NCBI RefSeq assembly: GCF_038025025.1
Contig: NW_027117343.1
Coordinates: 1,488,001 to 1,552,000, forward strand
Direction of reading: 5' to 3'
From: Phyllosticta citribraziliensis
Lineage: Eukaryota
DNA: 64,000 nucleotides
Part shown: in pieces, positions 1 through 64,000 of the stretch
How positions within the stretch are numbered: position 1 is the first letter of the stretch
How the letters are laid out: every line of letters starts with the position of its first letter
Notes under the pieces: model-generated
Databases searched by the model: none
Told to the model about the DNA's origin: nothing
What the model saw: only the letters and a program-made list of their open reading frames with translations
Program-made: the position numbers and the translations under genes

Positions 1-698
1 ATTCTCTGCTCTTACTTCAAGCTCTTCTTCAACAGGATTTGCGGCCCACGATTTCAAGAGCTCGGCATCATTGAGCAATTCAACGCCACTCCATTGCGCA
101 GTGATGGTGGCGCCTTTGGGACAGCTGCCAAGGGGACGACGAGAAAGCTTCTGCAAAAGACAAAAGCAGCCGCAATCGATCGAGAGATGTCTTCTAGAAC
201 GGACCAAATTTATCTCTTATGCGTTTGACGCTTCTTTGTTGCAAAGCTCCGCCGGAAGAGTCGGCTACATGATGTGTGTCAAAACAAGGTGCGCCTCGTC
301 GGGAGCATTCATGCGTCTTCGCTCCTCTAAGATAGTAAGAGTAGTCTTAATACTGGTACGAGGTAATATCCGAGAGCAGAGTGTAGCCAGGATCAGTCAA
401 CAACGATAAATGTCTGGGTCAGGGGCAATGCGCAACTTTTTCTTCTGTTTGCCAAACAAGAAACCGCTGCTGACTTGCCGATTCCAGGTCTCAGAAGGAT
501 GCACACAAGCCAAAAATACTTGTCTCTTTTCATCGCTATGCCTTGGCTCTCCACATTCTCTCACCATTAGCAAGTGACGCCCCAAGGGCACCCACCGAGT
601 TCCCCCACGCCCCTTGGACTCCCGCCTCATCCTAGTCATAAACCTACTTGCCGGAATCGTTTCCAACAAGTTCCTACAACGAACCAACACCACGAATC

Positions 699-824
699 GG
701 GTCTGTGGTCTAGGGGTATGACACTCCCTTAGCAACATCCAAAACTGCTCTAGATCGTCTAGAATAGTCTCTGATAGCGCTCCTCGAATGGGAGAGGTCC
801 CGGGTTCAATTCCCGGCGGATCCA
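699..824 (+). tRNA. tRNA-Ala(AGC) with a 54-nt intron (735-788)
   Basis: Acceptor stem GGGTCTG/CGGATCC with the G3:U70 alanine identity pair, anticodon arm CTCCC-TTAGCA[intron]T-GGGAG, T arm CCGGG-TTCAATT-CCCGG, discriminator A. The intron sits at the canonical 37/38 position. Confidence 0.95.
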
Positions 825-1722
825 TCACTATCTCCTTCATCTAGGTGATGGGAAGCGTGGTGTTGAGGTTGTGGTGAAGATTTTTTTGCATTTTCGGTGC
901 GAGGGGGTGGAGACGGGAAAGGGACCGAACGGGGACCGTGCACGGGCCGCCTGGGCGTGGGAGCGCGCTTCTTTTTGCGAGAAGCGAGTACGGACGAGCT
1001 GGCACTGCTGCGGGAAGTGCATGACCAGAATAATGGGGGTTATGAGCGTGTGGTAAGGTGTTGGGATAGGGGTTGGCGGAGGAATCGGGCGGATGGGTTT
1101 TTGTGCGTGGGAAACTGCGTCTTTTGTCCCATGGGCATACCGTTCGCTCTTGCCACTTGAGTACACCCCTTCTCAGCATCCAGAAGTGCTTTGCGCGTCG
1201 ACTGCATCGTCAGGGGTTGTTATCGCCAGGGGGGAGCAGAGACGTCGTGCGACGCGCGGCGGGAATGTCCTGGCCGGCTGCACTGTGCGAACGCGCACCA
1301 ACGCCGGCCATCAGAAGCCCCGCCGGGCCCGCAAAAATCTCAGCGCGCCTCGGTCTTCCCGCTCCGCGCGCGCATCAACAACCCACTCTCTTTCAACAAC
1401 AGAACAACCAAACTCGTCTGTTTGAGCTCGAACACCCTGCAATTGCGCTTGACCGCCTCGATTGCTTCATTTCACAGCTGTGCGCGTCGATTGGAATCGC
1501 CCAGCTCAGTCAAGGAGCATTCATCTCTATCGACAGTCGCCAGCCGCCTTGATTCATCGACGCCGGGCGTGAGTGCAAGCGACTCAAAGAGCAGGATCGA
1601 ATATCCGGAGGAATTAGCAGAAAGGGAAATTTCGACACTAGAACAAAGAGCTAAAGTACATCAAACGCACCATTGCACCGTCCGATTCCTGGCCCGCAAA
1701 CGGACCATACCATCTCACCACC

Positions 1723-2706
1723 ATGCCGACACCGCCCTCCCCCTCTCACCCTCTCATCCTGGACGGCGGGCTCGCCACAACGCTGGAAGCGCCACCCTTC
1801 TCACTTCCATTGCAAACGCGCCTCTGGAGCGCCGCTGCCCTGCTCACGGCGCCCAAAACCGTCCGCGCCGCGCACGCCGCCTTCTTCCAGCACGGCGCGC
1901 AGGTTGGCACGACGGCAAGCTACCAAGCCAGCGCGGCGGGCCTGCAGCAAGAAGGCTACGGCTGCAGTCTCCGCGATGTGGTCAGCGCCAGCGTCGGTGC
2001 GGTGCGGGAAGCGCTGGGTGACGGCGCGCAAGAGGTGGCGGGCCTCGGCCAGCGACAGGCGCGCTTCGTTGCTGGCAGCGTCGGCCCGTATGGCGCGTAT
2101 TTGGCTGATGGCAGCGAGTACACCGGAGCGTACGACCTGTCGCGGGCAGGCTTCAAGGACTTTCATCGCGAACGGATGCGCGTGCTTGTGGATGAGGGCG
2201 TCGATGTGTTGGCGCTCGAGACGCTGCCGAATGGCGAGGAGGTCGCGGCGTTGGTTGAGTTGCTCGAAGAGCAGGAGTTTGCGGAGAGCGGCGTCGCGGC
2301 TTGGGTCAGTCTGTCCGTCAAGAGAGATGCGGCGGGCGACGTGACTCTTTGCGATGGCACGCCGCTGTCTGCTGTCTGCGCCACTGTCGAGGCTTCGAAG
2401 CACGTCGTGGCGATTGGCGTCAACTGTGTGCCGCAGGACCTGGTCACGCCAACGCTGAGGCTGTTGAGAGAGCATTCAACCAAGACGCTGCTTTGCTATC
2501 CCAACAGCGGCGAAGTTTGGGATGCAGAAGCCAAGGTGTGGAGGGGCGACAAGTCCCACGGCGCAAGCTTGGAGGAGAGGGTCAGAGAGTGGTGGGAGGC
2601 TGGCGCTCGCTGGATTGGAGGGTGCTGCCGCGTGGGACCCCGGGACATCGAGATCGTGAGACGCGTGGTGGAAGAGCTTTGGGAAAAAGAAGGAGGGAGA
2701 AAGTGA
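1723..2706 (+). CDS. Homocysteine S-methyltransferase (MmuM/Mht1/Sam4 family), intronless, 327 aa
   Basis: N-terminal ILDGGLATTLE, LWSA, AGSVGPYGAYLADGSEYTG, LALETLP, and Zn-ligand motifs GVNC and IGGCC. Confidence 0.93.
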   Translation: MPTPPSPSHPLILDGGLATTLEAPPFSLPLQTRLWSAAALLTAPKTVRAAHAAFFQHGAQVGTTASYQASAAGLQQEGYGCSLRDVVSASVGAVREALGDGAQEVAGLGQRQARFVAGSVGPYGAYLADGSEYTGAYDLSRAGFKDFHRERMRVLVDEGVDVLALETLPNGEEVAALVELLEEQEFAESGVAAWVSLSVKRDAAGDVTLCDGTPLSAVCATVEASKHVVAIGVNCVPQDLVTPTLRLLREHSTKTLLCYPNSGEVWDAEAKVWRGDKSHGASLEERVREWWEAGARWIGGCCRVGPRDIEIVRRVVEELWEKEGGRK

Positions 2707-2769
2707 TCAAGATGTCTTCATATTGTCATGACTACCACGCAACGCCAAACCATGCAAGGGTATCAAAGC

Positions 2770-4639
2770 TTAAACACTCGTCTCATCGCCCGAATCATTC
2801 ACCTTTCCAGCCGTCAGCAAATTCTCGGCCCGGCGCGCGCCTCCGCTCAGTAACACCTCGCGCATGACTTCCTTCTCCTCGGCGCCGGTGCCGTCGCCAA
2901 ACAGCTCGTCGACCTGCTCCAGAGTCCTGCCCTTGGTCTCGGGCACCAGCATGACAGCCCACACGGCGGCGAGCAGACACATGATGGCGAAAAAGACGTA
3001 CGTGCCGAAGCCGGCTTCTTCAATCATGGTCGGCACAATGACGCCGATGATGAAGTTAGAGATCCACACCGTCGCCGTCGACAGAGCCACGCCCTTGGCG
3101 CGGGTCGAGTTGCTGAAAACTTCGCTGGGTAGCGCCCAGGTGAGCGGCGAGTATGAGACGCCGTACATGATGACGTAAATGTAGGCCATGGCAGTGGTGC
3201 CCCAGCCGGCGGCCTTATTTGCGGCCCAGTCGTGCGAGTACATGCCGACAAGGGCGCTCATGACGATGTACGGCAGTGCCATTCCGATGGCTCCCCAAAT
3301 GGCAAGGGGCCGACGGCCGACTTTGTCGATGATGCAAAAGCAGAGCAGGACGGCGACGAGCTGGCCAATGTTCAATGTGCCAGAGAGGACGAGCGACATT
3401 TCATCAGTCTGACCGAGACTGGCAAACAAAGTGGGAGCGTAGTAGATGAAGCTAGGACCGTCAGCGAAGATTTCCCTTGGCAGAAGCACACCGGACATAC
3501 CCATTGATTCCGGAAAATTGCTGGAAAAAGGCTACACCCACGCCAACTGCAGTGCGGCGCCAAGTGCGCTTGTTGAAGAGATCAGTCCAGGTCAGCCATT
3601 CGAGCTTGAGGCCCTTGGCACCTGGGTGGCGCTTCTCCAACATCCTCGCCTGGAACTCGACCTCGGTCATGATGGCCTGATATTCGGTTTGCACGCGGTG
3701 GTCTGTCTGAGGAAGGCGACGGAGCCTGCAGAGGCTTTCGATGCAGTCTTCTTCGCGGCCGACAAGACCAAGCCAACGGGGGCTGTAGGGGAAAAAGTGA
3801 ATGCCGATACCGAGGAAGATGGCGCTGACCATTTGCAGGCCAAAGGGGAGGCGGAAGGAAATGTCTCCCTCGAGGTATCTGCAACTGTTAGCGAAGAAAA
3901 AGGAGGAGTCTGTCAGTCTTACTGTGTGCCATATGAGATCCAGTAAGCAATCACCACGCCGAGGACAATGGACACCGATTCGAGGACAAGGAGAGCACCG
4001 CGGAGATTTGGTGGGGCAATTTCTGAAATGTACAGAGGGGCACCCTGGTTTGTTAGTCCAAGCCAAAAGAGCGTCATTGATTTACTTACCAATGCTAGAG
4101 TTCCAACGCCAATGCCACCAAAGAAGCGTCCAAAAGTGAGAACGGCATAGGTTGGAGCAGCAGTTTGAATAACGGCTCCGATGCAAAAGATGACGACGAC
4201 GACGCTCAACGCCCACTTGCGGCTGATCTTGTCGGCGAGCCACGGCATGAAGAAACATCCCAAAAAGGCGCCCAACTCCAGCATTGCTGTCATGAGTCCT
4301 TTGTAGAAGCCGCTGTTGATCTCGGGATATTGCGCTTTGAATTGTGGCATGACGTTAATAACGGATATCACGCCTTGGTCGTATCTGTTTGGGTCAGCAG
4401 AAGTCTTGTGCAGGGCAAAATCACACGTACCCAAAGGAAAAACCACCAAGAGAGGCAAGAAAGGCAGCTCCGCAGACAAAGGGCGAGCCAATGATGCCGC
4501 TAAAGCCATCGGGACCGTACGCAACATCTTCACCAACAAAGTCGGGGATATCAGACGTTGGAAGTCTTTCGACGTGAGTGGCACCACTCTCGAACTCGCT
4601 TTTGATCTCCTTGTCGGAGAGCACACGCTCCGGCTGCAT
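2770..4639 (-). CDS. MFS sugar porter, 5 exons (introns about 4385-4430, 4046-4089, 3879-3922, 3453-3500)
   Basis: Spliced protein shows GGFSFGYDQG, DKISRK, GRFFGGIGVG, PLYISEIAP, PYSPRWL, FFQQFSGIN, DKVGRRPL and PETKGRTLEQ. Each intron has a GT donor, a CTRAC-type branch site and a YAG acceptor. Confidence 0.93.
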
Positions 4640-7600
4640 TGTGGTTTGAAAGACGGCGGAGGAAGAAAAGTCTTGATTGTTTATTGACAAAGGATTGAGA
4701 GGACAGTCAAGAGAGACGGGGAAATGCAAGCGTATTAAAGGTACTCGACAACGGTGGGTCTACAAAGCATGTCCAGATTGTGGCCATGGTGGATGCCAGC
4801 AAACCGGAAGACTGCCTATTCGGAAGCACAATCCCGTGGAGACAGCTCGGGAAACAGCCACAGCCGTGGGATGGACGAGACGGGCAATTTGACCGACAAG
4901 CAGAGGCGTCTGGGGCAGACGTCTGCAGCAGGCCAAAAGAGGGCGAATGACGACGTGAAGCGAGAGAGGCGGTCCAAAGACGCGCCGAACGCCCGCCGAG
5001 CCAGCCAATCAGCGACGCCATGCTTTTCCCCGACGGTCGTCAGCGGCGGTCGTGTTTCCTTCTCCACACTCACCCCCAAGACCTGGAGAACTGGAGCCCC
5101 AGACTCCACAAGCCGCCGACGGGCCTACTTTGCGTAATACTCGCCTTAGATTGGCCCTTGGCTCCCTGTCGGTGCCACCGCCGCGTCCGCAGCCAGACCA
5201 CGTGAACACTCGTCGTTTCTTTGACGCCCGGCCTGCCTGTCCTCTCTGGTCTCTTCCAATCGCTTCTCCGAGTGCCGTCGTGCAGTAGTCTTGTATGTGG
5301 ACGGGCAGACCCGTCGAGACCAGGCCGTTCCCGGTACCAAAGCCCCGACAAGCAAGGAGGCTCAGAATGAAGCATATCTCGCGCAACGTCATACCTCGCC
5401 TCCCACCCATCCTTGTATCACCTACTGGGTTGTCCGCAGCAACACGGACTTGGATTGGCTTATGCCTCGTTTGATTCGTCCTCGGTCTATGCCTCTACCT
5501 GAACTCGGCCTTTGCTCAACCAAGACGGGAGGAGATCAACGACCGCTAGCCTGTTCAAGACGAGTGTCGACAAGGATCTGTCCATGTTGTGCGGCTCTAG
5601 ACTGCGACCTTTGGCCTGCAAAGTCAAACTCTACGCTTTGCTTTTTCAAACAAGCCGTGGTGCAATTGACCAAGGCAGCTTCATCTACTTGGCCTCCAGG
5701 ACGCGTCTCGTTGGCACGAGTTTCCGATCGAATTTGTCTCCACTCAAGCCATCATTTTCAGGCCTTGCAAAGCCCCCGGCGGGACCCCTATTCCGGACTG
5801 TGCGTCCTTGACGGCTTATGATCGCACAGGTCGTCCAGATAACGTTTCAATTCCCCAGTATTCTTCTCCGCATTTCTCCGCATTTGAACCTGCAGTGGTC
5901 TGGCTGCTTTGCTGAAGCGCAGTCTGGCATGTGCCGGTGGCTCCGCATCCCAGCTCGTCGTGTACGCCCAGTCCTCAACACTACGATGACCTACCTTCCT
6001 GTCTTGATGTGCCCCGGAGAGAAGGATGCAACTCTCCCTTCTTGCTACTGAGGGCCAGGCCTCGCCCGTCGAACATCATCCGTGGCCATCCAGCCGCACC
6101 GGTATCTATTCTGCGTTGTCAAGTACTTTCAGCCAAGTCATACCCAACAATGCACGTCTTGATAATCCACCTTATCGTTCAGGGTCCGGCGAGTTGAGTC
6201 TTCAAAAGACGCACTTCTCCACTTATACCAGGCAGTTCGAGGTCTCGACACGACCCGAAAGGCAATGAATTGCGCAAGATGGACTACGGCCCGGCCCGGG
6301 AAAAGGTTTCTTGCACCAAAGGCTTAAGTTCCCGCTTTGTCGCCGCGAGGCCGACATAGCCGACAGTTGTCTAGACAGCTCGAGACATCTTGCATATACA
6401 TCAGATCTTCGCCGTCGACTACCGATCCTGATATTCCAATGCTGACCGCGAAAAAAACGTCTTCTGGCATCATGCAGGGGCATGTTGCATCGAGTCAAAT
6501 CCTTGATGTCGATCCAGGCTTCAGATGACCACGGCCACGCTTAGGAAACTGCCACATCCAGTGACTTCAGGGTATAATGCCCCGCCACTTCGGACTCTCA
6601 ACACCTCAACTTTCCGCAATGGCTGACACACGCCTTTCCATCGGGCTTTCTTATCTACATGGAGCGTCCGTGTATCAAAATTGACAGGGTCCGCTTCGAG
6701 GATGCTCTCAACACTTTGCGGAAAAGGTGGGCGCTTGCAACACCGGATCAACGCATACAACCTGGCCGTCGGCCCAGCACCGCATCGCCTGGATTCTCCG
6801 ATACCACCATCACTCCCACTCATGGCCACTCGTCTCTTCTGCCGAGCAGTCAGCCCAACTCATTACTCTATCTAAGTATCAAACCGGCTCGCGCAATCCT
6901 TTCAGCTTGTTGGCCATCACTCCCGCTTCTCAGGCTATACTGCTTGCTCGATAGAGCGCACGGCATTCGCATGGTACCCACTGAACGAGGTCGTAATCGA
7001 AACGCCATCCTGATTGCGCCCCGATCAACTGCTCGTGGGCTTACTTGAAGTTGGGATCATTGAGCGGTCAGCGGAAACCCTTTCGACGTTGCTGCTGGGT
7101 CGAAATATGGAACACTGGTGGATTAGCAACAGCAAAGGTCCTCAATGTGCCCAAAATAGTATCCTGCCCCCTCGTCGAGAACCTGCACCACGCCTTCCTT
7201 TGCTATCTCTCTTCCAGATGCGTATGGTCGTCGACGGCGTTTGGCCTTTGTTCTCTCTCCCTCCCTCTCTCGGAAACTCCAACGAAATCGATGTCATTGT
7301 ATGTTTGACGACCTCTGAATTCGACGGATCAAGAATCTCTCAACTCCTGCCGTCCACCTTGTCGTTGAGGAACCCAGTCCAAGGGAGAGAATTTCCATGA
7401 GCCCGTAGCTGACTGCGGAAGACGAAAAGTGCGCTGTGAGCTCATCTTCGAGGCGAAAAGGGCTCGCAGCGATAAGGAGAGGCGGGATGATGGCGAGGAA
7501 TATCCAGTTGCGCTATCCCTCTCGAATACCAACACTCCACGCCCTTTCACTCAACCCAAAGCCGCTGCCATCGAAACAAGCTGGAAGTCAGCGCGTCACC

Positions 7601-9654
7601 TGTCATATGCAGATGGAGAATACGGTCTTCACGTCATGTCTTGCGAGCGGCATAGTGGTCTGACTGTCCGGTCTGACTGTCCGGTCTGACTAACCTGTCG
7701 CTCCTTGTGCCACGTGCCACCATCCCTTGGACTCCCGTTGCACGGTGAGCAAAACAAGTTTCTCCCCCATGTGCTTGACTGCGTCTGCGGTCTCTCTGCA
7801 CCGAAATGGGTGCCGTGGTTGCGAAAGGCGCGTGAAGTTTGCACGCATGCTTTGTATTCTGTTGTCTCCACAACAAGACCAATTCATTCTCCTCTTGGTC
7901 GAGATCTTTTATTCGCACAACCTTCCTGCGCGTGTTTCCATTCTCGTGTGAGCTACATGTCTAATTGTTATGTCGGATGTCAATGCGCTTTTCTGTAGCC
8001 CGTCGTCGTCAGGATCGAATGATGAGAGGCTGGCTGGTACCAGAGACACAGACAAGAGCCGCGTTCATTTTCAATGCCCAGTCCGCAACTCCCGTAGAAA
8101 CTCCCCTTGGCCACATGGAAAAGAGGGAGACGCGCTGTCCAAGTTCGTGTGACTCTCGTGAAAACCTCCTCCCTGGGGTCTCGCACACACAATTATGAGC
8201 AGAGTCCACGCGTGGATGTGCGTACGCTTGGGGGATTTGAGAGTCGCAACATGCAAACTTCCCGCCTCTGCCATGACCGCAATGAATCGATCACTCGAGG
8301 CAATCGTTGAATTCCTTCGCTACCTACCTATCCAAGCGCTGAACTCTACCACCAGCACAAAGTAGCCACTTGGGCGAGTATTGTGCCCACTGGCTTGCGG
8401 AAGAGGATAGTAGCAAGAAGAGGACTGTGAGGGCAATCGATCTGCGAGTAGAAAGCATTGTGGAATTTGGATTGAACGATACTGGTGTTGCAGAGCTGGT
8501 CGGGTCCGGGTGGCTTAAGTTCCCCTTCCAATACCCTAAGCGTGCTCAATGACGTCATGTCATATGCGAGTCATGCGGGAACGTGACTCCGTCGCGACTG
8601 CCTGCCCTGCAGTGCGGTGGCTCTGCCTGCACGCCGCCCCAGCTCTGTTTGCTCTTCGTTTGGTTTCCACGTTCTCCTTCCTCCACCACTTTTGCCCTAC
8701 CAAATCGTTCAACATGGAACGATTCAACGCATCTGGCAACTTTGCCAAAACAGCTGGGGGACCCAGGGCACGAAGACGAGACGGAAGGCCGAATCTGGCC
8801 GCCCAGAGCATTTCAATGACATGGACAGAGAAGCAGCGGATCTACCTGATGAGGATGTGCACGCTGATGAGCCTCAAGCCATTCATCCGGGCGCGACTAC
8901 CATAAACTCGGAGATGGACGAAGTCGAAAGTGAGTTGTCTGGGTCCTCCACTCCCTTTGCTTTGCACACATTGTCTCCTTGAGCATCTTGTCTCGACCAG
9001 TTTCCTCTTTGCCATGAGAAACAGCTTGAGGAGTCGATTTTACAAGATACCCCGGCATATCAGCGATGAGGATGAAGACGCCAAACCTTGAACCACTGGT
9101 GATCTTGCAATCGCGTGCCACCGTGCCTGTGCCTTCGATGACTGCCATTGCCCTCCATACGACCATCCCCCATGTATTCGCCACGATAGTGTCATCTGTT
9201 TGGCGTATCGACGGCATGACGTATGTCTTGTAGGTTGATCATGAGCAAGACAGCAGAGACCTGAGAAGAAGAAGTCACACAGGTACATATCCGCAACATG
9301 GTCATGCGGTGCAGGCTCTTACGCTACAGCTGCAAATTGACCAACACACAGCAAGGACGGACACGAAGCATTCTGACATGCAAAGTAGGGTAACATTGAC
9401 GTCGACATGCATTTTCTAGCAGCGAGATACATATACAGGAAGCCCATTCTAACCGCCTTCTCCAGCATCGCTCGTAGGCTTACTGGCGTCCTCTCCGGAA
9501 CCACCGACCGACTTGCTGGCTCCGTTTCCCGCATCGTCGGCAGGTGTGGTGACTTTCCCACTCGGCCTCCTTTCTGCTGGTTGGCTTTGGACGCGGCCCC
9601 CAGAAATTGGCGTTCATCTGTACCTGCAACTCTATCGAAGGCCTCTGCTTTCCG

Positions 9655-10733
9655 CTAGCAGCTTTCTTCTTCTTCTTTCCTATCCTCAGAAGCTTCGGGG
9701 CTGACTCCGAATTGTGTTGTCCTCTTTTGAGAGGCGCCGCTTGATGGCTCGATCTCCTCGCAGTGTGGCTGCGCTTCTTCGTCCTCAATGTAGGGTTCGG
9801 ATCGCGTCATCCTCTCTTGAGAGGGGCCTCTCGCAGGCTGAGGCATCTCGCGGTTCTGCCGCGCGGGTTCGTCGTCAGGGCGGATGGCTCCAGGTGTTTC
9901 TCGAGCATTCGGGGCGCCTTGCGCTCCTCCAGCCATGTGCTGGCGTTCTGGATTTTGCTCCGGTTGCAGTTGCAGACATCCGAGGTCGTCGAGGTCGGTG
10001 GCAGCTTGCATACCTGGGGTGAGACCCAATCGCATCCCTCGAGCCATCTCCAGTATCTCTTGGACCTTGGGATCGGTTTTGGCGCGCCTTTCGGCGTGTT
10101 CTTGCCTCCGCTTTTGTATATCTTCCAGCCATTTTGGGGGAGCGTATCTCTGCCCCAGTGCCGGGAAGTCCGCCACGTCTCTCTTCCCCTCGTACCATCC
10201 AGACTCAAGGGGAAAGTCTGATGGTTAGGATCAGCGAGTTTCCGCATCCAAGAGCTTGCGCATGCTTACCTTCGGGCGAGCTCTTCAACTCCCGATCCGA
10301 CGTCTGTCGTTGGCGCAGAAGCCTCTCAGGGATCTGCCAATCCTGTTGTTCCAGGGCACTGGACTGACCAGGCACAGCTTTCTCCGCCATCTTCCGCTTG
10401 TAATACGACCTGAATGGGTCGCGCTGACCTCCCTCAGGGTACTGCCAATCCTGTTCTTCCGGGCGACCTCGATCCCACATTTTGGGGTTGGTCGGGGTCG
10501 ACGCGCCGTCTTCACTGACTGCCGAGTTTGCTTGACAGTATCAGATACTACTCCAATTCAAGAGCTTTCGCTTTCTTACCTTCAGGCTGGCCAGGCCTGG
10601 TGGTGGTGGTGGTGTCTGTGTCTTGACTTTGATTAGCACTCTGAAGATACCGCGACGCGACGAGTTTGGGGGACAAGTTACTGGCCGAGGGAGGGTTCTT
10701 GGTGGAATTTGGAGGAGAAATTTCTTGCGTCAT
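9655..10733 (-). CDS. Hypothetical low-complexity protein, about 325 aa, 3 exons (introns 10531-10579, 10218-10269)
   Basis: Removing two GTAAG..AG introns joins three ORF-track fragments in frame (154+261+563 nt). Internal repeat EQDWQxPE. No recognisable domain. Confidence 0.5.
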
Positions 10734-12089
10734 CTACTTGCATTTCCATCAGTACCTGTGAGCTCTGCAAGCACTCAATTCCACCAAGTTCCAGTGCCTG
10801 GCTTCTTCCCTCGACCTAGTCCCGAATCGGACGAATGGACTTCGCCGCCTCCAAGGCCTGTTGACGACAGGATCATGAACTTCCAACTCCCAAAGTCCAG
10901 GCCTGCCAGCGCTTTGCCAACTCGACAACAATGACACCGCTATCTGAAATGGAGGCTCATGCCACTGCCAAAGAAGCTGTCAGCCAAATCTGCGAGACAA
11001 GCGGCCAAAATACAGATAGATTGGCTGCGGTCGAGGGGCGTATCTCAGGACGGTAGTGATGGCGACGAGATGCTGCACCAAAGGCGGCTCCCGGACATGA
11101 CGCGAACCCAGATGCGCTTTGTGAATGACATTCACTTCGCTTCACAAGCTCCGCCATCACAAGCTCAGGCCGCGTCTTGAAATGGTGTAGGCGACCACAG
11201 CGCCGTGATGGTAGCGCCCTCCAGTCCCCATCGCCAGTCTCCTCCCACCCGACTCCATCACCAGACCACCACCTCCAGATCACCACCCACCCATCCTCCA
11301 ATCCATCTTTTGACATCCTGCATCTCCTCCCCTCTTCGCAAGCATCAAGCTCTGAGCGCGTCTTACACCGTCCCTCCTACAAGCGGCCTTGCTTCGCAGA
11401 GGCTCGGTGGGGGCGCGCCCTCAAGCTTGTCACCTTGCCGACGCGTCTCCTGATCCTCAACCTCACCGCACATTCGTCGCCCTACGCGCTGCGAAGCGCC
11501 GGTAAGTAACAGCTACCCAACTTCATCCTCGCTCTTCCGCTGACCTCTTGCCCACAGATCTTTGCCCAAAGCTCGCCGCTTTGACCCGCTGCGCTCAACC
11601 TCGGGGCTTAACCGCCAAGCGCGTCCAAAACAAAGCCGTCCTCGAGACATCTTGAGCTGAGGTACGTCGGGCCTCCAAGCAGACACAGTACCTGCGGCAA
11701 GCTGACAAGCCTGCCTCCGGTCGCTTGAGCCGGTCGGCCAGGACCCTCCGACCTTGTGTCGCTTTCACCTTGAGTCAACCCTGCCCTCTTCCCCAAGCTT
11801 GACCGGACTTCTCGCTGACGCTCTCACAGGCTGCTTCCACCCAGCCCTCCACCTTTCCTCCCTCACCCGCCAAGATCGCCACATTTCCGGACACTTCCAG
11901 GTACGTTCCACTCGCCACTCCTCTTGTCTCGTCCATCCTTTCCCATGGGTGAGCGGTACATGAGGGCGGCAAGATCATCTTGGCTTCGGCCTCGTGGAAA
12001 AGCTCTGCTGCTCCATGAGTTCAATCGAAACCGCACAGCTTTGCGTCTCCTTTCCGCCTTCCTCCCCCTCCTCTGCCCAATCTCATGCG

Positions 12090-13850
12090 CGACCGGACTC
12101 AGGTAAGTCTGCCCCAATGCCACACTCTTTTCACTCGCTGACCACATTTCCTGGTAGTAATCGCGATTTTCGGGGCAGTCACATGCCGCTTCTCCGTGGG
12201 GCCCCTGTGGCTGCTAACAGAGGCAACATTACAAGACGACAGCCAGTGGACCGGCCGGCCACAGGGCACCTCTTGTCCGCTCGCCAACTTGTGGGTGTCT
12301 TCGGACAACCCCAAGTCGGGTTCGGCGCTTTGACCAGGACAGGTATAGCCGCCGTAAGAGTCAAAGTGTCTGTTGTCTCTTGGTGTTCAGCTCTCACCTT
12401 GGGACGCGGCCGAGCCTTTTCCGGAATGGCAGGCTTCCCGTCCCAGTCAAAATGCGCACTTCTTCTTCCTACCTTCTTCTTCTTCTCTCTCTTCTACCTC
12501 TTCCTCTCTTTCTCCGCACGCAACACGGAGCTCCTCGATCTGATGGCCAGCACACTGCGCGGTCCGGTCAAGTCTCTGCGTTGCAAGATCAAACTCGCAA
12601 CGGTCAAACCGCCAGGCACTTGCATTACCTCGGCTGGGCTGACAAACTGCGAAACAAGCCTTTCTCACTCAAGACTTTCGTCTTCATCTCATCCACGGCC
12701 AGGACCTCAGCGTCCGCTCCCTGTTTCTCACCCAGTTGCCTGCCCGTTGCGGGTCGGGGCGCAGGGCAGCAGGCCAAGAAGAGGCGCGACGCCGGGAGCC
12801 ACGCAACAGCTCGAAGCTTGCTCGCTTGATGCCTGGCAGCGTCGCGTCGTCCACCACACCAGTGGTTCTGGAACCTCGCCTCGCGGTGAATCCAGATCTG
12901 GGCTGCCTACCCGGCGGCCAACAGAAAGCCCAGAGCATTGAGCAAACGCTGTTCCGGACAGATCTACTCTTTGCCCGGTTCCCTTCTCTTTGCGAGAACC
13001 GGCAGTGCCATTTTTGCTAGTACCGCGAGTCCGGATCGCGACAACCGGACGTTATGGTGAGCTGTGGCTTTCTTGGGTGAGTGGCGCGCACCTTGGTTTC
13101 CTGGCGAGAGCACTATCCCGGAAGGGTGCATGGAGCCCGATTCCTGAACCAACGCGCCAACCTTTTCCTCACGCGACATGGAGTCTTTGATCTGGCCGCT
13201 TGGTCAGGTCAAGCTTCTCCTCGCCAGATCAAAACTCGCGACAGTCAAACCGCCTGGCATTGCATTGCCTTGGCTGGGCTGACCGACTGCGAAACAAACC
13301 TTCTCAATCAAGACTCTTGTCTAAATCTCAACACGGCCGAGGCTTCAGCGCCTGCTTCCTGTTTCTCACCCACTTTCATTTCCGTTGCGGGTCGGGGCGC
13401 AGGGTAGCCGACCCAGATCTAGACGTGACCGGGCTCCGGTAAGTTTGCTTCTGAAATCTTCCCCTCTTCCTTCCCATGCTCTTCGAGTGCAAAAGCTCAA
13501 CTAGCTGACTCTTTGTACAGTTTTCACGTTGTTCTGGACGCCTTCGGGGGATTCCAGTAGGGGGTGGCCACATGCCTCTCGCATGTGGCTGCTAACAGAG
13601 TCGGCTCGACGTCTTCAACCAGGGCGGCCTGGCTCTTCGAGCACATTGGAGAGCGCGTCAGACTGAGATGCAGCCATATCCGCCGTGCTATGAAAGAGCC
13701 AGTGACCAATGCCTTGCGAAAGAAGGAAACAAACGTTGATCGGCTCTTGGTGTTCAGCGCTCACCATGGTCCTGCAGCCAGCCACTACCCCGGAAGGGTG
13801 TCTGGTACGCGTTCCTAAACAATCGCAACCTTTTCTTCTGTCCTTCTACC
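12090..13850 (+). repeat. Decayed tandem duplication units with plus-strand introns
   Basis: 12587-12770 aligns with 13227-13409; 13111-13170 with 13783-13840; GTGGCTGCTAACAGAG occurs at about 12208 and 13586; homologous donors at 12103 and 13439. Confidence 0.8.
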
Positions 13851-15065
13851 TTTTTTACTACCCGGCCATTCGCTCAGATTATGGCGCTGCCCAAGGTCTG
13901 GCGAACGAATATCGGGCCTCGAGATTGAAAAGCGCAGTGATGATAGCACGATTGGTCGTCCATACCAATCTGGGCTGCGATACGCTGCGCGACATGCCTA
14001 GTCTTAGCATAGGGAAGTTGTTCAATCAAACGTCTCCTCCGGTGCATCATCCACTCCAAAGATCGTGAAAAGGCAAGCTGCTGGCCGAGAGCCCGGATGC
14101 CGCCGCTGGTTGCTTGTCGTTGCCGTCTTTGCCACCGGCGCAGGACAAGAAGATGCTGCGCCGTGGCATGGGATCGACGTGATGCGCATTCCTAGACGGC
14201 CAATCGAGAGGCTTGAGTTGCCGGGCAGGGACAAGCTGAGTGGTGGCATTCCAAGCACTCGATGTATTGGAGGAGAAGCTGACGATCCTTCGGTCATGGT
14301 GGCCAGCGTGCGAAGAGGTTGGATGCTTCGCGCAGAAGAATCGTGTTCAGAGTCTTCGTCCATGGTGTCGCGTTTCTAGGCTGGCTGATGGCTTTTGACT
14401 GAACGCTGAAGGTATTGTGCACATGGAGCAATGGCACATCGAAATGGAGATTTTGCAGAAGTCGATTGCTCGCTCAGCTCCAAAGGCCATCGCGAAACGA
14501 AGCCGCCTCTGCTCTTCTATCGTTCCAGTCTGTCCTTGTGAAGCCTTTGGGCTGAAAAGGCGGCAGTGAGCTGCAGATTCCAGATTTGCTGATTGTCAGA
14601 TGGCGTCTTTGCGCCCCTTGCTGATGGCCCATTGTTCGCAGAAAACTGTTGGAGCGTGGGTTGTGCCGGCCATGCTCAAAGCTGTAAAGGCTACCGCTGG
14701 ACTGCGGCCAACATCACGTCTTTTGATGAATGACGACAATTGTGAGCCGTGAGAGATGCCAAAGGACTGCGGAAAGATGAAGGGATGTCGTTGGTTGACC
14801 GTGTGCCGTCGAGATGCGGACGGAGATCCGAACATTCACCGCATGCCATCTGAAACCCGGGCCTGTCCTCCGCTCACTCCAATGCCTTGTTGTCTCCTCA
14901 ACAACCTCCTCGCAGCTTCGCCATCGAACCCCATGCCTCTATATATGGTCCCATCGCCCCCTTGAGTCCCAGGCCATGTCACTCTGCCCCGCCCGCCGCC
15001 GTCTTGGAAATGAGATGCAAAATCGGCAGCCCGCCTCCGCATCCGACCAGACATGACCTGAGCCA

Positions 15066-16997
15066 ATGAGGCGCCCGTCCAGCAGCACGCCGTCGCCGCC
15101 CATCATGGCTTTTCGATCAAAGACGCGGCACAGGTACGCCGTCGCCTGGTACGAGAAGCCTCCTGCCGACGACGACCGCGACCGCCCGGCCGCGGGCACC
15201 GCTTCCTACCAGCTCGCCTGGATCCTCGTCGTCCTCGTCAGCTTCCTCACCGTCGGCATCATCCTGCACTCGGGCGACCACGTCGTCGTCTCGTTCCAGC
15301 TGCGGCCCGCGCAAATCCCCCTTGAACGGCAAAAAGCTGCAACCGTCGCTGGGCCCAGGAAGAAGCCTAAATTGACCGCTGCCATGGCGGCCAAGTTTCT
15401 CAACAGCTCCGTCGCTGGCGCGTGGTATCCGCCGGCGCAGTCGTGGATTAACAATCTTGACGACGTTATTAATGGGACTGGCGTTCATGGCTTCATTTTC
15501 AATTCGTCGTTTTTGCCCGAGGGCACGCCGTATGGCACGTATAATTGGTGCAACATGCCGCACGTAAGAGCTCAGGAATATCCAGTTGCGAGTGACGAGT
15601 ACGAGTTGGAGTACGTCGAGGTGGTGAGTTTTCCCAGAAGCTCGTCTCATCTCAATATCAAAATCTAACACCACCAGATCCACCGCCACCACAAACGTAC
15701 GCCCTATGCCGCCAACACGTTCCCCCGCGAAAACTACCCCTGGTCATGTGACGACGAAGGCCTCTTCTACCACGCGCAGCCGCTCAACCCACCGGGCAAC
15801 GTCTCGGCGCCGACGTACTGGTCCGTCTACACGTCGCCGTCGAACCCCTTTGCGCCAACCAGCGGCTTCAACGGGTCGTGCCAGTTCCCGCAAATCACGC
15901 GCGGCGGCCTCGACGACGCGTTCCAGCACGGGCTCGACCTGTGGTCCGTCTACGGCGAGCTCCTCAGCTTTCTGGAGCCGCAGACGGCGCGCGAGCAGAG
16001 CGCGTTCCGCGTCACCAACAACGTCATCACGTCGCAGGTCTCCAGCATGCTGATCCCGGGCTTCTTCGCCAACGCCTCGTCGCCCGCCGCCGCCGCCGCG
16101 CAGCAGCAAGCCAACGTCCCGCTCCACATCCAGCCCGCGACGATCGACTCGCTCGAGCCGGCGTACACGTGCAGCGCAGCGACAGCCCTCGCCGCGCTCT
16201 ACGGCGTCGGCAGCGCCGCGCCGTCGTCGAACTGGACCGCGCACCTCGCGGCGTCGTCGCCGCTCTTCGCCGCCCTCGACGCCATCTCCGGCGTCAACGC
16301 GTCCAGCGCCGCCTGGCACCAGAGCTGGGACCACTACTTCGACTCGCTGTCGGCGCGCCTCTGCCACGCGAAGCCGCTGCCGTGCCGCACCGGCGCGCCC
16401 ACCGACTGCGTGTCGCAGGCGCAAGCCGACGCCGTCTTCCGCCTCGGCATGTGGGAGTACGGCTACCTGTACCGCGGCGCCGTCGAGAGCCTGGCGTACG
16501 CCGTCGGCGGCTTCGGCGTGTGGCTCGGCGAGCTGGCGGCCAGCCTGCGCGGCGTCGTCGACGCCGACGGCGGCCAGCGCGTGCGCTTTCGCCACAACAC
16601 GGCGCACGACGGCTCGATGGCGCGGCTGCTGGCGCTCCTGCAGGTCGACGAGATGGTGTGGCCGGGCATGGGCGCCGAGGTCGTGTTTGAGCTGTATGCA
16701 AAGAATGTCAGTGTGCCGGTGGAGTCGGCCTCCTCCTCAACCTCCTCATCGACGGCTCCCCCGTCGTCCGCAGACGCAGACGCAAACGCGAAAGACGAAC
16801 CCCGCGCCTTCCCGCTCTTCTCGTCTCAACCGACCACGACGACGAAGAAATACTTCCTGCGCGTCCTCTGGAACGGCCAGGTGCTGCGCAGCTCGCACCC
16901 GGCGCTCGGCAAGCTGGACATGGTGCACGCAGACGCCGTGCTGGCTTATTTCGACGAGTTGGGCACCGGGGCGAAGGTCAAGGAGTTGTGTGGGTAG
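15066..16997 (+). CDS. Histidine acid phosphatase superfamily protein with an N-terminal TM segment, about 625 aa, 2 exons (intron 15624-15677)
   Basis: Catalytic RHHKRTP (RHxxRxP) appears just after the splice junction; C-terminal AHDGS (HD) motif; YNWCNMPHVR; strong GC3 codon bias. Confidence 0.9.
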
Positions 16998-17277
16998 GGG
17001 AGTGAGCGGATCAGTAGTTGGCAGATAATTTTTGTCTACGTAGGTAGTGTGTAATGCCATATTTTCCGCGACATGTTCGGATCGTAAGCTACCATCTGAT
17101 TCCAGCGAGATACCCACCCTAAACGCGCCCCTAAACGCGGCCCTTCGCCATACATCTTCATTTGCAATGTTCATCACACACGACGCCAGTATAATCCTTC
17201 CCTTGGAGCAAAACAGACAAAAAATCAGGAGGCAGCGCACAGGGAGCATTCCGCCGCTCGAACAGTAGGGTCCCCAC

Positions 17278-18306
17278 TCAGCTGACGTCGTCGTCCGAGT
17301 ACGCCCTGACACGCTTGTTCCTGGCACAGTCGCCATAGCCCTCCTCCATCCTCCTCTTGGCCGTCGTATGCTGGGCCACCTCACTGGCAATCGAGTCGGC
17401 CAGGCGGGCGATGTGGGAGAGGTCGCGCAGGGAGGCGACGGCGCTGTGGACGAAGGCCGACATCAATTCCGAGAGTACGGACTGGAACCGTGACGGATGC
17501 TCCCGGGACAGCTCGCTGAGGAACGGCGCGAGATACATCGCCATGGCGGACGTTGTTGTCGTCGTGTGGGCGCCGTGGACGAGCGCTTTCATGGCGCCGG
17601 ACACGACCAGGCGCAGGTTGTGTGTGTCGATGTCGCCTTTGCGCAAGAAAGAGCTCCAGTACGCTGCCATAGTCGCAAAGTCCAGCGGCTCGGCGTTCAT
17701 AGCATTGACAGTATTGCGCATGGCCTCGAAGGCAATCGTTTCGATTCGGCGCTCCTCTGCGGCGTCGTGCTGCTGCTGCAGGTCGCGTTGCGGCGGCGGC
17801 ACCTCAACAGGCGCGAGACCAGCAGCGGCCCTCCTCCTCGCGGCCCTGTCGCAAGGCATCGAGCCGTAGTGGTAGTTGAAGCAGAACTGGCACTGGGGCG
17901 TCCGGCACACGCCGCCGTGGTGGCACGCGCAACGCCGACATGGGCCCCTGCCTCCTTCCAGCTTGCGGCCTGCCCAGCGCGTTTCGTGGCGGCGCTCGAC
18001 CTCGTCGCGGCTGACGTGCGGAGGGACGTGGACTCGGAGACACCAGGCACAGGGTGGCCGGCCCGCGTTGTTCCAGTCGTTGGTGATGCTGGCGTCGACG
18101 ACCTTCCAGCGGTCCCAGGCGGCGAGGCGCATGCTCAGTGGCAGCGACGTGTCGCGGATTGCAATGCCATCGTGGTCAATGCTTGGATCTTGGTAGTTCA
18201 GGTGTTCCTCGACGCGCCGCTGGTTCCTGTAGTCATACGGGAATTGAATGTGCCCATGGTTAATAGTGAACAGGGCGGAGCGGCCGGTGCCGAAGTGAAA
18301 AGCCAT
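17278..18306 (-). CDS. Hypothetical protein (342 aa) with three CX2CX3HX3-5[C/H] zinc-knuckle-like motifs
   Basis: Long ORF with GC-rich third positions; motifs CAWCLRVHVPPH, CRRCACHHGGVC and CQFCFNYHYGSMPC. Start codon chosen by inference. Confidence 0.6.
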   Translation of the reverse strand: MAFHFGTGRSALFTINHGHIQFPYDYRNQRRVEEHLNYQDPSIDHDGIAIRDTSLPLSMRLAAWDRWKVVDASITNDWNNAGRPPCAWCLRVHVPPHVSRDEVERRHETRWAGRKLEGGRGPCRRCACHHGGVCRTPQCQFCFNYHYGSMPCDRAARRRAAAGLAPVEVPPPQRDLQQQHDAAEERRIETIAFEAMRNTVNAMNAEPLDFATMAAYWSSFLRKGDIDTHNLRLVVSGAMKALVHGAHTTTTTSAMAMYLAPFLSELSREHPSRFQSVLSELMSAFVHSAVASLRDLSHIARLADSIASEVAQHTTAKRRMEEGYGDCARNKRVRAYSDDDVS

Positions 18307-21300
18307 GGTGGAAGGGCGAGAGAAGAGTACAACACGAGAACGACTGGAGGGTACTTTATGAAGCGTTGGGAAGGATGAGGACCATTCGATTGACGTGCCT
18401 CGAGTGGTGTTGAAGAGGAATGGCGAGCTTTTGAGCACCGGTCACGATTTTGGCTGTCGAGTGTAAGTAGAAGAGAAGGCACGTCCCAAAGCGGCAACTA
18501 CGTCCAACATCGAACGTCTGGAAAGACTTCACCTTCGATCGACTCAACGCAGCGGAAAAAAATTCGTCAAAATCGAACGCGCGGAAAGAGCAATGAATTT
18601 CACGAGACAGGTCTCTTCGCACCGAATGGGAAAACGCTTCAACAGGGCGTCCAGATGAATTCCTCCCTAACTTATTCTATCTTTATCTTTACACCCGATT
18701 TTAGAACTAACAAGCTCCCAATGCGAGAGTTGCATCCATCTTCTCTCACTGTAAAGGTATCTGCCTCCAACAACTTGGTAATCCATGGAGATCTCTCCGC
18801 CCTTGAGCAATCGAAAGTCCGACTCCTGCCCAAGCTCCTCCGTCGCACCGCAACCCCACACACGGCCATGTGCAGGCTCTTTGTCGCTTGGCACCTGGGG
18901 AGGCGCAGAGAGAGCCGGCGGAACAGGGGCTCTGCTGTGTCAATAGCCGGGTGATGACCAATGGACGGCGTCGGTCGCGGGGGACCCAGACTGTGCCACA
19001 GCCACACATGTGCAGTGAATATATACGAAGAAAATAATCAAGATCGCAGTCTGGAGCAAGCAGTGCAAGTGAAGGGCTCCAGCTCGGTTGTCGCGGTCTG
19101 CTTCAGATTCCTGAATTTGGTCGAGGGTATTCGGTAGCCTCAAGCTCGCCGCAGTGGCCTCGTCGAAAAAAGCCTGCCACAGAGACTTTGCTCTTGGCTT
19201 GGACTCGGATTCGAGAGGCGGTGCGAGTGATCCGGGCAATTTCCCGCAGTCCAAACCACAATGAGTCGCTTTCTCCGGCACTGGCGAGTGGAAGAACGTG
19301 GATTGGGCTCAAGACGTGGAGCGGAGACTCCAAAGTCGTTGACAATGTCTGCGGCTCGCCCTCTGGACGCCGACCCTGTCTTGACGTATACCCCTGGCCG
19401 GTCCATCTTCCCATTCGGGTACGCTGTTGGTCTTCAGGAACTGAGTGGCGATCTCTACATGCTCCGGTCGCCGCTAACAGACGGAAATAGGCTGTTCGTC
19501 CACATCTTCCAGGTAGCGCCCAAGACTTGGGAGTGCTCACTCATCTGCCGCAACACATGGAGCGTTCAAGAGCTGTTACGGGAACCAAGGCGTTGGGAAG
19601 TGAGTGTCGTAGAGAGCCGGCCCACCGACCCAATCAAGGCCTGCGGGAACGCTTTGGATATCTGCACGGTGGATGCGATTGGGTGGAGTCAACCCGTCAA
19701 CCAGAGCGTCATTGTCCCACTCGTCGCGGGAATTTTCCTGGTCCCCGAAGCATCTTTGGCTGGATGGACATGAGAAAGCAATGGCAGCGGACGGATGCAG
19801 TCGGAGGAAGGGTGGATATACATGTCGATATACGAGTTAATCGGTAAAGAAGAAAGTGTACTGCGGAATTTGCCGGTAGTCTGCGGGAAAAGTAAGGACA
19901 CTTGAGTCGTTCCACTGTGTGTCTCCAGGTAGACTGAGAAGCGGACTCGGACTCGGAGAAATCCCCATCGCCAGTGCGGAGCTTGATGCACGGCCGGCTC
20001 CTGGTGCATTTTGTCCGAGTCGACAAAGGCTTAGTGGAAGCGGGAGGGCTTTTTGTAGTTGCCGACAAAGCTGGGAGCTCTCGGGCTGCGCAGCGCTTTG
20101 TACAAGGAGTGCATTGGCGGAATTGGTCGACGACGGCTTCAGTGCAATCATCTTTCAAGCACCCTCGTCCCAAGCCCTACGGGGGTTCGCTGGAGACCTC
20201 GATTCGATTTCCAGATTTCAAGCTGGTCCGACTTTTGATGGCGTTTTGACCAACCCAGTGAATTGGGAGAAACGCTTGATCGTCGACCTCTCCTTGAAGT
20301 GGTCCGCCTGGAATGCCTTTCTCTCCGCACGGAAAGCTTTAATCGGCCGTTGTATCTGAGCGTCATTAGCACTATTCAAAGGTGACAAGGTCAGAAATTC
20401 GGTTGAAAGCTTACATATAAGGACAAGATATACGGACAGAACAAATCCGATGAGTCGATTTTGAGCGCTCCTTTGATCGTCAGCCCTCGCTTCAATGGAA
20501 ACGCTCTGCTCCGAGCTGGACTTCGACGAGTCGGGATTCTCCACCTTCAATGACGCGCTTGGGGGGCATCTTAGTGGTGGTAGCAGATGCGAGCGATGTA
20601 ATTGAAGGTTGCAGATTGCAAGTCTATGCAATTTTGCACGCTCCCGCAGCCAAGGTCTACCGACTTGCTGTTGGCGGAGAGGGCGCGGACGATTGGATTG
20701 GTTATGCGGAACCAATCCAGATCCTTTTATGCCGAAGAAAACAGCCAAGGGAACAGCGCGGCCTCTCGAACGGGAACTGGGACCAATAGTGTAGTTGCGC
20801 AGTGAAGTTTCCTCAGTATCGACGCGTGTACGAATGGAGCCAGAAACGAGATATATACTAAAGGCGCACAATTCGGTCAGTCCTGAGTCTGCAAGACAGG
20901 GAGCTGTAGACACGTACCTGAGGACGGGTCGAAAAATCACAAGTTCTGCGTCACAATCCTGAGGTTTTCACAAGAGGTCCACTCTCCCGCAGAGCGACTA
21001 CACACAAATCAGTCATTATCCCATTAGGGAGCCGACGGGAAACACAGACACAGTGATGGACTGAGATCTGGAACAGAAAGGAATGTTCAGGTCGGACTTG
21101 CAATCCACGCAGAGGGCATCTTTCGGTGTCCTCTTCTGCAGAATTGCGGAAGGCTGGTCGTTTGTCCTTCCATGATCGCTATAGTGCAGCCTCTGACAGA
21201 ATCCGCCTCAGAGAGATAATGCTCGGGGTCGTATCTCGGGCTTTCGATCAATGAATCTGATGAACAAACAACCAAATCAGCAACGTGTGGCGAGGGGGTC

Positions 21301-24300
21301 GTACGGAGGGCCCTGCATTGTTTAAGGGGGAAGGTGAGCAAGAGGAGCGTTCGGGGCGCTGTGAAAACTTACCAGCATGGGTCCGAAATCAGGAAAAATG
21401 TCCATATGCAGGATATACAACAAGACCCGTTGGCCAATGCAGTTGTCGAAAGTGAGAGACGTCTCTAATCTGGACCAGTGGACGAAACTCTCCACAAGCA
21501 TGTGCCAGGAAGCCTTCCCCGCAACACACTCGACGTTGCATTCCTCTTCCAACAAAAGAGGCTACGTCAGCCACAAAAACCACACGAATGACCACACCTG
21601 CGACCGTCGGCCACTTTTCTGCACGTGTGGAGTTCTGGATACGTACGGTGCCCTCAAGATGAAATCATTTGTTTGTGGACGTTGGGAGTCTGCCCAGGTC
21701 GACCCGTCGTTCCTCGTGTTGAAATCCTGGGCGGCAAGAGTGGCCCACTCGCTGTCGATGGAGAGTTGATCGGTGATTAGCTTTGCCTGACGGTACCAGT
21801 CTTCCCACTCATGAATGGTCATCACGTGGACCTCGTCATCCATGGAATGGTCCTTTGACGAGTCGCGGGCCGCAGGTCATGTGTAAGACCAGAGGAGAGG
21901 GATTGGTACGAAGCACCTTTTTTCCGGCCCGTGCTGCGTGTCTAGCTACACCGAATCCGTTTCGTTCCTCAGGAGCGCGCCGGCGCGGTTGAGCGACTCG
22001 AAGCTGACCTTCGACGAAGACGTTGACGGCGTTGGGGGCCAAGGCGTGGAAGCTGGGAGTAGGTGGCAGCATCTTACTCGTACAACTGGCATTTGATAGG
22101 GTGTTCATACTGCGTGTGCGAAGTGCACGTGAGCCGGTGACAACGCCGACTGTTGCTGCAATGAGCAACCCCCAAGACTATTCTCACCCTGGCGGTTAAG
22201 AGAACAGCCCTTGAGCCGGTTTCCTGTTGTTGGTGCAGCCAAATTCGGAGAATAGTTGTCGCTGTCTTTCAGTTCCAGGCTTTTGGGCGCAGATGGCTTG
22301 TTTGATGCCAGATTGGACACGCGACCGATGCGCCGTTCGGAGCCAACAGGGCAAGAGACCAAGCTGGGGGAAGGAATCAACAAGACCTGTGAAATTGTAG
22401 ACATCTGACACTATACAAAGGCCACTCGAAGCTGCCGAAAGGATGTCATGCCCTGGGCAATGTGCGCTCCGAATGTGGGCACAAGCTCCCGGGGTCTTGA
22501 CTTGACCAACCGTGCCGGTTGCAATATACAAAAACAAAAATGGTAGGGTTGTAAAAGACATGAGGTCGACGCGGAGTCGCTCGCCGCATTTCGTGGGGAA
22601 TGGCTCGCCGAACGGGACGGGCGGCGGTGGTGACGGGGGGCTGCGCGTGTGCATGAACGCTCCCGGGTCTCTCCAGATCAAGTGTTCCATCCACTTCTTA
22701 GAAGCCAGGACTCCTCATCGTGTTGAGAGCACTTGGATTTTGCTGACCCTTGGTTTCCTGACAGCGCCCGCCAAAGAATGAGGACCAAGATGAGTGCGTC
22801 CCAGCCCAGATGGAGCACATGCCTATTGTTGTTGGTATAGGGCTTTAGGGGAGCAGCAGGAACCGGCATTGGGGGAGGCGTGCCGTGGCGGGCCTGGTAG
22901 CGTTCCACCGAGTCCTTGTGTTCGTTAGGGGTCGCCGCGACGGCGGATATACGCCGGGGCAAGACGCACACACATACGCCGGTGCGGAGTTCTCTGTAGC
23001 CGGTGTTGTGTTGGCGTCCCGGCCACAGGCAAATGACGTTGCGGCACTGACGCAGGTGACTGGATGTCTTAAGTGCCCGGGCCCTTTCGCGCAAGACGCG
23101 CAGAACAACATGACGTATCGGGATTGGAAGTAGAGGAAGGCGTATATACGGTGGATTGTATAAAAGAGTGAGAGGAAAAGTAAGCGGGAGAACCGATTCC
23201 CAAGCGGGAGCAAATCAGTGGTATTTCTTCTGGAAAGGAGCGCTCCCCACAGATTCTGGGCACTGATTTGGTCGACATGCGATATCTCAGCGTCTTGTGC
23301 GCTTGACGGACTCGTGGGACTCGGTCTTCTTTGCCGGTGTTCAGGCAGATAGCCCGGACAGTCGCGCTGCGACCAGGGGAGCAGGGAAAACCAGGCTGGA
23401 AAGTCGTAAAGTTCCTGGAGTTCGCACGTCATCGCGTCTTCGACAGGCCTGAAGACATACGGCCGCCTGCTGTGAGCTGCTCCCTCTCGCTCGGAGTATC
23501 CCTGAAGCCTCCGCGGCCGGTGGTGGCAGGCATACAAAGAACGGAGGCCGACTGACGCCGAAAAGGTGAGCTTCGGCAACAGCCTGGAATAGGATGTGTC
23601 CGAGAAGGGTGACCGAGGTCTTCTTTGGGGGCCTTTGCCGAGAGAAGAAGGAGGAATGTTGTCTCGCTGACCATTCGCAGAGAGGAAGAGGTATATACGG
23701 CCATGCCTATGGATTCTTCCATCAGTCATGTCCTCGAGGGCCACGCGTCGCGCCGTGAAGAAGTACACGATGGCGTGCTTCTCGCTGTCAGCTGGCTTGA
23801 TCCTCGCTGCAGTGACGAGTGACAGCGCGTGGATTGCTGGGAAAATTTGTCGATGACGCAGCAACTCTCGGCCGGTTTGAAGTTGTGCGCTTCCGAAAGT
23901 TGAGAATTTTGATGTTTTTGATCGCGGCCCTCGTCTTCCACTTCTGTGGGAGTTTGAAAGCTAAGCCGGATTCGACAGCAGAAGAAGTGCCTTTGGGGTT
24001 TGAGTGTTCATTACGCTCCTCTTCAGGACCCGTTGACATTGCGCGCCGAGGAAGACGCAAAAGACTTTTATGGGCAACCTCCACCGGCCTGGATTTTGGG
24101 GTTGCTGACAAGCCCCGAATCCTGGTCAAGCAGGCTCTCCAAACAGATCTGGCTCGCGTCCAACCAATTAGCATCAATTACCCGGAAACATTGCAAACCA
24201 GATGACGCACCTGTTCAGACAAAGATCTTACCTTTCGCCAGTGACATCCAGCCCACAGAGACCCATCCCATCTTGCGCATTCCGCTTCGACCGTCCGCCA

Positions 24301-26244
24301 CAGAGACAGCAAGATAGCTCCACCGGGAGGGCTTAACCCAAAGCCCACCACTGCGGCATGTCCCTTGAATGAAACGGTCTTTGACTCCTCGGTGATGAAA
24401 GGCTGGGCGTCGGGACCTTTGGGAGCATGCTCTCGGAGCCGCTTGTTGCTTGTCGCCGCCTGCTCTTCCGCGTCGCGCTTTCGGACTGGGCGAGGTCAGG
24501 CTTGCAATTGTGGGCCTCGAAACTACAACTTACCTTTGGTTCCTGATCCGCGGGGCTAAGATGGTGGAGGAAGTGCGCTGCGGGAGCGTCAGCGACTCAT
24601 CGACAACGTCTTTCCATGCAAAGTGATGAAGACTCGGCAACAGAGTCCCAGACATCGAGAGGCGTGGAGATGGTTATATAGGACGAACATAAAACAAGCA
24701 GGCCCCGATCTCATGCGCGTTAGCATCATTATTTCCACCAAAGATACCAAAAGGCTCACCTATACATTCAAGCCGTCCCCCAGACCGCAGGCCCATGGCG
24801 AGGGGTTGTGCTTTCACCCATGGTAGCGTGAGGTGCGACCGCGCCTGGGCGAGAGATCCAGGCCGTGGGGCGGACAAAGGTCTAGATGGCATGGGTTGTT
24901 GCCGATTCGGTCGTCGCATCAATTGGCCCGCGAGGACGCACGCCAGCGGACTTGAGCATTGGCTTGAGCCTTGGCTTTGCGAGAAGAGAGACGTTTCGCC
25001 GCCAGGTAGTTCTTGAATCACGGCCAGGATCCGTCTCCGGGTTGCGTAGAGCTGTGGGAGCCGTTGCATCTCCGGGCTGAACGTCCACAGTGGCTGGTCA
25101 CCTTTGCCGACGGCGTCACCTCAGTGTGCAGTGTGGAAGCAGGTGATTGTCTTTGGAGCAGAAGAAGCAAGGAAAGGTCGTGATGGACGCCAGGCACGGT
25201 GGCGAGTCTGCAGGAGCGAAACCAGTTGCATTGAGTTATAGGAGGACGCGCGCGCGGTGATGGAGTCGTTGTCAAGACGCGCAACGCGCACGCAGGCGAA
25301 GGAAACAAAGAAGCCGGATCCACAGTACGTTGTCTGGGCCGTGAGACGAGCACCGAAGCCGTGGTCTGCGCAAAAGCTGCAGCTCCACAAAATTGGCCGT
25401 CAGCCCTTTCGGCAGCGGTCAAGTAGTAGCCGCCTGGTGGGGTGCCAGCGCGGCCAGACCTGAGGCAGCGTCTGGCTATACTTCTCCTCGTCTCCCCACA
25501 ACGCTATTGCGCGGATCCTGCTACCTGGACAACGAGCAAAGGAAGAGTTGTCCATTCTTTCACGTCTACCGCCGCCGGCGCACACCAAAAGTGGATGTGA
25601 GCGGCTGTTGCTGGAAGAGCTCATCGATGGCGCTCAACGCGTGGCGAAAAAGTCGACTGGTGGACTGGCAAGCCGCGCAAAAAGCCGTCGTACAATCTCC
25701 AATGTCTCCATGTCGTCAACATCCGGCGTTCTTTCGCCGCTGGCTTCATCCATGCAGGTAGAGCACGATTCTTCCGCCGGAACAGAGCCGCATAAGCGGA
25801 GCGGGTGAGGCCGATTGGGAAAGTTCTTGGGCATAGTCAACTTTGCTGAGGCAAATACGCTGTTTGCCTTTCTTGAACTTGGACCGAATCGTTGTACTTG
25901 GGGTTCCGCGTTGCATGCTGATCTTCCTCTTCGTCACCTGCTCGACGAAGCGACTAGCTCTCCGGGAGGCGGAGACAGTTTGAGCCGGTCATTCCTCAGC
26001 TTGGAATCAGGCAGGAAGGGTATATACATCGATTGAAGTGGGTATACAAACGGAAAGCGGCGATGACGTGATGGAGAAAAGCGGTAGAGGAGGGAAGAAG
26101 AGCGATTAGGAGACTGCACGTTCGCTGGGCGCAGATCGCCGCTGTGTGGACCGGGAAAGCTTCCTTGTGTGGATGGTTGATGACTCTTCCTCTCTCCTGA
26201 GCTCCTCGTCGACGTCGATGGAAAGAAATCGGGAACAAATGAGA

Positions 26245-26390
26245 CTCCCTGGATCTGGCTGCAACAATGAATGACTGCTTCTTGAGCGTAGCAACAGCAG
26301 TGCGCGAATGCTCCCTAGGCGCAGCTGTTGCAGTAACCGAACGCTCCTGAAATGAAGCTGCTGCAGAGAATTAATGCTCCCTAAGCGCAC
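26245..26390. repeat. Degenerate 36-bp tandem repeat, about 3-4 copies
   Basis: AATGCTCCCTAGGCGCAGCTGTTGCAG / AACGCTCCTGAAATGAAGCTGCTGCAG / AATGCTCCCTAAGCGCAC at 36-nt spacing. Confidence 0.65.
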
Positions 26391-29203
26391 CCATATTGCC
26401 TGGAGGTCTGATTTCTTTCGACACCCATTGTGGCGTCTCGGAGGTCTCGAAAGGGGTTTAACCTTGACAGGGATCCCAAGTCCGCGCCCTCGTCATGATC
26501 GCGTCCTCCTTTTCGAAAGGTGTTGCCAAAACCAACTGCGTTTCCCAGGGCAAGAATGGAGAGGCTCCAAGAACGCCAGCAGTAAGCCAGCTCGCCCTGC
26601 GGCCTCCAGGGCAAGAATTCGGCGTCGAGTAGGGCTTCAATTTTCAGTTGGACAAATCCACCCCTTGAGGATGAGATCGTCGAGCGGGGCTATATACGGC
26701 GGGGAGTGATGATGGAGGTATATAAAAGAACCGGGTCAATAAATGGGAGGAGGAAAAATAGAAGTAAAGGAGATGGAAGTCTTTCCACAGGACGACAAAT
26801 GGGGCTCTGCACGGATGTTGAGAGTGCGGAGCAACGTAGGCAGCCACGTCGTTCGGCCGTTTGCTTCGGGTCCTGAAGAAGCTTGTCAGTTCTACCGGAT
26901 CCTTCCTCAACAGGTTTGGTACTCACAACATTCTCTTCATCTGCTGCTTGCCGCGCCCGCAAGCTGGTCATCGCGGCGGCTTCGCTTTGAAGTCTCACTG
27001 GTGATGCGTTGGAAGGCTCCAGCCCGCTGCACATGACCTTACTGGAATCGATCTTTACGTTCGTAGGGTCGATCCATATCGCTGTGGCGTAGGACGCGCC
27101 CAAGACTGAGATGGAGTGCGTCCACTGTCGCTGCTTCGACTTCAAGGTTTGCCGGCGCAGAGGTTGTATACGCCAGTCCACGCATGTCCAGCTCTCCGGC
27201 CCAGCTTGTGTAGTCGGACGTAAATTGTTCCAGACAAGAAGGGATATGGATGGCTTTGGATGGATCCACGTTCCAAAAGCGTGAGGAGCGTCGTGGAAAG
27301 TGTACGAGGAGCTGTATATATACAGGAACAGGGTTGGTGAAAATAGCGGTATACAGCCCCGGGACAGAAGAAAATCTGGGCCCACAGATTGAGGAAGAGA
27401 AAGACCTGTGCAGGATAAAAGCAACCGTCCTCTGGGGCTGGACTGTGATCCGGCAGAGACGACATCTCGGCCTTGTTCTCTTGGAGCTTTCTCTAGCCCT
27501 GAGTGAACATGTCAGCCTCTCTCAAAACGATTCCAAATTTGATGGATCTGGAAACTCACTCTCAAAAGACGCCCAAACCCAATACAGTTAATACGAATGG
27601 GTCGGCTGCGTGCGAGTGGATGGCGAACATGGCTTTCGAGCTGCCAATATACACGAGAGGGAGTTCGGGCTGCTTGAGAACTTGTGCAAGGCGTGACATC
27701 AGTGTTAGCCATCCAAGCCATGGTGATGAGGGGACAGCTGTTGGGCAGGGAGGTGTCATTCCGGCTGCCATCGGACATCCAGAACTTTGGATTGAAGCTC
27801 TTTGTAACGGTGGCATCTTCATGAGTACGCCTTGGGAAGTAGAACCGACAGGAGGGTTGAACGTCGGCGCGAGCACTCTTTTCTTAACGCCGGCAATAGT
27901 CGTTGCAGCGGTGCCGTTGTGCAAATGAATTTCTTGATCACGGGCTCGTTCCTCGGAAGAGACAAGAAGGCGGAGGTGGAGGTATATACCACAGGGACGA
28001 CATGCCAACAAGCAGAGGCGAGCGGAGACGGAAACCGGTGAGGGGGCTCTGGAGCGAGTCGCGCTGCTTGGGAACTGGAAGACGGGAGGAAATACTGCGG
28101 CATCATGGACGTCGCCTCCAGTTCTTCTCTTGGTCGGCGCGGGTCTGCTGTCCTTGGGGGAGGATTTCTCGGGTGACCCCGCTTTGAAGGGAACAAGGTG
28201 ACCGAGTCGGCGACAGCCGCCTGGCTCAGAAGGGCGGCGACGACATCTCCCGAGAAGTGGTGAATATATACGCGGGGAAGGCAAAGTCGAAAATGTGTAG
28301 GAAACGACTGAAGTGTCGAGTGACCAAGCCAGATCGAAGAATGGGGTACCTTGCTTGAGTTCCCCGATTGCGTGGTCCTCCGGGGCGCGGCCTCCAATAA
28401 CTTTCCGCTTCGACTTCCTCGATCGTGCCTTGGGTGGTCTCGGCGTCTCCGGTCGGAAGCTCGACCTGGCCCACGTGGTGCTGCTTCGGGAGCTGCCAGG
28501 GCTGTGTCTCCGAGCAAGAATGCTGCATCCAAGAGGCTGGCGACTTTCCATCGACGCGAGGCGGACACCACGCGGCCATTGATTGCTGGATGATGCTCGA
28601 GGGCCCTCAGACGGGCACATGGTGCGGTCTATGACGTCCACGTCGCGGCTCGGGACCGCAGCCCTATAAATTGTGGATTTTGCTGGTGGTCCACGGCAAA
28701 AGGTAGGCGTAGATGAGTGTATATATGGTAATGTTGAAGAGGAAGCAGAGGAATAGAAATATACCAGGTGCGGTACTTCTCCTTTACCCCGACGTGAAGG
28801 ACGAGGGATTCGCCAGTGATGTCGACTCCGAGTGCCCAGCCCTGCAGACAGTTTTCAGAAAATATTCTCCATCACAACAATTTATCAATGCGGCACTTAC
28901 AACAATAGCCTGGTCGTGTTGCTGCTGATCTGGGGGAGCATCCGTCTCTGCACGCATCCCGTCCTTGCGCTCTTTCTGCTGGACCTCCGTGGCAGGTGCT
29001 CGAGCTTCATCAGAAGCCACGTCGTGGCAGCACAAGTTTTGGAATTCCGGGTCCAGCCAGCGGTACATTCGGCGAGTTGCTGCACGCAGAGGGCATCGTA
29101 TTGGCGTGCAGTGTGACGGGCAAGCTCGCAATAAACCAGCAGGGGTTGGTCTCCGAACGGTCCAGAGAGTCAATTTATACGGGAGGAAAGTAGGAGATGA
29201 TGG

Positions 29204-29769
29204 AGGTGTATACGAAAGGCAGAATGGTAGGGAGAGAGGAGGCCGAGCGCCAGGTGTGGGGGGTGAGTCAGGACCTCCTGGCTTCACACCATTTGCTTGT
29301 CTCGGGCAGCATCGTCCTTGATGAACGCTTCCCGACCCGCTTGATAGTCTGGCGACGCGCATGCTGGGCGCAGTAATTGGTGTCTTCCATGAGGCCAACC
29401 ATGTATGCCTCGGCCGCCTCTTGAGGCGCCTCCAGCGCCTTGCTCTGCCACGGCGTAATCTGGCTCAGTGCCGGTGCTGTCACGTTAGAGCTGACTTCGT
29501 GGACCTGTATACACACACGTGTCAGCCAAAATTTCAGCTAACTGTATGTATGGATGTACTGACCAGGCACACAAATGGCACTTTTGTCAGGAGCAGGTCG
29601 GCCGAGTTGACGAAACACCAATTGAAAGGCAGTGCGATCTTCCTTGCGATCACGACGAAGGTGTATACGAAAGGTAGAATGGTAGGGAGAGAGAGTTCCA
29701 CACCAGTTTGCCGGGGTTCTTGCTTCACACCATTTGCATGTCTCGGGCAGCACCACCTTTGATGAACGC
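29204..29769. repeat. Pair of 110-125 bp direct repeats (29204-29328 and 29659-29769) flanking the H3-like core
   Basis: Both copies share AGGTGTATACGAAAGGYAGAATGGTAGGGAGAGAG and GCTTCACACCATTTGCWTGTCTCGGGCAGCA..TTGATGAACGC. Confidence 0.9.
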
Positions 29770-29815
29770 GTCCTGAACGATGAACACTTCCTGGGCAGGG
29801 TTGATGCAGTGGCAT
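29268..29815 (-). pseudogene. Divergent histone H3/CenH3-like histone-fold fragment (intron 29505-29563)
   Basis: Spliced product reads IAL...NSADLLLTKVPFVCL|VHEVSS...[36 protein letters not shown], aligning to the H3 core STELLIRKLPFQRLVREI...FQSSA..[29 protein letters not shown]. Helix alpha3 is missing. Confidence 0.82.
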
Positions 29816-32479
29816 TGCTCCACTTGCTCGGAGTTCTGATTCGCCGTCTTCGTTGAGGGCGTAACGTGCCTACACACAGCTGTCAGTCTCCATCCCCCAA
29901 CACAGCGTCTCAAACTCGACGGAAGTGGCACTCACGGGTCGATATATACGGGAGGAAAGCAGGAGATGATCGACGTGAGAATCGTTGGGAGAAAGAAGAG
30001 GCGGAGCGCCCGGTGCAAGATCAAGACCCGGATCCTCCGGCTCCACATCGTCGTGTTCGTCCACTTTGCAGTCCAAGGTTTTGAGCGTGCCTCGGCATTG
30101 TGCAGCCTGCTGTTGGTTCTTGATGGATAGGTTGAGGGTGCTGCAGACAGCCGTCAGTCTCCAACCACCAGAACAAGGTGTCAAATGCAATGGAAATAGC
30201 ACTCACAGCGACAGATTCGTTGCCGGAGTGTTGCGGCTCGCTGAGCCAACACCTGCGCCGGAGCTCTCGAATAGGAACTTTGAAGGGCGCCTGGAATGGT
30301 CATGAGGGTCGATATACGGGGGAAAGTAGGTGAAGATGGAGGTATACACGAAAAGTGCGGTGTCAAAGGGGAAACAGAAGGGAGAGCTTGGGCTCTTTCT
30401 TGATATGTAGCCAGCCAATTCTTTCCGTAACTGAGCGAGCTCATCAGTCTCAGCAGCAAAAATTCACTAGATGCGGCACTCACATCCAGAAGTGGCGTTT
30501 TCAGTAGCTTGGCAGCGCAGCCCAAGCCCAGAATCGAGTGACGCACTCGGCTCTCGACGCAAGACCGCTTCGATGGGGCATCTTTCACGAGAGCGAGGTA
30601 GGTGAAGATGGAGGCGACGACCGCGAGAAGGGTTTGCGATATCCTCCGCAATTCACCACCACCGTAAGACTTCAGACTCCAGTGCAGGAGTCGTTGAGTG
30701 GGCTCTCGGACGTCTGGCGGAGCGCGCGGAGCTCCGCGACATTGTCGGGCAGTTGTCCGTCCGGGAAGCCGTATATACAAGGTAAGACGTCCGGCTGGCT
30801 CCAGAAGTTGTACAAGTTGACAACGGTCGATGGATGATTGCGACACTGTGTTTGCCAAATTTTGAGAAGATCTGGGCGGGAGAGTGAGACATTGTGGATC
30901 AGAAGGGGGGCCAGAGACGAGACGTGATATCGGCTTCCGTGGACCCCACCAGTCTTTTCTCCGTCTCCAGCCTCCGCCGCGAGTTCTCCCTGGCCGGAAG
31001 TTGTTTGGGGCTGGTGCGAAGTTCACGTCGCCGGAGCCTTTTCCAGCAACAAAGCCTCTCCCTAAGTTCGGCAGAATTTCGTTGGGCTGGCCAAGGGAGC
31101 ACACAGGACGGCAAGAAAAGGCGGACCAGCGAAAGCGCGACCATCGTAGTGGTCGATCATGTCGCGGTGCCCCGCGACCAGAGATGGTTCGGCGGTGTTC
31201 TCTTTTCCAAAACGGTTCAATGCCGAAGTGCTGGCTGCTGAGACTATCAGCTTGGACGATTGAGGTAGAGAATTTGGGCTGCGACTTACCAACGACCCTC
31301 GTTCCCCCAGACACCGCGGAGCATGATATCGCTCCAGGATCCAAGCAGCAGGGCTCCGAGTGTCCCGGACTCGATCATGGGCCCTTGATATATACCGACG
31401 GAAAGACGCGATGTAAGGTGAGGAAGTTGGTAAACCGGTGATCCGAGATTGAGGATACTGGCTTTGTAGGGGAATGGCCGCCTTTTTCTCCTCTCCCTCC
31501 TCTCCAACACCCTCGGCGTACGTTTGCTTTGCTAGACCCAGTGTCGAGAACAGATGGCAGGGGAAGTTTGCGTTCCACTGGCAGCAAAACGCAAACGCTG
31601 GCATTCGTCGACGAGGACGGCCGTCCACACGTACGTCCGCCGCGTCGCGACTTTGCGGCTCGCCGTGGAGGGAGTAACTCACTCGCCACGCCAGCGCAGC
31701 CGCATGATGCGAGGCTGCTGGTCCCTTCCGTCGTGAGGGCATCGGAGGATAGCTTCACTGACAAGCAGCCCAGCCCAGCCAAGCCCAGCCCACAACACCT
31801 TCTGAGGTAGCCTCCAGCTCTTCACTCGCCTGCAAAAAAATCAGTCTCAGTCTCAAATCTCAACCCCCCTCGCCAAACCCGAACGAGACTCACAGTAGTG
31901 GCGGCTGCTTCGAGCGCACATCGCGGGATCCTGTATCGTCCACGGCACCCACCGACCAAGGTTTTCTCTTCGTTGAGTGCCATGCGCTGCAGCGGCGGTG
32001 GCGGCGGCGACGTTATGGGTGCTGGCTGCATCATGACGCCAAAAGCCGTACATGAGGATGATCAGGGACGCGGAGGCGGAGGGAGCGCGATCTGGTATAT
32101 ACCGATATACCGGGTGGAAAGGAAAAGAAAGGTGACGAGGTCGTGGTATACGTGCAGACGACCGCAAGCTCTTCGTGGATCTTTTGCAGAGCCTCTGCGC
32201 CGCTAGGAGAAGTAGGACGGGAAGCAGACGGAGAGCGAAAAGGCTAGCTGCGTCTCCGGATAGAAGGAAGGCTGGGGGCTACATGCCGCCGCGATGTATG
32301 TATATACTTGCAGTTCCGAGCGAGAAAAAGACGAGGGAAGCAGTGGGGAGGTCGTCGTGTATTGTATAAATCGACAGCGAGAACTGAAAGTATGAGACAC
32401 TGCGCTGGACTGCGACTAGCTACGATGATGATGGTGGTGGGAGGTCAGATGAAGCTTGCTTGCGAATGGGAAATACCAG

Positions 32480-33610
32480 CTGTAGCAAAGGCGCGCAAAC
32501 TGCAGTCAAGCAGAGCAAGCAGACAAACCTACCCCGTGGAGCCGCACCCCTGACTACGCTCTCTTTCTCCCTTTCCCACGGACAAGAAGACAATCACTGG
32601 ACGCAGCAAGCAAGCAAGCAACTCTACATACCTACGACGGTCGCCGTGCCGTACGCACCGCAGGCAGGCAAGCAAAAGCGACAACGTGTGCAGACCGGCC
32701 AGGCTGGCTGGCTGGCTGGCACGCCGCTGGTGGTCCTGTCGCACAACACCACAACGCATGCTGTGCGTCGTGCGCATACACTCAGGCGAAGACAAAGACA
32801 AGACAAATAAGAAGAGCGACACCGCAATCCGCCATCCGTACCGCAGCTTCGCGGCCGTGCGTATGCTGCGAGGGAGCAAGCAAGCAAGCAAGCCTCGCTG
32901 CTCAACGGCCACGCTGTTTGGCACAGCTCCTGTGCTGTACCGTAGACCAAAGGCATCGACAATGAGCGTGTTTCCAGCGGTAGGTACCTATCCAGCCAGC
33001 CAGCCAGCGAGTGCAGCCAGCCAGCAGCACGCACCCGCGCACCATCAAATTCTCCGCGTAGGTAGGTAGGCGCAAAGATTGTACGCGCTCGTCACGTTGT
33101 TTGTGTCCGTGGCCGAGCTGTATCCACGCCCGTGTCCAGCCTGTTGCTGCGTTGGCTCAGCCAGTCCAGTCCTGCTGTCTGTCTGTCTTGTCTGTCAGAC
33201 CGCACCACAGCGCGACACGCCGACATGCACGACAGCCGGGGAAGGCGGCAAGTCGGAACGACGGGCGGGGATATTGTGTGTGTCTGTCTCCCTATCTGTC
33301 TGTCTGTCTGGCGGCCATGCACGACCGACGTGCGCGACGCAAGCACACCGCACCAACCCACGGCAGACGGACGAAACGCATGGATGACGGGGGCGGGCGG
33401 CACATGGTTAGGTAGCTAGCTGTATGCGGGCGCCGGGGTCGGACAGTCAGATGAAAGTAGGTCGGCCTTCTCGTAAAGTAAGCACAAGCACACCACCAGC
33501 ACCCCACCACACCCCACTTACCTCATCTCACCCCGCGGTCCCCGCGCTTGGGAGACTCTGGGCGCGCTTTTCTACCGCGGATGGCTGGCTGGCTGGCTAC
33601 TCAGACGGCT
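32480..33610. repeat. Tetranucleotide-microsatellite-rich tract
   Basis: Short runs of (GCAA)n, (GGCT)n, (CAGC)n, (GTCT)n and (GTAG)n. Confidence 0.75.
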
Positions 33611-34244
33611 GCTGGCTAATGCGCGGGCGCGGTAAATGCGCGGAGGAGAGCATGCTTCGCGGCCGTAGTCAGTCGAATCACCGGTGCAAAACATCACAAA
33701 TGAGAGAGTTGGAGGGAGGGAAACCGAGATTGATTGCAGGGAGGGCGGGCGCTCCATCGGCACAAGTCCGGAGAATTGGCCGCTGGAGCGCCCGGGGCAA
33801 GAAAAAAAAGTTGTAAGGAGAGACTGTGAGAGTGAACTCGTAAAGCAGGCTAGCATTTCCCTGATTCAGTCAGACGACGCCGGAGCGAGTCGAGACACCA
33901 GCCGCGCGAGGAGACTAGCTGTAAGAGGGAGCGCAAAAGCAGAAGAGCAAAAAAGCAGGAGCACACACGTTCATTCCAGTCGTCAAGAACCGAAAAGAGG
34001 TGTAGAGAAAGAAAGGCCGAATTCATAAGCATGCAGTCCCTAGCCCAAGCCCTGCGAGGCAGTCCTTGGCCCGGTGTGTCCGCCAGTCCGGCGCGAATCG
34101 CAGAATCTACGGAGCCGGATGAAGATGCGAGCGACGTGGTCACAGCTGGGAGAGCAAAGGGGTTGCTCGTGGCTCTCTGGTGCCGACGAGCCGTGACGGG
34201 TCTTGTATCGGTCGCGGTGGCGGACGGGGCGCGGTGGCGGGTGC

Positions 34245-34896
34245 TTAGAAACCGTGGACCTGGGTCGCTGTCAGTTGCAGTTGCGGCGGAGACGAGAGAA
34301 GCAGACGGACCTTGATGGTCTTGGCGTCAAGCTCCAGTCCTTCCTTCTTATCGGTGAGGAATTCCTGGACATCCTTGCGCTGGTCACCCTGGAGCTGGAT
34401 CACCTCGCCCATCTCCGAGTCGTGGACGATGGTGCCATTGCAGGCAAACTTCTTCTTGATGACCTTGAGAATCTTCTTCTGGTCAAACTTCTTGGGCAGG
34501 CCCTGGACCGTGGTCAAGGTCTTGCGGCCATTGCGCTCTGCAGGTGCCACGTATCAGCGGCAGGGTCCAAGGGGCGCGAGGCGCATGACGCAAGAGGGCC
34601 GTCGAGGCTGGTGGGAGGGGACATACGCTGGATACGGATATGGATGTAATTCTGAGACTGCTTGGTCTCGCCTGTGTCCTCGTCGGCCTCGGCGAAGGGG
34701 TCTGGAAAGAGTCAGCGGGGTCAGGGAGGGTCGGTGAGAGGCGGTCGCATCGCGCTGACGACTTTGCCTCGCCGCGTGTTGTCGGCGCGGGGCAGGTGAG
34801 GTTGACGTCGGGCGCGAGGCTGACGAGGGGCTGGGGTGGGTTGAGTGAAGCGGGGCTGAGCGTACCGAAGGTCCTGAGGTTTTCGATAGTTGACAT
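34245..34896 (-). CDS. SUI1: Translation initiation factor eIF1, 115 aa, exons 34866-34896, 34627-34701, 34311-34537, 34245-34259
   Basis: Spliced protein MSTIENLRTFDPFAEADE...NYIHIRIQQRNGRKTLTTVQGLPKKFDQKKILKVIKKKFACNG...IQLQGDQRKDV...IKVHGF. Confidence 0.97.
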
Positions 34897-35477
34897 AAAC
34901 CTGTCTTTTGCGGAGACTCTTTCTAAGTGTGGTGTAGAAAGAAGACGGGGTGAGGGTGTGGCTGAAGCGAGGCAGACAGCTGGTCGTGTGTCGTGGGTGG
35001 TGTTGCGGGTGGTGTGTGTGGAGAGAGTTGGTGTGGTGAAGGTCGACGTGGGCCTCCGCTAAATATATGAATCCGCTTAGCGCCGCCGCCGCAGGAGTCC
35101 TGGCTCTGGCTCTGGCCTGTGCCCAGACCGGCTCAACCACCCAACACCCACTGGTGGCAAGGCAAGGCAAGCGCAGCGCATCCGAACGGAGCGTCAGGTC
35201 AATCTGGCCTCGGGTCGACGCTGGCCTGGCTCACGGTAATGCTTTCTACGGTTGTCGTCTTCTCCTTCGTCTCCATCATCTTTGCAGCCGCGCTCGCTCT
35301 TTGTTCGCCCTACCTGCACGTGCCAGCCGTTCCCGTCTGGAATTACTGCGATACTCATTCCATGAATTGAATTCGACTCCCTGTCACTACTCGAAAAAGC
35401 CCGCCACTTTGCCCAATCCTGGCCGACCCGCACTGTCAGACTATACATGCTTCGCTTCCTCGCCGTACAGCAAACAA

Positions 35478-36200
35478 TCACTGCGCAGGGGGCGCGGCAG
35501 CAGGGGCTTCTGTGCCTGAACCAGCGCCTGCGCGCACCGGCGGAGGAGGCAGAAAAAGAGGCAAATACGACTTATAACGTCAGCTCGAAACGGGCGTTGC
35601 TGCAGCCGCAAAACTCACAACAATCAGGGACATGACTGGTTGGGGCGTTAGTCATGGCTACAAGGTTGCGGGAGGCCAGCAAACTCACACGACATGCCAA
35701 CCGTGAAGATGCTGGGGGTCGAGGCGGCGCTCTTGGTCTCGGGAGTCTCTGCCAGCCAAGTCTGGAGGGCAAAGATGACGGCCGTCCTTATCTTGGGGTT
35801 AGATGATGGGGTGGATGCTTGGTGACGAGCTTACCAGCCAACCATTCTAGGTTTCGGATTTGGAGTTAGCACGGCGCAAATCGAGTGCGACCCGATCGCG
35901 ATGACGAGACTCACTTGTTTCTCGTAAATATCTGGGGGCGTTAGCTAGAGATGGGCTTGGTGTTGCAGCTACTTACGGCGGCCATTGGCAGCGTGCTGGC
36001 CATTGTGCCTGTTTCGACGTCAGCTCCAGCTGCATGGCCAAGGTGTGCGCAAGATGGTCACCGGAAAAGTCTGGATCGGATTTGGCCTCAACCTGGCTGT
36101 AGGGTATTACTGGAGGGGGAGGACATTAGCAGGCGACACGTGATGAGGGAGCCAACGTACTGAGGTCGTCCCTCCGCATGTCCTTCTTTTGCGATGCCAT
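35478..36200 (-). CDS. Small membrane protein, Asterix/PAT10 (WDR83OS, UPF0139)-like, 8 exons
   Basis: Seven GT..AG introns with branch sites give one frame: MASQKKDMRRDDLIIPYSQVEAKSDPDFSGTMASTLPMAAIFTRNKMVGWTAVIFALQTWLAETPETKSAASTPSIFTVGMSFMSLIVSYLPLFLPPPP.... The family call rests on the recalled DxRR..Y / K..xW / VSYL pattern. Confidence 0.8.
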
Positions 36201-36851
36201 GGCGATGAGCGGTGACGGTGACGGCGACGGCTGGGGGAAGCGGGTGCGGGAGGATGCAATGTGATGTGATGGAGAAGTCCCGTCGTGGTGTTTGCTTTGG
36301 CGTCGGCGACGGGAGAGCGGGCCAGCAAGGATGAGCGCCTGGGCCCTAGGAACGGACATGCGATGCGATGCGCTGCGGATACCAGCCTAACCGGACGCAG
36401 ATGACTGCGATAATGACAGACTAGGCCGGGCCATGCTGGAGAGAAGCGTCCTTCGCTCAGTCAGATTGCCCTACACCTCTCCAAATTATATCGACATTCT
36501 CGCAACATCTTCGACTGGCGCGGCTAATGCCCCGAGCCGAGCCAGCAACCCGCCGTAACCTGTCCAGTCCAGTCCGTCGCCGGTCCCGACAGCCCAGGGC
36601 CCCAGAGAGCACACCACCCGCTCGCACCGTTACCTTAGGTTGACTTGACCTGACCTGACCGCACCTCTCCCCTCCTCCACCACCTTCACATTGCCCGCCA
36701 CCCTCCGGTACGTCGCTCTCGGCTTCTTCCACGCCAAACTAACGGAACCGCCCAGATGTGCGACCCTCGTGCCGACTGCCTGCCCCAACCCTCATCGCTG
36801 CCACTGTAAACATGGCTACCGACGCCTGATCACGCATGGACCCAGAGTGCC

Positions 36852-39800
36852 ATGACTTCTCGTCCTGGCCCGTCAACAGCTCAGCGCACCGGCGGTGGGC
36901 CTCTCCAGCGACCGTCGACCCAAGCACGTCCCGTCCCGCCGCAGTCTCATGCCTTTGCTGCCAACTTGCGCCAGCCCGACACCATCATCGACCTGACAGC
37001 CGACGACGCCAAACCACCCGTCGAGAGGAAGCAGCTGCTTGAAGAGTCGACCTGGTTCGCCCCGTCCGCCGCGCAAGATGTCACCAAGCCCACCGCTCGC
37101 GGCAGGCCCCAGGCCGTGTTCGAAGAAACCCCCGACATATCAATTGCTGGGCTCGGAAAGACGACGCCTCACCGTCCAAACATAATTCCTCCCACTGGAA
37201 CGCTGCCTGTTCCTCCGCGACCAGGTTTCCGCGCCCCATCCAGAACCTCGACACCTCTCAGGGTAGCCTCGCCGGCGCCTGCTCCGAAGAAGCCGACCTC
37301 CCACCGCCAAGACCCTCTCTCGACTCCCCCCGAAGCTGTACGAATACGTGGCAAAGCTGTCGACTTTTATCCTTGGAATGGAAACCACCCGGAAGACAAT
37401 TTGACTGCCGACGTGGTCAAGGTGGGCTATTTCGAGGAGAGAAAGGGCCAGGTCGACATTAATGCGGCCAAAACTTTGGTCAGCCCGCAATTGCGCACCA
37501 AGTCGACCCTTCAGACCCTGTCGTCCCTGTTTGTCCAGGCTCTCGAGAAGCGCCAGGCGGCTGGACGCGTCAAGGAAGCCTCCACCTTCAAGCCACCGCC
37601 ACGCATCACCGTCACAGACACCAAGAGGGAGGAATGGCTGCGCGACTTGGCGAATCCTGCCCTCCCGCCGAAGCGCCGGATTCCCCACGGGATTCGCGGT
37701 AAGCTGCTGTTGGAACAGTGTCTTGGCAAGAATATTCCCATCGCGAGGGCCATTTGGCTTGCCAAGTGCGTCGGCGCGAACGAGATGCGCGCTTGGATGA
37801 GAAAGGGCGCCAGCAACCCTGGAGGCATGGGCGGAGAGCTCAAGTGGGTGCGGGAGTGGACAATCTTCGTGGAGCAGTTTGTCGAGGGAACAATCAACAA
37901 TTGCGGGCAGCAAGGCTGGCGGGACAAGATGGACTACACGTAAGTGTCTCTCCTCCCGAAATTCCAAGCTAACGAGACAGAATTCGTCTTTCCACCCAAC
38001 TATACACGGAACGCCTCCTAGACCAAGATCACTTTCTCGACTGGCTCCTACTTTCTCTCGAGACCGCCGAGGTTGACAAACTACCGATATGGTTACTTCT
38101 CATGAGGATATACTGGCAAGACTTGGTTGCAGTTCGTCGCCGTGGTAGGCGGCTTGCCGAGGCGTTGCTTTCGCACCTTGACGCTGTGAGTGTCTCATGT
38201 AATGCTTGGACTCGACTGACTTGCAAGATGACCTCCGATGACACTGCCGAATTCGCCCAGACTTTGGTCGACCAAGTCCGTCAATACGTCTCCAATCTGG
38301 TCACGTCGCACCGCAACTGCTTAATCATCCCCAAGACGTGGAAGAAGCATCAACACATAATCGACGCCTTACAAGCCGACAGCAATCCATCTCTTCAGGC
38401 TGCCGCTCGAGACGTCGTACGAAGAAACGAAAGACTCACTGGCTGGAAGAGCAAATGGGCGCAAAGCAACGCGTCTGCTCAAAAGGCAGTCATTTCGTCC
38501 CTCGACTCACTTTCACTGGACTTGAATATCAACGATCTTTCCGCCAAGTGCCTCGACCTCGTCCCGGACCGCCACAGCCTTGCCATTACCGTCCTTCAAT
38601 GGGCATGTTCTCTATACCGCGAAGGAGAACACCGTCTCTATGTTGCTGCTCGCCTGCTGCGAAAGTGGAGAATGAGAGGAGCGGATATCGACAGCGCCAT
38701 ATTGTCGTTTCTGGGCGACAAACAACGGCTGCGGGACATCAAGCACCGCGACTTCTTCCGACTCGTGGCAGAGCTTGTGCGATCACATCACTTTTCGGTT
38801 GGGAGATATCTTCAATGGTTGATCGCTAGTGGCAGTCTCTTCAACAATTCCGACGGCTGTCCTTTTCGCTTGATTGCCGAGATTCCCTCTCACGACCTCC
38901 CCGAGCATGTGCTCAATTTACGAGAAACAATCCTGACAAGTACGCCGATAGAAGATTCCAACGACCATGTGGATGACATTCTCGCCGAGTTGAAGACCAT
39001 CTTTACCATGAAAGACGGAGAGACCATGTCTTTTGACACTTCCTTCCATCACCTCAGCACCAGTGTGCGATTCGAAATCAGCCATTGGTTACGCCAAGAA
39101 TTAATCTTCCTTCTCGATCCTGCAGCGTTCGAGTTGGATGACGGGATGCGCGACGATTTTGTCCTCACACCGTCCCGGTTTTACACGGTTAGAGATGTCT
39201 TGGAGCAACTCGAAGATTTTGCCATTCTTGCCGATGTCCTGCAGCTCGCACTGGATTCTACCGACACCATGATATATGCCGCAGTTGCAGACACGCTCAA
39301 CTACCACCACGCCGCCTTTGCCGCCATTGGCGCTCTCCTTCCTCTCTACAACAAGCTCGCCGAGCACTATGTCAAACTGAGGCTTGAAAAGCCACTCGAC
39401 CGAGCTTTTCTCCTCGCTCTGGCAGACTTGTGTTGCCGTCTCCAGCGAGATGCCAACTTGGTCTTGCAGCTGACATCTGACCTGACTAGGCTCGACCAAA
39501 AGTCCGCCGTCGCTGCATGTTCCCCTGCGTCGGACAACATGGCCGACACCGGTTCCAGAATGTACTTTGACGAGGAAATCGACCGGATCCTGGCGAGCGG
39601 CACCAGCATGGACGAAAACATGGTAGCCCGTGTTTTTGCCAAGGTCGTCACGCGCATCGAAGAGCAGATTGGCAAGGAAAAGGGCACAAACAGCAAGTTT
39701 GGGCAGTGGTTTCAGCGCCTCAAAGCGTTCGACGAAAAAACGTTTGACCGACACATGTCCGACACCATCTCAAGCCTCCTCATTGGAAACAAAGACCAGC

Positions 39801-41759
39801 TGCTTGGTCAAATGCTTCCATCTGCTGTGGGATCAGGCTCGCTGTCGTTGGAGAATTTCATCCAATTCTCGGAGCGCACCATTACGGTCCTCAAAAAGTC
39901 GGATGCGTCGTTGGCTGCCGAGGCCTCTCTCCGCCTCCTCGATGCCATTCTGCCCATGGACGGACTCAAGGGATTCGGCCTTGTTCAAGAGGTTTACCGC
40001 TACAGACTTGAGCAGGAAAAGCTTTGTCATAGCCAGCAAGGCACGGCGCTGCAACTGGTACGCCAGGCGATCGATCTCTGCACAGATCAGACGCGCCGGG
40101 GTCAGTCTGCCCGCCTCGATGCCTTGCTGCATAGCCAGCGCCTGTTGCAGGTTCTCCGCTACCACGCGCCTCGAACACCCCAAGAATTTTGCGTCATCAT
40201 GGGCATCAGTCCGCCAGTGGGTACTGACGCTTCGCCGCTCGACGAAAAACGGACCAAGGTCATCAAAGAGACGCTTGACTTGATGATGGATCCCAACAAT
40301 GCACTACGTCTCTCGACTCTCGACGCTGATGAGGAAGCCAGCACGCTCGTCAACGCTGCAGATGATCTTTCTGTACCATTTTGTCAACTTGAACTACAGC
40401 TTTTGTTCAAGATTCACACCGAGTCTGACGAAGAGGGCGAGGTTGGTGTAGCAGATGCCATCATTGCCGCCATCAAAGAGTCTGTCGAGTCGGACAAGTC
40501 TGTCTGGTCTGATTTGCTGACCGGACTGGATGTGGAGATGACGAGAAAGGTAAGACATTAGCCCTGGTCTTGGTTCATGCTAACAATTGCAGATTCGAGA
40601 GTACGCCGAGTCCCACATTTTATCCGCCCTGACCAAGATCGCCAAGCATCGCCAGGGAGAAGAGTTGGAACCATGCCTGCAAGATGTACAAGAGTCTCAC
40701 AAGATGTTGCAACGGTACTTGTCCGTCATCAACCTCACCTCTTGGAGTATCGAAGACAGACATCAGGGCCAGACTATTGGCGCCATCTTGGAGCGACTAC
40801 GCTGGCTACTCGAAGTGTTGTCGCAGAACCCAAAACCACTCCCATCTGATGCACTCTGTCCATGGATCCAGGCTCTTCTACATCTCATCATTGTCCACAA
40901 AACACCTTCATCTTCCTCACCATCCACTTCATCCACGGCCTCTCCTCAGCATCAGCCCCACCCCAGCAAACCCAACACGTCCCACCAAGCCTCTCTAATC
41001 TGGATACTGCGATCATACCTCCTCAACTCCGAGCTGCGGCCCTTCCAAGCAACTACAGAGTATGCCCTCGACGTGGCTGCGATGCTGTCGGATGACCTCC
41101 CCGAGGAAGCGCGGAATCAGCTCTGCAAAATGGAGTCGCAGCGGCCCAGTGGTGACGCTCGCATCGCCTGGCTCCTGGGCCGGACGGACAAAAGCAACGA
41201 CATGGCATGGCTCGGCCTCGTCACGCCAGTCCACGGCGCAAATCAAACCAACACCACGACCCCGGCTCCCGCCCAGCCGACGCCCCAACATCAAGCGCGT
41301 GGCGGACTGTTGGCTCAGCACCCAGGGTACCCGCACACGCCAATCCCCCAATACCAACCGCAGCACGCGCACCAGCAACAGGGCTTTTGGCAGGCGCGGC
41401 ACCACCACCAACCCTACCCGCCGTACGCCCACCAGCACCAACGTCTGCACTCCTTCCCCGGCATGCCCGGGCAGGGCGGCAGCGTCGGCTTCGCCGTCGG
41501 TGGCGGCGCCGCGTCACCCGTCGCCTCGAGCACGCCGGCCGCCGCCCCATCTGCCTCGTCGGCGCAGGCCTCCGCCAATGCGGCTGTCGAGTACACCAAA
41601 CCCGTCCCATTCCACCTGCGCCGCTGGGAGATTTTGCCCGACACGTCTGTTGGCGGCGGTGGCGGCGCAGCGGGTCCTGGCGCGTCCTCGAGCGCGGCCG
41701 CGGGCAATGACACGAGTCTCAGCTTGACGCTGTTTGGCGGGCGCAGGGTGGTGCGGTGA
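36852..41759 (+). CDS. SRB8: Mediator kinase-module subunit Med12 (introns 37940-37980, 38186-38227, 40550-40592)
   Basis: Med12 signature TFKPPPRITVTDTKREEWLRDLANP...IPHGIRGKLLLEQCLGKNIPIARAIWLAKCVG; DFYPWNGNHPED; FSVGRYLQWLIASG; C-terminal PFHLRRWEILPD and NDTSLSLTLFG. Confidence 0.93.
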
Positions 41760-41829
41760 TTTCCACCTCTTACTGCCTTCGCTTCACACACCTTTCCTTT
41801 TGCGTTTGCTATTTAAGGCGTACGGGTGC

Positions 41830-43100
41830 TGGATTTTGAGCGAGCCGAGCCGAGCGGTGCTGCCGCCGCTGTCGGCCTACATATACACCTTCTCCTTTTT
41901 CTCTTTCTCTTTGACTGCTACAGCTACGGTTCGGCATTGTTGTCTCTATCATCGTCATCAGGTCATCACATCACATCATCAGGTCATCATCTTTTGCCTT
42001 TCTTTTGTTTGCTAGCGTGAGCGTCTTTGCCGTGGAAGCGTTTTCTCTCTTCTCTTTTCTTGCTTTCTTTGAGTTGTGGTAGAGTTGGCTATGGCGAGGA
42101 ATATTCTTGGCACATGTATCTCCTTTGATTGCTATCCCTGAGATATCTAGGTAAGTGGTGGTGGTGGTGGTTGATGCGGGGAGAGCAGACGAGCAGACAG
42201 ACACATGAGAATCTAAAGATGTCATCCGTTGCAACAAACAAGACCCTACTTTCTCTGCCGCGTCGATGCGCTCCAAGCTCTCGTACTAGCCTTCCTGGCC
42301 GCTTCATTTCGTCTTTCGCCTGCACATGCAGTATGGCTCTCTCTCTCTTGGCGCCGCCGCACGCAAACTTCCTCCATCCAGGCAGGCCCCCGCGCGTGCT
42401 TGCTGTTTCCCAGTTTCCCAGCTGTGCGAGCGTGCGTGCATGCATGCATGCATGCAGATCGGGTGGTCGTCAAGCTGCATGTGCGTATGCGGAGGGAGGG
42501 CGTTGTTTGCTTTGCTGTTTTGTTCTGCTGCGCTACTGGTTTGCTGCTTTGTTCTGCCAGCTCAGTTTTTTGACATGCAGTGGTTTGGTTGTGGGCCTTG
42601 CGGCAAGCAGCAATCAACATGCAGCCGTGATGGAAGAAAGAACGCGAAAGCGCGCGCCGAGCGAGAGCAAGAGGAATAGGAAGAGAGCGAAAAAGACGTA
42701 TATACACCTGTCTGTCTGTCTGTCTGTCTGTATATCTATCTATCGGTCTTCCAGCAGCGCTGCTCTGCTGCGGCGCGTGGTTGTCTTTCTCTCTTGCGTA
42801 TATTTCTCACCTGCCTCTTTCTCCTGCTCCTCATCCTCGACGTTTTTAGTATTGGTGTATATACCTACCTACCTCTATCCCCTCCCTACGCCGCCCGCAG
42901 TCTCATGCGCCCTGCCCTGGCTTCGTCGTCTCGTCCTCCCAGCCTACGCCGCGCCTCCTACTCGTTCTACCCGGAGACGGATGCACCGGCGTGCCACAAC
43001 GACACCCTGGCACTGCCGTGCGGTGCGGGTGCTTGGGCTCGGACAGAGCAGCTTCGTGCTCGATGAGGACACGCAGACCGACGGACGGACAGGTATACAA
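41830..43100. repeat. Microsatellite-rich tract downstream of MED12
   Basis: Short runs of (GAGCC)n, (TGCA)n, (TGTC)n, (GTG)n and (ACGG)n. Confidence 0.7.
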
Positions 43101-43309
43101 CCACCGCAGCCCGCTGCCTCCTGTTGTCTGCCTTGTCTACCTCGGTCTCCCAACGCGCACTCACTCGAGGCTTTTCGCTCCGACCTTTCTCTTCCCTTGG
43201 CTTTGGTCGGCGAAGCAACAAAGAGCAAGTCCAAGCAGAGCGGAGCGAGGCGGCGGAGAAGAAGATGGCGATGTCGTGTCTCTCGCTGCGCGCTGCGGGC
43301 TGTGGAACG

Positions 43310-45965
43310 GTACCGCATGATCCCGGCTATCACGTCCGGATGGATGAAGAGGTTGGGCTGGCTGGTGGTATACGTGAGTACGCTCGCGATTTTTGACGAA
43401 AGTATGATGCTGACGGGCTGTCCAGATTTCTTCGCGCACTTCGCCTCGAGGTCTGCGATGTTGTCTGCCGCTTTTTGTATGCTTCCTCGACCACGCCGCG
43501 ATGGCTGCGCGCGGCTACGCTGTCCTACCTTTGGACACAAGCGGGGGCTGGTCGGAGACGTCTGCGCGGACCGTCAGAGGCAGCGAAAGCCATGAGGAAA
43601 GTCGATCCCGGTACCGCAGCTGGATGGAGGAGCCTCATGGCAGGGTATGGCACGGCGTTGTGCTGGTGGTATATGTGAGTACGCTCGCGACTTTTGACGA
43701 AAGAATGATGCTGATGATGTTGATGGTGCTGCGAAGATTTTAAAGCGCGCCGGCTCTTTGCACACTTCGCCTTGAAGTCTGTGACTTTTTTGCGGCTTTT
43801 TGGTTGCCTCCTAGACCACGGCGCCATTACACTTTCCGTCCTCCTGTCCAATTGCGACTCGAGCTCAAGGGCGCGTCGTTTTCCCAAGGCACGAGGAGAG
43901 TCGATCCCGGTACCACAGCTGGATGGAGGAGTCTCATGGCAGGGCATAGCATGGTGTCGTGCTGGTGGTATATGTGAGTACGCTCGCGATTTTTGACGAA
44001 AGAATGATGCTGATGATGTTGATGGTGCTGCGAAGATCTCAAAGCGCGCTGGCATTGCGCTCAGTGTTCTCGGATGTAGTTTGCAGCTTTCTGTTGGCCG
44101 CCCCTCCTCTTCTGCGTCGCAAACCCAAGCGACTGGAGTTCGAAAGCTGGAGGGCGACAATACGCGCCCTCGCCTGCATCGTCATCAAAGACTACGCCCG
44201 TGTGTGGTGGCTTCGCGGCTGTATATGTTCGTTCATCTCCTACAGTGTTGGTCGAGAGACATTGCTGATTTGAGCGAGCAGGTTCCAAAGGTCAATCACA
44301 ATCTCGAATGTGGCAATTCGTTATTCGCCGTCAACAAGAGCTGTATTGCCTCCCTCCTTCAGGAACGACAACAACAGGATGGTGCTTCGCCCTTGCGCAG
44401 ACATATCGCAGTTTTTCGTCTGCCTGCTGAATGATATGCCTCCTTTTGGCAAGGCGACGACACGTTGAGAGCAAAAGCAAAAGCGTCGACAAGCCAGAAC
44501 CTCAAACTGGACAAGGCGTCGTCTATGCTTGAAGGAGCATTCGGCCGCAGGGCTGGCATGCCGGAGCGCTGGGCTTGTTTCACACGAATCGGTAGGTTGT
44601 GGCTGTGGTATATGTGAGTAGAATCTTGATTTTGCTCAAGAGACATTGCTGATTTGACCGGGTAGATTGGCCGATCAAACCCGAAGCCTATTGTGATAGT
44701 TCGACTTTGCCCGCCGCCCAGAGCTTTCATGAATTACAACAACAGAATGGCTCCTCGCCCTTGCGCAAGCATGCCGCAGCTGTTCATTTGCCCCCTGAGC
44801 TCTCCCCTTTTTGCGATGAGAGCAGACAGAGAGTACTTCCTTGACCCTTTGGCGTGGGTCGGTGGAGTGGCAAAAGATAGTAGCTGGATTCTGCTTGTGG
44901 TACATGTAAGTCTACTGGCAGTCTTTCTAGAACGAATGCTGATTCAACTAAGTAGATTCATCCACAATGGCAAGGCTCCAAAGCCGTATGTTCTCTATGG
45001 GCCTTCCACCCTGCAACCTCTGTCGTTGCCGCCCACATGGCTATTCAAGCACATCACAATGGCGCATTGGCTTCTCTTCGTTGCCATCGCGATCGCGGTA
45101 TATGTGAGTGGGTTCGCAGTCTTGCTCCAAAGACAGCGCTGATTTGAACGAGTAGATTCGTTCAAAACAACCTGACTCCTGACCGTTTACGGTCCAAGAA
45201 CCTTCCGGTCCGGCATCTCCGGCCAGCAACGATTACAGAATATTTATTCTGGTCGTCTCTGTGGCTCTGAGACTTTCAGTCAGCGTCCTTGGGGCTGCTA
45301 TGAGGAAGAGACGCAAGACGGTGCTGAGCAGCATGCCAGCCCAAAGCGCGGCTCTTGGCTCTGCTTCGGCATGAGATTTCAGCCGTCATTTTCGGTCTTG
45401 GGCGTACCTTTTTGTTGCTCACGTATACGTACGTTTCTTGACCTTGTTGCTTGAGAAACAACGCTAACACGCAGAAAGACCAGACGGCATCGCGGACACA
45501 TCCATGACCGCGTCTACTCGTCGATGGTAAGCCTCAATCGATCGTTCTGAGAGAATGAAACCTTGGGACTTCGGCGCTCGGCGTCGTTCGGCTGTCTCTC
45601 GTTTTGTCACTGAGATCTCTCCCAGTTCCCATGCATTTGTGGCGCTGTTCCCTTCTTGGACATCCACGTTCTGGTCAATCGGGCATACGACGAGGAAAAA
45701 AATCAGCATTGGTGGAGGGGACCAACGCCACCAAGTTGCTGAGGACAACGTCGACATTCTCCTGGTCTCGGAGGATGAAAGTTATACCACCATCATTCGC
45801 GGGAATTTTGACAACCATCTGGAGGACCTGACGCCTTGCGATGAGCCATTTGAGTCTGCGAACACTGGTCTAGTCGTGTGGCTTGCCGGTATATTTGAAG
45901 TATATGTACGTTCTATTGGCGGCATTTTGCTTGGAAAAATGGTGCTAAATTGTCCGCACAGATTG
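43310..45965 (+). repeat. Array of nine GTATAY|intron units; the first three are recent 300-bp tandem duplicates
   Basis: Introns 43374-43425, 43675-43736, 43974-44035, 44227-44281, 44614-44665, 44906-44955, 45104-45155, 45429-45474 and 45906-45961. Each has a GTnnGT donor (GTGAGT, GTAAGT, GTACGT or GTTCGT), a GCTRA branch site and an AG acceptor. Confidence 0.82.
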
Positions 45966-48900
45966 CTCTGCCCTGGCCTGTCATGAAAACACTTGACAGC
46001 CAGCCTCTGTCGATCCTGCCACACCATTCTTCGCCTGTAGCCTGCCGTCCGCTCTACGTCGCAATTCGGCCTCCTTCCTCGTCGATTCCCTTTTTGACAA
46101 CAGCAGAAGGACCCTCTCACTGTCCATGCGGGCTCGTAATGTGCGTACGACACATGGTATGGACACCCGTGATTTCTGTTTGTGATGGGAGCGGATGCAG
46201 CACTTGCCAACCGGTTCTTGACATCCTTCATGGCTTGGACTGGGGCAATGCTCGGGCAGTAATCGTGAGCGCTTTGGACGGCACGTGGTGTAGACCGGCA
46301 ATTTGGCAGATGCAGACAGTCGAAGACCTTGGTGGTGAGGACCTTTACGTGGCAAATCTCGATCATGCCAGACGCAGTGAACAGGGATCTTCACTGGACG
46401 CTTTGAAGGATCGCCAACTGCCCCAGGGACACATGAGAGGAGCACCGAATCCACGTACAACACCATGATGCACAGGCTGAAAGAGATGGCCGTCAAGGAC
46501 AACCGCGAATTGACAAACCTCGGGCTCTGTTTTGTTCTGGATCTGTCCCCGCTTTCCCCAACAAAGCTGGTTGATTTTTGACGCGCAAAGCATTGGCCAC
46601 ACGACTAGTGGCGGTACCACAGCCAAAGACATTTCTTTCCTTGGTGTCTTTGGAGCTCAAGAAGCAAAAGCTCGACAAACTGGTCGACCAACTGGTCCTT
46701 CTATGGTTCCGATACGCGCTATTCCTGCGCCTCCGTCAATGGTAAATACGACGTCTGCTTCTCGCTTGTTTCCGAGACGGACATGGCAGAACACTCGTGC
46801 CCTTGGTTGTCCTGGCTTCTTCGTCACTCTCAGTGCGGCAGACAAGCTTTGGAGTTCTCAACATCCAGAAGCCACCGGCTTCACTGAGTCGGAAAGCGAT
46901 CATTTCGGGACGAGGCAGTGCTTTGGGAGAGATCGCCTCAACGAAAACCCAGGCTGCGATCTCGGCAGTCCTCCAACCCCATTTGCGGCGCTGTTTGCTT
47001 CCATCCGCTTGACGTGAGAATCTGGAATGCCTTTTGCATGGTGGTAAGCTAGCAACCTTTGACGACTTTCGTGAATCTGGCTGATGAGACTGTTGTAGGG
47101 CCTTCGCTTCCTCAGACGACCTTGAATAGTGCCCTAAAGGAGCTGGCTGTCGACTGCTGTCATTTACTGACTTTGGAGCTCGAAGACCAAGAGTGTGGTA
47201 TTTTCTGCTTCTCCGGGAAGCCATTTACCCTTTCACGGCTCTCCCTTCTGGCGATGCACCGCAACAAGATTTTCGCGCCGGCCTTTGTGCTGGTACCTGT
47301 ATATACGACGACCACCCGCCCTGCCATGTCGACGTGACGACCCAGTTCTCCCTGTTTAACGACAGGCCGGACCCGCAAGCAAATGGGTGTGTCGATTGCT
47401 TCCAGTCCTTTCCAAGACGTGCCAAGTGTCCTGATCCGTGCTATCCCGCACGACTGGGTTTTCTGGCTCATCCACAAACTCCAATGGACGCACGGTCGCA
47501 AAAGAAAGAGCCTCTGAAAAAACCTGTCTTGTCGCAAGCAGACTTTCTCTGGACACGGGAGTTTATTGCGACCAGAATGATTGGAGAGTTCACTCTCGCA
47601 TTGCTGTCAACTCACCAAATCAGGGACATGTTCACACTGCCGCCGGATGAGGATGAAGACGAAGATGATGGGGACCCTCGCCTCGAGCACTCGGCGTGGC
47701 TCATGGCAATCTGCGTCAGAACAAAGTCTACGTGCCTGACACAATGCCTCGTTCAACCGTCCGTTCCTTGTCCATCGCCGACGCTCTTGCACCTTCGAAA
47801 CTCGACGCGAAAGAGAAGCCAAAGCGGCAGACGAGACGAAACGTAAGACGAGCATTCAGTGCGTCTTGTGGTCTGCGCAAACGCTTGACTTCCCACTCCT
47901 CCACCACCCACTGCCCTTGTCAGGCAACACTTCCGGATCCGGACTCTTCGCGCCTGTCATTGTGTTGCTGGCGTTATATACGGCTTTCTTTCTTGCTTCA
48001 GCCTCTCCATCTCGCATGCATTTTCTGCAACAGGGCCACGAGATTGAGAACTGTGGAGTCTTTTTTCTTCATCATCCCTGAATGGTGGATGAAACTTGCA
48101 ACGTTGGGGGCCAATGCGGAATGCTCAGCGCAACCAGGTACACTGGGAAGGGTGAGCGGGTCAGGTTCTTTGTGCTTTTTGGCCCTTTGCTGATGAAACG
48201 ATCGTAGTACACTCTCTGCTCTGCCGCCTTGATCAGGTCTCCGACACAACACGGTCGGTTCCAAAACTTACCGACCAATTGCAGGTATCCGTCGGCCGCT
48301 CCTGGCAGCTTCTACGCTTCTTTAACATTCCTCCCAGGAGAGGATGAGTTGAGCAGCAAGAAAAAATGGCCACATCTCTCGCGATTCTTTCCTGGACTCT
48401 GGTTTATATACAAGCCCTCTCGTCTCAAAAGCCTGCTTTGCTTGCATTTCAAGCCATCCAACCGACCGTCCGACGCGAGATCCCAAGCACTAGCAGAAGA
48501 GAAGTGCCCCGAATATGCCGAAAGATTCACCAATTTCGTCCTTGGGTGAGTGCACTGGCATTCCTGCGCCTGGATTTTAGGCATGGACTGACGATGTATA
48601 TTGTAGGGCCTTCGTCGATGTATAGCTTTTCGCCTCACAACAGGACCTATCCACTTGACCATATCTGGTGGTGTCTGTTGCCGTCTCCTTCCTCCGGAAC
48701 CCTTTGGTTTTCTCGCGCCCTGCCATTGGGAGGAGAAGGAAGAATCCTCCACGCTTCCTGATCTCGGTGAACGTCGGGTCCTCTTCGCATCACGTTTGTA
48801 TACAACCGCTACTCAATCTCGTCCGCGGCATTCCAAGTCAATAGATGCTCCCCGAGTAGCTCTGTGCCCTCATCCGCAACGATGATGTGGTTCCAATGCG

Positions 48901-51857
48901 AAGACCTTCAAAGTCTTCCTCGAGAATTGTTTCTTCTCCAAAATCTTCATTGTCTTTCGCCGTTGTGCTTCGTAAATGTAAGTCTTGAAGCCTTGCTCTG
49001 CCCCATTTGCCTCGACAAGGAGTAAAAACGCTGAAAAGTTAACACAGGATTGAACGATGCAATCGCCACTTCCCAAAACCGCTCGGAGACGAGGTCTTGG
49101 TTCAACGAACAATCACTCCTGAGAGGCAAATCATTGAATACTGGCTTGATGAATGGCAACGACCTGCTGCCCTGTTATACCGTGCAAAAATGGTCGAGAA
49201 GCTGTTCGGTGGCGGGGGAAAACCTGCTTGGCCTTGCCGCCAGCATTAGCAACGCCGGCAGCTCTGACGTCGACGAGCATGCTCGATCCGCATGGGTGAA
49301 CGGCAACTTCATTCAGCTCCCGGACATTACCGCAGACGACGTTGTTACAGAGGAGAGCCTCCCAATACGTCTCACAAGATCACCGTGGGATTCCAGCCTT
49401 CCCATGGACTCAGCCTGGTTGTTTTGTATTGGATCTATCCACTCCAAAAGGAAATTGCGCTGTCTTCACTGAAGCCTCCCATCTTCTGCTGCGTATCCCA
49501 TGCACAGCCTTGTTGCCCTTGTATACCCGAAAGACACCGGATAGTATATTGCACGACACGTCTCGCCGCCCAACTCTGGAAGCTCCGCGGAGTCATGGCT
49601 GACAGCATCAATCGTCATTCCAAATACGGCGACGCTCCTGCCTGAAATTTGCGCGCGGTTTCTGATCCTGTGTTTACGAGAGCTTCTCCACCGGCTTCGA
49701 CGACGTCAATCTTTTCTTGTGTGTCTTGCTACTTCTATATGTAAGTGGCACTTCCTCATTGCGAGTTCGTTGAAAGCCTCCTGTCACCCCTGAACCCATT
49801 ACTCTTCCCCTACACACATGCCCAGACTGACAACTTTCGGAATCCTGAATCCTCATGTTGACCACCATTAGATGTCTGGACAAAATAACCAAACCACCCA
49901 AGCCGCCGCCAACAGAGAGGGAGAAACCAGCCATACCCACATGGCTCTCCTCGAGATTGGCTACGATGCCCTCATCAAGTGCATCTGGGAAGACCATGTT
50001 CACGACCGCCGCAATGCAGGACCCTATGCCTGGAGTGGCTCGACCTGCCGTCTTTTGAGCTTATAATGACTTCCTGACGCAGTGCTGTGCATGGTCGGGC
50101 AATTTTCATGTGGGATGTCACCGCCCTTCGTGCACGCGTTTCCAGTCAGCGGTCTGCGGTATGTCAGGATGCTCCCCGTCGGTGGTACGATCAACCATTT
50201 TCCGAGCGCTGTCAATCGTCTTCTCTAGCGAAGAATACCTGTTGAGGCGCCACCGCGTGTTCCGCTTTCCATGCTCTTGCCTTGGTCCTGGGGAGTTCCA
50301 AAGACACGACCGTTGACGCCGCACGACCGCCTGCTTAAGCTATACGACCGCTTCAAGACGTTGTCACCCGAGACTGACCACGACGAATCAGTCGCGGCCA
50401 GAGAAGTCCAACATGAGGCTCAGGCGGCAGACTATCCTCGTCGGCCCAGGCCCACTTCGAACCGTGCAATACCCTGTTGAAGAAGTATAAGTGAGAAAAC
50501 CGATCCTTTGCATTTCACCCCCTGTTTGGCTGCTTCCCTTGACTTTGCATACACCATTCCGTGAACGTAGGACTGATGAATTCTTTCAGGTACAGCCTAT
50601 ACATCTTTGATCTGGTCCGTGGCTATAGTGGCGCGCGTTCACCATCGCTCTCTGACTGGGAAGACCTGTGCGGAACAATCAGTCCCAAGCCTGCAGACGA
50701 GACGCACCAGGCAACGAATACAGCTGGACCCACGGAGTTGTCGCCTGCGATAAAGACCTCGTCCGTGACCGACTTTCTTTGTTGACAGAAGCTGCCAATC
50801 GTGCCCTCCAGACCATGCGGTCGTCTCGCTTGTCGCAAAAGGGAGCCATCAGAACTTCCATTATATTCTCTCACAGTGCGTGGGAATCTGCAATGCTTTT
50901 GCCACGACCAAATCGCATCGCCCTGGGAGTCACCATTCTCGAATTTCCATCGCAAGTCCAGCTGTCCACGCTGAGGCTCCTCTGCTCATAGCCCGCGTCG
51001 CGATCCATCACGCAGCAGACGAGGTCACGGCCTGGGGCTGTTGCTATAGTCTGTGGCGTCTTCGTGGGAGCATCCGCATCTTGTTCAGTCCCTCGTTATC
51101 GCGGAGTCAATTCAACGTCGATGACTTTTTGACATCATCGCCGTCTCGAGAAAGCCGCATACCTGGCTCTTCCTTCGCCAGTGCCTCCCACTATTCTCTG
51201 CTGCTTCCAACGAAATCGGCTGCTCCCAATACCAAGGAATTCTCAGCCTCTCCAATTACAGCCGAACGCCGCGAGATGCATGGAGCCGTATATATCCCAC
51301 CACCACTGCCTGGGTCGATACGCACCGTCGAACTTCGCCAAGTCCAGCCTCGTCGACGAGAAGACTTCTGCGCTTTTGCTTCGGGAGACTGGACTCGGGT
51401 CTGAGCACTGATTGCAGCAGTATTACGGACGATCCTTTCTGCGCACAGGTTCCGCTCTTTCGAAACGCCTGAGTGGAAGGGCAAACAGCCAGTCGTCGCC
51501 CAGCCATTGATTGTCACTCCAAGGCGCGTATATATGATGATAGACCACACGCGTGGGCTTTGCTCCTCGCCAGAGCCGCTTGAAGCTCCCCACCGTCACT
51601 CTGTATGGGCAAGCGTCTCCCAGCAAGTCATCTCCACACCCAAGGATTGGGATGCAGATGAAGCTTTTCGACTGCCGTTGGACGTTTTCGGAGACGGCAA
51701 CTGACTTTGCAGACAAAGACATCGCCGACAATCTCTCGGGAAAGTTGGACGAGCAACTGCAGCATCTCCCGTTTGAGTTTTCTGAGAGGATGGGAAACAG
51801 CGTCCTAGGGGAAGCTAGACGGCACTGTGTCCTTGGGCCGCCTTTCGGTCAACTGTA

Positions 51858-52495
51858 TCAAGGCCATCGAATGCGCTGATCCCAACCAAGAGTAGATCCA
51901 AGTTCAATGAATAACTTCAGAGCGTCATATTCCAACCCAGCCACTGCCATCTGTTCGCTTATCCACAGGAAGTCGTCCAGATCTGAGCGCCCGTCATCAC
52001 GCCTACCAGCGGCGTGTGACTGCGCCTTCTGGCGTCAAAGATCAGGGAGCGCCGCCACAAAGACAGAACCGAAGGCCACCGGCGCGAAGTTCAACTCCGG
52101 GACAGCCTCGTCCCCAAGACGGAGTAGGTCAATTTGCACTGCCAAGCCGGCAACCGGGGAGTGGTAGACGACGAAGGCTATGCAAATACGTCAATACCGC
52201 CGTAAGAGGAAATTCTGGGACAATCGAAAGCACTACCGCCATCCATCATCACCGAAAACCGCTCGTCTGCTCTTGCCCCTTCCAAGAAAGCCCAAAGCGC
52301 CTCCGCTGTTCCCACCACATCCAAATCGTCGGTCCGCCTTGTGGAACCATGGTACAGCATGGCGGCCCCTCCCACAAGGACGAATACAGATCGGATGGGT
52401 GGTGGTACCAGCATGGATGCTTCTTGGAATGCTTCCTTCAAGGCAGCGAGCAGTACTGGGCTAATGGATGACAAGGTGGTCTCGGCGGAGGACAT
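51858..52495 (-). pseudogene. Nucleotidyltransferase-like (GG...DxD) gene with an in-frame TGA at 52035-52037; intron 52178-52236
   Basis: FVLVGGAAMLYHGSTRRTDDLDVV, then after splicing VQIDLL...VAALPDL*RQKA...RSDLDDFLW. Confidence 0.68.
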
Positions 52496-53483
52496 GGCTG
52501 GATAAGAATGGATTGTTTGAGGATGCTAAGATATGCTGGTCGGTGGGATGGAGATGGTGATTCAGAATAAAAGGGGCGTCAAAGCAAATGAATCTTCTTC
52601 AGAGACATGCTGTTCTGCCATTGCTCCTTCTCAAGTCTATTGGTTGCCCTTGAAACCCTTGCACCACTGCTTTCTACTTTGGGTCATTGCTGGCGACGAC
52701 TCCGCGTCCTATCAGCTCCTCGACCCGGTTGTCTGAACTTTCCTCGATACCGGTATCCTCAATTGTTGGCAATGACAGAATATATCTCATTCCGGAGCTG
52801 CGGGCTGCAGACTTGGACAGCCTTCTTTCTACCGACAGGTGAGAAGAGCATGATGTCGTCACGAAATCTCTGATGCGACACGCACAACCACTGCCAGCCG
52901 CGTACGTATGGGCGGTGTTCGGGAAATAGCGTGGCGTGTAAATGCTGCAAGCTTCGGGAGTCCCTTCGTTGGTGGTCTGGGTGAACCAGAGCCGTGATCT
53001 ATCGATAAATTAGTTTTCAAAAGCAGGACAATGAGAAAGGCAGACTTTTACAGAATGGAGGTATGGTGTGATGTTGGTGGTGAGAATCCAGTACCTTTGC
53101 TCTGTCTTCCTGAGCGATTCAACAACTATTGCCTTTGCCTTCTTCCGTCTTCACGCGTCGGTGCCGCCGTACCGAGACGGTATGACCTTGCTGAAGCATC
53201 TCAGGCACTCCATCGTCGCGCGAGCGTGCCTCCCTACTCAATCGATCAGATATATCTCCTTCAACCGTGCCTGGGCTCTTATTTCCGTCGCCATCTCGGT
53301 GTGATGGACGGGATCCAACGTCAGAAACGGTTGGTGGATGGCGTGTTCGCTGGCTGGCCTCCAAAAAAACGTTGAATGTAGACGTGTCAGGTAGCTTGCA
53401 CATGTTGCTATCCCTGTAGGTGTCAACCATCCACTGTTGAAATTCTTCGCGATGACTGAACAATTCAGGTTGGCTAACGACTC

Positions 53484-53604
53484 GGACCACAGTTCAAAGA
53501 GAAAGAACAAAAAAAGTGTCCCTTTGCAGACAACATGGGCCACGGTTCAAAGAGAAATCCAACAAAAAGGGTCGCTTTGCTGACAACATGGACCACAGTT
53601 CGAA
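53484..53604. repeat. Tandem repeat of about 54 bp, about 2.3 copies
   Basis: GACCACAGTTCAAAGAGAAA...CTTTGCAGACAACATG is repeated. Confidence 0.85.
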
Positions 53605-53615
53605 TGAGGGAGCAG

Positions 53616-54037
53616 TGTTGTGGGAGGAGCTGTTACGGATTCAGCAGGTGGAGGACTTGATGGGAGCAGGGAGTAGGCTTATGTAAGCTAGATAGTCACG
53701 TGCTGCTCGCTCAGCCGCGGCGGTGACGCGCGACCCTTCGCACCACCTTAATAAAACAACCTTAGCACCTCATCTACTCACTATCTATAATAGGAGCTCT
53801 TGGCACCAAGAGCTCCTGACCTAAGCCGGCGCTAGGCCATATGGGGACGTCAACCGTACAGTCTAGCTAGACCGAACAATTATCTACTCGCAGAACAACT
53901 GGGTGTCTACCGCGACTCGACAAGTTGTTCAAGGCCTCCAGATCCGTTTTTTCTTTCTTGTTTTGACCCTGTCCGACGCAGCCACACTTGTTCCAGTACA
54001 GACCACGATCAAATAACACATCGGATCTCCCCTAACA
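53616..54037. mobile_element. Possible solo LTR relic
   Basis: TGTT...AACA ends with a 9/11 terminal inverted match (TGTTGTGGGAG / CTCCCCTAACA), TpA-rich interior, AATAAA and TATAAT. No target-site duplication found. Confidence 0.45.
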
Positions 54038-54508
54038 CGCGAAAGAGACACATTACGTTATAAAAACAAGGGCTTGGATTCACAGTGCGAACGCTAAAGG
54101 CGTCACCCCAGCCATAGACAAGAGACCAGTACCCACGAACCATACAAACCAACGGGAACGGAGCGAAGCACATGCACGTTGACCACGGAAGAGACCGAAG
54201 CGCATGATTCTACCGCTAAGCATAACAAGCCCAACCCAACCGACGGTACTGTTGGTCGACATCCCTCGATTCCAATAATTGCATATTGGACCTATAAAGA
54301 GAATTGCGACCCTCGACCCGACGAGTGCTACGCCTTCACGCTTACAAGACATTACCGACCAAGCCGCTCGATTCCCCCGACGCAAAAACTTGGATTCAGA
54401 CATCGAACGCTTCACCCTCACACCCCTCAAGTCAAACCGTCCGATTGCGTCATCACGAACAGCGTTCACCACCAATTCTGCTCTTCTCTGTCCTCCACTC
54501 ATCTTGCC

Positions 54509-55561
54509 ATGACATCTACCACAATCATCACGAAGCAAGGTGTCGCAATGGAGACCAAAGTTGGCGCAAAGCGTCGACGATCTGATGTCGACGATGAAGA
54601 ACTCCCCATCAAGAAAAAGGTATCCTCTACCGTACTTCACGCGACTGACAGCCAAGTTCCCAAGGACGTAAGATTCCTTGTTCTTTCAGATACCCACGAC
54701 CTCGATCTAAAAGACTCACCACAAGCGGCATTCCGACTCCCAGCTCCAGAAGTGGACGTGGTTCTCCACTGTGGAGACTTGACCGAAGACGGAGACCATT
54801 CCAGTATCACAGCTGCCTTGGAGATGCTGGGTAAAATTCCAGCTGAGCTCAAGCTTGTAATTGCCGGAAACCACGAGATCTCGCTCGATCGGGAGTACTT
54901 CCTCAGCCAAGGAGGGAACGAGGAGGACCATGAACGCTCCTTGGCCGCCGTTACTGGTCCAGTCGCAGAGAGAAATGGCGTCACCTTCCTCCAAGAGGGT
55001 ACACACAAGTTTACGCTCCGAAACGGAGCCTCCTTCACGGTATTCGCCTCTCCACACACGCCCCGATTTGGACAATCCGCATTCCAGTACCCGACAGGTG
55101 AAGACCGCTTCAACCCTTCCGAAGTCACGCCAAAATGGGCAACAAATGTGTCAAAGCCTGACTCCGTAATACCAGACGGGATAGACATCGTCATGACACA
55201 CGGACCTCCCCAGTACATTTTGGACCAAGCCGAGGACGGGCGCAGCTCCGGCTGCGAGCACCTACGCAATGCCATCATCCGCGCACAACCCCGCCTCCAT
55301 TGTTTCGGACACATCCACGCAGGATACGGCGCCCAGCGTATACGGTTCGACAGCGACGAGGAAGATGGCATATTTTGCTACCCGAAAGAATTTGTCGGAA
55401 AGAACCAGGCAAGGCGTACGGGATACTCTTCCTTGAGCCCATCGAGCGCAGAAGCTTTGAAAGAAAGCGGGAGGGAGCAGTGTTTGTTTGTCAATGCGGC
55501 GATTGAATGGAAGGACGGAGAGCCGGTGAACGCTCCTTGGTTGGTCGAGCTGCAATTTTGA
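54509..55561 (+). CDS. Calcineurin-like metallophosphoesterase (MPPED-type)
   Basis: Motifs LSDTH, HCGDLT, IAGNHE, MTHGPP, HCFGHIH and FVNAA. The start could be 54509 or 54548. Confidence 0.9.
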   Translation: MTSTTIITKQGVAMETKVGAKRRRSDVDDEELPIKKKVSSTVLHATDSQVPKDVRFLVLSDTHDLDLKDSPQAAFRLPAPEVDVVLHCGDLTEDGDHSSITAALEMLGKIPAELKLVIAGNHEISLDREYFLSQGGNEEDHERSLAAVTGPVAERNGVTFLQEGTHKFTLRNGASFTVFASPHTPRFGQSAFQYPTGEDRFNPSEVTPKWATNVSKPDSVIPDGIDIVMTHGPPQYILDQAEDGRSSGCEHLRNAIIRAQPRLHCFGHIHAGYGAQRIRFDSDEEDGIFCYPKEFVGKNQARRTGYSSLSPSSAEALKESGREQCLFVNAAIEWKDGEPVNAPWLVELQF

Positions 55562-56326
55562 CGGAAAGGTGGACTCCAAAGAACGGAAATAGTCTGGCGG
55601 TCTTCGAACAGCAATCGAGTCCTTGAAGAAGCCGGAAATCAAACGAATGAAGCAAATTGGCGACAAGTCACTACTGGTATCCATATTACTCCTGTCTCTT
55701 TTCTTTCAGCCGAAGATCCGGGTGTTTTGCCGAAACGTTTGAAGTGAAGCGACGGCGACAGGGTGCTATTGATGGCCAATGGCGGCGAGCGCCGGTTGTA
55801 GTGAGTCTTTTCGATCGTAAGCATACAGCGATGGAAAAGAAAGAAAGAGGTGTTGGATGGTGACGGAGAACTTCTATTGCTCCATTGAGGTACTTCGTCT
55901 TCGGTCGCGTAGAGGAGGGTTGTGTTTACGCGACGCGTCAGGGAGTGTGTCATCCAGAGAGGACACGAAAAGACGCGTCGGGTCCGGCAGAGACAACAAG
56001 GATGGAAATGAACTGAACCGAAATCACCACCAGTGACGTCATCGTCTCGCCAAAACTGCCCGATTGGGTTGCTCGCTTCCGGTGCTAACCAATCTCTCGG
56101 GTCTGTGGTGTTTACCCAAACTGCCCTGCATCTTCACTCTACCCCAAGCCTGCAATCACCTTGAGATCTGAACATTTCGACGTTCTCTTCAGTGCCTGAT
56201 CGTGTTTGTCCCAACCAGCTGAGTGAGTACCGACTTCCAAGGCCAAACCTCAAGCAAACCTCCCCTCCCATTATAAAGCTGACTTCCTTGTGGTAGAGCA
56301 GGAACTTTGACTGAGTCATCGTCAAC

Positions 56327-59300
56327 ATGTTTCCAAAGCGTCATGCCCGTCTTCGTTTATACTACAACCCCTTGGGCAACACGCCTGCAGTGAATCTGCT
56401 CCGTGATCTTCCCAAGACGGTCGCTGCTGAGCCTCAACCGGCGAGTGTCGACGTCCTTTCGCTCGAATGGGGCGACCCACGCAGCATTCTCTTCTCATTG
56501 CACGCCGAGGGCTTTGATCGTGAGTCTTTGGTTGTCCGCGCATGTCGACGACTGCTGACCTCAAGCACAGCCCAAAAGAGATTCAACTTTACCTGTTGCG
56601 ACAGCGAGCCAGCCATCATTGGTAAGTCTCCTCGAGTAGTCGGCGAGCTACGCTGACCCAGCCGCAGCAAGAAACATCTTCCTCCTCACACTCATCGCCG
56701 ATGGCTTCGACAACTGCGGCCCAAAGGACGACATGCTTGCTTTGGCGTGGAACGTCTTTTTCCATATTTGCATTCCCGACGGCGCAATGTACTTCATCCA
56801 GGGCAAGGCAGAGAAGCTCGCCGAATATAGTACCTCTCTTGAGGCTTGGAATTCGTGCCCCTACGGCTCATGGATTCGTTTCCTCGACACAGACAGCCTG
56901 AGCCGCGTGCACACGCTGTGGCAGGAGTATACCGCCGCTCCAATGCGCGATAGATACGATCCGCGAGGCCAACACAGCCTGGCTCGGCTGAATCGGAGGA
57001 GCCGGGATGCAAGCTTTGTCGTCCAGAGTGTTCGTGCCGCAGGCCTTTACGCGGAGCAGTCTGTCAAAACATTGTCGACGGCTCTCGATGCATTCTGGAA
57101 GACTGGTGTTGTCGGCGGCAACAAGCGCGATTTGGCCCAGCTCTGGCCTACCAAAGGAGGTCTCTTCAATCCTCTGTTCGCCGTCAAGTCAGCCATCGAT
57201 GGCGAGTTTACTGTCCCCTATGGTATGGATCCACTGGCGGGGTTTCACTTGGCGCCAGCTTTTGAAGAGGAGGAGGGCTGTGACCCAGAAGCAGTCAATC
57301 GACTTGTCAGTACGGCCAAGGCGCAATTCCGAGCCTGGGCGACAACCTTTGGAGCCTATACCAAGGCAAAGTGCGTCAGCTTTGCTCTTCAATGCGGAGA
57401 CGCGGTCAACTTCTGCTACGCGCTCCAAGCCCTCAACCCTCAGGTGTCGGAGCCTCCCAATTTCACGTACACCTACAAGAATGCCTGGAGTGCGGAGCCG
57501 AGCCAGTTCTTTCAGGACCCAGCCTTCGTTTTCGACGTCATCGACACGTCCAACCTTGCCGACAAAGTGGGCATGCTCAACCTCCTGCCGGCCGTCGTTC
57601 CTCTCCTGCGGCCCGAATGCTCTTCAATCTTGTACACCGAGAGCCTCCTCAGGGCGGACCCCGAAGGCAACAGCCTCGAGATGTTCACCCCACTTGTTGA
57701 AGCGCTGTGCTCTGACGTGTCGACCATCGCACTCTTTTCAGGTGTCGTTCCGGTGGAGTATCTGACTGGCATCAGCGCAGACAGCTTCGTGGCTGAGACT
57801 ACGCTGTGGGAGGCTTTTAAGCAGGCCCAATACCGTCTGCGCATTCCCTGGCGCATCATGGCCGTTGCAGAGGACTATCTCTTCGACAAATTGAAAGCTC
57901 GCACGCCTACCATCGAGCCCTCATCTCTCTCCGACTACCTCGTTCGGCTCTACGAGAATATGTTCAAGCACGAGACTCGATGCAGCGGCCTTTCGAGTTT
58001 GATTGCCATGGCAGACGACTTCTTTGCAGGTGTTGCCGGCGACCAACGCTACTACACGCGAACGAGCTTCGCACTGCTACTCAACCTGTTCAGATCGCGT
58101 GTGGAGGTTGATTGGAAGGCGACCCTGTCTCTGTTCCTCGAAAAGCAGCAGGAAGTCGATCATGAGTCGATTGGCGAGCACCGCATCCTGGAGCTGCAGC
58201 TTCAACTGCACGCCCTCGGCCTCCTCGACAATGTGCTGTTGAATGCCGACCCCAGGGATCTCGGCGACGAGCCTTTCGACATGTTCCCGCCACATGAGAA
58301 GGATGTTGGCCTACTGGGTCAGTCTGACGTCCCGTCCATTGTTTTCCTCGCCCTCGTCGTCCCCAGATGCAAGTTCTGGTGGTTCACAAACGACAACTTT
58401 GGACAAGTCGTGGCGCTCCCCCTGCACGTGGCCGTCTCTCACACCTTGGGCGAGACGAATGAGTTCCACTCTTTCCAATGCTTCTTCGGCACCCTTGTCC
58501 AGTCTGAAGTGGTGGGGATTTGTCATGTGCAGGAGAACAAGGCCGGCTGGGAAGGCACAGGAGATCTCGTAGTCGTCTGCCAGGTTCCCCTCTTTACGCT
58601 CCTTCATGGCCCGCGAGAGGGCTTGAGCGTCAGTCTCAACTTTGATCCGATTCCCAAGACGGATTACTTCATCAAGAAGTTGGGAGGCAAGACCACCGTC
58701 TTCGAGACAAGCCTTGCCGACGGAGCGCACCTGAAGGTCCTCAGGGAACCTCCCACGACGGCCAGGGACTCGGACGTGACGGTGCCAAGGAGACCATCCC
58801 CCTCGACTGGAGACCGACAGTTGGCGAAGCTCGACCTCTACGAATCTCAGGCCATAGTGATGACTGTGGAGCAGTGCTTCCCGCATCTGTCAGCCACAGC
58901 GTATGCCATCATGCGGCGCGCTGAAATGGAACTGCGAGTCGATACGTTCTTCAGCGTGTCTGTCACTTTGAAGAGCGTCGGCTGCGACCCCATTTTTGTT
59001 CGTTTTCCGCATCCCATCGCCCCCAGATCAGTCAAGGCCTGCTACGTGAACAAGCATCCAAAGTATGGCATCAAAGTTGTTGCGTCACTTTCGTACGCGC
59101 TCGTGGGTCTTCCCTTGAAAGGAATGCTCCCGTTCTCTCGAGACCCCTTGGGATCACTTTTCCTCTGGGTGCTTCCGCACGTTGCTCTGCATGCTTCGCC
59201 AAAGTTTAACCTTTCTGAAAGGAACGCGGACGTGCTCAAGGCGTATGCCAGGCGCGCCTACAGCAAACAGGACAGCAACAAATTCCACCATTGGCTCAAC

Positions 59301-60122
59301 CACGGCCATTCGGACCACGAGCGCCCGAGCCCTACGACGCTGCTCAAGGTTTCCGTCCACGGAATGCTGTTGTCCATCGCCAAAGACTGCGCAGCTGGCA
59401 AGCCACCCCTCCACATTGCGGGCAAAACGATTCACTTCGTCCGCCCGCACAAGTCAGTGAAGGAGGCCCACATTGCCCTCGTCATCACGGCGCTTCGTCA
59501 CGACTTCTCCACGGGCTCAGTCTTCCTCGACGCCTATGCCTTCCCATTGGCGCGAAAAGAAGTCACAGTCGCCCGGCGCGCAGGCGGCATCAAGTCTTTT
59601 CAAGCCACCGGCTGCACCATGCACACGCCCAGCCACGAAGCCATCTGGCACCAATGCTTGATCGCAAGCGCCGAGCGCTGCCGCTCGTGGACCCACCGCA
59701 GCGACTGCCGTTACGGGACCTCGTCGCCCTTGGGCCATCCCGGCACCGAGGCCGCGCGAAACCCATATCCCAGCCTATGCCGCTGTGGTGAGGGTCTCAT
59801 GCTGGACGACTTTCCGCCCGACTCGCCCTACGCTTCTGCCAAGCAATTTGCAACGCGCGTCGCGATCCCGATCCTCTTCACCGTCCCGTATGTCGATCCG
59901 ATTGATGTGCAGGGAACTTCGAGGTGGGATGACTTTGCCAGGTTCTTTGGTGATGGCCTGGACCTGGATGGCGGCGATCGCTGTGCGGGTTGTTGGGCCA
60001 AGAAGGAGGGCCTGAAGAAGTGCATGCGGTGCAAGCAGGTCAAGTACTGCGATGTCGCTTGCCAGAAGAAGCACTGGAAAGAGCACAAGAAGGTGTGCCA
60101 TGAGCAGGAGGTGCCGGAGTGA
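56327..60122 (+). CDS. DUF4470 + MYND zinc-finger protein (introns 56520-56570, 56622-56667)
   Basis: N-terminal YYNPLGNTPAVNL, TCCDSEPAII|ARNIFLLTLI, FDVIDTSNLADKVG, AERCRSWTHRSDCRY, and C-terminal MYND CAGC..LKKCMRCKQVKYCDVACQKKHWKEHKKVC. Confidence 0.9.
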
Positions 60123-60290
60123 GCGATGGGATGACGGAACGATGGAGTGGTGGGTCAATGTTGTGGTCGAAAGGCTAGGTGGTTGTGGTAGAACAGTAGC
60201 TAGCAAGTTACCTCTTCATCTGAGCGATTAGATGCGCTCAGAAAGAAAAGCCTTCAATCTTCTCCACAGGCCAGCAAACATACCCGTGAT

Positions 60291-62092
60291 TCAATCAACT
60301 CCCCACACCCCCAGCACATCCCTCCTACTCTCCCTACTACTCTGCAACGTCTTGACCCGCCTAACGAGTAGCCCAACAGTCAGGGGGCCGATGATCGTGC
60401 ATAGCATAATCGCCCACGTCGCCACGAGGAAGATCTCATCCGACAACACGCCCTTGCTCTGCGCGACAGAGGAGATCAAGAAGCCAATTTCGCCCCGCGC
60501 CACCATGGCGCTGCCTATGATGGCGCCGGGGTAGAGAGAGATTGGCGTGGCGGGGTTGGGAGTGGTGTTTCGCGTGGTTGTGGACGTAGGAGATGCGACG
60601 GCAGCTGCGGCGGTGGAGCTTTGAGAGGAAAATTCTGGGGCGTTCGAGGGAGCCATCTGCGCTGCGTCTTGAGGCGGTGCAGTATTTTCATTTCTCTCCA
60701 TCTGCTTTCCCTTTGGTGCGGCACCGCCTGTCGCTCCCGACTTACCCACAAGATGCGGCACAGACGGCAGACGGAAGCCAAACCGCTTGAGGTGCTCAAG
60801 CACGCCCGTCGTTGGGATCGAAAAGCGCACGAGCCAGAGACCGCAGATGAGTTTACCCAGCAGCATGAGCAGCGTGTAGACGATTCCACGCCAGACGACG
60901 GAGCCGGCGAACATGCGCGAAATTGGGATTGAGAAACCGATTGATGCCTGCGAGCGCGTTAGAAAAAGAGTCAATCAAAGGAATGAGGGACACACAAAGA
61001 ACAGTGGTTTAAGAATTCTTTCAACGGCTTGCTGGTAGAAGCGCTCGTAGACCTCAATGCCTGTGATGTGGGATGAGGCGCTTTGGATGCTCAAAGAGTC
61101 GACGGTGTTTGTTGAGTCGGTTTGGCTAGGGCTTGCAGATGCAGAATGCTCTTCGCAGGTGCTGTTCTGCCTGGGCTTCTTCTTGACTGGTTGATGAGCG
61201 AGCTCAGTGTCCCACCAGCTAATGCATGTCCCCGCGATGTAAGCAGTATACAGATTAGATGTTCCCGCATACGTTCCACCCGACACAAGCGCGAAAAGAA
61301 TGGCCGTGTGAATGGCAAAAGGGGCATTTGGTTGGGAAAAGATCCTTTGCAGTGTTCCATTCGGGTTCGCTTCTCGGCGTTTGTTCAAGAAAAGCGTGCA
61401 AGGCTTGACAAAGAAACGGCAAACCAAAGGCGTCAGTACGGCAAAGGCCAGAGAAACAAAGACAGGCCTGATGACAGTCGTCGCTTCAAATGATGAAGAA
61501 GATCCGCCGAGGTTGGAAATGACTTGCACCATGACGAGGCCGACGACGTCATCCATCATGGCAGCGCTCGTGAGAACCACGCCAAGACGGGATTTGGTAA
61601 GGCCGCTCGTGCTGAGGACGGTGAAAGTGGTGCCCAGGCTTGTTGAGCAGAGCGCCGCGCCCGCAGCAAAGGCCTGCAGCGGAGTCGCACCAACCAGGTC
61701 CTGGAGAATGAACGAAAGGCCAATTGGCAGGCCGATTCCGGTTATGGCGACGGCGATAGACAGGAGGAGATTTGCCTTGAGCGATGCAAACGAAGTCGAC
61801 AGGCCGCCTGGTTCCATTAGACACATTGCGGTGGTAAGGAAGGAGACGCACCTTCGTATACCAGCAAGATCAGGCCAAGGTATCCAAGCTGGACGATGAC
61901 CTCTTCTGTGGTCTTTCCCAGCCACTTTGCACCTGGTGTACCACATGCCACGCCAATAAAGATCTGGCCGAGAAGGCCGCAGTAGAGCGTGTTGTCGACG
62001 ATTACATTGATGAGGTTGAGGATTAGGAGAAAAGACGACTGGACCAGGATGGTGACAATTCCTGGTTCGTGGTAGGGGAGCGAAACATCCAT
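60291..62092 (-). CDS. CPA2-family cation/H+ antiporter (introns 61808-61851, 60948-60995)
   Basis: LPYHEP, QLGYLGLILLVYE|GGL, GAALCSTSLGTT, SAAMMDDVVGLV, KPLFF|ASIGFSIP, MVARGEIGFLI. Confidence 0.9.
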
Positions 62093-63281
62093 GTTCGCGT
62101 GAAGGTAATCCTGGGCTTGATGGCTGACGTGGAGAGTCTGAATTCCCTTTCGAGCGCCAAAGTTGCAGCGACAAACCAGAAGAGATACGGAGGAGATGCG
62201 GAGGAACTAATGACGTCGTGGCAGGGACCTCCGGCTCGCTAACGCTCGTACTCGCTTAGGCCGGATTACTCATAACCTTATCATGACCAGACTACCTCAA
62301 CACCAGCGTCATTCATTTGCAAAAGAGCCCTGCAATTCCTTTACAAGCGTATCAGAGACGCAGGGTCAAAATGAGGGTCTTTCCTCCACGCAAATTTCAA
62401 CTTCGACCAAATGCAGCCCCGTGACAGCCCCGTGACGGTTCAAGATATCACCCTTCAAGGAACAACTACGCGACATCCTGATTGTACCAGTGATGGTCCC
62501 TCGTGGCATGGCTATCTTGAAAGTGGGATGGCCTCAGGGTCATGTCTCACTCAGCTAACGCGTTTCAATTGTCAACTCGGTGTCGGGGCTCTCACGGCAT
62601 CAACGGGCACTAGAAATCCCGTCGCAGATCTGGCCCCAGATCCGCCCCGCTGTAATCCAGCCCGCCCTCGTTCATCCACTCTTCAAATGTTTTGCGTTGC
62701 AAGAATTTTTGCAAAACGACTGTCCCCCTTCAGATAAGCACGCGGCTCGGAATCCTTCTCGCTGGGATTACAACTTAGCAGCCGAGGAACGGCTACCAAC
62801 TCCCAGCTTTTGAGCGATCGAAGGCATGGCTGTCGCTTGATGATGCGCACGCCCCTTTGACATGGGATGTTTCCAAAGCCATCAAAGCAATGCCGATGAC
62901 ACCTTTCGTGCGAGCTTTCTAATCCCTCGAATAGGAATCTACCCACGTTCCGCAGCGTCTTTCTCGAACGACTGGCATGCGCCGAGTGGACTTTCGTCGG
63001 GCGTCTGACCATGAACAACTCGACTGCATGAAGGTCCTGTCCCGAAATATGCCGCCAAGAGAAGCTCCTGTCTCGAAACCAGTCTTGACTACGGAGTCGG
63101 CGGATGCGGCGGGCTGTGCTGGTCCAGTTTCGCGAAACGAATATGGCTCGACGCTTCAGACTTTAAGGGTCGCGTCGCCCTCCCACTGCCGCCTGTCGGG
63201 ACCCTCGTCCGGACACCACCAAATCTAGTCCTGTCAACTTGCCATCGGGTCTGTCGGAACTTCCAGTGCCAACCACTCATC

Positions 63282-64000
63282 ATGTCGATCTCTCAGAATT
63301 TTGCAGACAGCTACATTGCCTTCGAGTCGCTCCGTGCCGCGGCCAAGGACAAGGAAAAGCAACATGGAGAGACTATGACCGTCATTGCTGGTGAATTCGA
63401 CAAGTACACCATATGGGCCGACAAATCTGGCGCTGCGCGCTCCGGGAAGGATTTTCGACTTTCGCTAGACTATCAGCTGCGCGAAGCATCTTTCTACAAA
63501 GACCAGGTCGTCAAGCTGTTGCAAAATCTCCAGGAAAATACGGAAAAGGCACTCTCCATGCTTTCGGATGGCCACAATAATGAAAAGGATGGTCAAGATC
63601 TACCGAAAGACGGGGAAACTCAAGGACTGAAAGGTTCGGATGGAGCTGGTTGCCAAGCGGATGTTCAAGATGCAGAGGTCCAACGAGATGCAGTGGAAGA
63701 CGAGTCGAAGGCCGCCAAGCCGACAGACGACATCGAAACCACGCCAGCTACCAAGAAGCTCAGCGCTGACTTTTGGAAATTGATGAGCTCAATCAATTCG
63801 ACAATCTCAACACTAGAAAAGGTCCCCGTTCGCAACCGCAACTCGATCAACGAGATCAAAGATGAGGAACTAGAAGGTGGTATCGCCCGGGAGCACTTTG
63901 ATATTCTGCACGTCAGAGACAAGCTGCCAGACAAGAACCTTGACCCCAAAGTCATTACGCGCTTGGGGAAAATGATTACGCGCCGACGGCAGCTACTGCT
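63282..64000 (+). CDS. 5' part of a conserved fungal protein, truncated by the window edge
   Basis: Open frame to the window end with IWADKSGA..SLDYQLREA and FDILHVRDKLP..RLGKMITRRRQL, motifs recalled from N-termini of fungal C2H2/ankyrin-associated proteins. Confidence 0.7.
   Translation, partial: MSISQNFADSYIAFESLRAAAKDKEKQHGETMTVIAGEFDKYTIWADKSGAARSGKDFRLSLDYQLREASFYKDQVVKLLQNLQENTEKALSMLSDGHNNEKDGQDLPKDGETQGLKGSDGAGCQADVQDAEVQRDAVEDESKAAKPTDDIETTPATKKLSADFWKLMSSINSTISTLEKVPVRNRNSINEIKDEELEGGIAREHFDILHVRDKLPDKNLDPKVITRLGKMITRRRQLL

What the first reader, a model, noticed from the sequence alone, without database searches (positions are those of the whole stretch)
19015..51535. Two mirror-image, strand-polarised GTATAY/intron arrays pointing out of a SUI1-Asterix-MED12 island
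Seen: left of the island, GTATAT occurs on the minus strand at 24 positions in 19.0-32.3 kb (ATATAC at 19021, 19816, 19828, 20428, 20853, 21413, 22524, 22947, 23144, 23693, 26022, 26692, 27318, 27647, 27984, 28266, 28759, 29944, 30312, 30773, 31390, 32097, 32105, 32302). Right of it, GTATAT occurs on the plus strand at 16 positions in 42.7-51.5 kb. My rough independent-base estimate is about 2 per tract. In both tracts the introns I found lie on the motif strand, intact conserved ORFs are absent, and each tract begins with a microsatellite-rich leader just past the 3' end of a same-strand housekeeping gene (SUI1, MED12). Inference: these may be long spliced, possibly read-through or stage-specific transcription units processed at a repeated signal, such as a small-RNA precursor cluster, an RNA-binding-protein scaffold or an array of mini-genes. 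I know of no described fungal system with this architecture.
Basis: partly seen in the sequence, partly recalled or inferred. Interest (0 to 1): 0.82.

Follow-up and report, generated by a model that had tools for sequence, protein, structure and literature searches.

The report
Spliced noncoding RNAs carrying GTATAT repeats
Two gene-poor stretches flanking three housekeeping genes in a Phyllosticta fungus are long, intron-rich and probably non-coding transcription units, partly built by local tandem duplication, that carry a real but unexplained excess of the word GTATAT on the transcribed strand.

Summary
All 24 minus-strand and 16 plus-strand GTATAT positions are exact. GTATAT is the most over-represented hexamer in both tracts (24 vs 2.4 and 16 vs 2.1 expected). 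A 10-kb non-coding control holds 3 copies on both strands. Polarity is real: 30 sense-only vs 5 antisense-only copies (p = 2e-5).

The window matches Phyllosticta citribraziliensis at 100%. A spliced 7,921-nt RNA contig with no mismatches covers 27.0-33.75 kb on the minus strand and runs through 12 motif copies, all exonic.

I found no coding signature: no codon periodicity, flat codon-position composition, and differences from a relative spread 8/7/10 over codon positions. The one exception is a decayed CenH3-type histone-fold relic.

Parts of both tracts grew by tandem duplication of exon-intron units. On the right, nine consecutive predicted introns each follow an exon ending in GTAYAY, and four of those six bases are as invariant as the splice signals.

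I found no small-RNA family, no RNA structure signal and no evidence of processing at the motif. My best reading is lineage-specific spliced lncRNA-like units carrying a unit-borne, sense-strand RNA element. Its function is inferred, not shown.

The parts
27001..33752 (-). T1: the RNA-supported part of the long spliced left-hand transcript. The contig runs on for about 1.7 kb of RNA to the left, to roughly 25.2 kb (inferred).
   Evidence: X2 record 1 is 7,921 nt with 0 mismatches and all joints CT..AC; removing 9 introns gives 6,214 nt, which equals the record coordinate at window 27001. The first intron is also seen in run X6.
27498..33520 (-). Nine T1 introns, boundaries within 1-3 nt: 33466-33520, 31830-31893, 31235-31289, 30431-30483, 30141-30206, 29870-29935, 29502-29560, 28841-28899, 27498-27558.
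   Evidence: Four appear as listed joints. Five follow from the arithmetic of the contig pieces together with predicted GT..AG introns.
19000..25200 (-). T2: the distal left tract, holding 10 sense GTATAT copies and predicted minus-strand introns. The public hypothetical-protein model maps to 21280-24280.
   Evidence: No RNA was laid on this part.
29343..29513 (-). CenH3/H3-type histone-fold relic (alpha1-alpha2) inside a T1 exon. The piece preceding it lies at about 29564-29650, across intron 29502-29560. The C-terminal piece is in another frame, at 29278-29335. A second C-terminal fragment lies at 29719-29776.
   Evidence: Pfam Histone, E = 3.4e-10, 40.7 bits against a cut-off of 26.4. tblastn gives 61% identity to P0020, E = 2e-17. 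452 of 455 phmmer hits to the public model fall on this stretch only. The second C-terminal fragment belongs to repeat family D7. The upstream piece and the frameshift are my reading of the sequence.
29123..30391 (-). Locally duplicated block holding three full copies of a bipartite module: GTATAC, then about 25-30 nt rich in C and T, then GTATAT/GTATAA. Copies at 29123-29254, 29892-30013 and 30262-30391. Weaker copies lie between 26672 and 30633.
   Evidence: The profile converges on 10 members, all on the minus strand. E-values after iteration are circular, because the hits are in the model.
32605..33598 (-). Left leader rich in tetranucleotide microsatellites, just downstream of the SUI1 3' end.
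   Evidence: Loose ends at 32702, 32720 and 32893 show that these repeats also occur at other loci.
33780..34866 (-). Spliced RNA contigs cover it, with an end at about 33780.
   Evidence: joints skip 34256-34306, 34538-34626 and 34702-34865.
36707..42227 (+). MED12/SRB8 gene. Its RNA contig ends at 42227.
   Evidence: Pfam Med12 and ARM_SRB8. GT..AG joints.
41841..42857 (+). Right leader with (ATC)n, (GTG)n, (TGCA)6 and (CTGT)10, plus 4 GTATAT copies.
43334..45969 (+). R1: diverged tandem array of nine exon-intron units. Predicted introns start at 43374, 43675, 43974, 44227, 44614, 44906, 45104, 45429 and 45906. Each is 46-62 nt long and follows an exon ending in GTAYAY.
   Evidence: Alignment A1. 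Splicing here is predicted only.
46300..51600 (+). R2: the distal right tract, with 5 sense GTATAT copies and predicted plus-strand introns at 47044, 48152 and 48546.
   Evidence: Contigs of the RNA run cover 46344-47000.

Best explanation
The two tracts are four lineage-specific, multi-intron Pol II transcription units, two on each side. They run outward from the SUI1-Asterix-MED12 island and behave as long non-coding RNAs. The public annotation of Phyllosticta citribraziliensis calls the left pair hypothetical proteins.

They grew at least partly by local tandem duplication of short exon-intron units. One left-hand unit family descends from a CenH3-type histone gene that has since decayed.

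GTATAY is a unit-borne element of the transcribed strand. On the right it forms the last six exon bases before nine consecutive predicted donors. On the left it sits in a bipartite module rich in C and T.

I take the motif to be kept by selection as an RNA-level signal. The most likely form is a binding site for a reader of UGUA/UAUAUA-type words, such as the fungal Hrp1 or CFIm25 orthologues, which would give the transcripts many sites for one protein. At the right-hand exon ends it may act as a splicing aid.

Shown: the enrichment, the polarity, the splicing of T1, the lack of coding signature and the duplications. Inferred: selection on the motif, its RNA-level role, and the reader protein.
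For: Enrichment and polarity:
- The motif is the top hexamer in both tracts. It is absent from non-coding controls. Polarity is 30 vs 5, p = 2e-5.
- The two arrays share no detectable DNA similarity (z between -1.65 and 1.30). The same word therefore arose or was kept in two unrelated unit families.

Transcription:
- A spliced 7,921-nt RNA contig is co-linear with T1, and 12 of 12 motif copies in that part are exonic.

No coding signature:
- The spread of GC content over the three codon positions is at most 0.21 in the tracts, against 0.2-0.43 in real genes.
- Codon-position base composition is flat.
- 25 differences from organism B fall 8/7/10 over codon positions.
- 1 of 206 sense ORFs of at least 45 aa reaches a Pfam cut-off.
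- The three ORFs searched have no relatives beyond this species' own models. An exhaustive search with the public T1 model finds only histone H3-family proteins outside this locus.
- The public model skips 30676-31291, which the RNA contig keeps as exon.

Constraint on the motif:
- In alignment A1 of nine units, four of the six exon-end bases (G, T, A, A of GTAYAY) are invariant, like GT..GT, the branch site and AG. Mean column identity is 56%.
- At 27647-27652 organism B differs at two bases, yet GTATAT re-forms 2 nt upstream (my reading).
- Flanks of motif sites resemble each other slightly more than flanks of random sites: 26.4 vs 25.2 +/- 0.2 on the left, 27.3 vs 25.5 +/- 0.4 on the right.

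Literature:
- UGUAUAU is among the five commonest heptamers upstream of Aspergillus oryzae poly(A) sites, and an Hrp1 homologue exists there (PMC3111234, passages).
Against: - No protein binding, RNA end or phenotype has been seen.
- The base before GTATAT is U in only 7 of 24 left-hand and 5 of 16 right-hand copies. A strict UGUA reader therefore fits poorly.
- The PUF word TGTA[ACT]ATA is not polar: 3 vs 3 and 2 vs 2.
- No sense-strand GTATAT lies in the 3' ends of SUI1 or MED12, so it does not look like this fungus's general 3'-end signal. That rests on two genes only.
- T1's inferred 3' end, near 25.2 kb, lies about 800 nt from the nearest copy.
- Many copies are inherited through duplication, so the independent count is well below 40.
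- Flank similarity may reflect shared C/T-rich composition rather than descent.
- Splicing of the nine right-hand introns is predicted only.
- A 654-codon ORF in spliced T1 is longer than in 297 of 300 composition-matched simulations, which leaves some room for translation.
Confidence: 0.5

Rival explanations
1. The motif has no function. It is a by-product of how these tracts grew. TA-containing seeds next to tetranucleotide microsatellites were carried along and multiplied by tandem duplication of units and small slippage events. The polarity only reflects the single orientation of the units.
For: - Six right-hand copies are homologous exon ends.
- 29944 and 30312 lie in duplicated modules. 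32097 and 32105 are an 8-bp duplication.
- The leader copies abut (CTGT)n, (CTAT)n and (TACC)n.
- GTATAC and GTACAT variants occur at homologous places.
- No function has been shown.
Against: - The same word is top-ranked in four sub-tracts and in two unit families without detectable similarity.
- In the right array four of its six bases are invariant while neighbouring columns on both sides have drifted.
- Other non-coding DNA of the window, including a region with its own repeats and introns (4.7-14.7 kb), lacks it.
- Isolated TA density is the same inside and outside the tracts, so there is no general TA-generating bias (my arithmetic).
Confidence: 0.22
2. The motif works on DNA as a TATA-type core promoter. 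The tracts would then be arrays of decayed mini-genes, each unit with its own TATA box and C/T-rich initiator region. The long RNA contig would be overlapping or read-through unit transcripts.
For: - The left-hand module (TATA-like word, a C/T-rich stretch, then a TATA-like word; one copy reads GTATAAAT) looks like a fungal core promoter. This resemblance is from my own knowledge.
- The module lies between the stop of the histone relic and the next unit.
- Several modules are followed within 10-80 nt by an ATG that the public or own gene models use as a start: 32031 and 31378.
- TA-runs are otherwise rare in this TA-poor DNA.
Against: - On the right the motif is the last six bases of an exon, directly before a predicted donor. 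That is no place for a promoter of that unit.
- TATA boxes need no 5' G and are only weakly directional, yet 59 of 81 TA-runs carry a 5' G on the sense strand and polarity is 30 vs 5.
- One RNA contig runs through 12 copies and is spliced across units.
- Only one unit has a recognisable gene relic.
Confidence: 0.13
3. The tracts are fast-evolving orphan protein-coding genes, as the public annotation has them, and GTATAY is incidental.
For: - Public models BC567DRAFT_209225 (714 aa) and BC567DRAFT_209226 (559 aa), and the assembly's own models, lie here.
- The transcripts are spliced.
- A 654-codon ORF spans five junctions; only 3 of 300 simulations reach that length.
- Sense-strand stop triplets are rarer than antisense ones.
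Against: - No codon periodicity and flat codon-position composition.
- Substitutions fall 8/7/10 over codon positions.
- All three sense frames are stop-poor, which points to composition rather than one reading frame.
- The only relatives found beyond these models are histone H3-family proteins matching the histone stretch.
- The 714-aa model needs an intron that the RNA contig does not use.
Confidence: 0.1
4. The tracts are precursors of clustered small RNAs (snoRNA host genes, miRNA-like or siRNA clusters) cut at the repeated signal.
For: Many short introns and a non-coding host resemble snoRNA host genes. Nothing else supports it.
Against: - Rfam found no family at gathering or at E up to 10 in 18.5-52.5 kb, apart from two weak chance-level rows in the island.
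- The introns are 46-66 nt, too short for a snoRNA.
- No structure signal: 0 of 144 windows with z below -3.
Confidence: 0.03

Closest known systems
NORAD-type lncRNA (human; repeated units each carrying PUMILIO elements). Recalled from my own knowledge, not from a call.
   Same: A long non-coding Pol II transcript made of diverged repeat units. Each unit carries one or two copies of one short sense-strand word.
   Different: - The word here is not the PUF element: TGTA[ACT]ATA is 3 vs 3 and 2 vs 2 between strands.
- No binding protein is known.
- The transcripts are heavily spliced.
- The units are only partly recognisable.
Fission-yeast meiRNA with its clustered Mmi1-binding hexamers. Recalled from my own knowledge.
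   Same: A fungal lncRNA whose activity rests on many copies of a hexamer that binds one protein. This is a model for how such a tract could work.
   Different: Different word, different fungal class, no meiotic link shown, and no locus homology tested.
Fungal 3'-end upstream elements: UAUAUA efficiency element of yeast; UGUAU and UGUAUAU frequent upstream of A. oryzae poly(A) sites (PMC3111234, passages read).
   Same: The same kind of word on the sense strand of RNA. Hrp1 and CFIm25 homologues exist in filamentous fungi.
   Different: - Here the word is spread over kilobases of exons, not placed 30-150 nt before a cleavage site.
- The RNA contig reads through 12 copies.
- The 3' ends of SUI1 and MED12 lack it.
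Non-coding snoRNA host genes
   Same: A multi-intron transcript without a conserved ORF.
   Different: No snoRNA was found. The introns are too short to hold one.
Histone H3 / CenH3 family (for the relic only)
   Same: The Pfam Histone domain scores above its cut-off. The tryptophan in '...TPWQS...' matches the CenH3-like hits P0020 and P0021, where H3-like hits have phenylalanine. The intron sits at the same place as the read-through stretch in P0020 (my reading).
   Different: The C-terminal helix is out of frame, several conserved residues are replaced, and it is embedded in a longer non-coding transcript. It is a pseudogene, not a working histone gene.

Membership tests
Protein-coding gene | One continuous ORF in the mature RNA, with codon periodicity | tested here: not met
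   Spliced T1 (6,214 nt) has 22-32 stops in each frame and a longest ORF of 654 codons. There is no GC periodicity and codon-position composition is flat.
Protein-coding gene | Purifying selection at the codon level, or relatives in other species | tested here: not met
   25 differences from organism B fall 8/7/10 over codon positions; this covers one exon only. No relatives beyond the species' own models, apart from histone-family proteins matching the histone relic.
lncRNA acting as a multi-site protein scaffold (NORAD / meiRNA type) | A long, stable, non-coding Pol II transcript | tested here: met
   A spliced 7,921-nt contig in X2; its first intron also appears in X6. Stability and localisation were not tested.
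lncRNA acting as a multi-site protein scaffold (NORAD / meiRNA type) | Many copies of a word known to bind one protein | tested here: inconclusive
   40 sense copies of GTATAT. The word fits no tested reader exactly, and the PUF word is not enriched or polar.
lncRNA acting as a multi-site protein scaffold (NORAD / meiRNA type) | Demonstrated binding and titration of the protein | not testable with these tools
   Needs CLIP or pull-down experiments.
snoRNA host gene / small-RNA cluster | Small-RNA genes in the introns or exons | tested here: not met
   Rfam at gathering and at E up to 10 found none in the tracts. Introns are 46-66 nt. No structure signal.
Poly(A) efficiency-element array / termination zone | The word lies upstream of mapped cleavage sites | not testable with these tools
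   Contigs cannot show RNA ends.
U12-type introns | 5' splice site RTATCCTY | tested here: not met
   5 matches in the window against 3.25 expected; 26 of 100 shuffles reach 5.
Histone H3 / CenH3 (the relic) | Histone-fold domain detectable | tested here: met
   Pfam PF00125, 40.7 bits against a cut-off of 26.4. An own H3 profile scores 81.8 bits.
Histone H3 / CenH3 (the relic) | Complete, in-frame histone fold | tested here: not met
   The match stops at profile position 111 of 122. The C-terminal part reads only in another frame (my reading).
Tandem array of histone-derived units (whole left tract) | Several units recognisable as histone-derived | tested here: not met
   The H3 profile hits 1 of 188 left sense ORFs of at least 20 aa. 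All other hits score 4.2 bits or less, no better than antisense and control ORFs. Unit alignment A2 is unconvincing at 46%.

The most novel reading that the evidence does not exclude
GUAUAY is a dedicated cis-code of a so far undescribed class of fungal long spliced RNAs. A sequence-specific protein would read it on the RNA at 20-40 sites per locus, either to hold the protein (a fungal NORAD-like sponge placed next to highly used housekeeping genes) or, at exon ends directly before GU, to drive splicing of otherwise signal-poor non-coding exons. Its independent appearance in two unrelated unit families would then be convergent.
Probability: 0.12. Interest if true: 0.7.

Novelty: new member of a known kind. 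Interest (0 to 1): 0.36.

Why it matters
If the motif is functional, this locus offers a compact natural test case. It would show how a filamentous fungus marks long non-coding transcripts with a repeated word, and how such RNAs grow by duplicating exon-intron units.

Two practical points follow as it stands. Two annotated 'hypothetical proteins' of Phyllosticta citribraziliensis are probably not proteins. And a CenH3-type histone gene has left a transcribed, spliced pseudogene here. Neither changes a major open question.

Tried and rejected
- Whole genome: none is held, so I could not make genome-wide motif counts.
- Sequencing runs: no RNA holder is listed on record. X2 and X6 were only guessed to be RNA, and laying them showed spliced contigs.
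43.0-46.3 kb had little or no cover in X2, which says nothing either way about the right array. 22 joints and 642 differences were not shown, so motif conservation in organism B could be judged at one site only.
- Metagenome scan with the MED12 exon: no relative found.
- Earlier findings of this scan: nothing.
- Small-RNA families and RNA structure: nothing.
- PUF element and U12 splice site: not enriched.
- Histone origin of all units:
  - By eye I saw possible H3-like residues in other left-hand units and in the right-hand units.
  - The objective tests did not support this: the H3 profile, DNA alignment A2 and the comparison of right-hand units with the relic unit. I dropped the idea, keeping only the one relic and its duplicated C-terminal piece.
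  - A script for a further three-frame comparison with a histone consensus was not run, and I left that step out.
- RIP-like origin: TA observed/expected in the tracts (0.44-0.59) equals the controls (0.46-0.59), so I rejected a general RIP signature.
- Palindrome or DNA-dimer site: after GTATA, C follows in 14 of 54 sense sites. Palindromes are not favoured, so I rejected this.
- Loose ends of contigs have no match elsewhere in the window.
- Literature:
  - 'GUAUAU' is held by 731 papers. I saw only the listing of the top 25, mostly on PUF proteins.
  - Phyllosticta genome papers: listing and passages of PMC9073689. They say nothing on this locus.
  - I did not look at supplements.

Full report
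**Observation.** The listed positions are exact.
- ATATAC occurs 33 times in the window, 24 of them at the listed places in 19021-32302.
- GTATAT on the plus strand occurs 27 times: 16 in 42698-51528, 10 inside the left tract and 1 elsewhere.
- Order-0 to order-2 Markov expectations are 0.4-2.4 (left) and 0.3-2.1 (right), against 24 and 16 observed. GTATAT is the most enriched of all 4096 hexamers in both tracts.
- Split into four sub-tracts, the enrichment holds in each. It is weakest in 46.3-51.6 kb: 5 vs 0.83 expected, with 3 antisense copies.
- Two non-coding controls hold 1+2 copies (4.7-14.7 kb) and none (51.6-54.1 kb).
- The underlying feature is G(TA)2-3Y. TA-runs reach 3.7-4.9 per kb in the tracts and 0-1.6 per kb elsewhere, and 59 of the 81 runs in the tracts have G on their 5' side. 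The window as a whole is poor in TA (observed/expected 0.44-0.59).
- The opposite strand is not empty. After removing the palindrome GTATATAC (7 left, 3 right), sense-only vs antisense-only copies are 30 vs 5 (binomial p = 2.2e-5).

**Organism and annotation.**
- The longest left-hand ORF is 100% identical to part of 'hypothetical protein BC567DRAFT_209225 [Phyllosticta citribraziliensis]' (714 aa) and to a 352-aa model of the window's own assembly.
- A second ORF matches BC567DRAFT_209226.
- The species is a citrus endophyte with a genome of about 29-32 Mb (PMC9073689, passages).
- Flanking genes are ordinary: MED12/SRB8, a metallophosphoesterase, a MYND-finger protein and others.
I saw their spliced contigs but did not test the families.

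**RNA evidence.** I laid four runs on 27001-47000.
- X2 and X6 were only guessed to be RNA, but their contigs skip GT..AG introns in SUI1, Asterix and MED12. They are therefore RNA-derived.
- One X2 contig of 7,921 nt, with no mismatch, lies on the minus strand in pieces 27001-27497, 27559-28840, 28900-29501, 30484-31234 and 31893-33465.
- The listed joints are CT..AC. The gaps between pieces are filled exactly by five introns I had predicted from splice signals. Removing nine introns gives 6,214 nt, the contig's own coordinate at window 27001.
- The first intron is also seen in X6.
- The contig begins near 33752, about 28 nt from where the SUI1 contig ends. It continues about 1.7 kb beyond 27001, to roughly 25.2 kb (inferred).
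- All 12 motif copies in the supported part are exonic.
- The closeness to SUI1 fits read-through, but an own start site there fits equally well.
- Contigs of organism B, 90-95% alike, cover parts of both tracts. Nearly identical low-depth contigs of organism C do too. The tracts are therefore not an assembly artefact.

**Coding or not.**
- The spread of GC content over the three codon positions is at most 0.21 in 18.3-33.9 kb and at most 0.14 in 41.7-54 kb. In the window's real genes it is 0.2-0.43.
- Spliced T1 has 22-32 stops per frame. Its longest ORFs (654 and 461 codons) have flat base composition over codon positions, unlike MED12.
- All three sense frames are stop-poor, at 0.011-0.015 per codon. 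Composition-matched simulations give a median longest ORF of 352 codons, and 3 of 300 reach 654.
- 25 differences from organism B inside the 430-codon ORF fall 8/7/10 over codon positions.
- Of 113 left and 93 right sense ORFs of at least 45 aa, one reaches a Pfam cut-off.
- The exhaustive search with the public 714-aa model gave 455 hits. All but the model itself and two models of this locus align only to residues about 405-480.
- The public model also needs an intron (30676-31291) that the RNA contig keeps as exon.
- I conclude the units are non-coding or at most carry unconserved ORFs.

**The histone relic.**
- Residues 405-480 of the public model are a histone fold. Pfam Histone scores 40.7 bits on 29271-29537.
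- tblastn places a CenH3-like match (61% identity, E = 2e-17) at 29513-29343.
- The exon before it ends in a stretch resembling the helix that precedes the intron in H3 genes. The C-terminal helix is recognisable only in another frame, inside repeat D7, which has a second copy 441 bp upstream.
- This is a decayed, intron-bearing copy of a CenH3-type gene.
- I then suspected that all units are histone-derived. An H3 profile hits only this one ORF; all others score 4.2 bits or less, no better than antisense and control ORFs. DNA alignments of candidate units are unconvincing. The idea stays unproven.

**Unit structure.**
- On the right, diverged tandem units of 240-490 bp give nine consecutive predicted introns of 46-62 nt.
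- The six exon bases before each donor read GTATAC, GTATAT (x4), GTACAT, GTATAT, GTATAC and GTATAT. In the nine-way alignment the G, T, A and A of this word are invariant, like the donor GT..GT, the branch GCT.A and the AG. Mean column identity is 56%.
- On the left, a block at 29.1-30.4 kb is duplicated. It carries a bipartite module: GTATAC, a stretch rich in C and T, then GTATAT. A profile finds about ten minus-strand copies in 26.6-30.6 kb. The later E-values are circular, because the hits are in the model.
- Four of nine T1 donors have a GTATAY 93-111 nt upstream.
- Flanks of motif sites are slightly more alike than flanks of random sites. This may be shared composition.
- The two arrays share no detectable similarity.

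**What it is not.**
- No Rfam family lies in the tracts.
- There is no excess RNA structure.
- The PUF word shows no polarity.
- The U12 splice site is not enriched.
- There is no general RIP signature.

**Interpretation.** The tracts are lineage-specific, multi-intron, lncRNA-like transcription units that run outward from the island and grew partly by duplicating exon-intron units.
- Several features point to a signal read on the RNA rather than on DNA: polarity with transcription, the fixed 5' G, four invariant bases at nine exon ends, re-formation of the word at 27647-27652 in organism B, and presence in two unrelated unit families.
- UGUAUAU-type words are common upstream of poly(A) sites in Aspergillus oryzae, which has an Hrp1 homologue (PMC3111234, passages). 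Such readers are the obvious candidates.
- Against this, only 12 of 40 copies have U before the G, and the 3' ends of SUI1 and MED12 lack the word.
- A neutral origin through duplication and slippage, and a promoter role of the left-hand module, remain serious rivals.
- The function is unproven.

**Verdict.** Processing at the motif and a small-RNA role have no support. Interest is moderate to low.

Noticed in passing
window 29278-29776, minus strand: A transcribed, spliced pseudogene of a CenH3-type histone. The fold is recognisable from the helix before the intron through alpha2. The C-terminal helix is out of frame, and a second C-terminal fragment lies 441 bp upstream.
   Followed up: yes
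window 27941-32031 and 21280-24280: The public hypothetical-protein models BC567DRAFT_209225 and BC567DRAFT_209226 thread through these tracts. The first needs an intron (30676-31291) that the RNA contig keeps as exon, and owes its Pfam histone label to the relic.
   Followed up: partly
window 4700-14700: A third 10-kb stretch without coding periodicity. It has plus-strand branch-site words (GCTGAC 13 vs 5), predicted short plus-strand introns at 11502, 11662, 12103 and 13439, and an 81% repeat (12561-12779 / 13202-13417). It holds almost no GTATAT. It may be another spliced non-coding unit.
   Followed up: partly
whole window: Strong TA depletion everywhere (observed/expected 0.44-0.59; TAA, TAG, TTA and CTA at 0.12-0.75). 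This makes long chance ORFs common in all frames.
   Followed up: partly
window 699-824, plus strand: Rfam calls a tRNA spanning 126 nt, so probably with an intron. ARAGORN did not report it.
   Followed up: no
window 15600-17000: A histidine-phosphatase-like gene with extreme third-position GC (0.88-0.98 in one phase). The adjacent minus-strand ORF 17278-18441 shows clear periodicity but has no Pfam family.
   Followed up: no
window 53484-53601: A 53-bp tandem repeat, 2.2 copies, 83% matches.
   Followed up: no
window 32702-32720 and 32875-32893: Microsatellites (GGCT)n and (AGCA)n where contigs of three runs break into unlike sequence. The same repeats therefore occur at other loci.
   Followed up: partly

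Follow-up and report, generated by a model that had tools for sequence, protein, structure and literature searches.

The locus studied here lies downstream of Med12/SRB8, which was assigned by Pfam, in Phyllosticta citribraziliensis, within a 64-kb stretch of DNA (the window). Two public gene models, P0001 and P0002, span the locus, and their exons and reading frames differ from each other. The plus strand carries nine units, arranged head to tail, in each of which a hexamer of the form GTAYAY directly precedes the donor of a short intron. These units and the other features of the locus are as follows.

43368..43425, plus strand: unit 1, GTATAC (43368-43373) and a 52-nt intron (43374-43425), then ATT; donor and acceptor are used in P0002.
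43669..43736, plus strand: unit 2, GTATAT and a 62-nt intron (43675-43736) with acceptor AAG, then ATT; donor used in P0002.
43968..44035, plus strand: unit 3, GTATAT and a 62-nt intron (43974-44035), then ATC.
44221..44281, plus strand: unit 4, GTATAT and a 55-nt intron (44227-44281) whose donor, GTTCGT, is weak, then GTT; in neither public model.
44608..44665, plus strand: unit 5, GTATAT and a 52-nt intron (44614-44665), then ATT.
44900..44955, plus strand: unit 6, GTACAT and a 50-nt intron (44906-44955), then ATT; donor and acceptor used in P0001.
45098..45155, plus strand: unit 7, GTATAT and a 52-nt intron (45104-45155), then ATT.
45423..45478, plus strand: unit 8, GTATAC and a 50-nt intron (45429-45478) according to a joint in run X1; acceptor at 45474 in the public models and in the sequence-only reading.
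45900..45961, plus strand: unit 9, GTATAT and a 56-nt intron (45906-45961), then ATT; donor and acceptor used in both public models.
45527..45625, plus strand: 99-nt intron of the same transcript outside the family; the preceding exon ends in ...GATG, without GTAYAY.
43426..43973, plus strand: exons E1 (43426-43674) and E2 (43737-43973), homologous copies with indels of 1, 15 and 25 nt.
44282..44905, plus strand: exons E4 (44282-44613) and E5 (44666-44905), homologous copies with many indels not divisible by 3.
45504..46468, plus strand: longest open frame compatible with the unit-8 joint, first ATG at 45504 and stop at 46466-46468; no known family. It crosses the 99-nt intron and the unit-9 intron.

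The nine short introns had been proposed from the letters of the window, and all nine donors were found where this sequence-only reading had put them, on the plus strand between 43374 and 45961, each directly after GTATAT (six units), GTATAC (units 1 and 8) or GTACAT (unit 6). With the acceptors of that reading, the introns of units 1 to 9 measure 52, 62, 62, 55, 52, 50, 52, 46 and 56 nt, and successive donors are spaced 301, 299, 253, 387, 292, 198, 325 and 477 nt apart. It likewise holds that ATT or ATC comes after the acceptor in seven of the nine units, with unit 4 (GTT) and unit 8 deviating. An AT after the acceptor is thus seen in 7/9 units as compared with 15/66 background candidates (binomial p = 7e-4, uncorrected for the shared descent of the units).

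The association between hexamer and donor is confined to the array. The 12-mer GTAYAYGTRMGT matches eight times, always within the array, where 0.04 matches are expected and none of 100 shuffles gave eight; unit 4 escapes this pattern because its donor reads GTTCGT. A looser pattern, GTAYAY followed by GT[AGT]NG[TC], has nine matches on the plus strand, all in 43368-45911, and two on the minus strand, namely a palindromic overlap at unit 8 and a site at 41886. A loose intron expression yields 79 candidates in the window (33 on the plus and 46 on the minus strand), and GTAYAY precedes none of the 66 intron-like candidates outside the array. Conversely, nine of the ten GTAYAY sites on the plus strand of 43300-46000 have a donor immediately behind them. 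Aligned at the donor, columns -6 to -1 agree in 9, 9, 9, 8, 9 and 7 of the nine units and columns -12 to -7 in 4 to 8, so that the likeness falls off outward from the junction. The letters of the hexamer are identical in 51 of 54 cases, as invariant as the donor GT and G5-T6, while the adjoining letters are randomised. Only this hexamer and the splice signals are common to all nine units, as had been suggested.

Two groups of homologous introns can be distinguished, {1,2,3} and {4,5,7}. The introns of units 1-3 are 87-98% identical; in particular, a 53-nt core of unit 2 is 94% identical to unit 1, and the introns of units 2 and 3 agree at 61 of 62 positions. In the second group, the cores of units 5 and 7 share 77% identity over 62 nt, and units 4, 5 and 7 are picked up by a leave-one-out profile built from introns only, with E-values of 2.4e-06, 3.9e-06 and 5.3e-07. 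The intron interior of unit 6 scores no better than any intron (E 0.86), and units 6, 8 and 9, as well as group 1-3 against the rest, reach leave-one-out E-values of 0.26-2.1, for which unrelated sites of the window give 0.02-3.6. Among the exons, local alignment gives z = 36 for E1/E2 and z = 20 for E4/E5, while the other 43 of 45 pairs remain at z <= 3.4; in this comparison of exon pairs the exons of units 6, 8 and 9, and those of group 1-3 against the rest, did not align. Where exons can be aligned (E1/E2, E4/E5), the introns keep register with the aligned copies. Since neither interiors nor exons of units 6, 8 and 9 align, the common descent of all nine units is argued from hexamer, position, strand and spacing.

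In the three comparable pairs the introns are more similar than their flanking exons (identity 0.87 against 0.48/0.64, 0.98 against 0.91/0.54, and 0.67 against 0.56/0.61), and over the pooled matched columns 141/166 intron positions (85%) but only 395/634 exon positions (62%) are identical (Fisher p = 1e-8). The exon copies differ by indels of 1, 2, 4, 5, 22 and 25 nt. Conservation of intron and junction above that of the exons fits a constraint on splicing and not on coding, and we note that gene conversion would look alike.

A spliced joint is available for one unit. Run X1, a set of public Logan contigs whose RNA nature was guessed by the index (share 0.22), has contigs in 14 of 30 bins and spans a single junction of the nine, and in it a single contig of depth 23.4 shows a GT..AG joint from 45428 to 45479, exactly at the unit-8 donor, with 48 letters on its shorter side. 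The donor coordinates of the sequence-only reading therefore stand, but its unit-8 acceptor does not, as this sole joint of RNA type places the acceptor at 45478, 4 nt further on. By this shift the annotated reading frame is cut short, and the junction that is formed reads GTATAC|ACC. At the 99-nt intron the loose end of X1 past 45526 reads nine letters that start at 45626, and both public models splice there. The contig at unit 8 extends from 45282 across the hexamer and is spliced after 45428; this hexamer lies inside the transcript and not upstream of a transcription start, on which ground we rejected a TATA-box promoter element, with respect to unit 8 only.

In every frame the codon usage of the locus resembles that of non-coding DNA. 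Codon-usage scores in all frames of E1-E8 range from -0.30 to +0.21 and are mostly at or below zero, as compared with 0.04-0.29 for trusted genes of the window in frame, and in the open frame 45504..46468 the score is positive solely in 45650-45875. In the frame that reads the hexamer as V-Y, stops occur 12 codons after unit 2 and 8 codons after unit 7, as well as 8 codons before unit 3 and 6 codons before unit 5, which bears out the earlier statement that the exons maintain no shared frame. Four of eight exon lengths are divisible by 3 (p = 0.26, no signal), and the hexamer falls into three different phases across the two public models. A homologous intact repeat protein, which had been named as the observation that would speak against an RNA-level motif, was sought and only the two models of the locus were found: against 1.84 billion representatives the 598-aa model matched nothing homologous beyond the second model of the locus, in a search in which relatives of 329-1046 aa that are 50-90% identical could be hidden within a 50% cluster. 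Likewise there were no homologues among proteins of 30-327 aa, nor, for the last exon, among those of 295-2000 aa. The positive control, Med12, was matched at 87-96% in three sister species of Phyllosticta. Pfam returned nothing for those of 20 long open frames that lie in 42129-47846, the Atlas model of P0001 has a pLDDT of 0.24, and the ESM Atlas gave no usable feature match, with structure rows at TM <= 0.37. Both public protein models at the locus are probably not real proteins. Rfam gave no match in 42500-48000 at E <= 1, neither a snoRNA nor any other known RNA.

The spliced junction had also been linked to uninterrupted copies in the left array. Both copies of GTATATATT exist (minus strand, 19018-19026 and 28263-28271), but their flanks show no similarity to the array and they form part of a general TATATA excess, so that the link is weak: 17 of the 26 TATATA sites of the window fall in 19-32 kb. 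GTATAYATY occurs six times where 0.14 is expected, an excess that reflects these TATATA sites, and the region was set aside as a source of the units. RIP was likewise rejected as the main force behind the TA-rich hexamer, as the indices of the array are normal (TpA/ApT 0.50-0.73, second index 1.30-1.42); the differences between units 2 and 3 comprise 13 transitions and one transversion.

We consider it probable, at roughly 60%, that the array arose by serial tandem duplication of one exon-plus-intron block, followed by drift of the exons. The founder block would have measured about 0.2-0.5 kb and would have been part of a transcript immediately downstream of Med12 that is restricted to the species, spliced, and either poorly coding or non-coding. 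Its exon presumably began with ATT and ended with GGTATAT, and all internal exons would descend from it; as they inherit its first and last letters, each intron follows GTATAY and each splice rebuilds GTATAY|AT. Once the block was copied, substitutions and frameshifting indels would have accumulated freely in the exon interiors, while the introns and the last six letters of the exons were kept. Units 6, 8 and 9 may share this origin. Descent alone leaves the 51/54 identity of the hexamer unexplained, and the constraint that would account for it is putative. The hexamer may have been kept as local context of the 5' splice site, for example as a weak second register of U1 pairing, GUAUAUGU, six bases upstream; alternatively, short-tract gene conversion between the units may homogenise it.

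That fungi gain introns by tandem duplication is accepted, although few cases have been documented; with about eight rounds packed into 2.6 kb, the locus would add a compact one. It shows what survives when no protein constrains the exons, that is, the splice signals and six exon letters. Should splicing need the hexamer, it would be an element on the exon side by which 5' splice sites are recognised in a Dothideomycete; otherwise, the array would cleanly document, in nature, the rates at which exon and intron decay once a block is duplicated.

Selection on a motif of the spliced RNA was the inference originally drawn from the junctions. In this reading splicing assembles a functional RNA element, the junction GUAUAY|AU(U/C) being selected, for example as a (UA)n site bound by a protein, or, in an equivalent form, uniform junctions allow any donor and any later acceptor to yield one and the same junction. 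The shared hexamer, as invariant as the donor signals themselves, and the excess of AT behind the acceptors agree with it, as does the joining of the unit-5 donor to the unit-6 acceptor in P0002; moreover, exons that lack a coding signal imply that something other than protein is conserved. We nevertheless regard it as unlikely. Shared descent predicts the same pattern of junctions without any function of the junction, the AT half is not rebuilt at units 4 and 8, where the observed unit-8 junction ends in ACC, and the uninterrupted copies on the left belong to the general TATATA excess. (UA)n elements are known from yeast 3'-end signals, from which the putative idea of a binding site is borrowed. 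A similarly unlikely variant is that the locus is a gene for a non-coding RNA and that what is conserved is splicing as such, either through the nine excised introns or through identical GUAUAY|AU junctions, with the exons as disposable spacers. If true, "introns first, exons expendable" would describe this fungal locus, and its interchangeable splice sites would permit combinatorial exon skipping.

The possibility that the motif acts at the protein level is improbable. Each unit would then code for the last part of a membrane-type hydrophobic stretch (...V-V-Y | I-basic) with an intron at a conserved phase-0 position, as repeats of one protein or as a row of small genes for membrane peptides. 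The GTA-TAY frame is indeed mostly hydrophobic before all nine donors and often continues with I plus K, R or S, E1 and E5 are fully open in it, and unit 7 has a frame of 23 codons from ATG to stop that continues across the spliced intron. The hydrophobic runs of 6-14 residues are too short and uneven for a uniform membrane helix, however, and V, G, L and W arise from GT-rich DNA in any frame. The stops near units 2, 3, 5 and 7, the frameshifting indels between exon copies, the codon scores around or below zero, the three phases of the hexamer, the low pLDDT and the missing homologues and Pfam matches all argue against it, and likewise against the V-Y-I micropeptide that had been offered as an alternative.

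Local spread of a mobile or reverse-spliced, introner-like intron with a target preference for GTATAY^AT is quite improbable. It would explain why most pairs of units are alike solely in the intron and its immediate flanks while their exons cannot be aligned, and introner-like elements have been described in Dothideomycetes (PMC4457414). Wherever exons still align, however, the intron was copied along with the exon, and all copies stand on one strand in a single row of 2.6 kb, with none elsewhere in the 64-kb window (best other match E 0.0012); a metagenome scan with the strict unit pattern likewise gave 0 loci. The introns have no stable fold at 46-62 nt (fold z-scores of the nine units with 20-nt flanks from -1.08 to +1.88), unlike introner-like elements (PMC3609843), and both these elements and the sister introns of Hypoxylon are reported to lack a conserved pattern in the flanking exons (PMC8469720). 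Very improbable, finally, are tandem alternative donors, in which GTATAY would be a second 5' splice site that gives in-frame isoforms of ±6 nt, or a decoy or enhancer for U1: each hexamer does begin with GT exactly 6 nt before the main donor, but it has no G at intron position 5, where all nine main donors retain one, and the sole joint observed takes the downstream GT at 45429 and not that of the hexamer, against what had been suggested, with the proviso that this is one joint and that contigs drop rare variants and could miss minor use.

Several known systems resemble the duplicated array in part. In venom and toxin gene families introns are more conserved than exons, and the exons stay in frame under diversifying selection. 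The conserved intron and variable exon of the array invert the usual order in the same way, but indels disrupt its frames and a coding signal is absent. In the literature consulted, mostly in the form of abstracts, we came across neither the locus itself nor a hexamer conserved at exon ends ahead of tandem introns in fungi.

The sister introns and stwintrons of Hypoxylaceae are likewise related canonical introns that multiplied in a fungal genome (PMC8469720). They are reported to carry terminal inverted repeats of 45-55 nt and to occupy unrelated sites, with "no similarity or pattern" in the 15 bordering exon letters (PMC8469720), whereas the introns of the array have no inverted repeats and their bordering letters are the most conserved part. 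A stwintron was rejected for the array itself: the whole hexamer already stands ahead of the intron, and excision of the intron completes no canonical donor, since position 5 of the rebuilt GTATAYAT is A and not G. Introner-like elements are related spliceosomal introns of the same fungal class that degenerate to ordinary-looking introns. Their copies are reported to number in the hundreds, to be scattered over unrelated genes, to exceed regular introns in length and to have stable predicted folds (PMC4457414; PMC3609843). By contrast, the introns of the array are short, unstructured, clustered in one row and share flanking exon letters.

Tandem exon duplication, or tandem genomic duplication, resembles the array in that adjacent exon-intron blocks on the same strand are copies with splice sites of their own. 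Duplication of segments is described as yielding new introns as by-products in PMC4974935, and for Zymoseptoria tritici tandem duplication within genes is said, in PMC4457414, to explain fewer than 1% of the gains of single introns. The array differs from these cases in its about eight repeats within 2.6 kb, in a transcript without detectable coding constraint, and in that its exons have decayed past alignment while the junction hexamer and the introns persist.

The association of short introns with a fixed exon hexamer is real and statistically solid, as the sequence-only reading had proposed. Nine introns of 46-62 nt lie on the plus strand at 43368-45961 of the window, each directly preceded by GTAYAY as the last six exon letters: GTATAT in six units (hexamer plus intron), GTATAC in units 1 and 8, and GTACAT in unit 6. 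The introns have ordinary fungal signals (GTRNGT-type donor, CTRAY branch site, AG acceptor), and ATT or ATC directly follows 7 of the nine acceptors. All eight matches of GTAYAYGTRMGT in the 64-kb window fall within the array, against 0.04 expected, and 0 of 100 shuffles reached eight; the weaker donor of unit 4, GTTCGT, places it outside this pattern. Among 79 intron-like candidates found in the window with a loose regular expression, GTAYAY directly precedes none of the 66 outside the array, and nine of the ten plus-strand GTAYAY sites in 43300-46000 are immediately followed by a donor.

The simplest history would be the serial tandem duplication of one exon-intron block. Of the exons between successive introns (E1 to E8), E1/E2 (z = 36) and E4/E5 (z = 20) align, while the remaining 43 of 45 exon pairs compared do not (z <= 3.4). 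Wherever exon copies align the introns are in register, which indicates that an exon was duplicated together with its intron. Units 4, 5 and 7 are recovered at E ~1e-6 by a leave-one-out profile built from introns alone, and units 1-3 form a second tight intron group; for units 6, 8 and 9, the similarity of the introns to the rest (E 0.26-2.1) is no greater than that of unrelated introns in the window. With flanks included, the profile finds all nine units at E 5e-10 to 5e-17 (best other match E 0.0012), and similarity between units falls with distance from the junction. Each exon would have inherited the founder's start ATT and end GGTATAT, so that nothing more would be needed for introns to follow GTATAY and for splicing to rebuild GTATAY|AT. 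We regard the origin of the array as mostly ordinary.

One feature is unusual, namely that the exons have decayed while the hexamer and the introns have persisted.

Sequence identity of introns and flanking exons in comparable unit pairs
Units 1 and 2: intron 0.87; upstream exon 0.48; downstream exon 0.64
Units 2 and 3: intron 0.98; upstream exon 0.91; downstream exon 0.54
Units 4 and 5: intron 0.67; upstream exon 0.56; downstream exon 0.61

Introns exceed their flanking exons in all three pairs, and over pooled columns 141 of 166 match in introns against 395 of 634 in exons (p = 1e-8). Across the nine units 51 of 54 hexamer letters are identical, as invariant as the fixed positions of the donor itself, beside variable positions -12 to -7; shared descent is not enough to explain this. 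The hexamer might belong to the local context of the splice site, or gene conversion over short tracts might keep the core uniform between units. Folding of the nine units gave no stable structure for the introns, and the array has no Rfam match.

Several further observations concern the units themselves. In five of them (43672-43680, 43971-43979, 44611-44619, 44903-44911, 45101-45109) the final exon letters AT and the first intron letter G form an ATG that splicing destroys; in these five of the nine units, intron retention would yield ATG-TGA or ATG-TAA, a start codon with an immediate stop. A perfect 10-nt palindrome at 45421-45430 surrounds the GTATAC of unit 8, whose minus strand thus also reads GTATAC plus a donor-like GTGAGC, probably by coincidence. 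Between the two youngest units (43587-43754 versus 43886-44053) there are 13 transitions to 1 transversion, a transition bias far above that of the older pairs (9:5 and 12:5), yet RIP indices of the region, like those of the array, are normal.

The alternative that the junction encodes a V-Y-I micropeptide or a membrane helix finds little support. An "uncharacterized protein" of Phyllosticta citribraziliensis matches the exon that follows unit 9 at 100% identity, and a second model of this species spans the same DNA; together the two (459 and 598 aa) use eight of the nine donors, unit 4 in neither. These models are predictions and no independent proof of splicing; they differ in exons and frames, and read the hexamer in three phases (G-I-x, W-Y-I, V-Y). 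In the V-Y frame stops adjoin units 2, 3, 5 and 7, and indels of 1, 2, 4, 5, 22 and 25 nt separate copies of one exon, which bears out the earlier claim that no frame is maintained. On a codon-usage log-ratio trained on the Pfam-supported genes of the window, these genes and other trusted frames score 0.04-0.29 per codon, while E1 to E8 score -0.30 to +0.21 over all three frames, mostly at or below zero; coding-like signal at the locus is confined to 45650-45875. A homologous intact repeat protein was sought and none found: a phmmer search of 1.84 billion representatives with the 598-aa model matched nothing beyond the locus's own two models, and word-based searches of shorter proteins, and of longer proteins with the last exon, gave no further homologue. 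As a control, the frame of the neighbouring Med12/SRB8 gene (Pfam; 36810-41759, plus strand) matched P. citrichinensis (96%), P. citriasiana (93%) and P. capitalensis (87%). For the 459-aa protein, the mean pLDDT of the Atlas model is 0.24.

The sole public run found over the array, X1, consists of contigs whose RNA label is a guess; six match 42500-47500 at 99% identity or more, and their joints cover one of the nine array junctions. In one contig 45428 is followed directly by 45479, and the 50 nt left out have GT..AG ends; the donor of this joint is precisely that of unit 8, directly after GTATAC, and the acceptor lies 4 nt downstream of the one chosen in the sequence-only reading and in both public models, which corrects that choice. 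The same contig stops at 45526, followed by nine loose letters identical to 45626-45634, which shows a further 99-nt intron at 45527-45625, without the hexamer. With the X1 acceptor the frame of both models meets a stop after ten codons and the longest compatible frame begins at ATG 45504, with the array in a leader or a non-coding segment. The array transcript is an orphan and apparently non-coding.

Uninterrupted copies of the rebuilt junction had been reported in the region around 19-32 kb. GTATAYATY sites do exist there (the window has six where 0.14 are expected, and five lie at 19-31.4 kb on the minus strand), but as 17 of 26 TATATA sites of the window cluster at 19-32 kb and the flanks are pyrimidine-rich, unlike those of the array, we see in the sequence no specific link to the nine introns. 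Other features of the window are:

19000-32400, both strands: strong clustering of TATATA, with five minus-strand GTATATAT[CT] sites that have a pyrimidine-rich tract 5' and may be TATA boxes for unannotated transcripts of that strand
26855-31930, minus strand: another, distinct family of short introns related to one another (donor GTGAGTGCC..., branch region GAGACTGAC, acceptor CAG then G); the region has no Pfam match and no codon-usage signal
29155-30353: tandem repeats within that region
18000-36000 and 42000-54000, both strands: long tracts lacking codon-usage signal, yet with stop-free frames common, bordering the well-conserved Med12 gene
47044-47098 and 48546-48606, plus strand: intron-like sites both ending in TTGTAG before eight identical exon letters, a pair that hints at more duplicated exon-intron blocks 3' of the array
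12561-12779 and 13202-13417: direct repeat of about 220 nt, 81% identity
53484-53601: tandem repeat, period 53, 2.2 copies
7657-7691: tandem repeat, period 13, 2.7 copies

Among known systems, the array introns are not stwintrons. Introner-like elements are defined by length, structure and dispersal, of which the array introns lack the defining length and structure (PMC4457414; PMC3609843). The sister introns of Hypoxylon have inverted repeats that are long and lack a pattern in the flanking exons, and the array differs in both respects (PMC8469720). What the array resembles is tandem exon duplication, or intron gain by tandem genomic duplication.
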